A DNA stretch of 64,000 nt, from contig NC_043005.1 of NCBI RefSeq assembly GCF_006345805.1, forward strand, positions 64,728,001-64,792,000, in the 5' to 3' direction. Positions 1 through 64,000 of the stretch are shown here, piece by piece. This DNA comes from Octopus sinensis. Taxonomy: Eukaryota. Under the pieces are notes generated by a model. That model was given only the letters and a program-made list of their open reading frames with translations, made no database searches and was not told the DNA's origin. The position numbers were made by a program, and so were the translations under genes. Every line of letters starts with the position of its first letter. The first letter of the stretch is position 1.

Positions 1-400
1 GTGCTTTTTATGTGCCAGGGGAAGCTGGCAGCGGCCATGATCAGTTGGTGCTTTCTACGTGCCACCGGCACAGAAGCCAGTCAAGGCAGTGCTGGCATCA
101 GCCACGTTCGGATGGTGCTTTTTTTACATGCCACCGGCACAGGTATCACAACTACAATTTCCATTTGATATTTATTTTGATTTCCCAGATCCCCAGTCGA
201 ACCGTCCAACCCATGCTAGCATGGAGAACGGACGTTAAACGATGATGATGATGATGATGTTGATGTACTTGACTCAATAGGTCTCCTCAAGCACAGCAGG
301 TCATGTGCCACCGGCACAGAAGCCAGTCAAGGCGGCACTGGCATCGGCCACGTTCAGATGGTACTTTTTATATGTATCACAACTACAATTTCCATTTGAT
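1..400. mobile_element. Rearranged RTE 3' UTR fragments (mixed orientation)
   Basis: Minus-oriented UTR units at 1-185 and 270-400 flank a plus-oriented terminal piece (186-260) ending in (gat)n. Confidence 0.7.
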
Positions 401-401
401 A

Positions 402-434
<33 letters not shown>

Positions 435-435
<1 letters not shown>

Positions 436-1090
436 AGCAAATTAGCTTGTTAGAAAATCTCTATAAGAAATGAAAGCAGAAACTATACTGAGAAGTAATG
501 TTTATTGCCATTTTAACATGGCTGTTCTGTAGGAACCGACATTACTACTATTTTAACCCCAGAAGAATGCCTTCTCCATCTGATTAGTTGGTGCAATTTG
601 CACCCAACATATATATTGCAGGAAGGGAGTGAACCCCTACCATCTTCCAACAATGAGACCACCAGACCATACAGTTTTGAGCTATTTGTGCTCAGCTTCA
701 GTGGTGGATACATGCCTGCTAGAGATAACAGCTATTTGTTCCAGCTTGCAATATATAGAAAAATAAGTGACAACCAACCACTGATCTGGCAACAAGCAAA
801 TTAACTTGCCATAACATTTCTATAAGAGATGAAACCAGTAACTATTCTGAAAAGTAGTGTTTATTGTCACATCCACATTTTAACCCCAGGAGAACACCTC
901 CTCCAGCTAGTTAGTTGATGCAATCTGCACCCAATATATATCACAAGCAGGGGAGTGAACCCCTACCATCTTCCAGTGATAGAACCATCAGATCAGTGAC
1001 TTGTTGTTACTTATTTTTCTATATATTGTGAGCTGGAATGAACTACAGCTATCTCTAGCAGACAAGTATCCATCACAGGATGAACACAAA
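435..1090 (-). mobile_element. Tandem ~360-bp direct repeats (probable PLE pLTRs) with a degenerate hammerhead
   Basis: 435-670 resembles 794-995; 1045-1080 is an inverted copy of ~705-735; shares sequence with 31780-31830 and 32127-32210. Confidence 0.5.
659..707 (-). ncRNA. Degenerate hammerhead-like fold (A9C, G12 missing)
   Basis: CCACCA-CUGAAGC-UGAGC/GCUCA-AAA-C(UGUAUG)GU-C-UGGUGG. Confidence 0.55.
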
Positions 1091-1289
1091 TAGCTTGAAA
1101 CCATATCGTCTGGTGGTCCCTCAAGTGATTTTTTTTTTTGTTTGTTTGTAGAGTTACAAAAACAGAAAAAGTCTATTGTACACTGCTGTAGTAATAGTTC
1201 AGATCATGTAAATAATTAATGCATTTTTCTTTTACAGGGAAAATTCAAAAACAAATTTCTCAAACAAATTATAATTTTTGTATCTCCTG

Positions 1290-2010
1290 CACTACATAAT
1301 CCTGCAGAGACTCGAGTCATCTATAGAATAGTGGATCCCACAGCATCATTTATTCCCTCATTTTACACTGGTTCATGTGCTTTTTTTTCCCATTTGTTAT
1401 GTGTGGGTACTATCTTTCGAGTTAATAAACTCAACACAGTGGTTCACTGTTTTATGTTGAAAATTATAATGATCAATATCAGGAATGTGAGAGGAAGCTC
1501 TCCACAAGTCTCTGAAGGTTGTGGTTCCTGGAAGAACCAACTGTTGTATGCATTCCTCTAGTGTGTTGCTATTCCAGCATGGCACTGCATAAAGAAAAAC
1601 ATGTTTGGTCTTGCAACAGATTCCTCTGAAAACTCACTGCTCAAGTAGCAAGCACCCTTCCTTTGTTGTATTTACACCTTGAGAAGACTGTTTCATCTAC
1701 CTCAACAATCTTCTCATGACTGCATATCTGAACTGGATTGCAGACCAGGTCCTTCACATATATTTCACAAACATAGCTGTTGTAAGTAACAGCTGAAAAG
1801 GGGCTCATCTCCAGTTCTTCAATACAAAACCAAACCAAAGTCAGCAACTTGCCTCATGAAAAGCAGTACAGTCCTAAGAAGAAGGGTACCACCCCCTAAC
1901 TATGTATCCTTTTCTGATAGACACACACTCATTGCATTCTTTCCAGGATCAGCCAATAGGTTAGTCTATCACTATGGAAACAGAAACCAATGTGTTTGTG
2001 GCTTTTGGTT
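1290..2010 (-). mobile_element. Merlin (IS1595/ISXO2-like) transposase remnant
   Basis: CVSIRKG, KIVEVDETVFSRCKYNKGRVL and LPGTTTFRDLWRAS..HKTVNH motifs, disrupted. Confidence 0.8.
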
Positions 2011-2275
2011 TGCTAAAATTACCCAAAATTTGCAAACTTTAAAAGCAATTAAATTTTATTCATTAATTTATGGCAAAAATGAATTTCATTTCCATAATAA
2101 GTATACAAAACTGCATCAATACATCAAATTTATAAACAATTGGAACAAAATCAAAAAAATTGAAAACTGTAATAACAACACAGTCACTCAGCTGATATAG
2201 TTTCTGCTAGTGAACATTTAAAAAAAATATTTTCTTTTGTTGAAGTTAGAAATGCAGTAAATATTACTCATTGTG

Positions 2276-2316
<41 letters not shown>

Positions 2317-2436
2317 ACACACACACACACGTTACAAAAAAATAATAAACAATGAGACGAAGAAAACTATCAGAAGTATATGTATATGAGAAAGAAAATT
2401 TTTAAATGGAAAATAATGAAAATTGACCCCACTTAC

Positions 2437-2517
2437 CCTAAAGTGACGAAGATTTTCTTCAAATTCAGAAACACCTGGGTTACTAGCCACCAGCTCCTTG
2501 ATAACCTCATTCATATC
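2437..2517 (-). CDS. DNAH5: Dynein exon: DMNEVIKELVASNPGVSEFEENLRHFR
   Basis: aattttag acceptor, gtaagt donor, 81 nt, phase 0/0. Confidence 0.9.
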
Positions 2518-5500
2518 CTAAAATTATACATTGAAAGTTTAAAATATGGGGAACTTATAAAACATGTTTTAGGATGCATTGACATAAAACTTCAAGTCAA
2601 TTTCTGCAAACTTCTGTGGTTATGTACACATTTCTATATAGCTCAATTTAGAGCTATTTACATGCTTGGTAATTTTGTCAGAGTAGGTTTGGACATTTCC
2701 AGATTACTAAAAATGAGAATATTGGTAATTTATGAGCACATATGCTCATAAATTTCCAAATGCTACCACATATACAGACACACACATCACATCACATCTT
2801 GCATTTTGTAATTTTTTTTTTATCTAAAATTGAAACAATATAACAAAAACAAGAAACCATTATTTTGCTTAGATTATCTTATGGCATAAAAATTCTAACA
2901 AGTTCCATTTTTTGCTTATATTAATACTGTAAAACCCTAAGTATCCAATCATTGATGAATTTCCCCGGAACTCTTTTCCAGTTCAATGGTTGATTCATAA
3001 AAGCTAAGTTTGAAGGGAATAGTAATCATTGCCTTTGATTTCTAGATAGACGGAAATAGGAAATGTGACACTGAATTGCCTCTACAATCTCATATTTTTC
3101 ATATAACTAATCCTTTAAATATCTTGAAAGTTACATGCCTTGACTGCATTATAGAATTCTCCCAAAGCTATAGAACTTTGTTATATTCAAATTTGTTATG
3201 AAAGATGTCTTCAGGGAACCAATACCTGTCATTTAAGTACTTTATGGCTCTTTCAGCGACAAGAACATTATCTGCCTCACAGTTCTTATACATATCAGGG
3301 GAAGCCTGACTAAACTTGGTGCTCAAGCCAAAAAATAATTCTTTATTCTGCAGTTCAGCCATTAACTTAGATACTGAAATTACACTGAATGACTTGGCTT
3401 CTAGTGCTTCACCAGCAACTGAGAACAATTGAATCATGTGGATGAGGAAGAAGAAATAAATATCCAATAATTCCCAGGCATTTTCTTCATCTTCAAAACA
3501 CTTCCACAGAACTGTGGAGCATTTCCCTCACCTAGACTTTATATAAAAATAACCTTTTGGAAATCCCCAGTACTTAAGTATTCTACCAACAGATGTCAAA
3601 ATAGAGAGCTACCTAGTTACAGCATGAGTAATTTTTTTATTTATGCACCTTTTTCAAGCCTAGCCAGGCTCATGGGCCCGGTTTCCCAGTTTCTGTGGCA
3701 TATGTGTTCCCTCCAGCTGGACAGGATGCCAGTCCATCGCAGCATTACTCAAGAAACAGGAAGAAAGAGTGAGAGAAAGTTGGGGTGAAAGAGTACAACA
3801 GGGGTCGCCAGCACTCCCTGCTGGACCCTCGTGGAGCTTAGGTGTTTTCGCTCAATAAACACACACAACGCCCAGTCTGGGAATCGAAACCGCGATCCTC
3901 CAACCACAAGTCCACTGCCCTAAACACTAGGCCATTGCGCCTCCACACAACATGAGTTAACTGGTTATAATCATCATTCACAAAATTCTTTTTATTGTGC
4001 AGTTCTTTTTGCTGAGATGCTCGCATGATTGCACATTTTGAGCACAATATTTTCAACATGAAGTTTCAAATTTTCTTGTAACAAATTTTGCTGCATTGTA
4101 CTAGACAGTTTGCAGGAGTAGTTTTCTTGGGCCATTTTCAAATACTGTGTGCCCCACAGTATACACTTGCATTTTCAGCCATGTAAGCAATCACTTTAAT
4201 CAGGTCTAAATCTTGTGTTCCTAGTTTCATTGGTAGTTAATTTGTAATTCTTTCTGATGACTTATTATTATTACTGTAATAATCAAATAATACAAGCACT
4301 TCTTTCTTAAAATGGAAAGTTCTTCAGAATTATTGGTAAAACACTTTGTTGTATTCTTGTCTGGTACTCTTTTACTTTTTTACTTGTTTCAGTCATTTGA
4401 CTGTAGTCATGATGGAGCACCGCCTTTAGTCGAGCAAATCGACCCCAGGACTTATTCTTTGTAAGCCTAGTACTTATTCTATTGGGCTCTTTTGCCAAAC
4501 CACTAAGTTACGGGGATATAAACCCACTAGCATCGGTTGTCAAGCAATGTTGGGGGGGTGTTGACATACAACGGGCTTCTTTCAGTTTCCATCTACCAAA
4601 TCCACTCACAAGGATTTGGTCGGCCTGAGGCTATAATTGAAGACACTTGCCCAAGGTGACACACAGTGGGACTGAATCCAGAACCATGTGGTTGGTAAGC
4701 AAGCTACTTACCACACAGCCACTCCATTGGTTTTTATACAGAATACAGTGCTAGAATATTTTCACACATTTTTCTCTTCCGTTTTCCCTTATATACATTT
4801 TGCACTTTCAATAAGACATTATGTATTTCTTGATTATTTTTTTATTCCTCAATCAACACTTCAACATGGCTGATAATACTTCACTGCATGAAACACTTTA
4901 CAAAGTTCTTCAGCCATGATTTGTGTCATCTTGAGATGGTCAAGTTGTTGGGAAAAATGGTAACAATAGTGCTGTGTCAATAATATAAGGTGCAGATGTG
5001 GCTGTGTGGTAAAAAATTTGCTTCCCAACCACATGATTTGGGGTTCTGTCTCAACAGTGTGATACCTTGAGCAAGTATCTTCTACTTTAGCCTCAGGCCA
5101 ACTAAAGCCTTGTGAGTGGATTTGGTAGATGGAAACTGAAAGATGCCCATCATATGTGGGCATGCGTGTGTGTGTCTGTGTGTGTGTAAGAGAGAGAGAG
5201 AGAGAGTTTGTGTTTGTCCCTCCCACCCTCTACTGCTTGATAACTGGTGCTGGAGTGTTGACATCCCTGTAACCTAACAGCTTGGCAAACGAGACCGATA
5301 AAATAAGTACCAGGCTCTGAAAAATAAGTTCTGGGTTGATTTATTTGATTAATACCCTTCAAGGTGATGCCCCAGCATGGCCACAGTCAAATGACTGAAA
5401 CAAGTAAACGATAAAAGATTAACTTTATCTGTGATAGTGTATCATTTAAATATACTTTTCGGGGTTTTTTTTGGCGAATCACAATGGCATTGTGCACAAA

Positions 5501-8500
5501 AAGCTTTTAACAGTAAATCTAAATTCTTGAAGCCATTTGGTCTTTCTTTTCAGCATCTGTATAGCAGCTTGAAACAAAGTCTGCCCAATGGGGAGCAGCA
5601 TGTTGCCAGTAAAAGCTAACAAAACCACCATACATCATACCATTATGAATTAACTAAATTTTTATAAAACTCTGAAAAATTAAGGAATTTTCTCATATAA
5701 TAAAAGTAACAAATTACATATCCTTAAATCCTCAAATCCTTTAAAATGTTTTAGCCCGAAGGCCGCGGCCATGCTGGGGCACCACCGCTGAATGAGCTAC
5801 ACTAATATGTGAATCCACTTCTGATACGTGGCACTTGATCAACAAGGGAGTTCGATGCCGCTGCCCGCATCTGTGTCTCCTGTCGTGAGGTAGGTTCATC
5901 TGGGACCCCCGACAAGAAGAGATCTAGTTTAGTTTTAAAGAAACCCACATCCACACCATGTAAGTTTCTCAGGCATTTAGGGAGGATGTTAAAGAGCTGT
6001 GGTCCTCTGAAACCCAAGCTGTTGCAGTATCTGGACCTGTATTTTGATGGTGATGTTGGAATCTTTGGCACCATGCAGTGGCGCCCCGTTCTGGACAATT
6101 CCCCAGTCCCATAGGACAATTCCCCCAATGATAATTACCCCCTATGACAATTACCCCCTTTGGTTAATTACTCCCTCTCCAATATATTAAGAAGTTTTAA
6201 ATTGTCATCTGCTGTCCTTAGGGTCCTTAGAAGTAAATGTCCTTGGGGGTTATTGTCCAGTGGGGGTAAATGTCCTAGACTCAACAAATTACATATCACT
6301 TTTTCATTCTTTTCTACATTACAGAATTTGAACATGGTCATTATTCAACAGTACTTAAATAAGCATATGTTCTAGGTTTACCACATCAACCAAAGTAAAG
6401 TTTATACAAAGGTAGGAGTGGTTGTGTGGTAAGTAGCTTGCTATTGAACCACATGGTTCCGGGTACAGTCCCACTGTGTGGCACCTTGGGCAAGTGTCTT
6501 CTACTAAAGCCTCGGGTCAACCAAAGCCTTGTGAGTGGATTTGGTAGACGGAAACTGAAAGAAGCCCATCGTATATATGAATATATATATGTATGTTTGT
6601 GTATATGTTTCTGTGTCTGTGTTTGTCCCCCCCAACATCACTTGACAACTGATACTGGTGTGTTTATGTCCCTGTAACTTAGTGGTTCAGCAAAAGAGAC
6701 CAATAGAATAAGTACTAGGCTTACAAAGAATAAGTCCTGGGGTCGATATGCTCAACTAAAGGTGGCGCTCCAGCATGGCCACAGTCACATGGCTGAAACA
6801 AGTAAAAGAGTAAAAGAGTAAAGGTATTCAGGAAAATGTGTGCTCATATATTTTTGTTTACCAAATTAATTGATTGATTTGTAGTGTAGAAAGTGTTAAT
6901 ATATTTGACTTGATGTAAAGAGAAAAAGTAGATAATCAACATGCTTTTAGCAATAAGTAAATAATCGGCTTAATGTGTCTTGTAATACAGGTGATTCTGT
7001 TTTGTATTGCTTCCTTGATATCAGTTGAAGGATTGATTTGTTCTATGAATGCAAAGACCAAAGAAAACTTAATACTAAGAGAGACAATCTGTATTCTCTT
7101 AACCCTTTAGCATTCAAACCGGCCATATCCGGCCAAAATATTTAACCTGTTTTATATTGAAACTGACCAGATCTCGTCTCTCACCTCAGCCCTACCATGT
7201 CGTTCTAAAACTAAAAAATCACATCACTGAAATCTCTAAACTACAAGATAATGCATAACTAATTCAAACCATTTTAAATAAACAAACATCACATTTGACA
7301 GAATAATCTGAACACTAAAGAGTTAAGGCAAATCAAGAGCCACTAGCTAGCTAAGAGGATAAGTGAGGATTGATTCTGACCATCTGTAAAAAAAACGGGC
7401 TTCCAAGTTACTGCTATGTTATTGGTTCAAGGGAAATATGGGACAAAATGGTGAAATATTAACATTTCACTTGAATGAGAATTGCTACAAAACTAGATTT
7501 GCCCTGTTTTGATGTTATTGTTATATAAAAAGGCAGCAACCTTTTGCAGATTCCCAAAAGAGTGTAAATTATTGTCCAGCTCAAGTTGTTGTTAGATGGA
7601 GAAAGAAAGTGCTCAAGAGCTGGACTAGCTGGCCACCCTGTGTTAAGTATACTCTTTACTTGTTTCAGTCATTTGACTGCGGCCATGCTGGAGCACCGCC
7701 TTTAGTCAAGCAAATCGACCTCAGGACTTATTCTTTGTAAGCCCAGTACTTATTCTATTCGGCGCTTTTGCCGAACCACTAAGTTACAGGGACGTAGACA
7801 CACCAGCATCAGTTGTCAAGTGATGTTGGGGGGACAAACACAGACACACAAACACACACACACATAGATATAGATATATATATATATACATTTACATATA
7901 TATGACGAGCTTCTTTCAGTTTCTGTCTACCAAGTCCACTCACAAGGCTTTGATCAGCCCGAGGCTTATAGTAGAAGACACTTGCCCAAGGTGCCACGCA
8001 GTGGAACTGAACCTGGAACGATGTGGTTGGTAAGCTACTTACCACACGTCTTCAGAATGTCCATAAAGAAACTGATATAACTTATCAAATAAAATAGAGC
8101 AAAGGGAAATTAGCATGTTACCAAAAAGAAAAATGATAACACAACTCTGTATGAACTTCATATCCAGTCAGCTGCTAGTGTCAATATGACAGTTACGTAT
8201 GTAGTGTTAGTCACTTTTGTTGTTTCATATATCTCATAGTAGGTTTATTTCTTTATGAGACATCTGTAAGTGCTCAGTAGGCATCAAAGTATTTGTTTGT
8301 TGTGAATAAAAAAAAACCTTAAAACATTAATAAGATAACTTGCTTTTAACAGCAAAACAAAAATGGTGGAGTCTACAACATATCTTTTTAGCTACATTGC
8401 ACTAGTTACCTGTTTCTGAAATGTTTTTGTTTTTATTTTTTTTGTTTTTTGTTTTTTTTTTGTTTTGTTCCTTTGTAGTATGATATCAATTATTCTTTAC

Positions 8501-8791
8501 TTACTTTTTTAATAAATATGTCACTTCCATTTTGAGCTGGAAGTCAAGCATATTTTGAAAACAAGGCTTAGACAAAGTTACCTAGACACACACACACACA
8601 CACACACACACATAGTTGTATAATAAGAAGCTTGCTTTCCAATCACATAGTTTCATGTTCAGGCCCACTGCATGGCACCTTGGGCAAGTGTTTTCTACCA
8701 TAGCCTCAGGCCAATTAAAGCCTTATGAATGGATTTAGTAGATGGAAAATGAAAGGCCGTTGTGTATGTATATATATATATATTATATATA

Positions 8792-8851
<60 letters not shown>

Positions 8852-9194
8852 TATATATATTTTATCTCGCCTCACACACACACATACACACACATCTGTT
8901 GCGTTACCAACCTTGTCTCCACTCTTTTGCCTTTAAAAACCTACTTTGCTCTTGTTATCGTAAACTTCCGCCTTTCACCATGTGTAACTCGTAAACACCA
9001 GTCGTTTTTTTTCTCTATCCCTGTTGCCCGCTTTGGGATCTTTCTTTCCTCTCTCTTCCTTCTTTATGTTTCCGACGAAGAGCTCCACTCGAAACGTCAT
9101 ACCCTCCTGCTTCCATTTCCTGAGCGCCTATTAATAATAATACTGTAATTGTTCCATTGTTGTTGTTTTTTTGTTTTCCCGTTTGGATTAAAAT

Positions 9195-9235
<41 letters not shown>

Positions 9236-9620
9236 ATAATATATATATATATATATATAAATTAGAGAACAACTGTTATGTAATTCAAATAATAAAAAAT
9301 AAAAGGTATTATAAAACATATTTCTAGATCACAAAAATTACAAAACAATGAATAAACATTATATAATGAGTATTATATAATAAGTACTTATTATATACTT
9401 ATTATATAATATTAATTCATTTTTGTGTACTTTTTGTGATCTAGGTATATGTTTTATAATAACTTTTATTTTTCTATATGATATAGTTTATGTATATCAT
9501 TGTTTGAATTACATAATAGTGGTTTTTCTCTAATTTATATATATTATATATTTATATTGTGTAATTTGATTTAATACTAAATTGAATTTTTCCCTGTAAG
9601 TTTGGAGTTATACTCCCTAA

Positions 9621-9653
<33 letters not shown>

Positions 9654-9987
9654 CATATATATATATATATATAGGTAGAAAGATATGGCCATACAAGGTG
9701 GTGAGATGGCAGAATTGTTAGAGCATTGGCTAGAATGTCATGTGACATTCCAGCTCTCTGTACTCTGAGGTTTAGTTGCCTTTTGTCCTTATGGTAAATG
9801 ATAAATAATGTACTAGTCCAGCAATTCATTTACTTTTCTCTTTGTTTTTCACCAGCATTTTCTTTTAATTATTTTCTAGAATAAATCGGCTCTAAACAGA
9901 CCTAGGGTAGGTTGGGAACTGACAGGCTTTTATTTCATCAGGAGTTTAGGGACCAAGAAATTGCAAACGTAACTCTGTGTGTGTGTG

Positions 9988-10019
<32 letters not shown>

Positions 10020-11209
10020 TGCATGTGTGTGTGCATGTGTGTGTGTGTGTGTGTGTGCGTGTGTGTGTGTGTGCATGTGTGTGTGTTATATCAAAAGCTG
10101 ACTGACTGCTTAGATTTTTATCCATTGCTAAGCTGTTCAAGACTCTAGGGTATGCATATGTGTGTGGTGTATGTATGTATAGGATGGAGTGCTGAAAAGT
10201 TCCTGGTTTTAAGAGTATTGAAGGACTGCTGCAATAAATGTGTGAATCTGAGAATATTGAATAAACCATTATTAAGTGATCCTCCTATATTTTCTTTTAC
10301 CCAAAGCCAGGAAATTTTCAGCATCTCCTTATATATATGTTTATATGTGTGCGTGTATATATATATATATTTACCATATCCTATAAGAATACACTTGAAC
10401 TTCGTTTGTTTGGTTTTGATGCAAAGTGCAAAGAAACTTGTTATATTTCATATAATACTACCAAACTCTCTCATAAAAATAATTTAGGAAACAAAATGTG
10501 ATGTATACCCGAGTCCAAAGTTCTGAATATTTTGAAAACTTTTTCAGAATTTGTTGAACATTTGCTTTCATGATGGTAAGTGTGGAGTTTAGTTGGATCA
10601 CAATTTTTACAATATCTTTATGTTCACTAATTATTTTGAAGAATGTCTTTGGTGATTGATCAGGTACCACTTTTGCTTGTTCATCTCCACTTTCTGTAAT
10701 GTCTACGTCACTTGATTCGGGCTAAATGTATACATGATATGTAAAAGACAAAAAAAAAATAATTAAAAAGCAAATTGCTAAATCCAAATACAAAATATTT
10801 AAGGTACAAAACCTCAGCAAGCTTTGTTGCAGAGATTTTATTAATTCACATGCAGAGAAAAATATATGATTCATGGAGATACATAAACAACATCCAATAC
10901 AGTTTAATATTGATGATATAATGCTGTTAGCATGTTCAGTTTCCCAATTATAATTTTGTGAATCTAATTTTTCAGCCCTACAAAGTCAATATAAATACAG
11001 ACATACTCTGTTACAGCTACCTCAGGTTACAAGATTTCATGCTTTATGTAAATTGTAAAGTATGATCACTACTTTCAGAATACAAGCTGTAATTTCAACC
11101 TTATAGAAACTCAGATAAATTTTGCAACTTTCTTCTTCGCTAAATGGCCTCCTCTTGGTGTCTTAGCTAAACCAAACTATAGTTAACAATTTGGAAAACT
11201 ATAAACATG

Positions 11210-11252
<43 letters not shown>

Positions 11253-12892
11253 TATGTACATACTTGTATGTTTGGGTTTGGAAATTTTCTCGGGTCACAT
11301 TAAATATCTCTCTATCTAACATGTTGGAACGTCAGAACCATTCTTGACTGAGGTAACAGAGGTCGCCAGAATGCCAATCTGCTCTCATTGCTCATGAACT
11401 GTCCAGACTAGATATTGACATCACAGCCCTTAGCGAAGTCCAACTTACGAGGGAGGCAGCCTGAAAGAACACGGTGCCAGATACACCCTATATTGGTCAA
11501 GCAAACCCCCATCAGAAAGATGCCTTTCAAGTATCGGCTTCATGATAAAGAACTCCATTGCCTCCAAGCTGGAAACCCTACCAGCAGGTCACTCCAACTA
11601 CATCATCTCCATGCACCACTCTCTGAAAAACAAGCAGCATGCCAACATTTTCAAGTTTTTACACCACAACCCTCCAAGCAGACCCAGCAGGCAAGGACAA
11701 GTTCTACTCAGACCTGTGATGACTCCTCCAGGGAAACCCCATCGATGATAAGGTCATAATCCTAGGAGATTTCAATGCCAGACTGGGCTGAGATTTGGAA
11801 ACCTGGAAAGGAGTCCTTAGAAAACATGGGGTTGGGAACTGCAACAACAATGGGTACCTCTTGCTTGAGTTCTGCTCCGAACATCAGCTTGTCATCATCA
11901 ATACAACTTCCAGCAAAGAGGCAACAACCTGTCTGAAAACAACCTGGGGGAAAGCAGCGATACAATGAACATTGCAGTGAAGGCAGGGAAGGGGAGTGGG
12001 AGACAATCATAGTGTACGAATAGGAAATGTGAGGAAGAGAAAGATACAGCTTAAAAGAAGAGATGTAGTTTGGTTTCTTGGGGTAGGGTATGTGAAAAGT
12101 TCATTGTTACATGTGAGTGGGACACGACACTTCTAGCACTCATTTTCACTGACGTGGGTGGATTTTCTCTAGAACCTCATAGCACCAAACATCTCAGTCC
12201 ATTGTCATTTCCTCTGTGAGTCCCAACATCCTGAGATCAGTCTTCACCACTTCATCCCATGTCTTCCTGGGTCTCCCTCTTCCACAGGTGCCATCCACTT
12301 TCAGTGACAGGCTCTGCTGTATACAACTGTCTTCATTCATGCATCACATATCCAAACCAACACATTCTCCTCCCCTGCATACCACATTTAAATATGTATA
12401 CATATCTATGAGTGCACATATATACATATTTTTAAGGATGTATGCATATTTATTTACATAAGCATGTATAAAAATTGATATGCTGGTAAATTATAAGCGA
12501 ACATATAATTGGGAATTAGATGACCATATATTTCTATGCATACATGTTTGCTCATGGAAAAATAAATATTTTCCTAAAAAGAAAATCAATCTTATTTGAC
12601 ATAATTATATTAGCTGTATCAATAACCTTTACTGGAATAGTCAATAAAATAGAATATTACCAAGATGACTAAGCACATTAAATATTTTCTTCCTTTTTCT
12701 ACTGCATTTCTCTTTGTTTACTATTTATAAGTCAAAATCTCTTCTCTCTCTCACCATCTATTTATGCTTCAACCTCTACTCATTAATTCCCCTTACCAAT
12801 TACTATGATATTTAAGGAAACTTTCATCTTAACAAACACTGTTTAGAATAGCCAAAGTAAACACTATTAATAATAAAAATTACATGCATGTA

Positions 12893-12931
<39 letters not shown>

Positions 12932-15900
12932 TCTATTATGCAAAAGTGTTGTAAGTCCAAAATGTTGCTTTTTCAGAAAGCAAAAAAATAGTTTCACCAT
13001 TTCATAACAAAACCATTAAAGCCTCTGAAGCAGCTGGAGATATGATAGTTTGACCAAAACGACTGGCTATTGCAAGCAAAAAAAAGTATTGCAAAAAACA
13101 CATTTGGCCAAATTTGGACATACGACAGTTTAACTTAATAGCAACAATATATATTCATATATGGTCATCTTCATCATTATTGTTTTAACATTCATTTTTC
13201 CATGCATGCATGAATCAGATGGAGTTTAGCAAGACAGATTTTGTACAGCTGGATGCCCTTTCTGTTGCCAACCCTTACTTGTTTCCAAGTGAAGTAATAT
13301 GTCTCCAACATCTCAGCCAGATATGTTTTTGCAAAATATTGGAAATGAATGACATTCATATCCATCAATCATACTGTGTCAAGACAGGAAGACACAAATG
13401 TACACACACTCACGTTCATGCACATACGTACTTATATACATGCACATGCACACACACACACAGTGAAGAATTAAGTGTGTGGGTTGGAGTTCCTCAAGGC
13501 TCAGTTCTCAGCCCCTCATATTCGCCATAGTCCTGCAAGCTTCCACAGCGGAGTTTAAGACTGGCTGTCCATGAGAACTCCTATATGCTGATGATCTAGT
13601 TCTCATAGCTTAATCCATAAGGGAATTAGAAATTCCTGGTATGGAAGATAAGCCTGGAATTGAGAGGCTTTAAGGTAAATTTAGAGAAGATAGAGGTTTT
13701 AGCAAGTAGGAAAGGATACAAGAACCTGTACCTTCAAGGAAATGTCTTTGTTCAATATACAGAAAAGGAGCAGGTATAAAACTCCATACACTGTACTCGA
13801 TGTAGGCTATGAACACACAACAGATGTAATGGAATCCAAAAATGTAATCTCCATATGTTGCAGATGTACTGGAACAGTTCATATGAGGACATCACAAATT
13901 TTGTCTATTAAATTCCCAGTTGGCTTGCTAGACGTAGCTGATAACTTTTATTACCTAGGAGATACAATTAGCAAGGGAGTTGGCTGCTCTGAAAGTATAG
14001 TAGCCAGAGTAAGTATGAGCTGGAAAAAGTTCAGGGAGTGACTGCCACTGCTGGTAATAAAGGTGAAAAGCAAATAATATGATGCTTGTGTTAAAACTGC
14101 AGTGTTGCACAGAATATTTATATTTGCATTTTCGTTTTTACCCTTAGCATGAGACATGTACAACTGATGGCTGCTGTAAAGACACAAGCACACATTGAGA
14201 TTTAGATTCTAAATCTTGCCACCCTTCCCATACAAAAAGGGACATATGAGTCAGTATGGCAAGACATGTGCTCGATAGCTACAGATACCAATAGATGAGA
14301 GAAATGAGTGGTAGAACTAAATATGTTACTTCAAAAATAGAAATACTCCAAAACTTAATAAATCATGCATAACCAGAGAAAAGAAATCCTAATCTATACC
14401 TTAGAGAGAAACACTCATGCTAAGGGTGAAAACGAAAATACAAACATAAATATTCCATTTATAGGAACCCACAATCCTACATTCAGGCAGGCGATGCCTC
14501 CCAGTTCTATATCAACTATGAACAAATAATTTTTAAAATCACAAATCATCAATAACCGAAGACAAGCACTAAATCTCGAGAGACTTCTAACGAAGCTGAG
14601 GTTCTTGTCAGAAGAAATAATGCAAGTAAAAAACTGTAAAGAACCTCGTGGGATATGTGAAATAATTGAACAAGGAAGAATTAAAAGATAACATGAATTA
14701 CAAAACAAAAAAATCTCATCTGCTACATCACAAGCATACAATGCAATGTGAATTACATTGGAGGAACAGGGACAAAACTAACCAGCTGTGCAAATGTGCA
14801 GAGACAACAAATCAAACATTCATCTCTTAGAAATGTTCTACGTAATAAACATCTAGACATTTGTGCAAATAGAAATTTTTTAATATTTCCATTTTAGAAA
14901 ATACAAGACAAACATGATCAACTAGGAAAAGCAAAAGAAGAGTACTTAATAAAAATTTTAAAATTCCAAACTAAACCAAAAATAGTTAACAGCATTATAA
15001 AAACAAAATACAACTTCCTCATTATGCATTAGCATGGAACGCATATGTTTGAAATGTTAGAAAATGAAAGTGCTTACACAAAAGACACACTAGACATAAA
15101 CTACAGACAATATACAGGCTTCTTCCACAAAGGTTAGTGACCTTCTGTTAATCAAACAATTTTTTTTAAATAGTTAATAACTGTTAAAGGTATTTTTCTA
15201 ATTATTGTAACTATATCAAGTAACTTTTACAAAAGCTTTTCAATGTGTGTGTGGGTGGCTGCATGCATATATATATATCAGGGAAATAAATACCTTTCTT
15301 AAGCATCCAGCTATAGAAAACAGCATCAAGTTTTATGTAATTCATACCAATAGAGAAATAGGAGACATAAAAACTATGCTGGTGATTAAATGTCAATTTA
15401 CCAGACAAAATACTCATAAATATTCATAATTATAAGTATTGGAACTAAAAGACATATATCTACCAATTCTAGAGAATTTCATGAAATCCAAACTATATTA
15501 ATTCTAGCGCAGTGTTTCAGAATGGGACAAAGTGAGGATTGAAAAGGGACAAACAAATTGCCTAGTTTGATAAAATTTAGATGGCAAGAAATTTTTTTAA
15601 CTTGTCCAACGCCATAGCAAAGAAAGTAGAGTCATTTGGATGTAAACTCTATACTCTAGTTGTTAATAAAAAAGAGAAAGGAAAAAATTTTGCTTTTTTT
15701 TTTTTTTTGGTCTGGCTTCTCTTTGTCAATCTGAGAATCAAAGCAATGGTACTTTTATTTAACCCCAACAGTTTTTAAGAAATTGAGCAATCAATAAATA
15801 TATTTATTTCTAGCTGAGACACAAAACCAGTTCTTTTTTGTATGGAATGGACTCTAGTACTTGACTGATGCTCACTCAGAAGGTTGTTGATATAAAATCA

Positions 15901-18167
15901 CAAAGTGAATTTCATTAAATCATGTTACAATGGCTCCAATCACATGCTGATATATATATATACATTATTAGCTTAAACCCCCAACCAATCAAAAGATTCA
16001 TAGGAAAATAATGTTATATTAATGATGACATCATTAAACAATGATGTCATCCTCATCATTATGAAAGGATGCATCAAGTTAGAAATTCCAACCAAAAACG
16101 GCATTTGGTTAAGTAAATGTTAGTAATAAAATAGATTGTTTACCACAGCAGTTGCCAAGTGCCTCCATGGTTCAATATTCTGGGCCATGTTGATGATAAT
16201 ATTCACTGCTTTGTTAAGTCCATGCTGTAGATCTTCAAGGCTAGGTCTCAAGACTACATCTGGGATTTCAAGTATTATGTCGCTTTTGAATAAGGCTGGC
16301 TGCCAGTAAGATTTTACATCTCCTTTATACTGAGTGTTGCTCTGAAGTGTTCTTTTCAACAAATTAAGAGTCATACGAGTGCCTAAAAGAAACAATAATA
16401 TTGACAACAGCATCTATATATATAAAGCTGAAGTTGTCTGTGCATGGCAGGTTTGGTAGCCTCCAACTAACACTATCTCCTCCGAGACCCTGCGGCGCAA
16501 GTTGACCAAAAAATAAAATAAGAATATGATAGAAGAAGGCCTGTTCTTCATTCTCTAGAAGACAAATTCAAATTGGACCATGTTAACACCAAAGATTATT
16601 TACATCAAAAAGGTGCTTTTTTTTCTATGAAAATCCCTATTTTTACGGTTTTTTGACTGCTCTGTTGCCATTTTTCGGTGTATTTCAACCAGAAAAATGT
16701 TTACTTAAAGAGAATAACAAGCTACATAATGGAAAATTTTTACTTTTCAAAAATTCTAATTCTAAAGGGTCGAAACAAACCCAATCAACGCCGGGCGATA
16801 CTGCTAGTAAATGATTAAATGTCCAATATTAATAATGGTGATAATCGAAATTGCTCAGTGGTTAGAGCATCAGGTTTACAATCTATATGGCTCAGTGGTT
16901 AGGGCATAAGACTTACAATCATGAGGTTGTGAGTTCAATTTCCAGACAGCTGTGTATTGTGTTCATGAGCAAGACACTTTATTTTTCACATTGCTCCTGT
17001 AGAAATGAGCTGTAACGTTACTGGTACCAAGCTGTATCTGTCTTTGCCTTTCCCTTGGATCACATTTGTGGTGTGGAGAAGGAAGACTGGTATGCATGGG
17101 TGACTGCTGGCCTTCCACAAGCAATTTTATCTGGACTTGTGTCTCAGAGGGGAAGCTTCTAGGTGCAATCCCATGGTCATTCATGACCGAAGGGCATCTT
17201 TACCGTTATCCTTGTACAATTATATGTTCTTATGTACCTGCTGTTTGTATGATGTTAAAGGAAGCAAGTCATATAGAATAAGAAACAGTTAGAGTAGCAG
17301 TGGTGGTAGAGTTGTTAGTGTTGTTGATGATGATAAATGGAGAAAGAAAGAGAGAGAGAGAGAGAGAGAGAGGGGAGGAGAAACAATGGGAGGAGCTTTA
17401 ACCCTTTTGTTACTGTATTTATTTTGAGATGCTCCGTATTTCTTTCAATTACTTTAAATATAACAAAGAATTTAATAAAATAACTTAGTTATCATTCAGC
17501 TAGTGATAGGAACACAAATTGTGACTAAGCTTTGGTGGAAGATTTTAATTCAAAACTTATGAAAACAAAACATTTGTACTCAGAGCCAGGGGCGGTTTCC
17601 GCCAGGTTGGTAATGAAAGGGTTAAATATGAAGAGTGAAGAAGGAAGGAAATACCAAGATGTAGTAAAGTTTATGATGTCATTGTACTTTTATTTATCTC
17701 ATTCTCTTCTTCTCTACTCCCTCTCTCTACCTGCATTTGTTTGAAGTGTTCTTAAATCGTATGTAAAATAATCATTTCACTCTATTTCTGTTATGCAGAA
17801 CATTCCAAACTCTGTAGTTGGTGATACATATTAATTTTAAACTTTCTATCACACTGACCCTATTTTATGTACTTGTTGCAACAAGAATATTTGCAAAACC
17901 AACCTTTTTTTTTTTTTGATGTGGTACTGCAATATACCTTACTCATTTACTCTTTTACTTGTTTCAGTCATTTGACTGTGGCCATGCTGGAACACCACCT
18001 TTAGTCAAGCAAATCGACCCCAGGACTTAGTCTTTGTAAGCCTAGTACTTATTCTATCAGTCTCTTTTGCCGAACTGCTAAGTTACGGGGACGTAAACAC
18101 ACCAACATCGGTTGGGGTAACAAACACAGACACACAAACACATACACACACATACATATATATATAT

Positions 18168-18200
<33 letters not shown>

Positions 18201-21200
18201 CATACATATATATGATGGGCTTTTTTCAGTTTCCGTCTACCAAATCCACTCATAAGGCTTTGGTCAGCCTGAGACTATAGTAGAAGATACTTGCCCAATG
18301 TGTCACGCAGTGGGACTGAACCTGGAACCATGGGATTTGTAAGCAAGCTACTTACCACACAGCCACTCCTACGCCTACACCTTGGATGTTATCATCAAGT
18401 AACAAGTAAAGTTATATTGCTTTCAACTTTTGGCACAAGGCCAGCAATTTGAGGAAAGTGGGGGAGTAAGTCATTTACATTGACTGCAGTACTCAACTGA
18501 TACTTGTTTTATTGAACCTCCATAAAAGATGAAAGGTAAAATCAACCTCAGCAGAATTTGAACTCAGAACATAAAGATGTACGAAATGCTACTAAGTATT
18601 TTGCCTGGTGTGTTAATGATTCTGCCAGCTTGCTACTTTAATATGTAATGTTATATCAAGACCTAAATCATTGACATATATATGTAAATGTATGTAGGCA
18701 TAAAATTGCTGGCTATCCCAACCATAAACTACAGCTTCAATATAATAAAGTGTAAATTAAATTAAAAGATCTGAGATCTGAGAACCCCTTCGGTCATGAC
18801 ACAGACCATGGGATTGCACCTAGAAAGTTACCCTCCTAGGCACAAGTCCGGGCAAGGTTGTTTTATGGAAGACCAGCAGTCACCCATGCATACCGGCCTC
18901 CCCTCTCCATGCCACCAGTGTTATCCAAGGGAAAGGCAAAGGCAGATACAACTTGGCACCTTTCACGTCGCAACTCATTTCTACAGCTGAGTGAACTGGA
19001 GCAACATGAAATAAAGTGTCTTGCTCAAGAATACAACATGCAGCCCGGCCCAGGATTCGAACTCACAACCTCACAATTGTAAGCTCAACGCTCTAACCAC
19101 TGAGCCATGTGCCTTCACAAATTAAAAGAAATGCTTAAGATAATAAAGCTAAAAACTACTTACAAACTGTAGTATCTGAAGGCTGATTCATATTTTTGAA
19201 ACATAGCATAGCTTCTCTGAAGACATGATATGGAATGGAAGCACTCCGTCGGTAACGACAATGAGGGTTCCGATTGATCCGAATCAACGGAACAGCCTGC
19301 TCATGAAATTAACGTGTAAGTGACTGAGCACTCCACAGACACGTGCACCCTTAACGTAGTTCTCGGGGATATTCAGCATGGCACAGAGAGTGACAAGGCC
19401 GGCCCCTTGAAATACAGGTACAACAGAAACAGGAAGTAAGAGTGAGAGAAAGTTGTGGTGAAAGAGTACAGCAGGGATCACCACCATCCCCTGCCGCAGC
19501 CTCGTGGAGCTTTTAGGTGTTTTCGCTCAATAAACACTCTGGGAATTGAAACCACGATCCTATGACTGCGAGTCCGCTGCCCTAACCACTGGGCCATTGC
19601 ACTTCCACAAAGACATGATAAGTATAATATTGAAATAATTTCACTTTTAAAAAGAAAAGTTTAATGTATTTGTCCTGGATGACTCTAACAATGAATTCTG
19701 TGTGGATAACTCAGTAAATTTTCTTTGGTGGGGAGGATATAAATGATTACAAAAGCCATTCAATGAAAAATGGGAGTGATACTTATTCTCTCCTTTTTGT
19801 TGAATAGCATCTGTCAGTTATAGTAATGTTCTTTATAAAGCAGAGATCAATGACTGGTTTGGAATCCTGATCTTGCAGCATGTGGCATAGAACCTTAGCT
19901 CACATCTAAACTCGTCAACAAATGTTTGTAGAAGCATTTCAATATTTCACTACTGTTTTATTGTGAAAGCACCTGATTCAGAGGTTAGAGTGTTGGGCTC
20001 ACAATCATGAGGTAGTGAGTTCCATTCCCAGACCAGGCTGTGTATTGTGTTCTGGAGCAAGACACTTTATTTCACATTGTTCCAGTTCACTCAGCTGTAG
20101 ATATGAGTTGCGATGTCACTAGTGCCAAGCTATGTCAGACATTGCTTTTCCCTTGGGTAACACTGGCAGCATGGAAAAGGGGAGGTTAGTATACACGGGT
20201 GATTGCTGGTCTTCCATAAACAACCTTGCCCAGACTTGTGCATCAGAGGAGAACTTTGTAGGTGCAATCTCATGGTCATTCACGATCAAAGGGGGTTTTT
20301 ACCCGTTTTACTGTTTTATCAATAGACAGCAAAATCAACTCAGTTGCGGTTATGTTAACCCTCGATTCAAATCCTATGATAATAAGTTATTGTGGCTGGA
20401 AACGTTTTTTTTTTTTTTTTTTCATCATGTGTTGTTTATACAGCATTGACCTGGGACTGAACTACATAAACATAGATTTCCTTCAAAGATAATTAATTTT
20501 TTATAATTTTTCTAGTCTTGAGATAAGTGGTAAAATTGTACAAGCCAGGCAGGAAACCTCTATGTGTAATTTGAACTGCTAAATATAGCATCCAAGTCAC
20601 CCTCATATTACCTTTATAACTCAGAAAAAATCTGCAGTGGATAAAGTTGTCCTGGGTGCAAATACCTGATGGTCACAGATGAAGTACCTTTGATCATAGG
20701 TCTACTGAATCTGGACTGCCCTGAGTCTAACAATAACAACTATATCAGTTTTTAGCTTAGCTGAGACATGAAGGGTAAAATAACTTGCCAAAGAGTCCAC
20801 TGTTAAATGTGCTGAAATGCTTTAAAACTTAACTCTAAACTCTATTTAGCTTAGATATTCAAAAGAAAACTTTTTTTATATTGTCTTCTCAGTTATAAAA
20901 GTAGCACTACTCAAGTTGTTTGCACACCATAAATGCTTTGTTTATTTTAACATTTGAGATAGAACTTAATTGAGGGGTGCCTTCTTTCCCAGCATTGCAA
21001 ACTGAAAAACTTCTTATTGGTTATATACAGTTATTATACACTACAGAAATTTTATTCCCCACAGTACTTGTTAAGAGCTAATCTATCAAATGTTTAAGTT
21101 ACTTAGAAGCATACCAAAGCAATGATAAAATTTAAACATTCCATCCTACAGTCAGCAGATTTACAACCTAACAGTCTCAACACTGACTCATGTGCCTTAT

Positions 21201-23465
21201 AGTCTAATACAACTGAGCAATTGAAATGTAAACAGTATCTACTTACTCTTTACAAGAGCATCAGTGTTTTTCTGTGTGAAGTAAATTAGCATGTTATGGT
21301 AACCACAAGCTAGGCATTCATTGCAAGGCTGATTTTTATATTTGGTATCTGGATTAGTACACGGGTAACCATTCTCAGCTATAAGGTATTTTTTCACATC
21401 TAGTTCCAAGTTTGACTTCAGTAAATCGAAAAGTTCCCCAACAGACATTTCAATCAGTTTGCTTGAACTGAAATAAAATATAAAAAAATAATCATTATTA
21501 AGTTGAACCACTGCATATATCCCCCCTTCTTTTTCTAGCACCATTCCTTTGTTTTAAACCTAATGTAATCCAATCTATCCCTCTCCATCCATTCACTTCC
21601 CCCTTCAAATTTTTTTATCAACAGTTATTTGTCTATATTTACAAAGTTTGCAATTCTTATAGAATGGTGATAGTAATTGAAAATTGTAGGAAAGCTTCAT
21701 TCCCAAACCAGACAGACATATAACAGGATAGCCAAAACTCAAGACCTTTAGTGAGACACAACTTTATATGTGGATGTACTTGATGAGACCCAGACTGCAA
21801 AGTGGCTGAAACACAACATGTTGAATGGAGTCCCACCCATAAGGTTTAGTAGCAGGATGGGTCGAAACGACTGTTGTACAAACAAAGATTATTACCAAAT
21901 CCACCTTCTAGTTACTTAAAAAATTACTATCATTATATATATTTAACTAGAGGTTAAAATAGTTTCATTAAGGGATTATAATATCTAATGAATTACTGGT
22001 TCATTGCCTCATATTTTTTGTGAATATTAATATTCATAAAATAATACGTCTAAATATAAATCTTGGTTTGTAAATTTTCAAAAGAAAATTTAGAAAATAA
22101 AGATGTATTTATTTATGTGTATCTTTATATTTATATATTTGGAATTATTATTTCCGTTTTATAAGTGTAGAAGAATATATGTATGTATTTTGATTTTCAA
22201 ATGTGGTAATTAATTATGTTCCTCTAGTTTCTGCTTGTATTACCTCCACTGAAATTATTAAGTGATATATATATATATATATATATACTTACATTGAGTA
22301 TGCACATCTACATTTTCTCTCATTTTCCTGTCTTTTTTTCACATATATTTAAGCACTTTCCTTAAGAAAATAATGCATGATTATTCTCTCCTGAGAAATG
22401 TTCAGGTTCTAATTGATTGTTGAAAATCTTCATTGTGTGTAAATTATAAAGCAGCATTGATAATATACCATTGAAGTCTTTGGATTCTTCAGCTAATTTC
22501 ATTGCGTATACACATCTACATTTTCTCTCGTTCTCCTGTCTTTTTACACATATATTTAAGCACTTTTCATGTGATCAGGTTTTACCAGTTATTAATCACC
22601 TTATTCAAAGAAAATCCTATTAGTGTTCTTTGCAATGACGGAATCCATTTAGAAGAGTATTTTCTAACTTTCATTTTCACATCATTCAGCCCTGAGACAA
22701 TATATCATTTGGAGTTAGCTCTTTATCCAGAGCTTAATCATCATAGTTATTAATTCCAAAGTGATGAGCGCTACATGTTAGAATGCCAGCTGCTCGTTTA
22801 TAATTTCTTTTACATTAATAATAGGTAAAGCAGACACTTTTGAAATTGCATCCTTTGATATCTTACAATAAATGAAACACAATACATTTGCATTACAAAA
22901 GGGGAAATGATCACTGCCAGTCAAGAGCTGACACAGAATTATAGAAGATTAATTGTCAAATATACCCACAAAACAGATGAGTTTTTCTAAACCTCTGCAT
23001 CAAATGTCAGTTTTTTCTTTACCTTTTCTTTCCTCATAAAATTTGTTTACTACGATTAGGCAAAATAGTTGTGAAAAAAATTGATTACATGACATTGATA
23101 ATATACCATTGAAGTCTTCGGATTCCTCAGCTAATTTCAATGAGCATGCACATCTACATTTATCATCATGTCCTATTATTTATCATCATGATAAATACTA
23201 GGACGTGCTATTGTCCTATTATTTATCATTGTCATCATCATCATCATTATCATTTAAACAATATACACATGCCTGTATGAGTCAGATGGAGTTGTACTGA
23301 GGCAGAGTTTTTGCAGTTGGATGCCCTTCCCTTTCTTCCAAAAAAGGTAATATTTCCCCATGGCCAGGCATGATTTTTGCAGAATATTGGAAATAAATGA
23401 GTCATTTATGAGTCAATCATGTGATGTCAAAACAAAGAGACACTAACACACAAACACACACACAA

Positions 23466-23508
<43 letters not shown>

Positions 23509-26500
23509 CTACACACATACATATATACACAGGGTGTTCAGGTTAAGTTAGATGACTTTTCTATGTCTCCTTTTTTTCAGAAACAGGCTTGATTTATTGA
23601 TGAACAGTCAACCACATTGGAGAGCATAAAGATTAAAGCTGAAGTTGAGAAAAAGTTAGCTGATATGGAAGTCAGTCTGGAAGCCATCAGAGTATTGGAA
23701 GACTGTTACCGGTATCATGGTTTGTGCCGAGTATCAAAATATCAACATCATGGCTGCTGCTCAAATGCTCTGGGAAAATTGTAAAGGCCATAAGATGTGA
23801 CATGGACAGCTGCAACAGAGACTACATAGCCATGGCCATCAGGAAGGAACACAGCAGGCATTCTGACTGCATCCACATGCCAGAATTCACAGTATATCTA
23901 TAAACCACTTCACAGTATATCAATAAGCTGTAAGCTGATTAAGTGTTGTGTAGCATAAGTATTACCCATTAAGAGACAAGGTAATTGTAGTGAATTATAT
24001 GGGTAAAAGGATATAGTCCAGCCTTTATAACAAATGATAGTGCGCTTTTTTTATTATGTATTCATACTAATTATATGCCATTGCTTCTTTAATAATGATC
24101 TTCAGAAATGTGTAATGATGAGGAAAAAATTTATTTACTAAAAGTAACATTCAAACACAAGATAATTCCTCAGGCAGCACATGTTGAGCAGCTGCCTGTG
24201 AAAAACTTGTACTCTCTCTTTTTACTTGTTTCAGTCATCTGACTGTAGCCATGCTGGAGCACGGCCTTTAGTCAAGCAAATCAACCCCAGGACTTATTTT
24301 TAGTAAGCCTCGCACTTATTCTATCGCTCTCTTTTGCTGAACTGCTAAGTTATAGGGACATAAACACACCAGCATTGGTTGTCAAGCAATGTTGAGGGGA
24401 CAAACACAGACACACAAACATATACACACACACACATATATATACATATATACAACGGGCTTCTTTCAGTTTCCGTCTACCAAATCCACTCACAAGGCTT
24501 TGGTCAGCCCAAGGCTATAGTAGAAGACACTTGCTCAAGGTGCCATGTGGTGGGACTGAACCCAGAACCATGTGGTTTGTAAGCAAGCTACTTACCACAC
24601 AGCCAATCTACATTACATAAAGGAAAAATTCCAGAGTTTTTGCTCCCAAAAATGGATTCACATTAAACTGGATACATATGGAGAGAAAGAAGAAAATTTT
24701 GGTCTTATACCCGAACAGAAATACATACACACTTAAGTTAGTAGCAGCTTCTGCTACGACTTTGGTAGTTTCTTCAACAAAATCATCAATAGTTAATGCA
24801 TGATTATCAGGTATAGAACAGAGTGTTGTCATTGACATTTTCTCCAAAGTGCCATCAATCTGACATTCCAAGAGATCTGTCACTCGTTTCACAAGTACCT
24901 TGAATCTATCAACAGCTTCTTTTGATGTCTTGATGTCTGAAAATTCAATGTAAGCAATTAATACTAATTTCCTTTTATTAATTTACATTTAATGTTTAGT
25001 GAAAATACTTTATTAATAGAAATCCATTGAAGATTGTGGTAAATAGAGTACTTAACAGTTTCTAGTTAGCCTGCTATCACTAACATCATTCAAGTACATT
25101 AACCCTTGCAGGTCATAGTTAGTTTTAGTTTACTAATGTGGAAAATGGGAGCACTATGAGGTTAACTTGTATATTATTAGCTTTCAGTACTGAAATCTGT
25201 TCAAGAGTGCACAATAACTATAGACAGTATGTTTGCTGCCTACTGAGCGAGGTCAAATACTACAGTACAGCTAAAAGTTCATTATACTTACATCGCAAAT
25301 GCAACCCAAAATTTCACTGACACATATTTGGACTTAATATATGAAAAAAAAACTGCAATATATAAAAGAGAAATAAAGAAACAAACTGGTTGAATAAATA
25401 AAGAATTTGACCTGAAACTCAAGAGCCTGGAGCTGAAACCTATTGCAAGCTTATTCCGGGCAGTTAGGTAGTACATTTAATTATACATAAAGTGGTTCAT
25501 GTAGAGGCACATGGCCTAGTGGTTAGAACAGTGGACTCATGGTCGAGGGATTGCAGGTTCGAATCTCAGACCGAGCAATGTGTGTGTTTATGAGCGAAAC
25601 ACCTAAACTCCTTGCGGCTCCAACAGAAGGTAATGGCGAACCTCTGCTGAGTCTTTCGCCACAACTTTCTCTCACTCTTTCCTCCTGCATCTTGCAGCTC
25701 ACCTGCGATAGACTGGTGTCCCATCCGGGTGGGGAACCTATATGCCAAAGAAACCAGGAAACCGGCCCTTATGAGAAGGAACAAAGTGGTTCACATGGTT
25801 TTTCAGATGATTACTAAATTATCTTGTAATATTACCAAAGATAAGGTGGTGAGCTGGCAGAATTGTTAGCATGCCAGTATTACATTCTGAGTTCAAATTC
25901 TGTCGAGGTCGACTTTGCTTTTCATCCTTTCAGGGTCAATAAATTAAGTGCCAGTTGTGTACTGGAGTTGATCTAATTGATTGGTTCCCTCCCCAAAGAT
26001 TTTGAGCCTTGTGCCTAGAGTAGAAAAGAATATAACCTCAGACAGTCCTTCCAACTTTATATTCTGACTTTAAATGCTACCAAGGTCGACTTTGCCTTTT
26101 ATCCTTTCAGGGTTGATAAATAAGCGCCAGTTGAGCACTGAGGTGAAAGTAATCAACTTATCCATGCCTCTCTCTAAACTGCTGACTCTGTGCCAAAATC
26201 TGAAACCACTATCACCTCAGATAGTGTTGGACTCTTACACAGAGCAATATCTATTATTTAATGCAATAAAACTAGGGCTAATCCCACCCTGTAAAAGCTT
26301 ATTAGAACTTAGAAAATATTTACTTTGGCAACATTTAAAATATGGACTTGATGTTAATTCTATTACCTCTGCCTTATTGAAGGCAGATGTAGTGTTTTCA
26401 GTCGTTTTTGTTTGTCTGTTTATTTGACCCTGGACAAGATATCTCAAGAACCACCAGATGGATGCAGGTGAAACTTTCAGGGATGTTTGGCCTCATGACT

Positions 26501-29500
26501 GGCATGAACTGATTAGATTTGGAATTGATCCAGTCCTGGCAACGATTTTGGATTGTTTTCCCTGTTTTTATACTTAATTTTTGAGAGCAACCAGGTTCAT
26601 TTTTAGTATTCTCATTTGTGAGAGTAGTTGAGTTTATTTTCGATATTCTCATTTTAAAAATCATCTCCGGCTAATCGTTGAGAGAACATTGGTGTTGCCT
26701 TGGCAGAGGTTTGTGCTCTACAAGTGCTCTTGTTATTATTATAGAAGAAAGTTATTATAATAGAATGTTCTATTATTATAGAAAAATGTTATTATTATAG
26801 AAGAATGATAAATATAGACATCCATTCCAAGGGTTCATATAGTCAGAATATAGTGAAAGAGGGTTATGTTAAGGAAATAAGTAATATAATTTTCTTGAGT
26901 CAATTAATTGTAAAAAACACAATAACAAGAGAAATTACTCACTTTCAATAGACAGTGAACTGGAAAATTATTCTAACTATCCTACAAAGAAACCTAATGA
27001 AATACTTGCTATAGGACTTGTCTCATCTCCTGTAACATTTGTATATGAAGTGTTATCAGGAAGGATCTAGTTTACTCATGCTGTGATTATGTTGTTCAGC
27101 AGAAATGTATCCACAGTGGCGAGTTGGTAGAAACGTTAGCACACCAGGCGAAATGCTTAGTGGTATTTCGGCTGCCACTATGTTCTGAGTTCAAATTCCA
27201 CCGAGGTCTACTTTGCCTTTCATCCTTTCGGGGTCGATTAAATAAGTACCAATTACACACTGGGGACGATACAATCGACTTAAACTGCTTGTCTGTCCTT
27301 GTTTATCCACTCTGTGTGTAGCCCCTTGTGGGCAATAAAGAAATAAGAAATGTATCCACAGCTGTCTATTATTGGTAGCCACCCTACTATTCAGTAAAGT
27401 AAAAGGGGTAAAGACCCCCTTCAGTTGTGAATGACCATGGGATTACACCTACAAAGTTCTCCTCTGAGGTACAATACCAGGTAAGGTTGTTTATGGAAGA
27501 CCAGCAGTCACCTGTGCATACCAGACACCCTCTCTCCACACCACCAATGTTATTCAGGGAAGAGGCAAAGGCTGATACAACTTGGCACCTGTGATGTCCT
27601 AACTCATTTCTATAGCTGAGTGAACTGGAGCAACATGAAATAAAGTGCCTTGCTCCAGAACAACACATAGCCCAGTCTGGGAATCGAACTGACTACCTCA
27701 TGATTGTGAGTCTGATGCTCTAACCACTGAGCCATGCACCTTCAGTACTACGTTTTACCCTTTTGTTTTTTACTATTCAGCAGGTTGGCTACAAATAGGC
27801 AGAGTAGAAAATATTGTGTTCTATTATTATACAAAGTTTTTCTGCAATTACCGTTACTATTACAAGTGACAAATCTGAACTAATATGTCTATATCAAATT
27901 TGAATGAAGCTCAGAAAGTCTTGTTATGAAGAACCTTAAAAAGTTTTGCAAGGATTTTCATGAACATTCTTTGGTCAACACAAGTTTTTTGAGTGGCATA
28001 TGTATTTCAAGTCTGGCCAAACATTGAGTTAACATAATGAGCATTCAAACGACCAGTTGCAAGAAAAACACCAGAAAATATGCGTAAAATTCATGAACTA
28101 ATCCATGACGATCATCTCCAACCAGTCCGTCAATTCTCTTACCTGATTGAAATTAGTTATGGAGACAAACTGGAGGTTCTCGTAGAAAACCTAAACATGG
28201 ATCTTAATTGCTAAATAGTCTATCAATTCACACCCACCATATTAGCCAGATCCATTCCCCTGTAACTTTGTCATGTTTATCAAAATGAAACTGAAGCTGA
28301 AGTAGCACTGCTTCAAGATGGTAGATAAAATTCACATGGAATCACAGGCTTTATTGGATAGCCCTTAGGAAGAAGTCTTTTGTGAGACATTTGAGGCATG
28401 GAAGATGAGCTGGATTGCTAAGTAAGGACTATTTCAAAGGGCCTGGAGTTCAAATATAATGGCATGGAATATATTATTTACTAGAGTAACATGTCTATTT
28501 TTCGTTTTTTACATCTAATCTGGATACTTTATAATAAATCTCTGTCTAATTGCATAGAAATTTGTATATAATGAAAGTGGATGATATGTACTGAATATAA
28601 AAATAAATATCTTGATAGTAAATGGTAGATAACACAGTAATTAAGAAATTATAGCTAAATTTAAAATAAATAAACTGAATGAATCAATAACTCATTAAAA
28701 CAATAACTGCACATAAAGATATTCTTAATTGCAATGATAGTTTTATCATAGTTACAACAAATGAATAGCTAGTTGAATCACCATCAACAAATTCATTAAG
28801 CTTAATAAGTATACTTTTATCAAGGGACAAAAATATATTTTATTGAGGAAGCTTATAATAAATGGTATAAAATGTATAAATACAAATAAATATGATTCTC
28901 CCAAAGTGGTTTGCTTGCAAAACACATTAGAAATTTACATGATATTCTGAAACAATAGAACTATAGTTTTTGGGAGTGTTTTATGAAGTTAAATATTAAA
29001 AAGCTATATTAGAATTCTGAGACACTATGACCACTACAACTTTTTTGATAATCTCTCATGGGGATGCTAGCCAAATAAGAATTACCTAATAAATGCAAAT
29101 AATATTTCCTTCTTCTAGAACAACTGCAAATCCTTTACAAATTTCAAGCAAGCTGAAGTTCTTGTTTTATATATTACAATCAACAAAAAAAAAAAAGAAA
29201 AAAAAAAAAAAGAAACTGCCAATCAAACAAACAAACCTTCATTTAAAACTACAGCAAATAACTTAATTTGTGTATTTCAAATCAAATCTTAACTGTTTTA
29301 AGAGTTTGGTTTATCAATTTTTAATGGTATAAACAGTTATAATTATGTCATAATTGACTGAAAGTCAGACACTTTGATTTTGATTAGTCTCTTAGATTTC
29401 TGATAGAATTTATTTAACTGTTCATTCTCATGGAATGAGAAATGCAACTGAATAAGTTGTTTGGACAAGTGACAGACTATTTAGTTATAGACTCTCTGTA

Positions 29501-31375
29501 AACTTAGTTATGAAATAGGTATTAAGTTGAGGTACATTCCATCACTGGATGCATTAGAGGTATTATGTATCTAACAAATATTTCAATAGCTAATCCTAAA
29601 TTCTGTCATGGCCACACATATTTTCTTCAAGATGGAGAAATGTTTATCAATCAGTTAACATGTTGGGATAAGCTGCAATTCTTCCCACTTTCTGTACAGT
29701 GATTCTCATAAACAAAATCTAAATTATTTAGAAACAGATTCCTTCCTCTCATTAATCTTGTCATGCTCTACAGAAGGTATGTACTAACTGGACTACATAG
29801 TGAAAGTAATTGGGTTCCCCAGGGAATAAGAAAAAATAGATACTAGAAATATATCAGTAGTTTATTAAATTGTCTCTCTCTCTACCATACCTTTGTAGTT
29901 AAAATAATTGGTTTACTTTAAAATATCAGATTTTTCTTTCATAAAATTAACAATAATCAAACCTTTTAGTTTCAACTAAACTATTTATTAAACTAGAATT
30001 ACTCACATGTGTCAATATTAATAGATGTCCAAGTCAGGGACTTCATACCCGGCTCAAAACTATCATATATGTCAGAATAGTATGGGCCCATCACTGGTAT
30101 CAGCAAGGATGGAATCTTTGCTTTGATATGTTTGAATTCATTAAGCACATCTTGAAACCTTCAAACAAAAAGTGAAAGGAAGATGATGTTAATAAATTAT
30201 TGAGATGAAGGAACAAGCATAGGAAAATATCCAGAAATAAAAAGGTTTTACACAAAATGTATTATTTTTCTATTATTATAAATTTCTACAAAGTATCACA
30301 GATTAATGGTAAACTTTTGATAAATCAAGTCTGCAGTATGGTTTCTTATCTACCTACGAGTTTGACCATGATTTAACATCTTTCCTGACATGTGATACAA
30401 AAAATGAATTATTTGGTAAAAGAAACAGATATGTGTAGTTAATTCAGAGACACCTGAATGAAAATAACTAATAACATCTTTGGTAAACATTCAACATAAA
30501 AATCAATGAGTTGTTTTATCCTGTTCACCAACACTTCACTCAGAGATACTGAGATGATCAAAATTCTGATCATCTCAGTTTGAAGAAAAGGAATAATTTT
30601 GGGTCAATGGGTAAACTCCTTGTTACTCTTTACTCTTTTACTCTTTTACTTGTTTCAGTCATTTGACTGCGGCCATGCTGGAGCACCGCCTTTAATCGAG
30701 CAACTCGACCCCAGGACTTATTCTTTGTAAGCCCAGTACTTATTCTATTGATCTCTTTTGCCGAACCGCTAAGTAACGGGGACATAAACACACCAGCATC
30801 GGTTGTCAAGCAATGCTAGGGGACAAACACAGACACACAAACACACACACGCATATATATATATATACATATATACGATGGGCTTCTTTCAGTTTCCGTC
30901 TACCAAATCCACTCACAAGGCTTTGGTCGGCCCGAGGCTATAATAGAAGACACTTGCCCAAGGTGCCACGCAGTGGGACTGAACCCGGAACCATGTGGTT
31001 GGTAGACAAGCTACTTACCACACAGCCACTCCTGCCACAGCCACTCCTGCCACAGCCACTCCTGCCACAGCCACTCCTGTTGTATAATTCATCTGTTAAC
31101 ATCACACAAGCAGCAATTCCACTCCTTTATAGAATTGTATAATACAATATAAGAAAAATATTTCCAAGTTATTATTCTCTTTACTTGTTTCAGTCATTTG
31201 ACTGTGGCCATGCTGGAGTACCGACTTTAGTCAAGCAAATCAACCCCAGGACTTATTCTTTGTAAGCCTAATACTTATTCTATCAGTCTCTTTGCCGAAC
31301 CGCAAAGTTACGGGGACATAAACACACCAGCATCGGTTGTCAAGCAATGGGGAGGGGGGACAAACACACAGACAC

Positions 31376-31427
<52 letters not shown>

Positions 31428-32406
31428 ATATATGTATAATTATACATATATACGACGGGCTTCTTTCAGTTTCTGTCTACCAAATCCACTCACAAGGCTT
31501 TGGTCGGCCCAAGGCTATAGTAGAAGACACTTGCCCAAGGCGCCATGCAATGGGACTGAACCCGGAACCATGTGGTTGGTAATCAAGCTACTTACCACAC
31601 AGCCACTCCTGCGCTTATTATTAAGTGACTAATATTCATATTTTCCTTTAATTTTACTTTTTGTTGGTAAGTAAAGATGATATATAAAATCTCTGAGCAA
31701 GAGATAAACAGTAACAGTACGGAATCGTAAAATATATTTGCCAACTAAATGTGGTATCTTGTAGAGGGCTGTGTCATTGGCCAGCTGGAGGAGATGTCTC
31801 CCTGGGGACAGTAGCCCCATCCTCTGTAGGACCGCCACATTTAGTTGGCAAATATGTTTTTTGATTCCATACTGTTACTGTTTATTTCTCACTCAGAGAT
31901 TTAATATAACTTATCTCTCTCTTTTACAACATCAGCAACAGTGTGTCGCTAGAAAAAGGAAACAGTATTTTGCAAGTGGAATGAGTTCTTCATCACTAGC
32001 CAGTGATTAACACAGACTGAAGATGGGTAACCACCCAGAAACTCGGGTCTGTGTGTATCACATAAGGCTCAAGATGGGAGCAATGACCTCCCTTGCAAAT
32101 ACTAACTGGACACAGATTGTTTGTCGTTGGCCAGCTGAAGGAGATGTCTTCCTGGAGCTAAAAACAACAGTAGCACCATCCTCTATAGGACCGCCACATT
32201 TAGTAGGGAAATATAGTTTACAAAAGATAATATAGAAAATGAAGTAAATATATATATATGTATTGCTTTAAATCAGTTAAAATGTTTTGAGTAATTTTAA
32301 AAAGAAAAGTTAGTATCATCTTGTTTCTACTCCAGATTGGTAGAAATCCCTTCATAGTACAGATATTACTATTTTCCCACCAAATTTTGTATTCTTTCAT
32401 CCGCTA

Positions 32407-32468
<62 letters not shown>

Positions 32469-35400
32469 ATTATCAGAATTGTTTTAATATATTTATAACT
32501 TCGAATATTACTTTCATTTCATGCACCACTTTGCCTCTTGTCAAAGAAGCAGTCTTTCAACAACTTCATTGCTAAATTGTAAAGAATTCTGATGGAACAA
32601 TCTTATATAATTATCATATATTCTATCCAACAGAAATTGCCAAAGAAGTTATTATCTCTAGCTGCCGCAATTTCTCATGATTTAAATTGCTAATATTCTT
32701 GAATATGATATACTTGTAATAGCATCTCAAGTCTTCTACATATAAACTCTCAAATTTTGTTTTGTTTGTCTGCTATTTCTTATTTCAACAAGTTAATTGT
32801 TATCTTGCTAGGACACTGCCATAAATACTTCTTCCATTTTCATTTTGTGTTTGGAATTTCTTGTTTCTTTGTTATGGTGTAGGGTTATCTAGGATCTTGT
32901 GCAGTAGAATATCCAAGCACTGTTTGAGTTTATTGATATGTACCCAATGTAGATTCCTTATATTTTGATGTTATTGTAATATTTGGAATGGAGAAAGTGA
33001 ACCCTTGGCACTGAAATGATGCTCAATTTAGAATCAGCCATTTCAGTGACCAAATCTGGTACCTGTCCCTCTAGGAACTTCCTGTTATGAATTAGTTCAT
33101 ATTTTCCTGTTTTTTATTATTATTCCAGAGAATATAGCCTAAACTATTTAATATTTCCCAGTAGTTCAGTTGCTTCATAAAAAAAATCTTTGTAGAACTA
33201 TTTTCCAATTTAGTAGAAAGATTGATATATAACTGAAGTGACCCAGAAGTTTTATCCACAAGACCACCATAACTTTTTTGTTGGATTTCACAAAATATTC
33301 TCCAACTCCATCTTGCCAGATGTCTGCACATTGTTTCCAACTTAACAACAGGCTTGAAATTACATGTTTGAATTCTCATCATAATTTCCAGGTCTTGCAC
33401 AGGTTCAGACTCTGGGATTACAACTCTGTTGGCTTTTGCTACCCATATTCTTGTGTGTTCAATGTTTCAGAGTATTAAAACATTTCAGCATTGAATCTGT
33501 GTCTTAGTTCATCTGTGTTATAGCATTAAATTATTTTCATAGCTCATAATTTTCATGACTATGCAAAAATATCAATCTATTTCAACAGAACAACAAAGAT
33601 TTTGCTGTTCTAAATTAGCTTCATCTATAATATCTACTTAAATATAACTCATCTGACAAAGCAAAGATTGAATACTTAACCAAGTTTGCATGATTTTGGC
33701 GTTTAAATGTCTGCATAACTTTTAAGCAATTTTTATGCTGATTTCTGCTCTGTTATTAGTTTTTCTCCATCAGATCTAGTTTTTCTGTAATAAAACTTTG
33801 TATTATGGTATCAGAGAATCAAATGACAGTGATTATCTGATTTAGGTTGCACAACAAAATAGATTGCTATAAATCAATGCTGACCAAATATTAGTAAAAG
33901 TAAAATAGCAGCCAATATAAGTTTATTAAACAGTTTTTGGCAACTCTGACACATGACGTAACCTTGAAAAGTTGTGTACACAATTGCTAACTGATGCTTT
34001 ACTGTTGTAATTAATTGTTCCAGAGGTTAGTTCTTGGTGATATTTACTTATAAACTCCACTTAAAATGAATACATATAGATGTAAGTATGTGAACAATCC
34101 AGGCATATTCTGCTACATTTGTGGCAAATATATTCTCATTAATCAGATACAAAATATAAATGATCTTGTAAAAGAATCTATACTTCGCTTATTTTGGTGT
34201 TAAACTCGGTGATGAAGACAAACCTTGGGCTCCACACAAGGTATGTCACATTTGTGTGGAAGGGATGAGACTCTGGGAAGCTGATAAGAAAAATGAAATG
34301 CCCTTCGGAATACCAATGGTGTGGCGAGAGCCAAGTAACGTTACTTCAGAGAGTGATGAAGAAGACAAATGTGAAGAAGGTGATGACTACACTCTTGACA
34401 AAATCGAAAGTCCACAGTTATTTACACAGGAAGAGCTCAACGATTTGGTTTAAAGACGTGAATCTACCAAAGGATGCAGTGGAACTTCTTCGTTTTAGGC
34501 TAAAAATGAAAAAGCTTTCGTTAACGGGAACCTTCTCTTGGTACCATCTCAAGGGAACACAAGGTGTTACCATTCTTTGCTGAGGATGAATCGGTGGTGT
34601 TTTGCTATGCTATTCCAAACCTGCTAAGCTATTTTGAGATCAAGAGCAATCCCTCAGAATGGACGCTATTAATTGATTCCTCCAAAAGGAGTTTGAAGGC
34701 TGTCTTGCTACACAATGGAAATAAGTAATCATCCATTCCAGTGGCACATTCTGTACAACTTAAGGAGACATGAAAATGTAAAAGAACTTTTGTTAAATAT
34801 AAAGTATGCAGAATACCACTGACAAGTGTGTGGAGATTTTGAAATTATAGGCATGCTTTTAGACCAGTAGGTAGGCTCCACAAAAATGCCATGTTTCTTA
34901 TGTGAATGGGACAGCAGAGCTAAAGAAGAGCCCTGGATGGTTAAAAACTGACCACAAAGGAGAAGTTTATCACGTGGATCCAAAAACATTCTGCCCGAGT
35001 CCTTGATTGAACTTACAAAAGTACTACTACCACCTTTGTACATCAAGCTGGGTTTGATGAAACAGTTTCTTAAATCTTTGTCTGCAGATGGACCATGTTT
35101 GCAGTATCTTTCAAAAAAATTCCCAAATATAACCAGTGAGAAAATTCAAGCAGGAGTTTGTCTAGATTATGAGAAATCCCTGAATGAATCTCAAAAATAA
35201 GCATGGGTGAGCTTCAAGTGTGTTGCCAAGAATCTTTTGGGAAACAGTAAGTGCTCAAATTACAAAGTCATAGCTGATACCAAGTTGCAAAACTTCAAAA
35301 AGCTTGGGTGCAACATGAATGTTTAACTGCACTTTCTTCACTCACATCTTGACTATTTCCCAGAGTACCTTGGCAATGTAAGTGAAGAGCATGGTGAGAG

Positions 35401-37828
35401 ATTTCACCTGGACATTAAAGAAATGGAGCAGAGGTATCAGTTGGGTAGAATGTAAACATGATGGAGGATTACTGCTGGACCCTAAAGAGAGATTGCAAGC
35501 AACTACCAAAATCTGGAAGGAAATCAAAGAAAAAGAAGTTTGAAAAGGAGTAAAATTACTTTAAAGCCATGGTAAGTGCATTAAAAATATATATCTAGTC
35601 AATATGTAGACCTACATACTATTCATATCCTTTTTATTATTGTTCTTAATTTCATCACACCTTTATCTAAAAGTCTGCCACAAAAAGGAATGAATGACAA
35701 GAAAAATCATCATATCTTTGGCAGCCATTTGTGCAAAATCTGTACATGATCGGTAAAATCTAAAAACATATTTGAAATCAGCATTAGAAAAATGGTTCAG
35801 GATCACCTATAAGCAGACAATCATCATTTATTTCATTTAAAAAAGCAGACTTGTGTAATCATCTAGTTATTAAATTACTATGAATAACACTATGAAATAC
35901 AAAACATTTAATTAGTCTATACATCCACATACAGAAACAAGAGATTTTCTATGGCTTCTGTATAGAATATATTAATTTATCATTTTTATTACAGAGAGAG
36001 GAGTCTTTAATCATGCATATTTTGACATATCTAGCATAATACAAATTATTTTCATCTGCTCAATTTGCTCAAATTTTGCAAAGCAATACTTGCTTAGAGC
36101 AATCATTCTTTTACAACAAAATGGTAAACTAGGTAAAAGAGAGCTAATGTTTTTTTTATGCAACATGACACAGTGCTAATAATGTGATGACTTGTCTTGT
36201 TGTATCTTCCATACACAAAGTTTGGTAAATTAAATGAAAAACAAAAGTACTGTGATACAGAATTAAAAAATGAAAATAGATTATTAAAAACACCGACTGC
36301 TGCTAGTGCATGTTTTATAACTTCCTGCTTCTATAACAAATCAAAAAGTAATTGAATAATGAGATAATTTCCCCCCAAAAAAATTATCCTGACAGACACT
36401 AATAAAAACAAGTAATTTGTTTATTGAATTTGAAATTTTTTCTTTTAACTATGTTGCTCTGCATTTTTGTGTTAAGAAAGAACTGACTCAGTTGATAGGA
36501 CATTAACTGAAATCTTAATGGTGCATACCATTTGGGGCTCGAAAAGGTATGGTTCATGTCAACAAATGGAGTTTACCTAGTTGTAAATTGGTTCAATCAT
36601 CATCATCATCATCATCATTTAGCATCCGCTTTCCACGCTAGCATGGGTTGGACGGTTCAACTGGGGTCTGGGAAGCCAGAAGGCTGCACCAGGCCCAGTC
36701 TGATCTGGCAATGTTTCTACAGCTGGATGCCCTTCCTAACGCCAACCACTCCGTGAATGTAGTGGATGCTTTTTACATGCCACCAGCACAGGTGTCAGAT
36801 GGGGCTAGCAAACGGCTACGGTCGGATGGTGCTTTTTACGTGCCACTGGCACGGGGGCCAGGCAAGGCTGGCAGCAGCCACGATCGGATGGTGTTTTTTA
36901 CATGCCACCAGCATGGGGGCCAGAAATAAAATAAGTCATAGGATTCATAAATACTTAATGAATATTTCATAATTATGGGGTGGTCAGATTAAATTATTCT
37001 TGCGTTTGAAGAATAATTGAAATGTGTACCAGTTTTCCCATCCTTGAATCATTTCATGTGGAAGAAATCTTTAGTAAGGCTTCTTCAACTTAACAAAACA
37101 AGATACTTTTCTGACACAGATACTTTAGATTATTGTGATAAGCAATTCACACAGGATAGAAGACATTCATAAAACTCTTATACAGGCACATAGCTCTGCT
37201 GTACTGACATAAACAAAAGGTAAACATATACTTAAAAGCAATCCTTAAATTTCTTTTTAATAAAATCTTAATATTTCTATAATATTCCTTTAATTTTTTC
37301 ATTTAATACAAAGGAATATTTTGTTTCTTTCTAGTAATGCACCTTATAATAAAATCAGAAAGAGGTACAGGGTGATGAGATTTTCTTGCATTTCTCATTA
37401 GCGTTTGTGGTTTAAGAAGTGTGAAATAGTTTCAGCAAGAAATTAAGAGCATTTTATGAATTGGCTTTTCAAATATTTATTTATTTCAAATATTTATTCA
37501 AATATCTATTTAAAAATAACTAAATGAACTGCAATACATCACAATAATTATTGAAGTAATGATACACAAACTTACAAAGCAAGCTTTCTCTGTACTCATA
37601 AACCAAGAACTCATTCAAAACTAAAGTTAACAGACACTATAGGCATAGGAGTGGCTGTGTGGTAAGTAGCCTACTTACAAACCACATGGTTCCGGGTTCA
37701 GTCCCACTGCATGGCACCTTGGGCAAGTGTCTTCTACTATAGCCTCAGGCCAACCAAAGCCTTGTGAGTGGATTTGGTAGACAGAAACTGAAAGAAGACT
37801 GTAGTATATATATATATGTGTGTGTGTG

Positions 37829-37867
<39 letters not shown>

Positions 37868-40744
37868 ATATGTTTGTCCCCCCAATATCACTTGACAACC
37901 AATGCTGGTGAGTTTACGTCCCTGTAACTTAGCAGTTCGGCAAAAGAGTACTAGGCTTACAAAGAATAAGTCCTGGGGTCAATTTGGTTGACTAAAGGCG
38001 GTGATCCAGCATGGCCACAGTCAAATGACTGAAACAAGTAAAAGAGTAAAAGAGACACTGGATAAACAAGAAATTTTAAACACTCATCAAATAAACTTAA
38101 ATATCTAAGTAGTTCAAGCTAAGGAGACTAATAGATATAAAAAATTACATACCAAGGTAACAGGATTTTGAGTGAACTTTCCTTGGCAACCATATCTTTG
38201 GCCTTCCCTGGAGCATCAAGTCCTAAGTACATGATCCATTTTGTTTCCAGTATAGCATCAAAAATTTGTATATCAAAATTTACAAACAGTTCATCATTTG
38301 CAGGAGCATACATTAGAAGTGGAATATGTAGATTTCTTTTAATACTCACCACAGCTTTATACCAACTGTGATAATAGCAAAGCTTAAAAAGAAGACATAA
38401 ATAATCATGTATTTAAAGTAAAATGGGACCATCTAAGGATGCTAGTATTCTTAATATAATATATAATGAAATTATTGTATACAGTGCTCAGGTGCACCAC
38501 AACTTGTCAAAAGTACATATAAAGCATATGCAGTAATGTACAAATGTCTGGAAAGTGAAGAGTGTATGAGTCAGATACATGCTTGCATGTGTATGGAGGG
38601 GAGAAAATCAGGTATAGTGTTGGCAAATCTCAGGAAGCATGGAAGTTTTGAAGGATGCAGGGCTCCGACAACTAATAACTGATGCCGGCAGTTTGTTCCA
38701 TGCTTCAGCAACTTTTAGTGTGAAAAAATGTTTCCGAAAGTCATGGGAGCTGTGTTGTTTTCTGACTTTGTAAACATGTCCACGAGTGTTATACAGATGG
38801 AGTTTGAAAAGGTGCTCAGAATTATTGTTTGTAAGATGGCTAATAATTTTATGGGTGTCTTCCAAGTCAGCTACCAGACATCGGAGTTTCAATGTGTCCA
38901 TGCCCAGGGAAGTAAGGCATTCAGAATATGGCAAATGCCTGATGGAGGGTATTCTCCTAGTTGCACATTGCTGAACAGCTTCCAGATGATTAATATCCTG
39001 GGCAAGATAGGGGTTCCAGACTGGTGATGCAAATTCCAGATGAGGTCGCACCATAGCTATACAAAGCCGCAGATAGATAGCCGTACGGCGGCTCACAAAG
39101 GACTTGGTGAGTGATGCCAAGACACCCTCAGCCTTCTTGGCAATTCCATGCAATATCTTTGCATGGAATAGAAATAGTGCCAAATGATGAGTTTTCAGAA
39201 ATGTTAACAAAAGAACCGTACACAGTTATAATAGAATTAAGTCCTTTGGTTTCTTTCCTTTGTGATCACTTCTATGTTTTATGTTTGATCTGCATATATA
39301 TTATGTTGCTTTGCATTTGGCAATTTATATATTTTGTAGTAATGTATCAAGATATTTTTGTCAATTTAGTATTTATGACTACATAAATTAATGAATCATT
39401 AACACCATCAGCATTTTAATATATTTTGAAGATGCAGAAAGAATAAAACAATAACATCACTAAAATTACATCTTATTTCGACATAAATGTTCTCCTTTTT
39501 ATTTTTATTTTTGCTGAACACTACTCATTAGACATATTTCTCGTTAACTCACCTCATAAGTCTGCAAACATTTTGTTAACTTTCTGTAATTAGCCATTAT
39601 CCTCTGTCCATCCGGGTGCTAAAAATATAAAGAGTACAACGAAACAAGCTCTGAATATCAACATATCTATACATATAAAGCTGAAGTTGTCTGTGTATGG
39701 CAGGTTTGGTAGCCTTCAGCTAACACTATCTCCTCCGAGACCCTGCAGCACAAGTTGACCAAAATTGAGAGTATGATAGAAGAAAGCTTGCTCTTCCTTC
39801 CATAGAAGAAACAATTCAAATCAGACAATGTTAACACCAAAAATTATTTACATCAAAAAGGTGCTTTTTTTTCTATGCAAATCCCTATTTTTTACGATTT
39901 TTTGACTGCTATGTCGCCATTTTTCGGTGTATTTCAACCAGAAAAATGTTCACTTAAAGAGAATAACAAGCTACATATTGCAAAATTTTTACTTTTCAAA
40001 AATTCCAAACAAACCCGAGCAACGCCGGGCGATACCGCTAGTTAATGCTTATAAAATTGTTATGAAGTTTTTCAAACATTTTGTTAGGTTTCTGATTAGA
40101 TTTATAATTTTTGTTTTTGAATCAGACTTGAAATGTATAGCAAAAATAAAAAATTATGTGTTTCCCAGTGTATTTTTAAATATTGTAAATATTTATGCTG
40201 ATTCATGCTCATTTGAATTTTCTAGATAACTGAAGGTATGCTCTACTTCTCCAATCCCAAAACCTACTATAAATTTCACCAACGTCTTATATCCCAAGAA
40301 TTTTTCCATTTAGTTATCTAACTTCTTCATACACATTTTCTTCTAAATTACATTATAATCTGTTCTAGGAGATTACATATCTCACAAGCAGATAAACAGC
40401 TTATTTACTTGTATTCATTCTTTAATGTAGCTAATGTCTTCAGCTGAGGACTTGTCTATGAATATTACTTGACATTTAATACCTTTCTAATCCCTTCAAT
40501 ATTTATTTTCACTTCCTTTAAATAATATGTAATTGTCACAAAGATAATGTATTTGACTAATGGATTATGCGTTTATGGAATAATGTTTCACAATCAGAAG
40601 AAAATGGTACAAGTTATCAAAGTTACTCTGATAATAAAAGAAAAGTGATTTATTAATAATGGAAACTGAAAATCCAAAGCTTTGCCAAACATTAAAAGCA
40701 AATCAGACAAATTATTATATGCAGTTATGATGTGTACCAGAGTA

Positions 40745-40787
<43 letters not shown>

Positions 40788-41773
40788 GCCGTGACTGCTG
40801 AGGATATGCGTAAGCTCGCTAGAAATGAAGCCAGTATGCTCCGATGGATGTGTAATGCCGGTACTCACACTCGGCAGAGTGTAAGTACCTTGAGAGAAAA
40901 GCTGGACTAAGAAGCATCAGTTGTGGTGTGCAAGAGAGACGTTTGCGCTGATATGGTCATGTGGCGAGAATGGATGAAGATAGTTGTGTGAAAAAGTGCC
41001 ACACCCTAGCGGTTGAGGGAACCTGTGGAAGAGGCAGACCCAGGAAAACCTGGGACGAGGTGGTGAAGCATGACCTTCGAACTTTAGGTCTCACTGAGGA
41101 AATGACTAGAGACCGAGACCTCTGGAAGTGTGCTGTGCGCGAGAAGACCCGGCAGGACAAGTGAGTCCACAACCCGTGGCCTTCTACATGGGATGGAGCC
41201 AGCCTACGTATGCATACCTTCCCTTCTTGGGACACAAAACTCTACTTCTGAAGACGTGTTGAGGCAAGTGAGGATCAGAATCGAAATCGATGAATGGAAA
41301 TTGCGGATGTGCTACCAGTGCCGGTGGCATGTCGAAACTCTGCTTGTGAAGACCCATTGAGGCAAGTGAGGATCAGAATCAAAATCGATCAATGGAAATC
41401 GATCAATGGAAATTACAGATGTGTTACCAGTGCCGGTGGCATGTAAGAGAACTTTCCGTTTCGCGACCGTTGCCAGCACCGCCCCGTTTCGTGTCCATTG
41501 CCAGCCTCGCCTGGCCCTCGTGCCGGTGGCACATAAAAAGCACCATCCGTTCGTGGCCGTTTGCCAGCTCTGTCTGGCACCAGTGCGGGTGGCACGTAAA
41601 AAGCACCCACTACACTCGCGGAGTGGTTGGCGTTAGGAAGGGCATCCAGCCATAGAAACACTGCCAGATTTGACTGGCCTGATGAAGCCTTCTGGCTTCA
41701 CAGACCCCAGTAGAACCGTCCAACCCATGCTAGCATGGAAAATGGACGCTAAATGATGATGATGATGATGATG

Positions 41774-41806
<33 letters not shown>

Positions 41807-41857
41807 ATATAATATATATATATAAATATATATAAATATATATATATAAATATATAT

Positions 41858-41901
<44 letters not shown>

Positions 41902-44266
41902 TTATATGTAGAAAAAGACAGGAAACTGCTATGGTTAGTTGCTATGACAATAAGAATTACTGCCTGCAAAGATATGCATTTAACTGTTGCACAAATTGGA
42001 AAAGTAAAATATCAAAGCAGATATTGGAATACCATGCAATTCTTGGATGCATGGAACCCTGTCAAATTGTCCATCTTGGAAGAAGGATATTTAAAGATGA
42101 TGATGATGTCAGTGAGAAAAATATAAATAAGATTAGGATGTCTATAATATAATCCTAAAATTATTAACATAAAAAACAAAACTCTGTTGATAATTCTGGA
42201 ATACATGACAAACTATAAGTTTGGTCATCATTATTATCATTTAATGTCTGCTTTCCATGCTAGCATGGGTTGGATAATTTGACTGAACTCTGGCTGCACC
42301 AGGCTCCAATCTTGATCTGGCAGAGTTTCTACAGCTGGATGCCCTTCCTAACGCCAACCACTCCAAGAGTGTAGTGGGTGCTTTTACGTGCCACCGACAC
42401 GAAGGCCAGTCAGATGGTACTGGCAATGGCCACGTGTAAATGGTGTTTTTCACGTGCCACCTAAACAGGAACCAGTCCAGCGGCACTCGCAATGACCTCG
42501 CTTAAATGCTTTTTCACATGCCACCAGCACAAGTGCCAGTAAGGCGATGCTGGTAACGATCATGCTCAAATGGTGCTTTTTACATGCCACCAGCAAGGAA
42601 GCCAGTTAGCTGCTCTGGCAACAATCACGCTTGGATGGTGATCTTAGCACTACACTAGCACGGATGCCAGTCATCAAATTTGATTTCAATTTCGATTTTG
42701 TGTCCAAAATTTTGTGTTCAAATTCAGTAACCATAATTCAGTAATTGTTCTGACCTCATATTTTCTTACAACCTTAGTCCAGAAACTCATTTTCAATAAG
42801 ACACATTGTCCAGTAAAATAGAAATTTTTTGATCTTATAAATGATGAAAGTAAATAACAATTCAGTCATATTATGATGATATCAGGATATATGTTGGAAG
42901 AAACGTTAGCACGCCAGGCAAAATTCTTAGCAGTATTTCATCTGCCATTACGTTCTGAGTTCAAATTCCGCCGAGGTCGACTTTGCCTTTCATCCTTTTG
43001 GGGTCGATAAATTAAGCACCAGTTATGCACTGGGGTTGATGTAATCGACTTAATCCCTTTGTCTTTCCTTGTTTGTCCCCTCTATGTTTAACCCCTTATG
43101 GGTAACAAAGAAATAGGATATATGTTGCCATGACAACATTTTTATTTTTAATATGGTGACATACTTTTTGAATAGGCGCAGGAGTGGCTGTGTGGTAAGT
43201 AGCTTGCTAACAAACTACATGGTTCCGGGTTCAGTCCCACTGCGTGGCATCTTGGGCAAGTGTCTTCTGCTATAGCCCCGAGCCGACCAATGCCTTGTGA
43301 GTGGATTTGGTAGACGGAAATTGAAAGAAGCCTGTCGTATATATGTATATGTATATATATATGTATGTGTGTGTTTGTGTGTCTGTGTTTGTCCCCCTAG
43401 CATTGCTTGATAACCGATGCTGGTGTGTTTACGTCCCCGTCACTTAGCGGTTCGGCAAAAGAGACCGATAGAATAAGTACTGGGCTTACAAAGAATAAGT
43501 CCCGGGGTCGATTTGCTCGACTAAAGGCGGTGCTCCAGCATGGCCACAGTCAAATGACTGAAACAAGTAAAAGAGTAAAAGAGTAAAGAGTATACTCCAA
43601 ACTTAATTTTAAAACCGAATGTTATCCATATACAACTCTATGTTGTACTTATTAGGTATGCTGATTGTTAAGACAGCCCTGCTAGAGATTGTCACAAACT
43701 ACAACTAATTACCAATACATGCTTAGTTGTTACCATCAGGCACTCTGTACTTCCATCTACTTCTGTAACAGATAGATTAGATTCCCTTCGAAGCAATCAG
43801 ATGCACATGTACAGTGTTCATAAGCTTTCATTGCCACAAGATTATGGTTTGCTTCAATGATCAAGTTGGAGCGACTTAAAAGAGATGCCTCTGTAGGATA
43901 TAAACACTACAAGGTATTCCTTTTTGTGCCTTTATTCTTCACTCTATACTGATGTGGTACACACATGCGCACGTGCACACACTCATATACATATAGTACA
44001 TGCATGTGTACATGCACACACACACACACACAGATACATATATATGCAGGATGTAAACACTGCAAGGTATTCCTTTTGGTGCCTTTATTCTTCATTCCAT
44101 ACTGATGTAGTACATGCATGCACACGTGCACACAACACACACACACACACACACACAGATACATATATATGCAGGATGTAAACACTGCAAGGTATTCCTT
44201 TTGGTGCCTTTATTCTTCATTCCATACTGATGTAGTACATGCATGCACACGTGCACACACACACAA

Positions 44267-44314
<48 letters not shown>

Positions 44315-44669
44315 AGTACACACATATGCACATGCACACACACACATACATATATATTCATGCACATCCTGCTGGTGGTGTAAAGCACTTGTGGTGGTTC
44401 CACATAAAAGCACCCATATGATACCACGTAAAAGCGCCCATGTGGTGCCATGTAAAAGTGTCTATACAGTGGCACGTAAGAGCACCCATGCAACACCATA
44501 AAAGCACCCAGCACACTCTGTAAAATGGTTGGCATTAGGAAGGGCATCCAGCCATAGAAACCATGCCAAATCAGACTGGAGTCTGGTGCAGCTCCCCAAG
44601 CTTGCTAGCTCTGGTCAAACCATCCAACCCATGCCAGCACGGACAGCTGATGTTAAATGATGACGACAT

Positions 44670-44706
<37 letters not shown>

Positions 44707-46954
44707 ATATAAATTGCAGAAGGCAGCAAGTTTGACAGAATCGTTAGCACACCAAGCGAAATGCTTAATGGTATTTCGACTGCCATCATGTTCTGAGTTC
44801 AAATTCCGCCGAGGTCGACTTTGCCTTTCATCCTTTCAAGGTCGATTAAATAAGTACCAGTTATGCACTGGGGTCGATGTAATCGACTTAGTCACTTTGT
44901 CTGTCCTTGTTTGTCCCCTCTATGTTTCGCCCCTTGTGGGCAATAAAGAATTAGATATATAAATTGCAGAGTTCTGTGCTGTTATCATCTACCAAATGTA
45001 ATTCATAAGATACTGATTGACTGATCAACTTAAAGCTACTGGAGAAGGTATTTGCCTAAGGTATGAAATAGGAATGGAACTTGGGCCCACTTGGCTGCAA
45101 AGTGCACTTCTTATGTCAAAAAGTATAAAGCCAATCCTTTTACTACTATTTCATTAAAATGTTAGTATTTTTCATTCCATTTGCTAATACAAGTCAAGGC
45201 TGAAAATTAACAGACCCTCAAAATTGTCACAAAACTAGTGATTTATTCTAGCAATTAAACTGTTATGAGAAGATTCACTTAGTATTCAGTTAAAACCAGC
45301 ATCCAAAATGCTAGCTAGGAAAACAGCATAAAAACTTTCTTACTGCTACATTAAAGAATTGTCAGTATGCTTTCCATATAAATCTGCTTACTAAAACAAC
45401 AATCGAATCAAAATAAATGAAATTTCTTTATGAAATCATAATAAAATGTGACCAAAAATATTTCACTAGATAAGTAAGTAGGATATATATATATTAAGAT
45501 ATTTTTTAATAGTGAAAACAAATCTCACAAAGACTATATTTTTCAGGCATAAGACAAATAATCAAATTTTAAGCATAAACTATTCTATTATTAATTCTAA
45601 TTCAATGGAGTTGTATCTTTTCACAAAATTTTTCTTATCCTCTGTTCAAGATTTCAATCATGCTTGTAATTAAATGAATACAAGAATCCAACTTCTTTTC
45701 TGAAATGTTGAAAAATATTAATTCAGATTGACATGATTAAACAAGTAATCTAACTCTTTGCAGTAGATTCTACATCTGTCCATTATTTAGGAAAAATATA
45801 CTTAAAAGATATAACTACCAGATGTCTTATTGCTTTTTGTAATTTAAGAAGAGTGAATAATTAGTGTGTGGTAAGAAACATGCTTCCCAACCACATGGTT
45901 CCAGATTTGGTCCCACTGTGTGGAAACTTAGGTAAGTGTTTACTATAGCCTTGGCCCAACCAAAGCCTTGTGAGTGGATTTGGTAGACAGGAACTGAAAG
46001 AAGCCCATCATATACATGTGTGTATGTGTGTGTGTTCCCCAACACTGCTTGACTAGCGATATTGGGGTGTTTATGTCTCTGTAACTTAGCAGTTTAGCAA
46101 AGGAGTCCAATAGAATAAGCACTAGGCTTAAAAAAGTGTTGGGGTTGATTCATTTGACTAAAGCCCCTTAAGGCAGTACCCCAGTATGACTGCAGTCTAA
46201 TGACTGAAATAAGTAAAAGCTAGAAGGTACAGGATGCGACAGGTAAATTGTTACCGTTTTATATTTTTAATTTTGTGCATGCACATTGTTTCTTTTTGAT
46301 TTTCTCAACTACACAGTATGGTAGGGGCAGTTAGACACCATCTGTGAGAAAACCAGCACCATGACGCAATTCACTCAGCCAGAAATTTGGAAACAACATG
46401 TTCTACTGATTGGCACTCACGCCGGAAGTGCCAATATGAACATTACAGAGTGTTTAGCAACAGGACTCTGCACCATGCCACACAAGCAGGAGAACCCAGT
46501 CATGGCTGTCAGATAATTTCTGTTATCACACCACTGCTAATATCTTGCCACCTAACTCCTCAGACTGCAACCCCATTTGATTATGATGTGTGGGATCTAA
46601 TTGTTTGAGAGACTAACAAGACTCCTTATAATACCAAAGATGAACTGATGACAAGGACTATGTAGTCTTCTCATCAGGGGAAGAAAGAAATAAACCGAAC
46701 TCATCAATAAGACATTTTAGCAGAATGTGATGGATGTGTATAATGGTGACCGGAATGCTATTAAGTCTTTTAAAAAAACCGTTAGAAGATATAACGTCAA
46801 AGGTAGCCTATAGAAAGAGAAGGGGTAAAGGAAAGAAATAAGCAGAAAACTCATAAAGGAGATTTTTTTGCTACCCTGTTTATTTATTTTTTCCATGTTA
46901 ATTGTAAACAAGGGAAAAATACACACATCCATTTAAATATATACACACACACAC

Positions 46955-47000
<46 letters not shown>

Positions 47001-48846
47001 TCATCATCATCATCTGCTCGCTCCGCTGCTGACATTATTATACCACACGAAATGACCAGCTAAGCTAAGAAATTTCTCTAGTTTTAATCACTCATCATTC
47101 TTTCATCTAAGTCAGGGATGGGGAAACTTTTTAGTGCAGCGGGCAAAAATTTCCAAAGAAAAAGGTCTGCAGGTGGATCACAAGTTCTGGCACTTGCATC
47201 TGTGTATATATCTATTTAGCACATTAAATTAACATGTAACATCTTCATTAACAGCGCCACTGAATTTAAGATGTTAATACAACTTATGAGATATTCTATA
47301 TTTTTCAAAATGTACCTGTCCTAATGTTGGAGAAACCATAACAGTCAAGCTCAGACCAAATTTAATTTTGAAAAATTACATTAATACCTAAATACTATTA
47401 TGTGTAAATGGCATATTTGAACAGATTTATTCAAGTGATAATTTTATCAAAGCTAATTAACTTTAATTTCAAAATTTGGCATTGTTTAGTGAGAAGAATG
47501 AAACTACATTTTTTCTTTCTTTTTTCTAAAGTTTAGGAATGTCAGGTCTTTGAAGAAACTGCTATTCTTAGTTCATTACTCAGGTTTCCATTAGTATGTC
47601 TAGTATGAAGACGATTTTTTTGCATAATTCAATTTGAAAAAAACTGCTCACAGTTAAGTTTGTCACAGATAAGTTGTCAAAAATTGAGATATAAATTTCA
47701 AGACATTTTTATGCAAAGCAGGGAATTTCTCAGGATTGATGGGTTTGTAGAACCCAATAAAAATAGATTATTATTTTTTTATTTTAATAAGCTATCCAAC
47801 TGCAAATCAATTAATTCTAATTGTAAGGTATCCTGAGCTTCCTTAGGACCCATATCAAAAGGTGTTTCAAAAACACAAAATTATCTTGTATTTTTTCAAA
47901 TCTACTTTCAAATTTCTTCAAAAGACTTTCACACTTGTCAGAATATTCCTTTGTTGATTTGGGATTTTGTTCGCTCAATTTTGGAAAATGTGTGAAGCAC
48001 TTCCTTTTCAATTGAGTGATAAATAAATGATGAATCAGTTCAAAGCTTTTGATATGAGAAAGCGAGCTGGTTATTAACTGAATGGAGCCTTTTGGTTTCA
48101 GGTTCAAATTATTTAAATGACTAGATATATCTTCTAAAAATGTTGAATCACTTAGAAACGTTTTTTCTTCCAGTTCTATAATAGGAATACCTTTAATATC
48201 CATAAAAACTTTCACTCCTTCCTTCAGTTCATAAAATTGCTTAAGCATTTGGGCCTTACTAAACTTCACAACAGTACAATAAATCTCCAGAGGCAATGAC
48301 TAGTAACCAAGACTTTTGGCAATATGCTGTACTTGTGAAGGCCCATAAAGCCAAGTGAAATCATAGATGTGGCTGATGCTGGTGTCACATAACTTAAACC
48401 CATTCTGATGGCACACAAAAAGCACCATTCAAGTACTGGGCCTCACGGGGGCAAAATGGCTGATGCCGGTGGCATGTGAAAAGCTCCTTTTGAGTGTTGG
48501 GCCTTACGGAGGCAACGACTAAGACCTAGCATTATGTCATGCTTGAGAAAAAGACCCATCAAGTCAAGTAAATGTGCAGTTATGGTAGATACCAGTGTCA
48601 CACAAATAACACCCGTTGGCACATCAACCACTCTTGAAGTGGTTGGTATTAGGAAGGGCATCCAGCCGTAGAAACCCTGACAAACCAGACTGGAATCTGA
48701 TGCAGCCTTCAAACTTGCCAACCCAAATCAAATCATCCAACCCATACCAGCCTGGACAACGGATGCTAAATGATGATGATGATAATGATTATATATTTAT
48801 ATATATATACATACACACACCTAACACATATTTATACATACCTGTA

Positions 48847-48883
<37 letters not shown>

Positions 48884-51039
48884 ATATATATACATATACA
48901 TATATTTATATATTAAGGTGTTTGGGAAGTAATTGCATTTTATCAGAGAGGATATAAAAACAAATGTAAATTATATTTATCAATCACATTTATCAATTAT
49001 CAGTTTCAATGACTGCAGCCCAACGGGGAAGTAACTAATATATGCCACGTGCAAAGAAACCTATTTCTTTTCCTGAAAAAGTTTAAATGCCTATTTTCGA
49101 CTTCCTCTCATTTTCTGAATGTTTTGCCTCTTAAAAAGTGCTCTAGTGATCAGAACAGATGGAAATCTGTAGGTGCTAAATCAGGGGAGAATGGAGGATG
49201 TGGAAGAACTTATCATCGTAACAATTTTATTTTTTTCGTGAGGTTTGCTTTGAAGAGTGTAGCCATGCATTGTCATGCTGGAAAATAACACCTTTTCTGT
49301 TTACCAAAACTGGCCACTTTCGATGTAATTTTACATTTAAATGATGAAGTGAGCGAGTTGATAATAGAGTAATACCAAGAATTCTTTGGAAAATTCCTAA
49401 TTTTCCAAAGAATTAAGGAATAATTAACCAAATAGTTTTACTATTTGTTACATGAAATCTAGTTGTAAGGATATAAACGATATCAATTTTGATTTATAAG
49501 CCAACATCAAACAGAGATAACCCTTATTTAAACCCCTTTTTTTTCATTCTAAAGGTAAATCTGTCTTTCAAAGATAGTTACACTAAAAATAAGGTAACTA
49601 CTAGTAAAACTATTTGGTTAATTATTCCTTATGGGAGGCAAATAAAATCTAATCTCCCTTTGCAGTTTCGTGAAGCTATTATTAGGAATTTTCCAAAGAA
49701 TTCTAGTATTACTCTATTATCAACTCACATACAGTTATTATTGTTTTTTCCAACACAAAAAACTCTTACAAATTATCTCCTCACATAATATTAGCTTGTT
49801 AAATAGGGATACATTTACTAATACTAACGTTAATTTAGCTAATACCATCCATCCCACGAGAAATATTAATAACAAGGTTATTGTATCTGAAGTCAATTAC
49901 AACAGAATCAAGTTTATGTCAAATAACTCTAAAATTAAAACTTCTATATACCAGTGTAAAATTACTTCAGGTAATAATGTATTTTTTATATAGGCAGTTC
50001 ATCTTCTCAGTTATCTAAAAGAATTTCTAATCATTACTCTACATTTAGGGATAGGAATAAACGTAACAGTACAGGGCTTAGTAAATTAATTTGGTATCTA
50101 AAAGACCACAGCAAAAAATTTAATTTAAATTGGTTGATTTTCTCAATTTCGATCCCTTATGATAAAGGCAAGGAATTCTGTCTTCTCTGTAATTCTGAAC
50201 TATTTCCTATTCTTTTTTCTAAAAATCCCCTGGTAAACATGGATATAAAGCCTGCATATTGAAGTAAACATTGGAAGAAACACACCTTTAGTTCATATAA
50301 GTGATATCTATCATTATGTATAATTTAAACATTAATTTTCTTCTTGCATTTCACATTCACTAGATATATCTTTTTCTAAGACTTTAGAGTTTTATTTAAT
50401 TTATATATCGTTATATACTTCTCATTTATTTGGGGTTTTTTCTCCTTTATCCCTCCTCTTTCTATAGGCTACCTCTGACATTATATCCTCTAACATTAAA
50501 AAAAATATTTAATAATGTTCAGTTACTATACTTATCCATCATATTTTGTTAAACTGTCTTATTGACGAGTTTCATTTCTTCATTTCCCTGAAGAGAAGAT
50601 TACATTGTTTAACACCATTTTACTCCTTTGGAATAATACCAGTGATATCTTCGAAACATGTGTGGGAAGTAAAAGAATTTGAATAACACCTGCATTTAAC
50701 ACCATTTATTTATTTATATCTGTTATACAAAACATTTCACGTAAACCCAGATTTTCTACCTTTAAAAACAAGGTCTTCAGATACAATAACCTTGTTATTA
50801 ATATTTCTAGGGGGATGGATGGTATTAGCTAAATTAATCATCTCAAATTTCATTATAAGTGCTAGAGCACGTTGTGTCTGAACATTAAAATATAAAAATA
50901 GTTTTAATGTATTGTTCCCTTTTTAACAACTAACATAGAAAAAATAGATAAATAGTTACCAGGGTAACAAAAAATTGCACAAGTAGCCCTAGTAACTATT
51001 TATCTATTTTTTCCATGTTGTTAAAAAGGGAAAAATACA

Positions 51040-51104
<65 letters not shown>

Positions 51105-51107
51105 ATG

Positions 51108-51142
<35 letters not shown>

Positions 51143-54023
51143 CTATACACACAAATACATACAGAGTGTGATAGGAGGAGAAAAATCGAGAGAAACAAGT
51201 GAGAAATGAAGGTTATATATGATGTATTAAATTCTATGATTTAACAGTTGAGGAAAATTATAGACATTTCTTTTACTTGGTGTTACAAAGTTTATGAAGT
51301 GTTCATCAATTGGTAGTAAGTTTACTCATCTATACAAACTCATCATGTTAGTAGCATTAGTATAAATAAGATATAAAAAATTGTTATTTCAGATATAAAT
51401 ATAAATTGGAAGGAAAATTACTTTCACAATTTCAGGTTTCTTTATAAAACATTTCATTGGTTCTTCAATCTTCCTGTGTAACTGCTGAGCCCACATAATT
51501 CGACCAGCTGTTGGTGGTATGTTGTTAGGGATCTCTGGGTCTGCTCTTTGCTTTTGGTAGAGCTTACGAATTGTTTCTAAGTCTTTGCCATAGTTTCTCA
51601 ACAAAGTAAAGAAACGCTCGTTGAGGTCCAGCTTGTTGATCATCTCAAATTTCAGTATAAGCGCTAGAGCACGTTGTGTCTGAACATTAAAATACGAAAA
51701 TAGTTTTAATGTATTTAAGATTGCCAAAATAAAACAGCAAAATCATAGAAAAGCAAGGAAAATATATAGCAGGTGCTACATTTATTATTAGTGCATAAAT
51801 ACACATGAAAACACATGCTCTGTGACATATCTTGTATGTAATCATGACACAACAACATACCTATTACTATTCTGTATATGCATACACACACACACACCAC
51901 ACACACACACACACACATACACTTACAAGCAGCAAAATTCTTTGTGTTTTTTTTAAATGAAACAATCATTTTTGCTTAGATTAAATTGTGTATTGATATC
52001 AGATTTTTGTCAAGCAGAAGTTATGTTTACAAGCAGCAGTTACCATCATATAATCTCTTTAATCATGATAAATACTAAGTTTCTTAAAATCACTTCTACC
52101 ATTTTTCTTAATGAGAAATTGCTTCTTGGTTTTAAAATGTAAATTCACACATATGCAGCAAGCATGGCTGTGTGGTTAAAATATCCACTTTGCAACCACA
52201 TTGATTTCAGGTTCGATTCCAACTGTGTGACACTTTCTCCTGTAGCCCTGGACTGACCAATGAACTAGTCTGGGAACTTTCTATTACCACCTCATACAGT
52301 ATTATACATCCAACACAGTCGGCCTTACCAATTGGTTTCACACTAGGGGTTCAACAGTGTTAAGTTAACATTCTGATTATGTAACCATACATTCTTCAGA
52401 GATGGCAGCTATGGAATGGAATATGGTGACTGTGGTTTAAATGGAAAAGGGTTAAATAACTTAGAAATTATACTTAATTGATTTAAAGATTATAACTTAA
52501 AGTATCATATAAAAAATGCATTTTTCACAATGAAGTCAGCTATTTTGGTCATATTGGTAGATTTTCACTCTTACAAAAGTGTATCTGGGAAATAGCAATT
52601 CGGCTGTGTTGCAAATGCTAGCTCATATCATATATTCATTAAGAACATGGCATTACAAGCTGTAATATAATTTAGAAGAAAAGAACATACTATTCAATTA
52701 GTCAGCAGTTTATTAGTCATGTGACTGATGCTACATATTGCAGTAGTTGTATCATTAATGCTGCAATGCATCTATTGCAACATGAAATAGAGATGAACAT
52801 TCTATTCCCTCACTGGAACATGCACTCAATGTATATCAACGTTGATATTCACAAAGCGATGAAGAGGGATTATTTATTATATTTGGTCTTCATAATTCAA
52901 ATTGCATGCTGTATAGATAACTGGATCTAAATAAATACACACTGACTCTGAGGGACCATTTTATAGTAAAATGTAGCTTATTGTCATTTATTTGTTCTCA
53001 AAATTTCGATGTATTTCGCAACAACATCAATCATATTAATGAAACATTGGCAATGCTCTGTTGAATTATTGTCATTAAAGGATTTCTTAAAACCATTATT
53101 CCCAGCAATGGAATTCAATATGTGTCATCTAAATTTAAACAATTTTGATGATCAAATGAGCATTCAATATTTCATGCCAACTAATGCTCATCCAACTTCA
53201 GGCAGTAAAATAGAACGCTTTGTTCAGATATTCAAAGAAAAAATTCAAAAGCAATACCATTATAATCATTCATTGGTGGAAGAAGAATCAACATTTTTAA
53301 AATTTTCATATTGTTCTGCACCACATCTAGAGTATTAGGCAGAAAATTTCTGGCAGTACTGAAGCATGGCCAACAGACATCAACAATTATGCCATTATTA
53401 TTACTGACAAACCATGATCAAATGGAGGACAGACAATAGCTTCAATAAATTATATATTGGATAATCAGTATTTGTAATTGATTATCAAAACAAAAACTAA
53501 ATGGATTTGTGACACACTTATAAAGAAACTTGATTCAGACAACAGGAATGAAAATGACATCAGATTCAGATTTGGTTGCAGGATTATCCATTTCCATTGA
53601 CAACTAGACATACATTTGACCAATTCAATCACTGGTAGTTGTATGAAATTAATACACAGCTATTATTGCCCCACTCTCACCTGCTGTGTGTGATTTACCT
53701 TTTTTTTTTCACAATTACCACAATCAGTATCACAATAGTGCAGTTCTGCCAGGTAACAATGAGCATGGGTGTGATCATCAATTAAATGACAAAGAGAAGA
53801 TATTACTCTTTTACTCTTTTACTTGTTTCAGTCATTTGACTGTGGCCATGCTGGAGCACCACCTTTAGTCGAGCAAATCGACCCCCAGGACTTATTCTTT
53901 GTAAGCCTAGTACTTATTCTATCGGTCTCTTTTGCCGAACCGCTAAGTTGTGGGGACGTAAACACACCAGCATTGGTTGTCAAGCGAGGTTGGGGGGACA
54001 AACACAGACACGCAAACATATAC

Positions 54024-54112
<89 letters not shown>

Positions 54113-57100
54113 CATATATACGACGGGCTTCTTTCAGTTTCTGTCTACCAAATCCACTCACAAGGCTTTGGTCAGCCCAAGGCTATAGTAGAAGACACTT
54201 GCCCAAGATTACATGCAGTGGGACTGAACCATGAACCATGTGGTTCATAAGCAAGTTACTTACCACACAGCCACTTCTTAAAATTTATCAATTCTTACAT
54301 ATTTTATTTTATTATCATACAACCTGGCAAAATCATTAAAATGTTGAAGAAAATGCTTATTGGCATTTTGCTCATCTGTATCTTCTGAGTTCAAATTCCC
54401 CCTAGGTCGACTTTACCCTTCATCCTTCCATGGTAATAAAATAAGTACCTGTCAAGCACTGGGGTTGATATAATCAACTAGCCCCTTCCACTAAATTTCA
54501 GGCCTTGTTCCTATTGTAGATAGGATTATTATACAAAATTCATCACATATTAACTTGTCACTGTATGTCATACAGCCATCTTGTTAGCCAGCCCTCAATC
54601 AAATCATCCAACCCATGCTAGCATGGAAAGCGGACATTAAACAATGATGATGATGATTATTATTATTAGACTGAAACTGGAATTGACCATTAACATATTC
54701 AATGACTCAATTGTAGATTAGTTTTTGTATTTATTTATTAGTGCAAACTGTTGAAAGAATGCTGTTACATTTTCAGTAAGGCATGACCTTCGAAAGTTGG
54801 ACCTCATGGAGGCGATGACAAGTGACCAAGACCTCTGGAGATATGCTGTGCTTGAGAAGACCCAGCAAGCCAAGAGAGGCTGTAACTGTGGTCTATTCCA
54901 GCACAACAGAACCAGCCCATTTAAGAGTATCCTTCAACCATTGGCAATAAACTGCGCTTGTAAAAACCTGTTGAGTCAAGTGAAGTCATTGTTGTGGCCG
55001 ATGACAGTACCGCCTGACTGGTCCCGTGCTAGTGGCACGTAAAAAGCACCACTTGAGCATGGTTGTTATCAGTGCTGTCTGACTGGCCTTCATGCTGGTG
55101 GCACATAGGAAGGGCATCCAGCTGTAGAAACCTTGTCAGATCAGACTGGAGCTTGGTGTAGCCTCCTGGATTGCCAGCCCTCAGTCAAACATCCAACCCA
55201 TGCCAGTATGGAAAGCAGATGTTAAACGACAACGATGGTGATGATGATTCTATTATAGCTATACTTATTTGATTTATCATACGTATTTCACATGACTGGT
55301 ATTTGCATCTCATGTACATCTGCTTACAATGTTTTAATGATAAATTCCAGTACTAATGGTAAATTCTTGTGGTGTAAATAAGCTGTCATGATGTGGAAAG
55401 GGGTTGGTGAAAGTGTGTGCATGATAGAGAGAGAGAGATTCAAACAAGTGCTACTAGCATGTGCACACACACACACACACACAACAATTAACTGTGTGTG
55501 TACGTATACATGGGATAGTGGCAGAGAGTATGTATATGCATACACACATACACATAGGAACTAATGGAGAACTTACTTTTATAAAAAATATTCTTTTCTA
55601 CTCTAGGCACAAGGCCCAAAATTTTTGGTGGGGGGTGGTTTCCCAAGCCGGCAGCATGTAAAAAGTACTATTGAAACATGATCGATGCTAGTGCCTCCTG
55701 ACTGGCTCCTGTGCCAGTGGTACATAAAAAGCACCATCCAAATGTAGCCCATGCCAGTGCCCCTGACTGGTTCCCATGCTGGTGGCATGTAAAAATCGCT
55801 ATGCGAACATGATCGATGCCAGAGCCACTTGACTGGCTCCCATGCCAGTGGCACGTAAAAAGCACCCACTGCACTCTCAGAGTGGTTGGCGTTAGGAAGG
55901 GCATCCAGCTATAGAAACATTGCCAGATCAGATTGGAGCCTGCTGCAGCCTTCTGGCCAAACTGGCCAACCCATGCCAGCATGGAAAACAGACGTTACAC
56001 AATGATAATGATAAGTCAAAGAATTTGGTAGTACTGAACAATATGTTGTTGTATTTTGCCCTGTGATTTAGGGTCTCTGGGTCATGGAGTACATGGATAT
56101 CTTTTGCTTTGCATCACTTTAGTGTCATCTGAACAGTTGATGCTAAGTTTGGCTGATTGTTTATTTTTGCCATGTCTGAGAACAGAGGAAAGGAAACTGA
56201 GAATGGTGTCATGTAGTACTTGCCTTATTACCAAACATTTTATAGACGGCACCATTGACTGCCAGCATTTAACATTGGGCAAACCTTGGGAAAGGCTTTG
56301 GTAAAATAAATGTACACACAGAGCGAAATGGCAGAGCCTTCAGATTTTTCTTGTGTTGCTGTAGAAGGTGTGTTGAACTGTTTCATTCAGTGTGGAAGTC
56401 ATGTCGGGTGATGTTAAAAATCTCCATTTTATTATGTTTCTACTTACAATTCTGTCTATGTTTGAGATGTTGAGTGACATGGGTCTCTTAATGTTTGTAT
56501 CTTACTGCAGGGCTGGCCCAAGGTACTGGTAACTAAGCCGGTCACCTGGGACACCATGTGCTAGGGGGTGCCAAGGAAGGTGTGACAAAGACAAGGAAAT
56601 TTCCACAACTGTCAGCTTGTACACACCGAAGTTCAGCTTACTTGGGGTGCCAGCAACCCTAGGGCTGGCCCAGCTTACTGTCACCTTTTGGCATTTCTAG
56701 CATTCATCTACTACCTAGATGGTTCTGATAAAATGCCATCAATGATCTAGAAAGCCAGACTTGGCAGAATTTCAATAGTAGAGTTGAAGGATGCCTGATC
56801 TGAGGGTTCAAATGACATCAGAATTTCTAATTAATTCAATTATGTCCTGTTCGTCTGTCTTACATTGTTGTGAGAAGTTGTTGCCAAAAGAATATATTAG
56901 TGCATTCAATATGTTGCTCTGTCTTTAACTGGGAAAAGTTGCTTAGCTATTGTTCTTTGAGTTGTTGGCTAGTCTGTGAAAGATCATTCATATATAATCT
57001 ATCTGGACATTGAGACAGACCAGTTTTTACTTTCAAGAAAGGAAGGAAGGAAGGAAGGAAGAGAGAGAGGGATGGAGGGAGGAAGAAAGGAAGGAAGGAA

Positions 57101-57409
57101 GGAAGAAACAAACAAACACACACACACACAAACACACACACACATGTAAAAAGATACATTTATGTATATGCATGCATACATGTAAACATGGGTACTTTCA
57201 AATGCATACACACACACACATACAAATACAAACATTCAATGATATCAAACATTATTTAGCAAAAACTTATAACTGGAAGTAAAATGTATATAAAACTAGG
57301 TAATCTTTAAACTTACAGAAAATCTTTCAATCCAGCTGTCAATGAGTACGAGTATCATCAAACACAGATAGTCAATTTGACTCATGAAATTTACATAGTC
57401 TTGATCAAA
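2437..57409 (-). CDS. DNAH5: Axonemal outer-arm dynein heavy chain, DNAH5/DNAH8-like (partial; 10 exons, 1761 nt, 587 codons of the N-terminal tail)
   Basis: Exons join in phase with no stops. Peptides FDQDY, TQRAL..KFE, NYGKDLETIRKLYQKQ, PPTAGRIMWAQQL, ELFVNFD, LTWTSINID, YFTQKNTDALVK, LEDLQHGLNKAV and SEFEENLRHF are collinear with vertebrate DNAH5 as recalled. DNAH8 or another paralogue cannot be excluded. Confidence 0.9.
2900..3600 (-). mobile_element. Degenerate DNA transposase remnant (hAT-like C-terminal region)
   Basis: ORF 3168-3467 plus flanking broken frames resemble a hAT-type dimerisation region; recalled similarity only. Confidence 0.45.
3640..3945 (-). mobile_element. SINE family B (tRNA-derived)
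   Basis: Head TGGCCTAGTG.TTAGGG..GGTTTCGATTCCC; body TTGAGCGAAAACACCTAAGCTCCACGAG. Confidence 0.85.
4365..4725 (-). mobile_element. SINE family A (tRNA-derived; octopus OK/OR-type)
   Basis: Head GGAGTGGCTGTGTGG..GGTTCAGTCCC; tail CAGCATGGCC.CAGTCAAATGACTGAAACAAGTAAAAG. Confidence 0.85.
4989..5415 (+). mobile_element. SINE family A
   Basis: Diverged full-length copy. Confidence 0.8.
5745..6080 (-). mobile_element. CR1/L2-type LINE 3' end
   Basis: TGRHCMVP..NSLGFRGPQLFNILPKCLRN..FKTKLDLFLSGVPDEP..AAASNSL, then 3' UTR hairpin and repeat tail. Confidence 0.85.
6411..6822 (+). mobile_element. SINE family A
   Basis: Full-length copy. Confidence 0.9.
7103..7322. mobile_element. piggyBac-like MITE
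   Basis: TTAA|CCCTTTAG...CTAAAGAG|TTAA. Confidence 0.7.
7650..8047 (-). mobile_element. SINE family A
   Basis: Full-length copy. Confidence 0.9.
8610..8760 (+). mobile_element. SINE family A, 5' part
   Basis: Head and core only. Confidence 0.7.
8765..8858. repeat. (TA)n microsatellite
   Basis: Read directly. Confidence 0.95.
8890..9195 (+). mobile_element. Penelope-like pLTR fragment between (TA)n tracts
   Basis: Pyrimidine-rich segment carrying the minimal hammerhead-like motif CCGACGAAGAG-CTCCA-CTCGAAACGTC. Confidence 0.5.
9259..9536. repeat. ~280-bp imperfect palindrome
   Basis: Arms are reverse-complementary around TAAGT|ACTTA at 9385/9386. Confidence 0.9.
9975..10085. repeat. (TG)n/(TGCG)n microsatellite
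   Basis: Read directly. Confidence 0.95.
10509..10721 (-). CDS. DNAH5: Dynein exon: PESSDVDITES...KTFFKIISEHKDIVK...SELWTR
   Basis: acatttag acceptor, gtatac donor, 213 nt, phase 0/0. Confidence 0.9.
11310..11950 (+). mobile_element. RTE LINE apurinic endonuclease fragment
   Basis: SALIAHELSRLDIDITALSEV..MIKNSIASKLETLP..KVIILGDFNARLG..GNCNNNGYLLLEFC. Confidence 0.85.
12150..12365 (-). mobile_element. RTE LINE 3' ORF fragment
   Basis: VDGTCGRGRPRKTWDEVVKTDLRMLGLTEEMT. Confidence 0.8.
13470..14110 (+). mobile_element. RTE LINE RT fragment
   Basis: VGVPQGSVLSP, YADD (tatgctgatgat) and FYYLGDTISKGVGCSESIVARV..WKKFRE. Confidence 0.85.
14250..14990 (+). mobile_element. Degenerate Penelope-like element (linker and GIY-YIG region)
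   Basis: IINNRRQALNLERLLTKLRF..VKNCKEPRGICEII and HLDICA..FPF..KEEYLIK motifs, with stops. Confidence 0.65.
16144..16382 (-). CDS. DNAH5: Dynein exon: (S)TRMTLNLLKR...RPSLEDLQHGLNKAV...HLATAV
   Basis: tcttttag acceptor, gtaaac donor, 239 nt, phase 1/0. Confidence 0.92.
16413..16807 (+). mobile_element. Non-autonomous Helitron, copy 1
   Basis: 5' TC, 3' GC-rich hairpin (CCCaatcaacgccGGG variant) then CTAG; inserted between A and T with no TSD. Confidence 0.8.
16885..17205 (+). mobile_element. SINE family C (tRNA head with CORE-like segment)
   Basis: TGGCTCAGTGGTTAG..GAGTTCAATT..TGAGCAAGACACTTTA. Confidence 0.85.
17402..17621. mobile_element. piggyBac-like MITE
   Basis: TTAA|CCCTTT...AAAGGG|TTAA; a related copy at ~59200-59580 is split by a SINE. 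Confidence 0.7.
17945..18378 (-). mobile_element. SINE family A
   Basis: Full-length copy. Confidence 0.9.
18415..18635 (-). mobile_element. SINE family D
   Basis: TTCTGAGTTCAAATTC..GAGGT.GACTTTGCCTTTCATCCTT core, reverse orientation. Confidence 0.75.
18782..19117 (-). mobile_element. SINE family C
   Basis: Reverse-complement copy. Confidence 0.85.
19212..19610 (-). mobile_element. SINE family B variant with a different 3' domain
   Basis: Family-B head and body joined to a GTGTCTGTGGAGTGCTCAG..GTTCCGTTGAT domain. Confidence 0.8.
19975..20303 (+). mobile_element. SINE family C
   Basis: Copy. Confidence 0.85.
21247..21467 (-). CDS. DNAH5: Dynein exon: SSKLIEMSVGEL...YFTQKNTDALVK
   Basis: tatttcag acceptor, gtaagt donor, 221 nt, phase 2/1. 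Confidence 0.92.
21775..21880 (+). ncRNA. Type I hammerhead-like fold, decayed (C3U)
   Basis: UGUAC-UUGAUGA-GACCCA...UGGGUC-GAAA-C(GACU)GU-U-GUACA. Confidence 0.6.
23527..23900 (+). mobile_element. Degenerate Tc1/mariner-like MITE
   Basis: CAGGGTGTTCAG start in TA/CA context; broken transposase-like frame. Confidence 0.4.
24210..24605 (-). mobile_element. SINE family A
   Basis: Full-length copy. Confidence 0.9.
24729..24936 (-). CDS. DNAH5: Dynein exon: (Y)IKTSKEAVDRFKVLVKRVTDLLECQID...AATNLS(V)
   Basis: attttcag acceptor, gtatgt donor, 208 nt, phase 1/2. Confidence 0.9.
25502..25790 (+). mobile_element. SINE family B variant
   Basis: TGGCCTAGTGGTTAG..GGTTCGAATCTC head. Confidence 0.8.
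25843..26215 (+). mobile_element. SINE family D, two adjacent copies
   Basis: GGTGAGCTGGCAGAATTGTTAGCA head; core repeated at ~26072. Confidence 0.75.
26361..26734 (+). mobile_element. Helentron-associated (HINE/DINE-1-like) non-autonomous element
   Basis: 5' subTIR TTACCTCTGCC with an adjacent inverted partner, (TTTG/TCTG)n tract, 3' subTIR GGCAGAGG and a degenerate terminal hairpin. Confidence 0.55.
27116..27345 (+). mobile_element. SINE family D
   Basis: Copy. Confidence 0.85.
27403..27745 (-). mobile_element. SINE family C
   Basis: Copy. Confidence 0.85.
27890..28460 (+). mobile_element. Mariner transposase remnant (internally deleted)
   Basis: QVFEWHMYFKSG..TPENMRKIHELIHDD helix-turn-helix region and a HPPY.PD..PCNF-like motif. 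Confidence 0.7.
30007..30158 (-). CDS. DNAH5: Dynein exon: (W)FQDVLNEFKHIKAKIP...LTWTSINIDT
   Basis: gtttgaag acceptor, gtgagt donor, 152 nt, phase 2/1. Confidence 0.92.
30625..31080 (-). mobile_element. SINE family A with tandemly amplified 5' end
   Basis: Full length, plus 4 copies of a 15-nt head unit. Confidence 0.9.
31175..31614 (-). mobile_element. SINE family A
   Basis: Full-length copy. Confidence 0.9.
31681..32230 (+). mobile_element. Fold-back plus pLTR-like repeat carrying a hammerhead (probable PLE remnant)
   Basis: ~75-bp inverted arms at 31681-31908; internal segment repeated at 32127-32210; hammerhead at 32010-32056. Confidence 0.55.
32010..32056 (+). ncRNA. Type I hammerhead ribozyme candidate (intact core)
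   Basis: ACACAGA-CUGAAGA-UGGGU/ACCCA-GAAA-C(UCGG)GU-C-UGUGUGU. Confidence 0.7.
32408..32466. repeat. (CT)n microsatellite
   Basis: Read directly. Confidence 0.95.
32950..33480 (-). mobile_element. Degenerate CR1-type LINE RT fragment
   Basis: EPVQDLEIMM..CNF..YWEILNSL motifs with stops and frameshifts. Confidence 0.55.
33677..35858 (+). mobile_element. Sola2-like DNA transposon, near full length, pseudogenised
   Basis: NPDIFCYICG, KLGDEDKPWAPHKVC, PFGIPMVWREPS, IDSSKRSLKAVLLHNGN, PCFLCEWDSRA, LLPPLYIKLGLMKQF and HSHLDYFP..SEEHGERFH motifs with frameshifts; degenerate ~110-bp TIRs. Confidence 0.75.
36590..36925 (-). mobile_element. RTE 3' UTR fragment
   Basis: (cat)n tail, CCACGCTAGCATGGG, UTR motif units. 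Confidence 0.8.
37640..38052 (+). mobile_element. SINE family A
   Basis: Full-length copy, ~100 nt from an exon donor. Confidence 0.9.
38153..38382 (-). CDS. DNAH5: Dynein exon: LCYYHSWYKAV...ELFVNFDIQ...KILLP(W)
   Basis: tttttaag acceptor, gtatgt donor, 230 nt, phase 0/2. Confidence 0.92.
38455..39165 (-). mobile_element. CR1-type LINE 3' RT fragment
   Basis: ORF 38608-39210: MVRPHLEFASPVWNPYL..LEAVQQCATR..NTRGHVYK..RKHFFTLKVAEAWNKLP. Confidence 0.9.
39553..39618 (-). CDS. DNAH5: Dynein exon: HPDGQRIMANYRKLTKCLQTYE
   Basis: atttttag acceptor, gtgagt donor, 66 nt; aligns with the DNAH5 [21 protein letters not shown] segment. Confidence 0.88.
39666..40041 (+). mobile_element. Non-autonomous Helitron, copy 2
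   Basis: Same ~390-bp sequence; A|TC...CCCGAGCAACGCCGGG...CTAG|T. Confidence 0.82.
40786..41775 (+). mobile_element. RTE LINE 3' end with repeat-rich 3' UTR and (GAT)n tail
   Basis: ORF 40961-41164 (GTCGRGRPRKTWDEVVKHDL), UTR motif units, CCATGCTAGCATGG, (gat)n. Confidence 0.9.
41773..41898. repeat. (TA)n microsatellite
   Basis: Read directly. Confidence 0.95.
42232..42700 (-). mobile_element. RTE 3' UTR fragment
   Basis: Same tail; at least 4 motif units at ~64-nt spacing. Confidence 0.8.
42900..43118 (+). mobile_element. SINE family D
   Basis: Copy. Confidence 0.85.
43173..43590 (+). mobile_element. SINE family A
   Basis: Full-length copy, near consensus. Confidence 0.9.
43901..44270. 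repeat. Minisatellite, 3 units of ~120-150 bp
   Basis: Unit TAAACACTGCAAGGTATTCCTTTTGGTGCCTTTATTCTTCA...(CA)n. Confidence 0.85.
44345..44708 (+). mobile_element. RTE 3' UTR fragment
   Basis: AGGAAGGGCATCCAGC..CCATGCCAGCA..(gat)n. Confidence 0.75.
44718..44952 (+). mobile_element. SINE family D
   Basis: Copy. Confidence 0.85.
45862..46220 (+). mobile_element. SINE family A
   Basis: Diverged copy. Confidence 0.8.
46228..46760 (+). mobile_element. Tc1/mariner-type element remnant
   Basis: TA-CAGGATG start; SWLSDNF..LPPNSSDCNPFDYDVW motif. Confidence 0.7.
47113..48300 (-). mobile_element. hAT (Charlie/Buster, GTF2IRD2-like) transposon 3' part
   Basis: ORF 47817-48296 (LKQFYELKEGVKVFM..FLEDISSHLNNLNLK..FTHFPKL); TIR CAGGGATGGGGAAAC at 47113. 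Confidence 0.8.
48300..48790 (+). mobile_element. RTE 3' UTR fragment
   Basis: UTR motifs and (gat)n tail. Confidence 0.7.
48911..49340 (-). mobile_element. Mariner remnant
   Basis: FQHDNAWLH..VLPHPPFSPDLAPTDFHLF motif on the minus strand. Confidence 0.8.
49355..50836 (+). mobile_element. Penelope-like element, 3' part (GIY-YIG endonuclease remnant, pLTR with hammerhead, inverted flanking fragments)
   Basis: SIYQCKIT...(frameshift)YIGSSSSQLSKRISNHYSTF..NSTGLSKLIWYLKD..CLLCNSE matches the PLE GIY-YIG domain; hammerhead fold at 50582-50670. Confidence 0.85.
50582..50670 (+). ncRNA. Type I hammerhead-like fold in PLE pLTR (GUG at cleavage site)
   Basis: AUUUCC-CUGAAGA-GAAGAU...AUCUUC-GAAA-C(AUGU)GU-G-GGAAGU. 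Confidence 0.65.
51422..51679 (-). CDS. DNAH5: Dynein exon: TQRALALILKFE...KKPEIVK
   Basis: tgttcag acceptor, gtaatt donor, 258 nt, phase 0/0; inside ORF 51389-51727. Confidence 0.95.
52700..53520 (+). mobile_element. Ty3/gypsy integrase remnant
   Basis: TNAHPTSGSKIERFVQIFKEKIQK..FLKFSYCSAPH resembles the rve HP.SNG..ER..TFK motif. Confidence 0.55.
53806..54275 (-). mobile_element. SINE family A
   Basis: Full-length copy. Confidence 0.9.
54320..54530 (+). mobile_element. SINE family D
   Basis: Diverged copy. Confidence 0.7.
54775..55250 (+). mobile_element. RTE 3' end fragment
   Basis: HDLRKLDLMEAMTSDQDLWRYAVLEKT followed by UTR and tail. Confidence 0.8.
55640..56012 (+). mobile_element. 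RTE 3' UTR fragment
   Basis: Three motif units at ~65-nt spacing and tail. Confidence 0.75.
56508..56673. mobile_element. hAT-like MITE
   Basis: CAGGGCTGGCCC / GGGCTGGCCCAG termini; CTTACTG duplicated on both sides. Confidence 0.6.
57317..57409 (-). CDS. DNAH5: Dynein exon: FDQDYVNFMSQIDYLCLMILVLIDSWIERFS
   Basis: ttcatttcag acceptor, gtaagt donor, 93 nt, phase 0/0. Confidence 0.9.
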
Positions 57410-57452
57410 CTGAAATGAAAGGAAAATAATGAAAGTAGCATCAAACAGGAAA

Positions 57453-57846
57453 TCTCTCTGTATATATAAAGCTGAAGTTGTCTGAGTATGGCAGGTTTGG
57501 TAGCCTTCAACTAACACTATCTTCTCTGAGACCCTGCGAAACAAGTTGACCAAAATTGAGAGTATGATAGAAGAAGGCTTGCTCTTCCTTCCGTAGAAGA
57601 AAAAATTCAAATCGGACCATGTTAACACCAAAAATTATTTACATCAAAAAGGTACTTTTTTTCTATGAAAATCTCTACTTTTTACGATTTTTTGACTGCT
57701 GTGTCGCCATTTTTCGGTGTATTTCAACCAGAAAAATGTTCACTTAAAGAGAATAACAAGCTACATAATGCAAAAGTTTTACTTTTCAAAAGTTCCAATT
57801 CTAAAGGGTCGAAACAAACCCGAGCAACGCCGGGAGATACTGCTAG
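57453..57846 (+). mobile_element. Non-autonomous Helitron, copy 3
   Basis: Same family; A|TC...CCCGAGCAACGCCGGG...CTAG|T. Confidence 0.82.
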
Positions 57847-57899
57847 TAATTTTAAATAGCTTAGTAGAACAGGCTATCATTTTGTGAATTACCAATCTT

Positions 57900-58464
57900 G
57901 AAAATATTACTAAATTTTCTTTTAAATCAAGGTGCAAGACTGATTCTTGCTTGCTCTAGTTATTGTGCTTATGTGGTGTTGATTAGATTGTCATATGTTT
58001 GTTGAAGGATGCTTTCAAGGACTCTTGTCATGAAATCAGTGTTTGTAATGAGTCAGGTGTTCAGGTTGCATCAGGAACACTTGCTTTTTTAGAGCTACAT
58101 TGTTCTGAGGTTTTGCATGTGGTAATTGTGTGTGAAGCTGAAGGTACAAAGAAAAAGATTTTGGAAGAAATTTTGCGAAGTACATGGATGATGTGATTTA
58201 AGCAATGATCATACATTCTGATGGATATTGAGACAGTAAAGCTTGAGTAAAGACTGGATTTTGAGATGGCAAAGTGAGATGAAGTGAGATGAAGTGTGTC
58301 TGTTAGGGATTCATGTAGGTGTGGTTACTAAGTTGACAATTGAAATAGCCAAGAATTTAATCTCAAACCCAACAGCATCAGTGCTGGAGGATGTGAAAGT
58401 CAAGAGAAGTTGTATATAATGTAGTCTCTAACTACAACAAAGAAGGGTGAAAGTGAGGAGAGAG

Positions 58465-58512
<48 letters not shown>

Positions 58513-59200
58513 GAGAGAGAGAGAGAGAGTGAGAGAGAGAGAGAGAGAGTGAGAGAGAGAGAGAGAGAGAGACGTCTTCGATGTTGAGAGTGAGTCAAAT
58601 TGCTGATAAGGCTTGGAGAGGTTTGGGGAATACCAAAGCAGAAGATAATTTTGAGGAAGAGGTTTTCTTTCAATTAGTTTGTTTTGGGGTAAAAATACTG
58701 TGGCCATGGCCTTTGCAGATTCTCTTGAGATTGACACCGTTAATGTTCTACTTAAGTCAATGGCAAGTTGATTATACCATGGAGGATTTCAGCTTAACAA
58801 TGTTCTGGGAAAGAAGGAAAGCGAAAGTGTAATAGTTAATAAGATGGGGTTGCAGGTTTGGAAATAATATGGATGAAGAGGTGGAAATATAAGTGAGTCA
58901 GAAGTATCTGAGTGGAAGTGACATAAAACTACTTGGCTCCAAGACCATGTTACTAGTGAAGAGGAAAGACAGAGAGAGAGAGGATTATGACTCATATGTG
59001 GACAAAAGCTGGAACGTGTTTGTGAGTAACTTCATGCCGATCACTCAAATAGCCTTTCTTTGAATGTGGTCTAGAATGCTGTAGATTTGTCTCAGGTGTG
59101 GGAGTAGTAGAGAGCTTGAAGTTGTTGAAACTCTAAGATTGTACAGTAGTGAAAAGAGTGGATTTTATGTAAATATTAAAAGCTGCATTTCAGCAGAACA
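57900..59200 (-). mobile_element. Highly degenerate LINE RT (L2/Jockey-like), split by (GA)n
   Basis: Residual IAIDLSRTL (LDLSKAFD-like) and later RT-like stretches with many stops. Confidence 0.45.
58457..58572. repeat. (GA)n microsatellite
   Basis: Read directly. Confidence 0.95.
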
Positions 59201-59322
59201 TTCAACCCTTTCCTTACCATATTTCTATTAAAACATGTAACTTTTGAAAACAATGAAGTATTTATAAAATAACTTTGTCATTACTAAGCTGGTACTTAGA
59301 AAAGGCGGCGAGCTGGCAGAAT

Positions 59323-59538
59323 CGTTAGCATGCCAGGTGAAATGCTTAGCGGTATTTTGCCTGCCGCTACATTCTGAGTTCAAATTCCGCCGAGGTCGAC
59401 TTTGCCTTTCATCCTTTCGGGGATCGATAAATTAAGTACCAGTTATGCACTGGGGTCGATGTAATTGACTTAATACCTATGTCTGTCCTTGTTTGTCCCC
59501 TCTATGTTTAGCCCCTTGTGGGTAATAAAGAAATAGGT
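59323..59538 (+). mobile_element. SINE family D nested in a MITE
   Basis: Flanked by GGTA(C/T)TTAGAAA direct repeats. Confidence 0.85.
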
Positions 59539-59812
59539 ATTTAGAAAATGAATTAACAATAAAATTTTGATGGGAAGTTTTTATTTAGATCACTACAAAA
59601 TAAGAATGATAGAACCAATAGGATTTATGACAAAAGGATTAAATAGTGTAATTTTGATAGCTGATATGGGTTAGAAGTAGAAGATGAATGATTTTTGTCT
59701 GAAAAGAGAATAAGATCTGTACCTAGAATATTAGTGAGTGAAGTCCAGATAGGACCAAATTCTACAAACGTTTGCCTTAAAAAGGAAACTCTTCCATTTA
59801 TTGTCATTCTTA

Positions 59813-60034
59813 TTTACTCTTTTACTTGTTTCAGTCATTTGACGATGGCCATGCTGGAGCATCACCTTTAGTCGAGCAAAACGACCCCGGGACTTATTCT
59901 TTGTAAGCCTAATACTTATTCTATTGGTCTCTTTTGCAGAACTGCTAAGTTACGGGGACGTAAACACACCAGCATTGGTTGTCAAGGAATGTTGGGGGAA
60001 CAAACATAAACACACAAATACACACACACACACA

Positions 60035-60065
<31 letters not shown>

Positions 60066-60234
60066 ATATATATATACGATGGGCTTCTTTCTGTTTCCGT
60101 CAACCAAATCCACTCACAAGGCTTTGGTTGGCCCGAGGCTATAGTAGAAGACACTTGCCCAAGATGCCACGCAGTGGGACTGAACACGGAACCATGTGGT
60201 TGGAAAGCAAGCTACTTACCACACAGCCACTCCT
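59813..60234 (-). mobile_element. SINE family A
   Basis: Full-length copy. Confidence 0.9.
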
Positions 60235-60819
60235 ACTAATAGCATTATGTTATTAGTTTCATAAGGAGGGGCAGATGAATCAATAAGTCATGAGATTCTG
60301 TTGACAACCACTTTAATATCTTTATGCAAGTCAATTCAATGTCTGTCTATACAGATGAGTGTCTTGAATCTTATGCTTACCAGGACTCCAGTCACAAACT
60401 AAGGTAGAAAAAATATGGAATTCTGCAGCTGTTGATAAAGCAGTCTTTGTAGGTGCTTACCAGAGAAATAGGCTCCTGTTCATTCTGACGATGGATCTTC
60501 ACTAAGAAATTTGTATATTTAGTGGGTTTTAGGAGTTGATTATATAAGAATTTAAAGTAAAACTAACAATCTGATCATTTAGGAGACTATATGAAAATGT
60601 AACTAATGCAGAACTGTTGAAATAATAGTTGGTTCATGTATAGTTATGGAACACTGATTGCTGTGAAAGGTATATCTAGTTCTGAGGAATGATGGGATGA
60701 GAAATAGAGATGAATAAACAAGAAAGCAATCACAAAATAAAGCCAGTAATTTTGAATAGCAAAACGAGATTCATAGAAGAGATTTATGTGGTTCATGATC
60801 ACAAATGTGTATCTATGTA

Positions 60820-61222
60820 TAGGTGCAGGAGTGGCTGTGTGGTAAGTAGCTTGCTTACCAACCACATGGTTCTGGGTTCAGTCCCACTGCATAGCACTTT
60901 GGGCAAGTGTCTTCTACTATAGCTTCGGGCCGACCAAAGCCTTGTGAGTGGATTTGGTAGACGGAAACTGAAAGAAGCCCGTTGTATATATGTGTATGTA
61001 TGTGTGTGTATATGTTTGTGTGTCTGTGTTTGTCCTCCCAACATCACTTGACAACCGATGCTGATGTGTTTACATCCTCGTAACTTAGCGGTTCAGCAAA
61101 AGAGACTGATAGAATAAGTTCTAGGCTTACAAAGAATAAGTACCGGGGTCAATTTGCTCGACTAAAGCTGGTGCCCCTGCATGGCCACAGTCAAATGACT
61201 GAAACAAGTAAAGAGTAAAGAG
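60820..61222 (+). mobile_element. SINE family A
   Basis: Full-length copy. Confidence 0.9.
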
Positions 61223-61469
61223 AGTATATTTTCATAAGAAGTGTCAAGTCATGAATTTGTTGAATTACTGTAGCTCAGTTTTCTTCAAAAAACCCATGGC
61301 TTGGAGATAACTGATCAAAACATCTTTAGCCACCCATCCTCACCCCAGAAAGGAGTTCCATAGCTCTAAGCTTATATCATGTGCTTTCAATTTTTAAAAT
61401 GTATTAGATAAGGAAGAATATCCCTACCTTTCTTTCTCCTCTTTGCTATGTTGTATTATTTGATGATTT

Positions 61470-61780
61470 ATTTATTATTTATGCACCCTTTCCAAGCCTA
61501 GCCAGGCTCCTGTTTTTCTGGGTTCTATGGCATATCTGTTCCCCACCAGCTGGACAGGATGCCAGTCCATCGCAGCATTACTCAAGAAACAGGAAGAAAG
61601 AGTGAGAGAAAGTTGGAGCGAAAGAGTACAACAGGGGTTGCCACCACCCCCTGCTGGAGCCTCGTGGAGCTTTAGGTGTTTTCGCTCAATAAACACACAC
61701 AATGCCTGGTCTGGGACATGAAACCGCGATCCTCCGACCATGAATCCGCTGCCCTAACCACTGGGCCATCGCGCCTCCAC
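61470..61780 (-). mobile_element. SINE family B
   Basis: Matches 3640-3945. Confidence 0.85.
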
Positions 61781-62569
61781 CATTATTTGATGATATTTCA
61801 TTGTATATGTATGTGTGATCACATGTATGAGTACATTTCTACTACTCTTTGATGCTATTCTTGCACGTGCTAACACATGTGTGCATGTGTGTGTGTGTTT
61901 AAGAAGTTCAGTTCAGAACCACATGGTTCAGGGCTCAGTCTCACCACATGGACACTGTTGTTGACTTGTCTTCTAATGGAGCCCCAAGTTAACCAATACT
62001 TTGTGAATTAAATTGGTAGACAGTAAACGAAGAAACCCATTGCATGCGTGTGTGTGTGTGTGTGTGTGTGTGCGCGTGTGTGTGTGTGTGTGTCTGTGTG
62101 TGTGTCTGTGTGTCTGTGTGTCTGTGTGTCTGTGTATTTCTGCAATTCTTTGATTTGACACAGTAGAGGGTTTTGTGCAGATATCACCAAGCATTTGCAT
62201 ATTATTCGTAAATGCTAGTTGTGACATGTTTAGAACTTGCCCAATAAATAGAAGAAATGTGACATAAAGAGATTTAGTTTTAGTTTAAGCAAAATTTTAA
62301 AGCCAATTATTTATCAAGAGAAAGTTCAGGTCATGTATGGGATTTCACACAAATGTGTTGGTATTTAAGTTAGATGTTTTCCAAAGCAGCACTGTCTACA
62401 TCGACTAGTTTCACATGAATGATAAAATATTAATAAGTTGTTGTCAAATGGAATGTTTTCATCTTTTAAAAGCAGAGCCACATGTGACAGGTTTTCCATT
62501 ATGAATTTTAACAGCTATAATGTTAATATTTTAATGTATGTAAGCTATGAATGTATCAATGCCTTAGTT

Positions 62570-64000
62570 CGTAGCTTCCCAAAGTGGGCAATATTGCCCA
62601 CCAGTGGGCAATTTCAACTAACAGGTGGGTAATGGGTGAATTTCTAGAAAATGGTGGGTAATTTGAGATTTTGGTGGGTGATGTGAACATTTTGTGGGTG
62701 ACAATTTTTTTTTTTTTTTACATAATTGTATGAAGTCCTGCATGCAGAATACAAATTCGCAAAAATTTTCTGAAAACTCCGAAAAATAAGAGTTATGAGG
62801 GGTTATATGTAGTGCATAATTCTACAGCTTCATATCAAAACACAAGTGCTATTTTCAGGATGCTAACACGAAATGACACCTTTGAAATTGTGTTTCTTTT
62901 CAAAAAGAAAACAACTTTTTAAAAACATTTTTCTGAAAAAAGTTGAATGAACTTTAATTCTTGAAATGCTGGCAGCCAAACAAACTAGACCTGTATTTGC
63001 TCCAGTAAAGACGTGCCATCTGATTCTGCTCTGTTGACTTCTTCTTCTCTTTGGGAATACCATACCGCCTTTCTGACACTGTTCATAGAAATTCATTTTC
63101 ACATTTTCACTTTACTGATGCCTCCAGTCAAGGAAATTTATCAACAGTAGGTGCAGGAGTGGCTGTGTGGTAAGTAGCTTGTTTACCAACCACATGGTTC
63201 TGGGATCAGTCCCACTGCGGGGCACCTTGGGCAAGTGTCTTCTACTATAGCCTCGGGCCAACCAAAGCCTTGTGAGTGGATTTGGTAGATGGAAACTGAA
63301 AGAAGCCCATCATATATATGTATATATATATATGCATGTGTGTCTTTGTGTGTCTGTGTTTGTCCCCCTAGCATTGCTTGACAACTGATGCTGGTGTGTT
63401 TATGTCTCTGTTACTTAGCAGTTCGGCAAAAGAGACCGATAGAATAAGTACTGGGCTAACAAAAGAATAAGTCCCGGGGTCAAGTTGCTTGATTAAAGGC
63501 GGTGCTCCAGCATGGCCACAGTCAAATGACTGAAACAAGTAAAAGGGAGAGTAAAGAGAGTACAGTAGGGATTATTTATCATTTGGATTTATTTCCTCTC
63601 CTCAGAACTGTCAGTTACCAAAGTGCCTTCTTTACCATCAAACATAGACCAGCAAAGTAATGAAACCTTCACACTTGAAGTATCACTTTGATGCAAAGCA
63701 TTCTGAGTAGAAGGAAAAGCCATTATCATACTTTTTGCAACGGAGTGCCTCTTTCAAAAGAAAACACAAACATTCAGCACACTACTTCAGAAAACTAGTA
63801 AGCAGGAGAATGATGGGTTGATTGCATCGTACAACATTGCATGGCTTGTTGCTAAGTCTGGGAAGTCTCACACAATTGACTTCGACCATGTTGAAGGGGT
63901 TTTGTCAACCATTATGCACGAAAAACCTGATGATATTGAGAAATCATGTTGTTACTAAGTGGACGATCTTCTGATCCCACAACACGATTTCTCGATGCAT
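62570..64000 (+). mobile_element. hAT (Buster/ZBED5-like) transposon 5' part, interrupted by a SINE
   Basis: TIR-like CTTCCCAAAGTGGGC with GGTGGG subterminal repeats; YSRDYLSFGF..MKPSHLKYHFDAKH..LIASYNIAWLVAKSGKSHTI. Confidence 0.75.
63147..63563 (+). mobile_element. SINE family A nested in hAT transposase
   Basis: Full length; ACAGTAGG on both sides. Confidence 0.9.

Follow-up and report, generated by a model that had tools for sequence, protein, structure and literature searches.

The window analysed here is a stretch of 64,000 nucleotides of Octopus sinensis DNA, and it holds on the minus strand a part of a DNAH5-like axonemal dynein heavy chain gene (ten-exon model, 2437..57409), together with three copies of a Helitron-like element that lie antisense to that gene. 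The exons were called by tblastn with a bird DNAH5-like protein and by AG/GT sites, and they splice into a stop-free frame of 1761 nt, encoding 587 aa that are colinear with residues 533-1176 of human DNAH5 (E=2.5e-85) and ungapped at the junctions. The best protein match of the exons carries PF08385, and the protein search with them returned two distant proteins only, with no ortholog of the source species among them. The acceptors are at 57409, 51679, 39618, 38382, 30158, 24936, 21467, 16382, 10721 and 2517. While 16382 and 39618 are confirmed by the colinear frame, 57409 is the start of the alignment and its phase is not cross-checked; no exon upstream of it was found in the window. The features are as follows.

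2437..57409, minus strand: ten-exon segment of a DNAH5-like outer-arm axonemal dynein heavy chain (tail, DHC_N1), from tblastn, AG/GT sites and the spliced frame
57317..57409, minus strand: dynein exon E1, 93 nt, FDQDY...; aligned at its start to residue 533 of human DNAH5
39553..39618, minus strand: dynein exon E3, 66 nt, HPDGQRIMANYRKLTKCLQTYE; phase 0 at both ends
16144..16382, minus strand: dynein exon E8, 239 nt; acceptor phase 1, in agreement with the E7 donor
51679-51422, 38382-38153, 30158-30007, 24936-24729, 21467-21247, 10721-10509 and 2517-2437, minus strand: the seven remaining exons, with the element upstream of none
16413..16807, plus strand: Helitron-like copy 1, 395 bp, antisense to the gene; 5'-TC end 30 nt from the E8 acceptor
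39666..40041, plus strand: Helitron-like copy 2, 376 bp, antisense; 5'-TC end 47 nt from the E3 acceptor
57453..57846, plus strand: Helitron-like copy 3, 394 bp, antisense; 5' end 43 nt from the E1 acceptor
57819..57834, plus strand: short G+C-rich subterminal palindrome (CCCGAGCAACGCCGGG), ending 12 nt before the 3' CTAG of copy 3
16383..16412, minus strand: spacer before E8, 30 nt, with polypyrimidine tract and AG; neither an internal AG nor yTnAy
39619..39665, minus strand: spacer before E3, 47 nt, with polypyrimidine tract and AG; candidate branch point TTGAT at -39
57410..57452, minus strand: spacer before E1, 43 nt, with strong polypyrimidine tract and AG; candidate branch points at -31 and -20

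Identity of the element

Pairwise identity among the three copies is 86-90% by blastn and alignment, their K2P distances are 0.067-0.091, and they differ by 7-9%. Compared with copy 1, copy 2 has deletions of 15 nt and 6 nt, while copy 3 has four additional nucleotides (TCTC) at its 5' end; shared indels set copy 1 apart from copies 2 and 3, which makes two subfamilies. The homology between copies begins with TCTATA... or TCTCTCTGTATA... and ends with ...CTAG, the T past CTAG belonging to the flank. With a size of 376-395 bp, every copy thus shows one boundary pattern, A/TC...CTAG/T (slashes marking the boundaries): the termini TC and CTAG agree with the TC and CTRR ends of Helitrons (HLE1), and the insertion lies between A and T in all three cases, so that the joined flanks read AT as in a Helitron target. 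No direct repeat (TSD) was found flanking any of the copies, and an inverted-repeat search found no pairing between the two ends of the element, that is, no terminal inverted repeats. The subterminal palindrome recurs in copy 2 (40014-40029), while copy 1 has a mutated form; the hairpin, whose G+C-rich stem has 6 bp and a bulge in copies 2 and 3, is weak, with an energy no better than that of shuffles (z ~ -0.3). Altogether the sequence supports a probable non-autonomous Helitron with the canonical structural hallmarks (5'-TC, 3'-CTAG, A/T target, neither TSD nor TIR). No RepHel partner lies within the 64-kb window.

Other classes were considered and rejected. A SINE or other retroposon, read on the gene strand, is contradicted by the lack of a Pol III-type head (ARAGORN, Rfam) and of a TSD, and a MITE or TIR DNA transposon by the lack of both terminal inverted repeats and a TSD. 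As for a snoRNA, tRNA or other RNA gene inside the element, Rfam (at the gathering threshold and also at E<=1) and ARAGORN were empty, and the element is antisense to its host gene. Intronic snoRNAs likewise sit at a set distance from acceptors.

The original prediction, made from the letters of the window, had described a Helitron family with three copies at these coordinates and none elsewhere in the 64 kb. Blastn, alignment and the TC/CTAG ends confirm the family and its copies, and the searches of the window bear out the rest: blastn (word size 7, E<=1) gave no further copy or fragment, and nhmmer --max with a profile of the three copies gave no extra copy, the next-best match having E = 6. 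Beyond the window, scans for exact patterns returned nothing or chance matches of 18-22 nt only, in metagenome contigs (two patterns) as in genome and viral contigs, and a profile of the antisense ORF of the element matched none of 5.8 billion proteins.

Spacers and splice signals

All three insertions lie upstream of an AG-free zone. Candidate branch points are retained in the E1 and E3 spacers, and the sole AG of the E1 spacer is the one that straddles its junction with the element. For E8, the yTnAy nearest to the acceptor is TTTAT with its A at -40, inside the terminal TA-rich end of the element. By the exon model and its AG/GT sites, the picture drawn in the original prediction is accurate: the upper ends of the three exons (16382, 39618 and 57409, the last being the alignment start) are right, the spacers of 30, 47 and 43 nt are exact, and all three copies are antisense and leave the polypyrimidine tract and AG intact.

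Statistics of the position

All three copies lie at most 47 nt upstream of an acceptor, in a window of 64 kb with ten acceptors. The probability that a random non-exonic position falls within 50 nt upstream of an acceptor is 0.0082; uniform placement gives P ~5.5e-7 for three copies and 7e-8 when all are antisense, and the rough arithmetic put forward earlier (0.8% per copy, ~6e-8 for three) was therefore about right. A null of oriented AT sites gives P ~1.9e-7, and a composition-matched null (A-rich 5' flank, AT-rich 3' flank), whose thresholds were fitted post hoc to the three sites, gives 0.024 per site and P ~1.4e-5 for three. Moreover, when the 75 repeat intervals of the window are ranked by their distance to an exon edge, setting aside a duplicated piece of exon E2 itself, the three closest are exactly these copies, a chance of 1 in 67,525 (1.5e-5). 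The main SINE-like family (17 copies) is scattered through the introns in mixed orientation. A few unrecognised exons near the window ends would increase the chance probability only slightly. The proximity to acceptors is strongly non-random under every null built within the window.

Does this merely reflect coincidence, an ordinary Helitron family of the usual AT-rich preference having landed three times near acceptors, with the pattern noticed post hoc? We consider this unlikely, but it is the alternative that deserves the most serious attention. The copies are three in number; the choice of distance cut-off, feature class and family was made after looking; the composition-matched null lifts the per-site probability as given above; and orientation alone is not significant (1/4 to 1/8), other families being mixed. 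Moreover, the prior for splice-site targeting is low, because we know of no transposon that targets splice acceptors and the literature describes none; in particular our literature search found no description of such targeting by Helitrons, in agreement with what had been supposed at the outset. However, even the most lenient nulls still give 1.4e-5 to 1.5e-5, and allowing for tens of family-by-feature combinations in the window leaves less than ~1e-3.

Selective retention and sequence preference as possible alternatives

A second alternative is retention or exaptation, in which insertion is unbiased and the copies adjacent to acceptors are kept since the end of the element supplies or modulates splicing signals, for example a branch point, the boundary of the AG-free zone or an enhancer. 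In its favour, the TTTAT at -40 in the terminal TA-rich end of the element is the only yTnAy within 70 nt of the E8 acceptor, the terminal AGA of the element delimits the AG-free zone at E8 and E1, and a block of ~70 nt within the element varies less than the remainder (P ~0.016). However, across the 55 kb of intron neutral copies would be expected to outnumber selected ones and none is there; older TEs persist throughout the same introns, so a loss of interior copies is not general; and in mammals, TEs this near to acceptors are usually harmful (PMC3088655). We therefore hold retention alone to be improbable.

A third alternative, which we rate as slightly more improbable still, is that the enzyme simply prefers A/T sites flanked by A-rich sequence on the 5' side and AT-rich sequence on the 3' side, as offered by the complement of a polypyrimidine tract, while proximity and antisense orientation are by-products. 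In fact all three sites have 50-60% A in the 5' flank (30 nt) and 80-85% AT in the 3' flank (20 nt), and sites eligible under the composition null are ~4-fold enriched near acceptors and nearly all antisense there (19/22). Helraiser likewise targets AT in AT-rich DNA, with the flank preference strongest on the 3' side (PMC4778049). Yet with the fitted thresholds just 2.4% of the eligible sites of the window are acceptor-proximal, which leads to the 1.4e-5 for three. Moreover, the three empty sites share no target motif beyond composition (summed pairwise similarity, P=0.42), and plain sequence preference thus does not account for the position. Targeting by composition only was rejected accordingly, as it accounts for the orientation and the ~4-fold enrichment but not for the position. 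Among the 5' flanks there is a CAACA-like word, and two of the 3' flanks contain TWAATG; these looked suggestive, but the similarity of the empty sites is at chance.

Independence and age of the insertions

The flanks of the copies are unrelated to each other on both sides by alignment, the window has neither Ns nor gaps, and the other TEs in the same introns are older (74-81% identity). These sequence comparisons support three independent insertions into pre-existing introns of the DNAH5-like gene, roughly 7-15 million years old if the quoted octopus-repeat rate applies; Helitrons are reported to have expanded in Octopus at a JC distance of ~0.09 (PMC13282606). Pfam scans of the long ORFs in the introns, intended to put names to neighbouring TEs, returned no hits.

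An introner-like origin, in which the elements created the introns and are hence seated at their ends, is very improbable. Helitron-derived introners do exist in a few species (PMC12130899), and a bird DNAH5-like gene is without an intron at the three corresponding positions, but its model is poor: it does not translate exactly and most junctions are unplaceable, and relative TE ages were used for the age of the introns instead. Against such an origin, the two host introns for which the upstream exon is mapped measure 4.9 and 11.8 kb, with the older TEs inside them, the 5' splice sites are kilobases from the elements, and the alignment with DNAH5 stays colinear over the junctions, the 30-47-nt spacers having cost the protein no residue. 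The introner class was rejected in view of elements that lie 30-47 nt outside the acceptor signals, in long introns with older TEs.

Local duplication, gene conversion or misassembly, which might be suggested by copies that share one gene, one orientation and a span of 41 kb (the original prediction had named local duplication and misassembly as refuting it), is likewise very improbable and was rejected, given the unrelated flanks on both sides, neighbouring exons that encode different, colinear parts of the dynein, copies 7-9% divergent with subfamily-specific indels, and an assembly free of gaps and Ns, so that the observation stands.

A proposed integration bias followed by selection

The reading that we favour, tentatively and at a little short of an even chance, is that the family integrates preferentially into the zone lying just upstream of the branch-point/polypyrimidine unit, with selection then acting as a filter. 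The RepHel of the family would favour a short zone immediately upstream of the branch-point/polypyrimidine/AG unit, and purifying selection would eliminate those insertions that disrupt the unit, so that copies would be left at the nearest tolerated position, -30 to -47 from the 3' splice sites. The bias may arise because the AT-rich, nucleosome-poor stretch before an exon is a favourable target as ssDNA or open chromatin. The host gene, encoding an axonemal dynein of the sperm flagellum, would be transcribed in the germ line, and such a target could appear, for example, behind an RNA polymerase slowed at the entry of an exon. What is known of Helitrons is as follows: Helitron nucleases, Helraiser included, cut ssDNA only, and Helraiser insertions are enriched in open chromatin and highly transcribed genes, with no local hopping (PMC4778049). 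In the gene, the template strand is the one that carries the top strand of the element, which would point to strand-specific capture rather than capture of the strand displaced by an R-loop. The R-loop idea of the original prediction agrees poorly with this, judging from the rolling-circle model (PMC4778049), as an R-loop exposes the non-template strand while the TC...CTAG strand of the element is on the template.

Several observations speak against biased integration. The events are three, in one gene, and were chosen post hoc by a reader scanning for oddities; the composition model by itself gives the ~4-fold per-site enrichment and explains the orientation; and the window may be atypical, because a family seated on 30% of acceptors genome-wide would probably have been reported. 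Moreover, the E8 spacer is without a consensus branch point, and the functional unit may therefore not lie wholly downstream of that insertion. The pattern therefore hints at a transposon aiming at intron ends, and three copies do not prove it; a 'splice-site-homing family', as originally proposed, is an extrapolation from three copies in one gene and is not shown by them. A bolder form is possible, though we lean against it: a Helitron lineage would integrate specifically into the terminal 30-60 nt of spliceosomal introns, using the template strand and pointing its 5' end at the exon, and its RepHel would capture DNA that becomes single-stranded or nucleosome-free at exon entry, in the course of germ-line transcription or of co-transcriptional splicing.

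If the pattern is genome-wide, rolling-circle transposons would have a new way of choosing their targets, and no mobile element before this one would have been known to take its position from splice acceptors. In that case transposition would be tied to exon chromatin or co-transcriptional events, the family would serve as a natural probe for ssDNA sites in transcribed genes, and it would provide a recurrent, orientation-fixed sequence next to exons that could alter cephalopod splicing. If it is not, the window is a striking coincidence of an ordinary Helitron family.

Comparison with known systems

The element resembles canonical non-autonomous Helitrons (HLE1), such as HelibatN mobilised by Helibat/Helraiser, in its TC/CTAG ends, its insertion between A and T and its lack of TSD and TIR, as well as in the G+C-rich palindrome ~12 nt before the 3' end, the AT-rich flanks and the non-coding sequence of a few hundred bp (PMC4778049, PMC11417382). 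However, known Helitrons have regional preferences only, for AT-rich DNA, promoters, open chromatin and transcribed genes, and no splice-site positioning on the nucleotide scale, whereas here all three copies are 30-47 nt before acceptors; the hairpin is also weak. In outline the pattern is like that of TRE5-A, which inserts ~50 bp upstream of tRNA genes in Dictyostelium, and of yeast Ty3/Ty1 at Pol III genes, in that a fixed short distance and orientation are kept to a recurring feature while the spacer is unrelated. TRE5-A and Ty3/Ty1 are retroelements tethered by Pol III factors, and their pattern is proven on hundreds of copies; in contrast, here we have a rolling-circle DNA transposon, a Pol II splice acceptor and three copies in one window.

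Introners, including the rare Helitron-derived ones (PMC12130899), also link a transposon family to intron boundaries. They differ since an introner is the whole intron and brings or recruits both splice sites, whereas the present elements fill 3-8% of their host introns, in the two cases that are measurable; these introns are long and predate the elements, and the elements lie outside the splice signals. Finally, L1/Alu and canine SINE insertions in polypyrimidine tracts are likewise antisense and less than 100 bp from acceptors (PMC3088655). Base composition at intron 3' ends can draw insertions in (PMC3088655). Mammalian introns are nevertheless depleted of TEs over the 50-100 bp next to exons, above all near acceptors, and insertions there are rare among fixed copies and over-represented in disease alleles (PMC3088655). 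Unlike in mammals, all the fixed copies of the present family in the window lie in that zone, and composition does not account for their position.

Exons of the host gene

The first protein search led to a bird "dynein axonemal heavy chain 5-like" fragment with PF08385, and by tblastn with this fragment the exons were mapped on the minus strand, the matches being extended to AG/GT sites with the codon phase kept.

Exons of the DNAH5-like gene, in gene order (window positions; evidence for each: tblastn and AG/GT sites)
57409-57317, minus strand, exon E1
51679-51422, minus strand, exon E2
39618-39553, minus strand, exon E3
38382-38153, minus strand, exon E4
30158-30007, minus strand, exon E5
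24936-24729, minus strand, exon E6
21467-21247, minus strand, exon E7
16382-16144, minus strand, exon E8
10721-10509, minus strand, exon E9
2517-2437, minus strand, exon E10

Spliced together, E1-E10 give a stop-free 1761-nt frame, whose 587-aa product is colinear with human DNAH5 residues 533-1176 (8j07; E=2.5e-85) with gap-free junctions; the open frame and the colinear alignment therefore validate the three acceptors of the original prediction. No exon preceding E1 was found within the window.

Two further observations concern the exons. An 80-nt piece across the E2 acceptor (51636-51715; 36 nt of intron and the first 44 nt of exon) recurs with 94% identity at 50834-50913, some 800 nt farther downstream within the intron that follows E2, with the translation ...FNVQTQRALALIMKFEMIN; possible readings are a pseudo-exon or decoy acceptor, or what is left of a small tandem duplication. 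As for the bird locus with a DNAH5-like gene (L022, JANKJQ010000519.1), its deposited protein model P0001 has no exact translation from its own contig and parts of it match two places within the locus, a sign that the model may be chimeric or duplicated; the exons there run on without a break where octopus has the three introns carrying Helitrons, most junctions not being placeable.

The element and its copies

Copies of the Helitron-like element (evidence for each: region reading, blastn, three-way alignment with flanks)
16413-16807, plus strand, copy 1, 395 bp
39666-40041, plus strand, copy 2, 376 bp
57453-57846, plus strand, copy 3, 394 bp

In the three-way alignment the homology starts at TCTATATA... 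in copies 1 and 2 and at TCTCTCTGTATA... in copy 3, stops at ...GCTAG in all three, and leaves mutually unrelated outer flanks. An A adjoins the 5' end of every copy and a T the 3' end, and neither target-site duplications nor terminal inverted repeats were found around the three. Because of these ends, the A/T flanks and the lack of both kinds of repeat, its classification as a canonical non-autonomous Helitron is structurally well supported; the short G+C-rich palindrome CCCGAGCAACGCCGGG, which in copies 2 and 3 stops 12 nt short of the 3' CTAG and in copy 1 is mutated, is a weak candidate for the hairpin, with a stability not above that of shuffled sequence. No RepHel partner lies in the window. 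That no copy lies elsewhere in the 64 kb was confirmed by blastn with 7-nt words and by an unfiltered profile search, which returned neither copies nor fragments (next-best E=6). A 14-nt exact match to the 5' region (copy 1 positions 11-24) occurs at 23634-23647, and a weak profile match extends it to 23689 at E=6, which is chance level and was not counted as a copy.

Shared indels divide the copies into two subfamilies, with K2P of 0.067-0.091 between copies and 2.4-5.2% divergence from their own majority consensus. In Octopus vulgaris a Helitron expansion is placed at a JC distance of ~0.09, or ~25 My (PMC13282606), and at the rate of that species the copies would be about 7-15 My old. An internal block of ~70 nt (alignment columns 243-312, for example window 57689-57758), reading TTTTTTGACTGC...TTCGGTGTATTTCAACCAGAAAAATGTT...AATAAC, varies in 3 columns, compared with 70 over all 401 (shuffle test P ~0.016), which could reflect mutational heterogeneity or constraint. 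ARAGORN and Rfam gave no RNA genes in the window or the element, and an intron-hosted small RNA was rejected on this account and because the element lies antisense to the gene.

Placement relative to the splicing signals

Copies 1, 2 and 3 lie 30, 47 and 43 nt upstream of E8, E3 and E1, exactly as originally predicted; all three lie antisense to the gene and point their TC end toward the exon, and the polypyrimidine tract and AG are kept in all three spacers. On the gene strand every copy ends in ...TATAGA, and the AG-free zone before the acceptor measures 29 nt at E8, 28 nt at E3 and 42 nt at E1. The E1 and E3 spacers still contain consensus-like branch points (TTGAT, TTCAT), and these two insertions therefore lie just upstream of the unit formed by branch point, polypyrimidine tract and AG.

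At the E1 end, a stop-free minus-strand ORF of 111 aa (57296-57631) runs from copy 3, in antisense, through the 43-nt spacer into E1 in frame, so that read-through would stay open given a cryptic upstream acceptor in copy 3 such as ACTTCAG|C; it is probably fortuitous.

The nulls were computed on the rebuilt pre-insertion sequence with the elements taken out. Under a uniform null, a non-exonic position falls at most 50 nt upstream of any of the ten acceptors with P=0.0082, hence 5.5e-7 for three copies and 7e-8 if all are antisense; limited to oriented A|T sites, the null gives 1.9e-7 for three copies. For an empirical check, the window was compared with itself, which yielded 75 repeated intervals covering 30% of it, and the three closest to any exon edge are the three copies (the duplicated E2 piece set aside), for which the probability is 1 in 67,525; after them come intervals at 98 and 116 nt, both measured to donors, against a median distance of 1.7 kb. 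The main SINE-like family, a control for transposon placement, has 17 copies scattered in introns with orientations 9 versus 8. This family (~420 bp; for example 43178-43592, 30624-31036, 63147-63565) dominates the repeats of the window; its head, GGCGCAGGAGTGGCTGTGTGGTAAG...GGTTCCGGGTTCAGTCCC, is tRNA-like, and a TA/TG microsatellite lies inside the element.

Inside the window, the acceptor association is thus statistically strong for n=3 copies. It is specific to the Helitron family and survives a generous within-window correction for families and features; the sample of three, and the number of windows scanned before the pattern was noticed, are real limits on it.

Explanations of the placement

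The placement is non-random, comes from independent events, and in its position is unexplained by composition or motif. The reading that we favour, tentatively, has two steps: integration would favour the acceptor-proximal zone, and copies breaking the splicing unit would be selected against. As to the cause of such a bias, we infer that the AT-rich stretch before an exon may be a spot for transient melting or nucleosome depletion, in a gene for which male germ-line transcription is expected. Single-stranded DNA is the only substrate that Helitron nucleases cut, and the Helitron Helraiser inserts at AT within AT-rich sequence, with enrichment in open chromatin and highly transcribed genes and no local hopping (PMC4778049). 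Here the TC...CTAG strand is the template strand of the gene, which would therefore be the acceptor of the transposon strand under the rolling-circle model; the R-loop, once proposed as the source of single strands, fits poorly since it exposes the non-template strand.

Coincidence, with three copies on one side and the composition-matched and repeat-interval probabilities on the other, is the strongest competitor, though unlikely. Selective retention or exaptation, by which acceptor-proximal copies would be kept for an effect on splicing, seems rather improbable; it is at E8 that such an effect is conceivable, where the spacer has no yTnAy, the nearest match (TTTAT, A at -40) lies within the TA-rich end of the element, and copy 1 may contribute to splicing. 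Slightly less probable still is a pure preference for flank composition. When the null is tailored after the fact to the three insertion sites, by requiring an A content of 50% or more over 30 nt on the 5' side and an AT content of 80% or more over 20 nt on the 3' side, the per-site P is 0.024 and that for three copies 1.4e-5; near acceptors 19/22 matched sites are antisense, and composition can therefore explain the orientation.

A specific target motif was rejected, as the three rebuilt empty sites resemble each other no more than random A-rich A|T sites do (P=0.42). Some local likenesses were seen: at copy 1 (window 16403-16438), GACAAC(AGC) in the 5' flank is the complement of GTTGTC, element positions 21-26, giving an imperfect 18-nt inverted repeat over the junction, and CAAC and CAAAC stand at a similar place in the copy 2 and 3 flanks, overall similarity of the three sites being at chance. 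Past CTAG, the first 10 nt of copies 1 and 2 (16808-16817 and 40042-40051) match at 8/10, TAAATGATTA / TTAATGCTTA, with copy 3 unlike them; such a match agrees with the reported preference of Helraiser for AT-rich 3' flanks and alone is not significant.

Local duplication or misassembly, for which the original prediction had allowed, is highly improbable: the flanks are unrelated, the adjoining exons cover distinct, colinear portions of the protein, the copies differ by the K2P distances and indel subfamilies described, and the window has no Ns. Equally improbable is an introner origin, since the two host introns for which the window includes the upstream exon span 4.9 and 11.8 kb, identity among their other repeats is lower, at 74-81%, than the 86-90% of the Helitron copies, the 5' splice sites are kilobases off, and no residues are lost at the junctions.

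Comparison with known systems

A splice-site-homing family, as originally proposed, is an attractive but hypothetical extrapolation from three insertions in one gene. Our literature search turned up neither a Helitron nor any other transposon described as positioned by splice acceptors. The nearest functional analogues are the position-specific retroelements at Pol III genes. Compared with canonical Helitrons (PMC11417382), the element is a structurally ordinary member, and Helitron-derived introners, which are known (PMC12130899), are a different thing. In mammals, fixed transposable elements are scarcer within 50-100 bp of exons, above all at acceptors, and insertions close to exons are over-represented among disease alleles (PMC3088655), a rule opposite to the acceptor-proximal pattern in this window.
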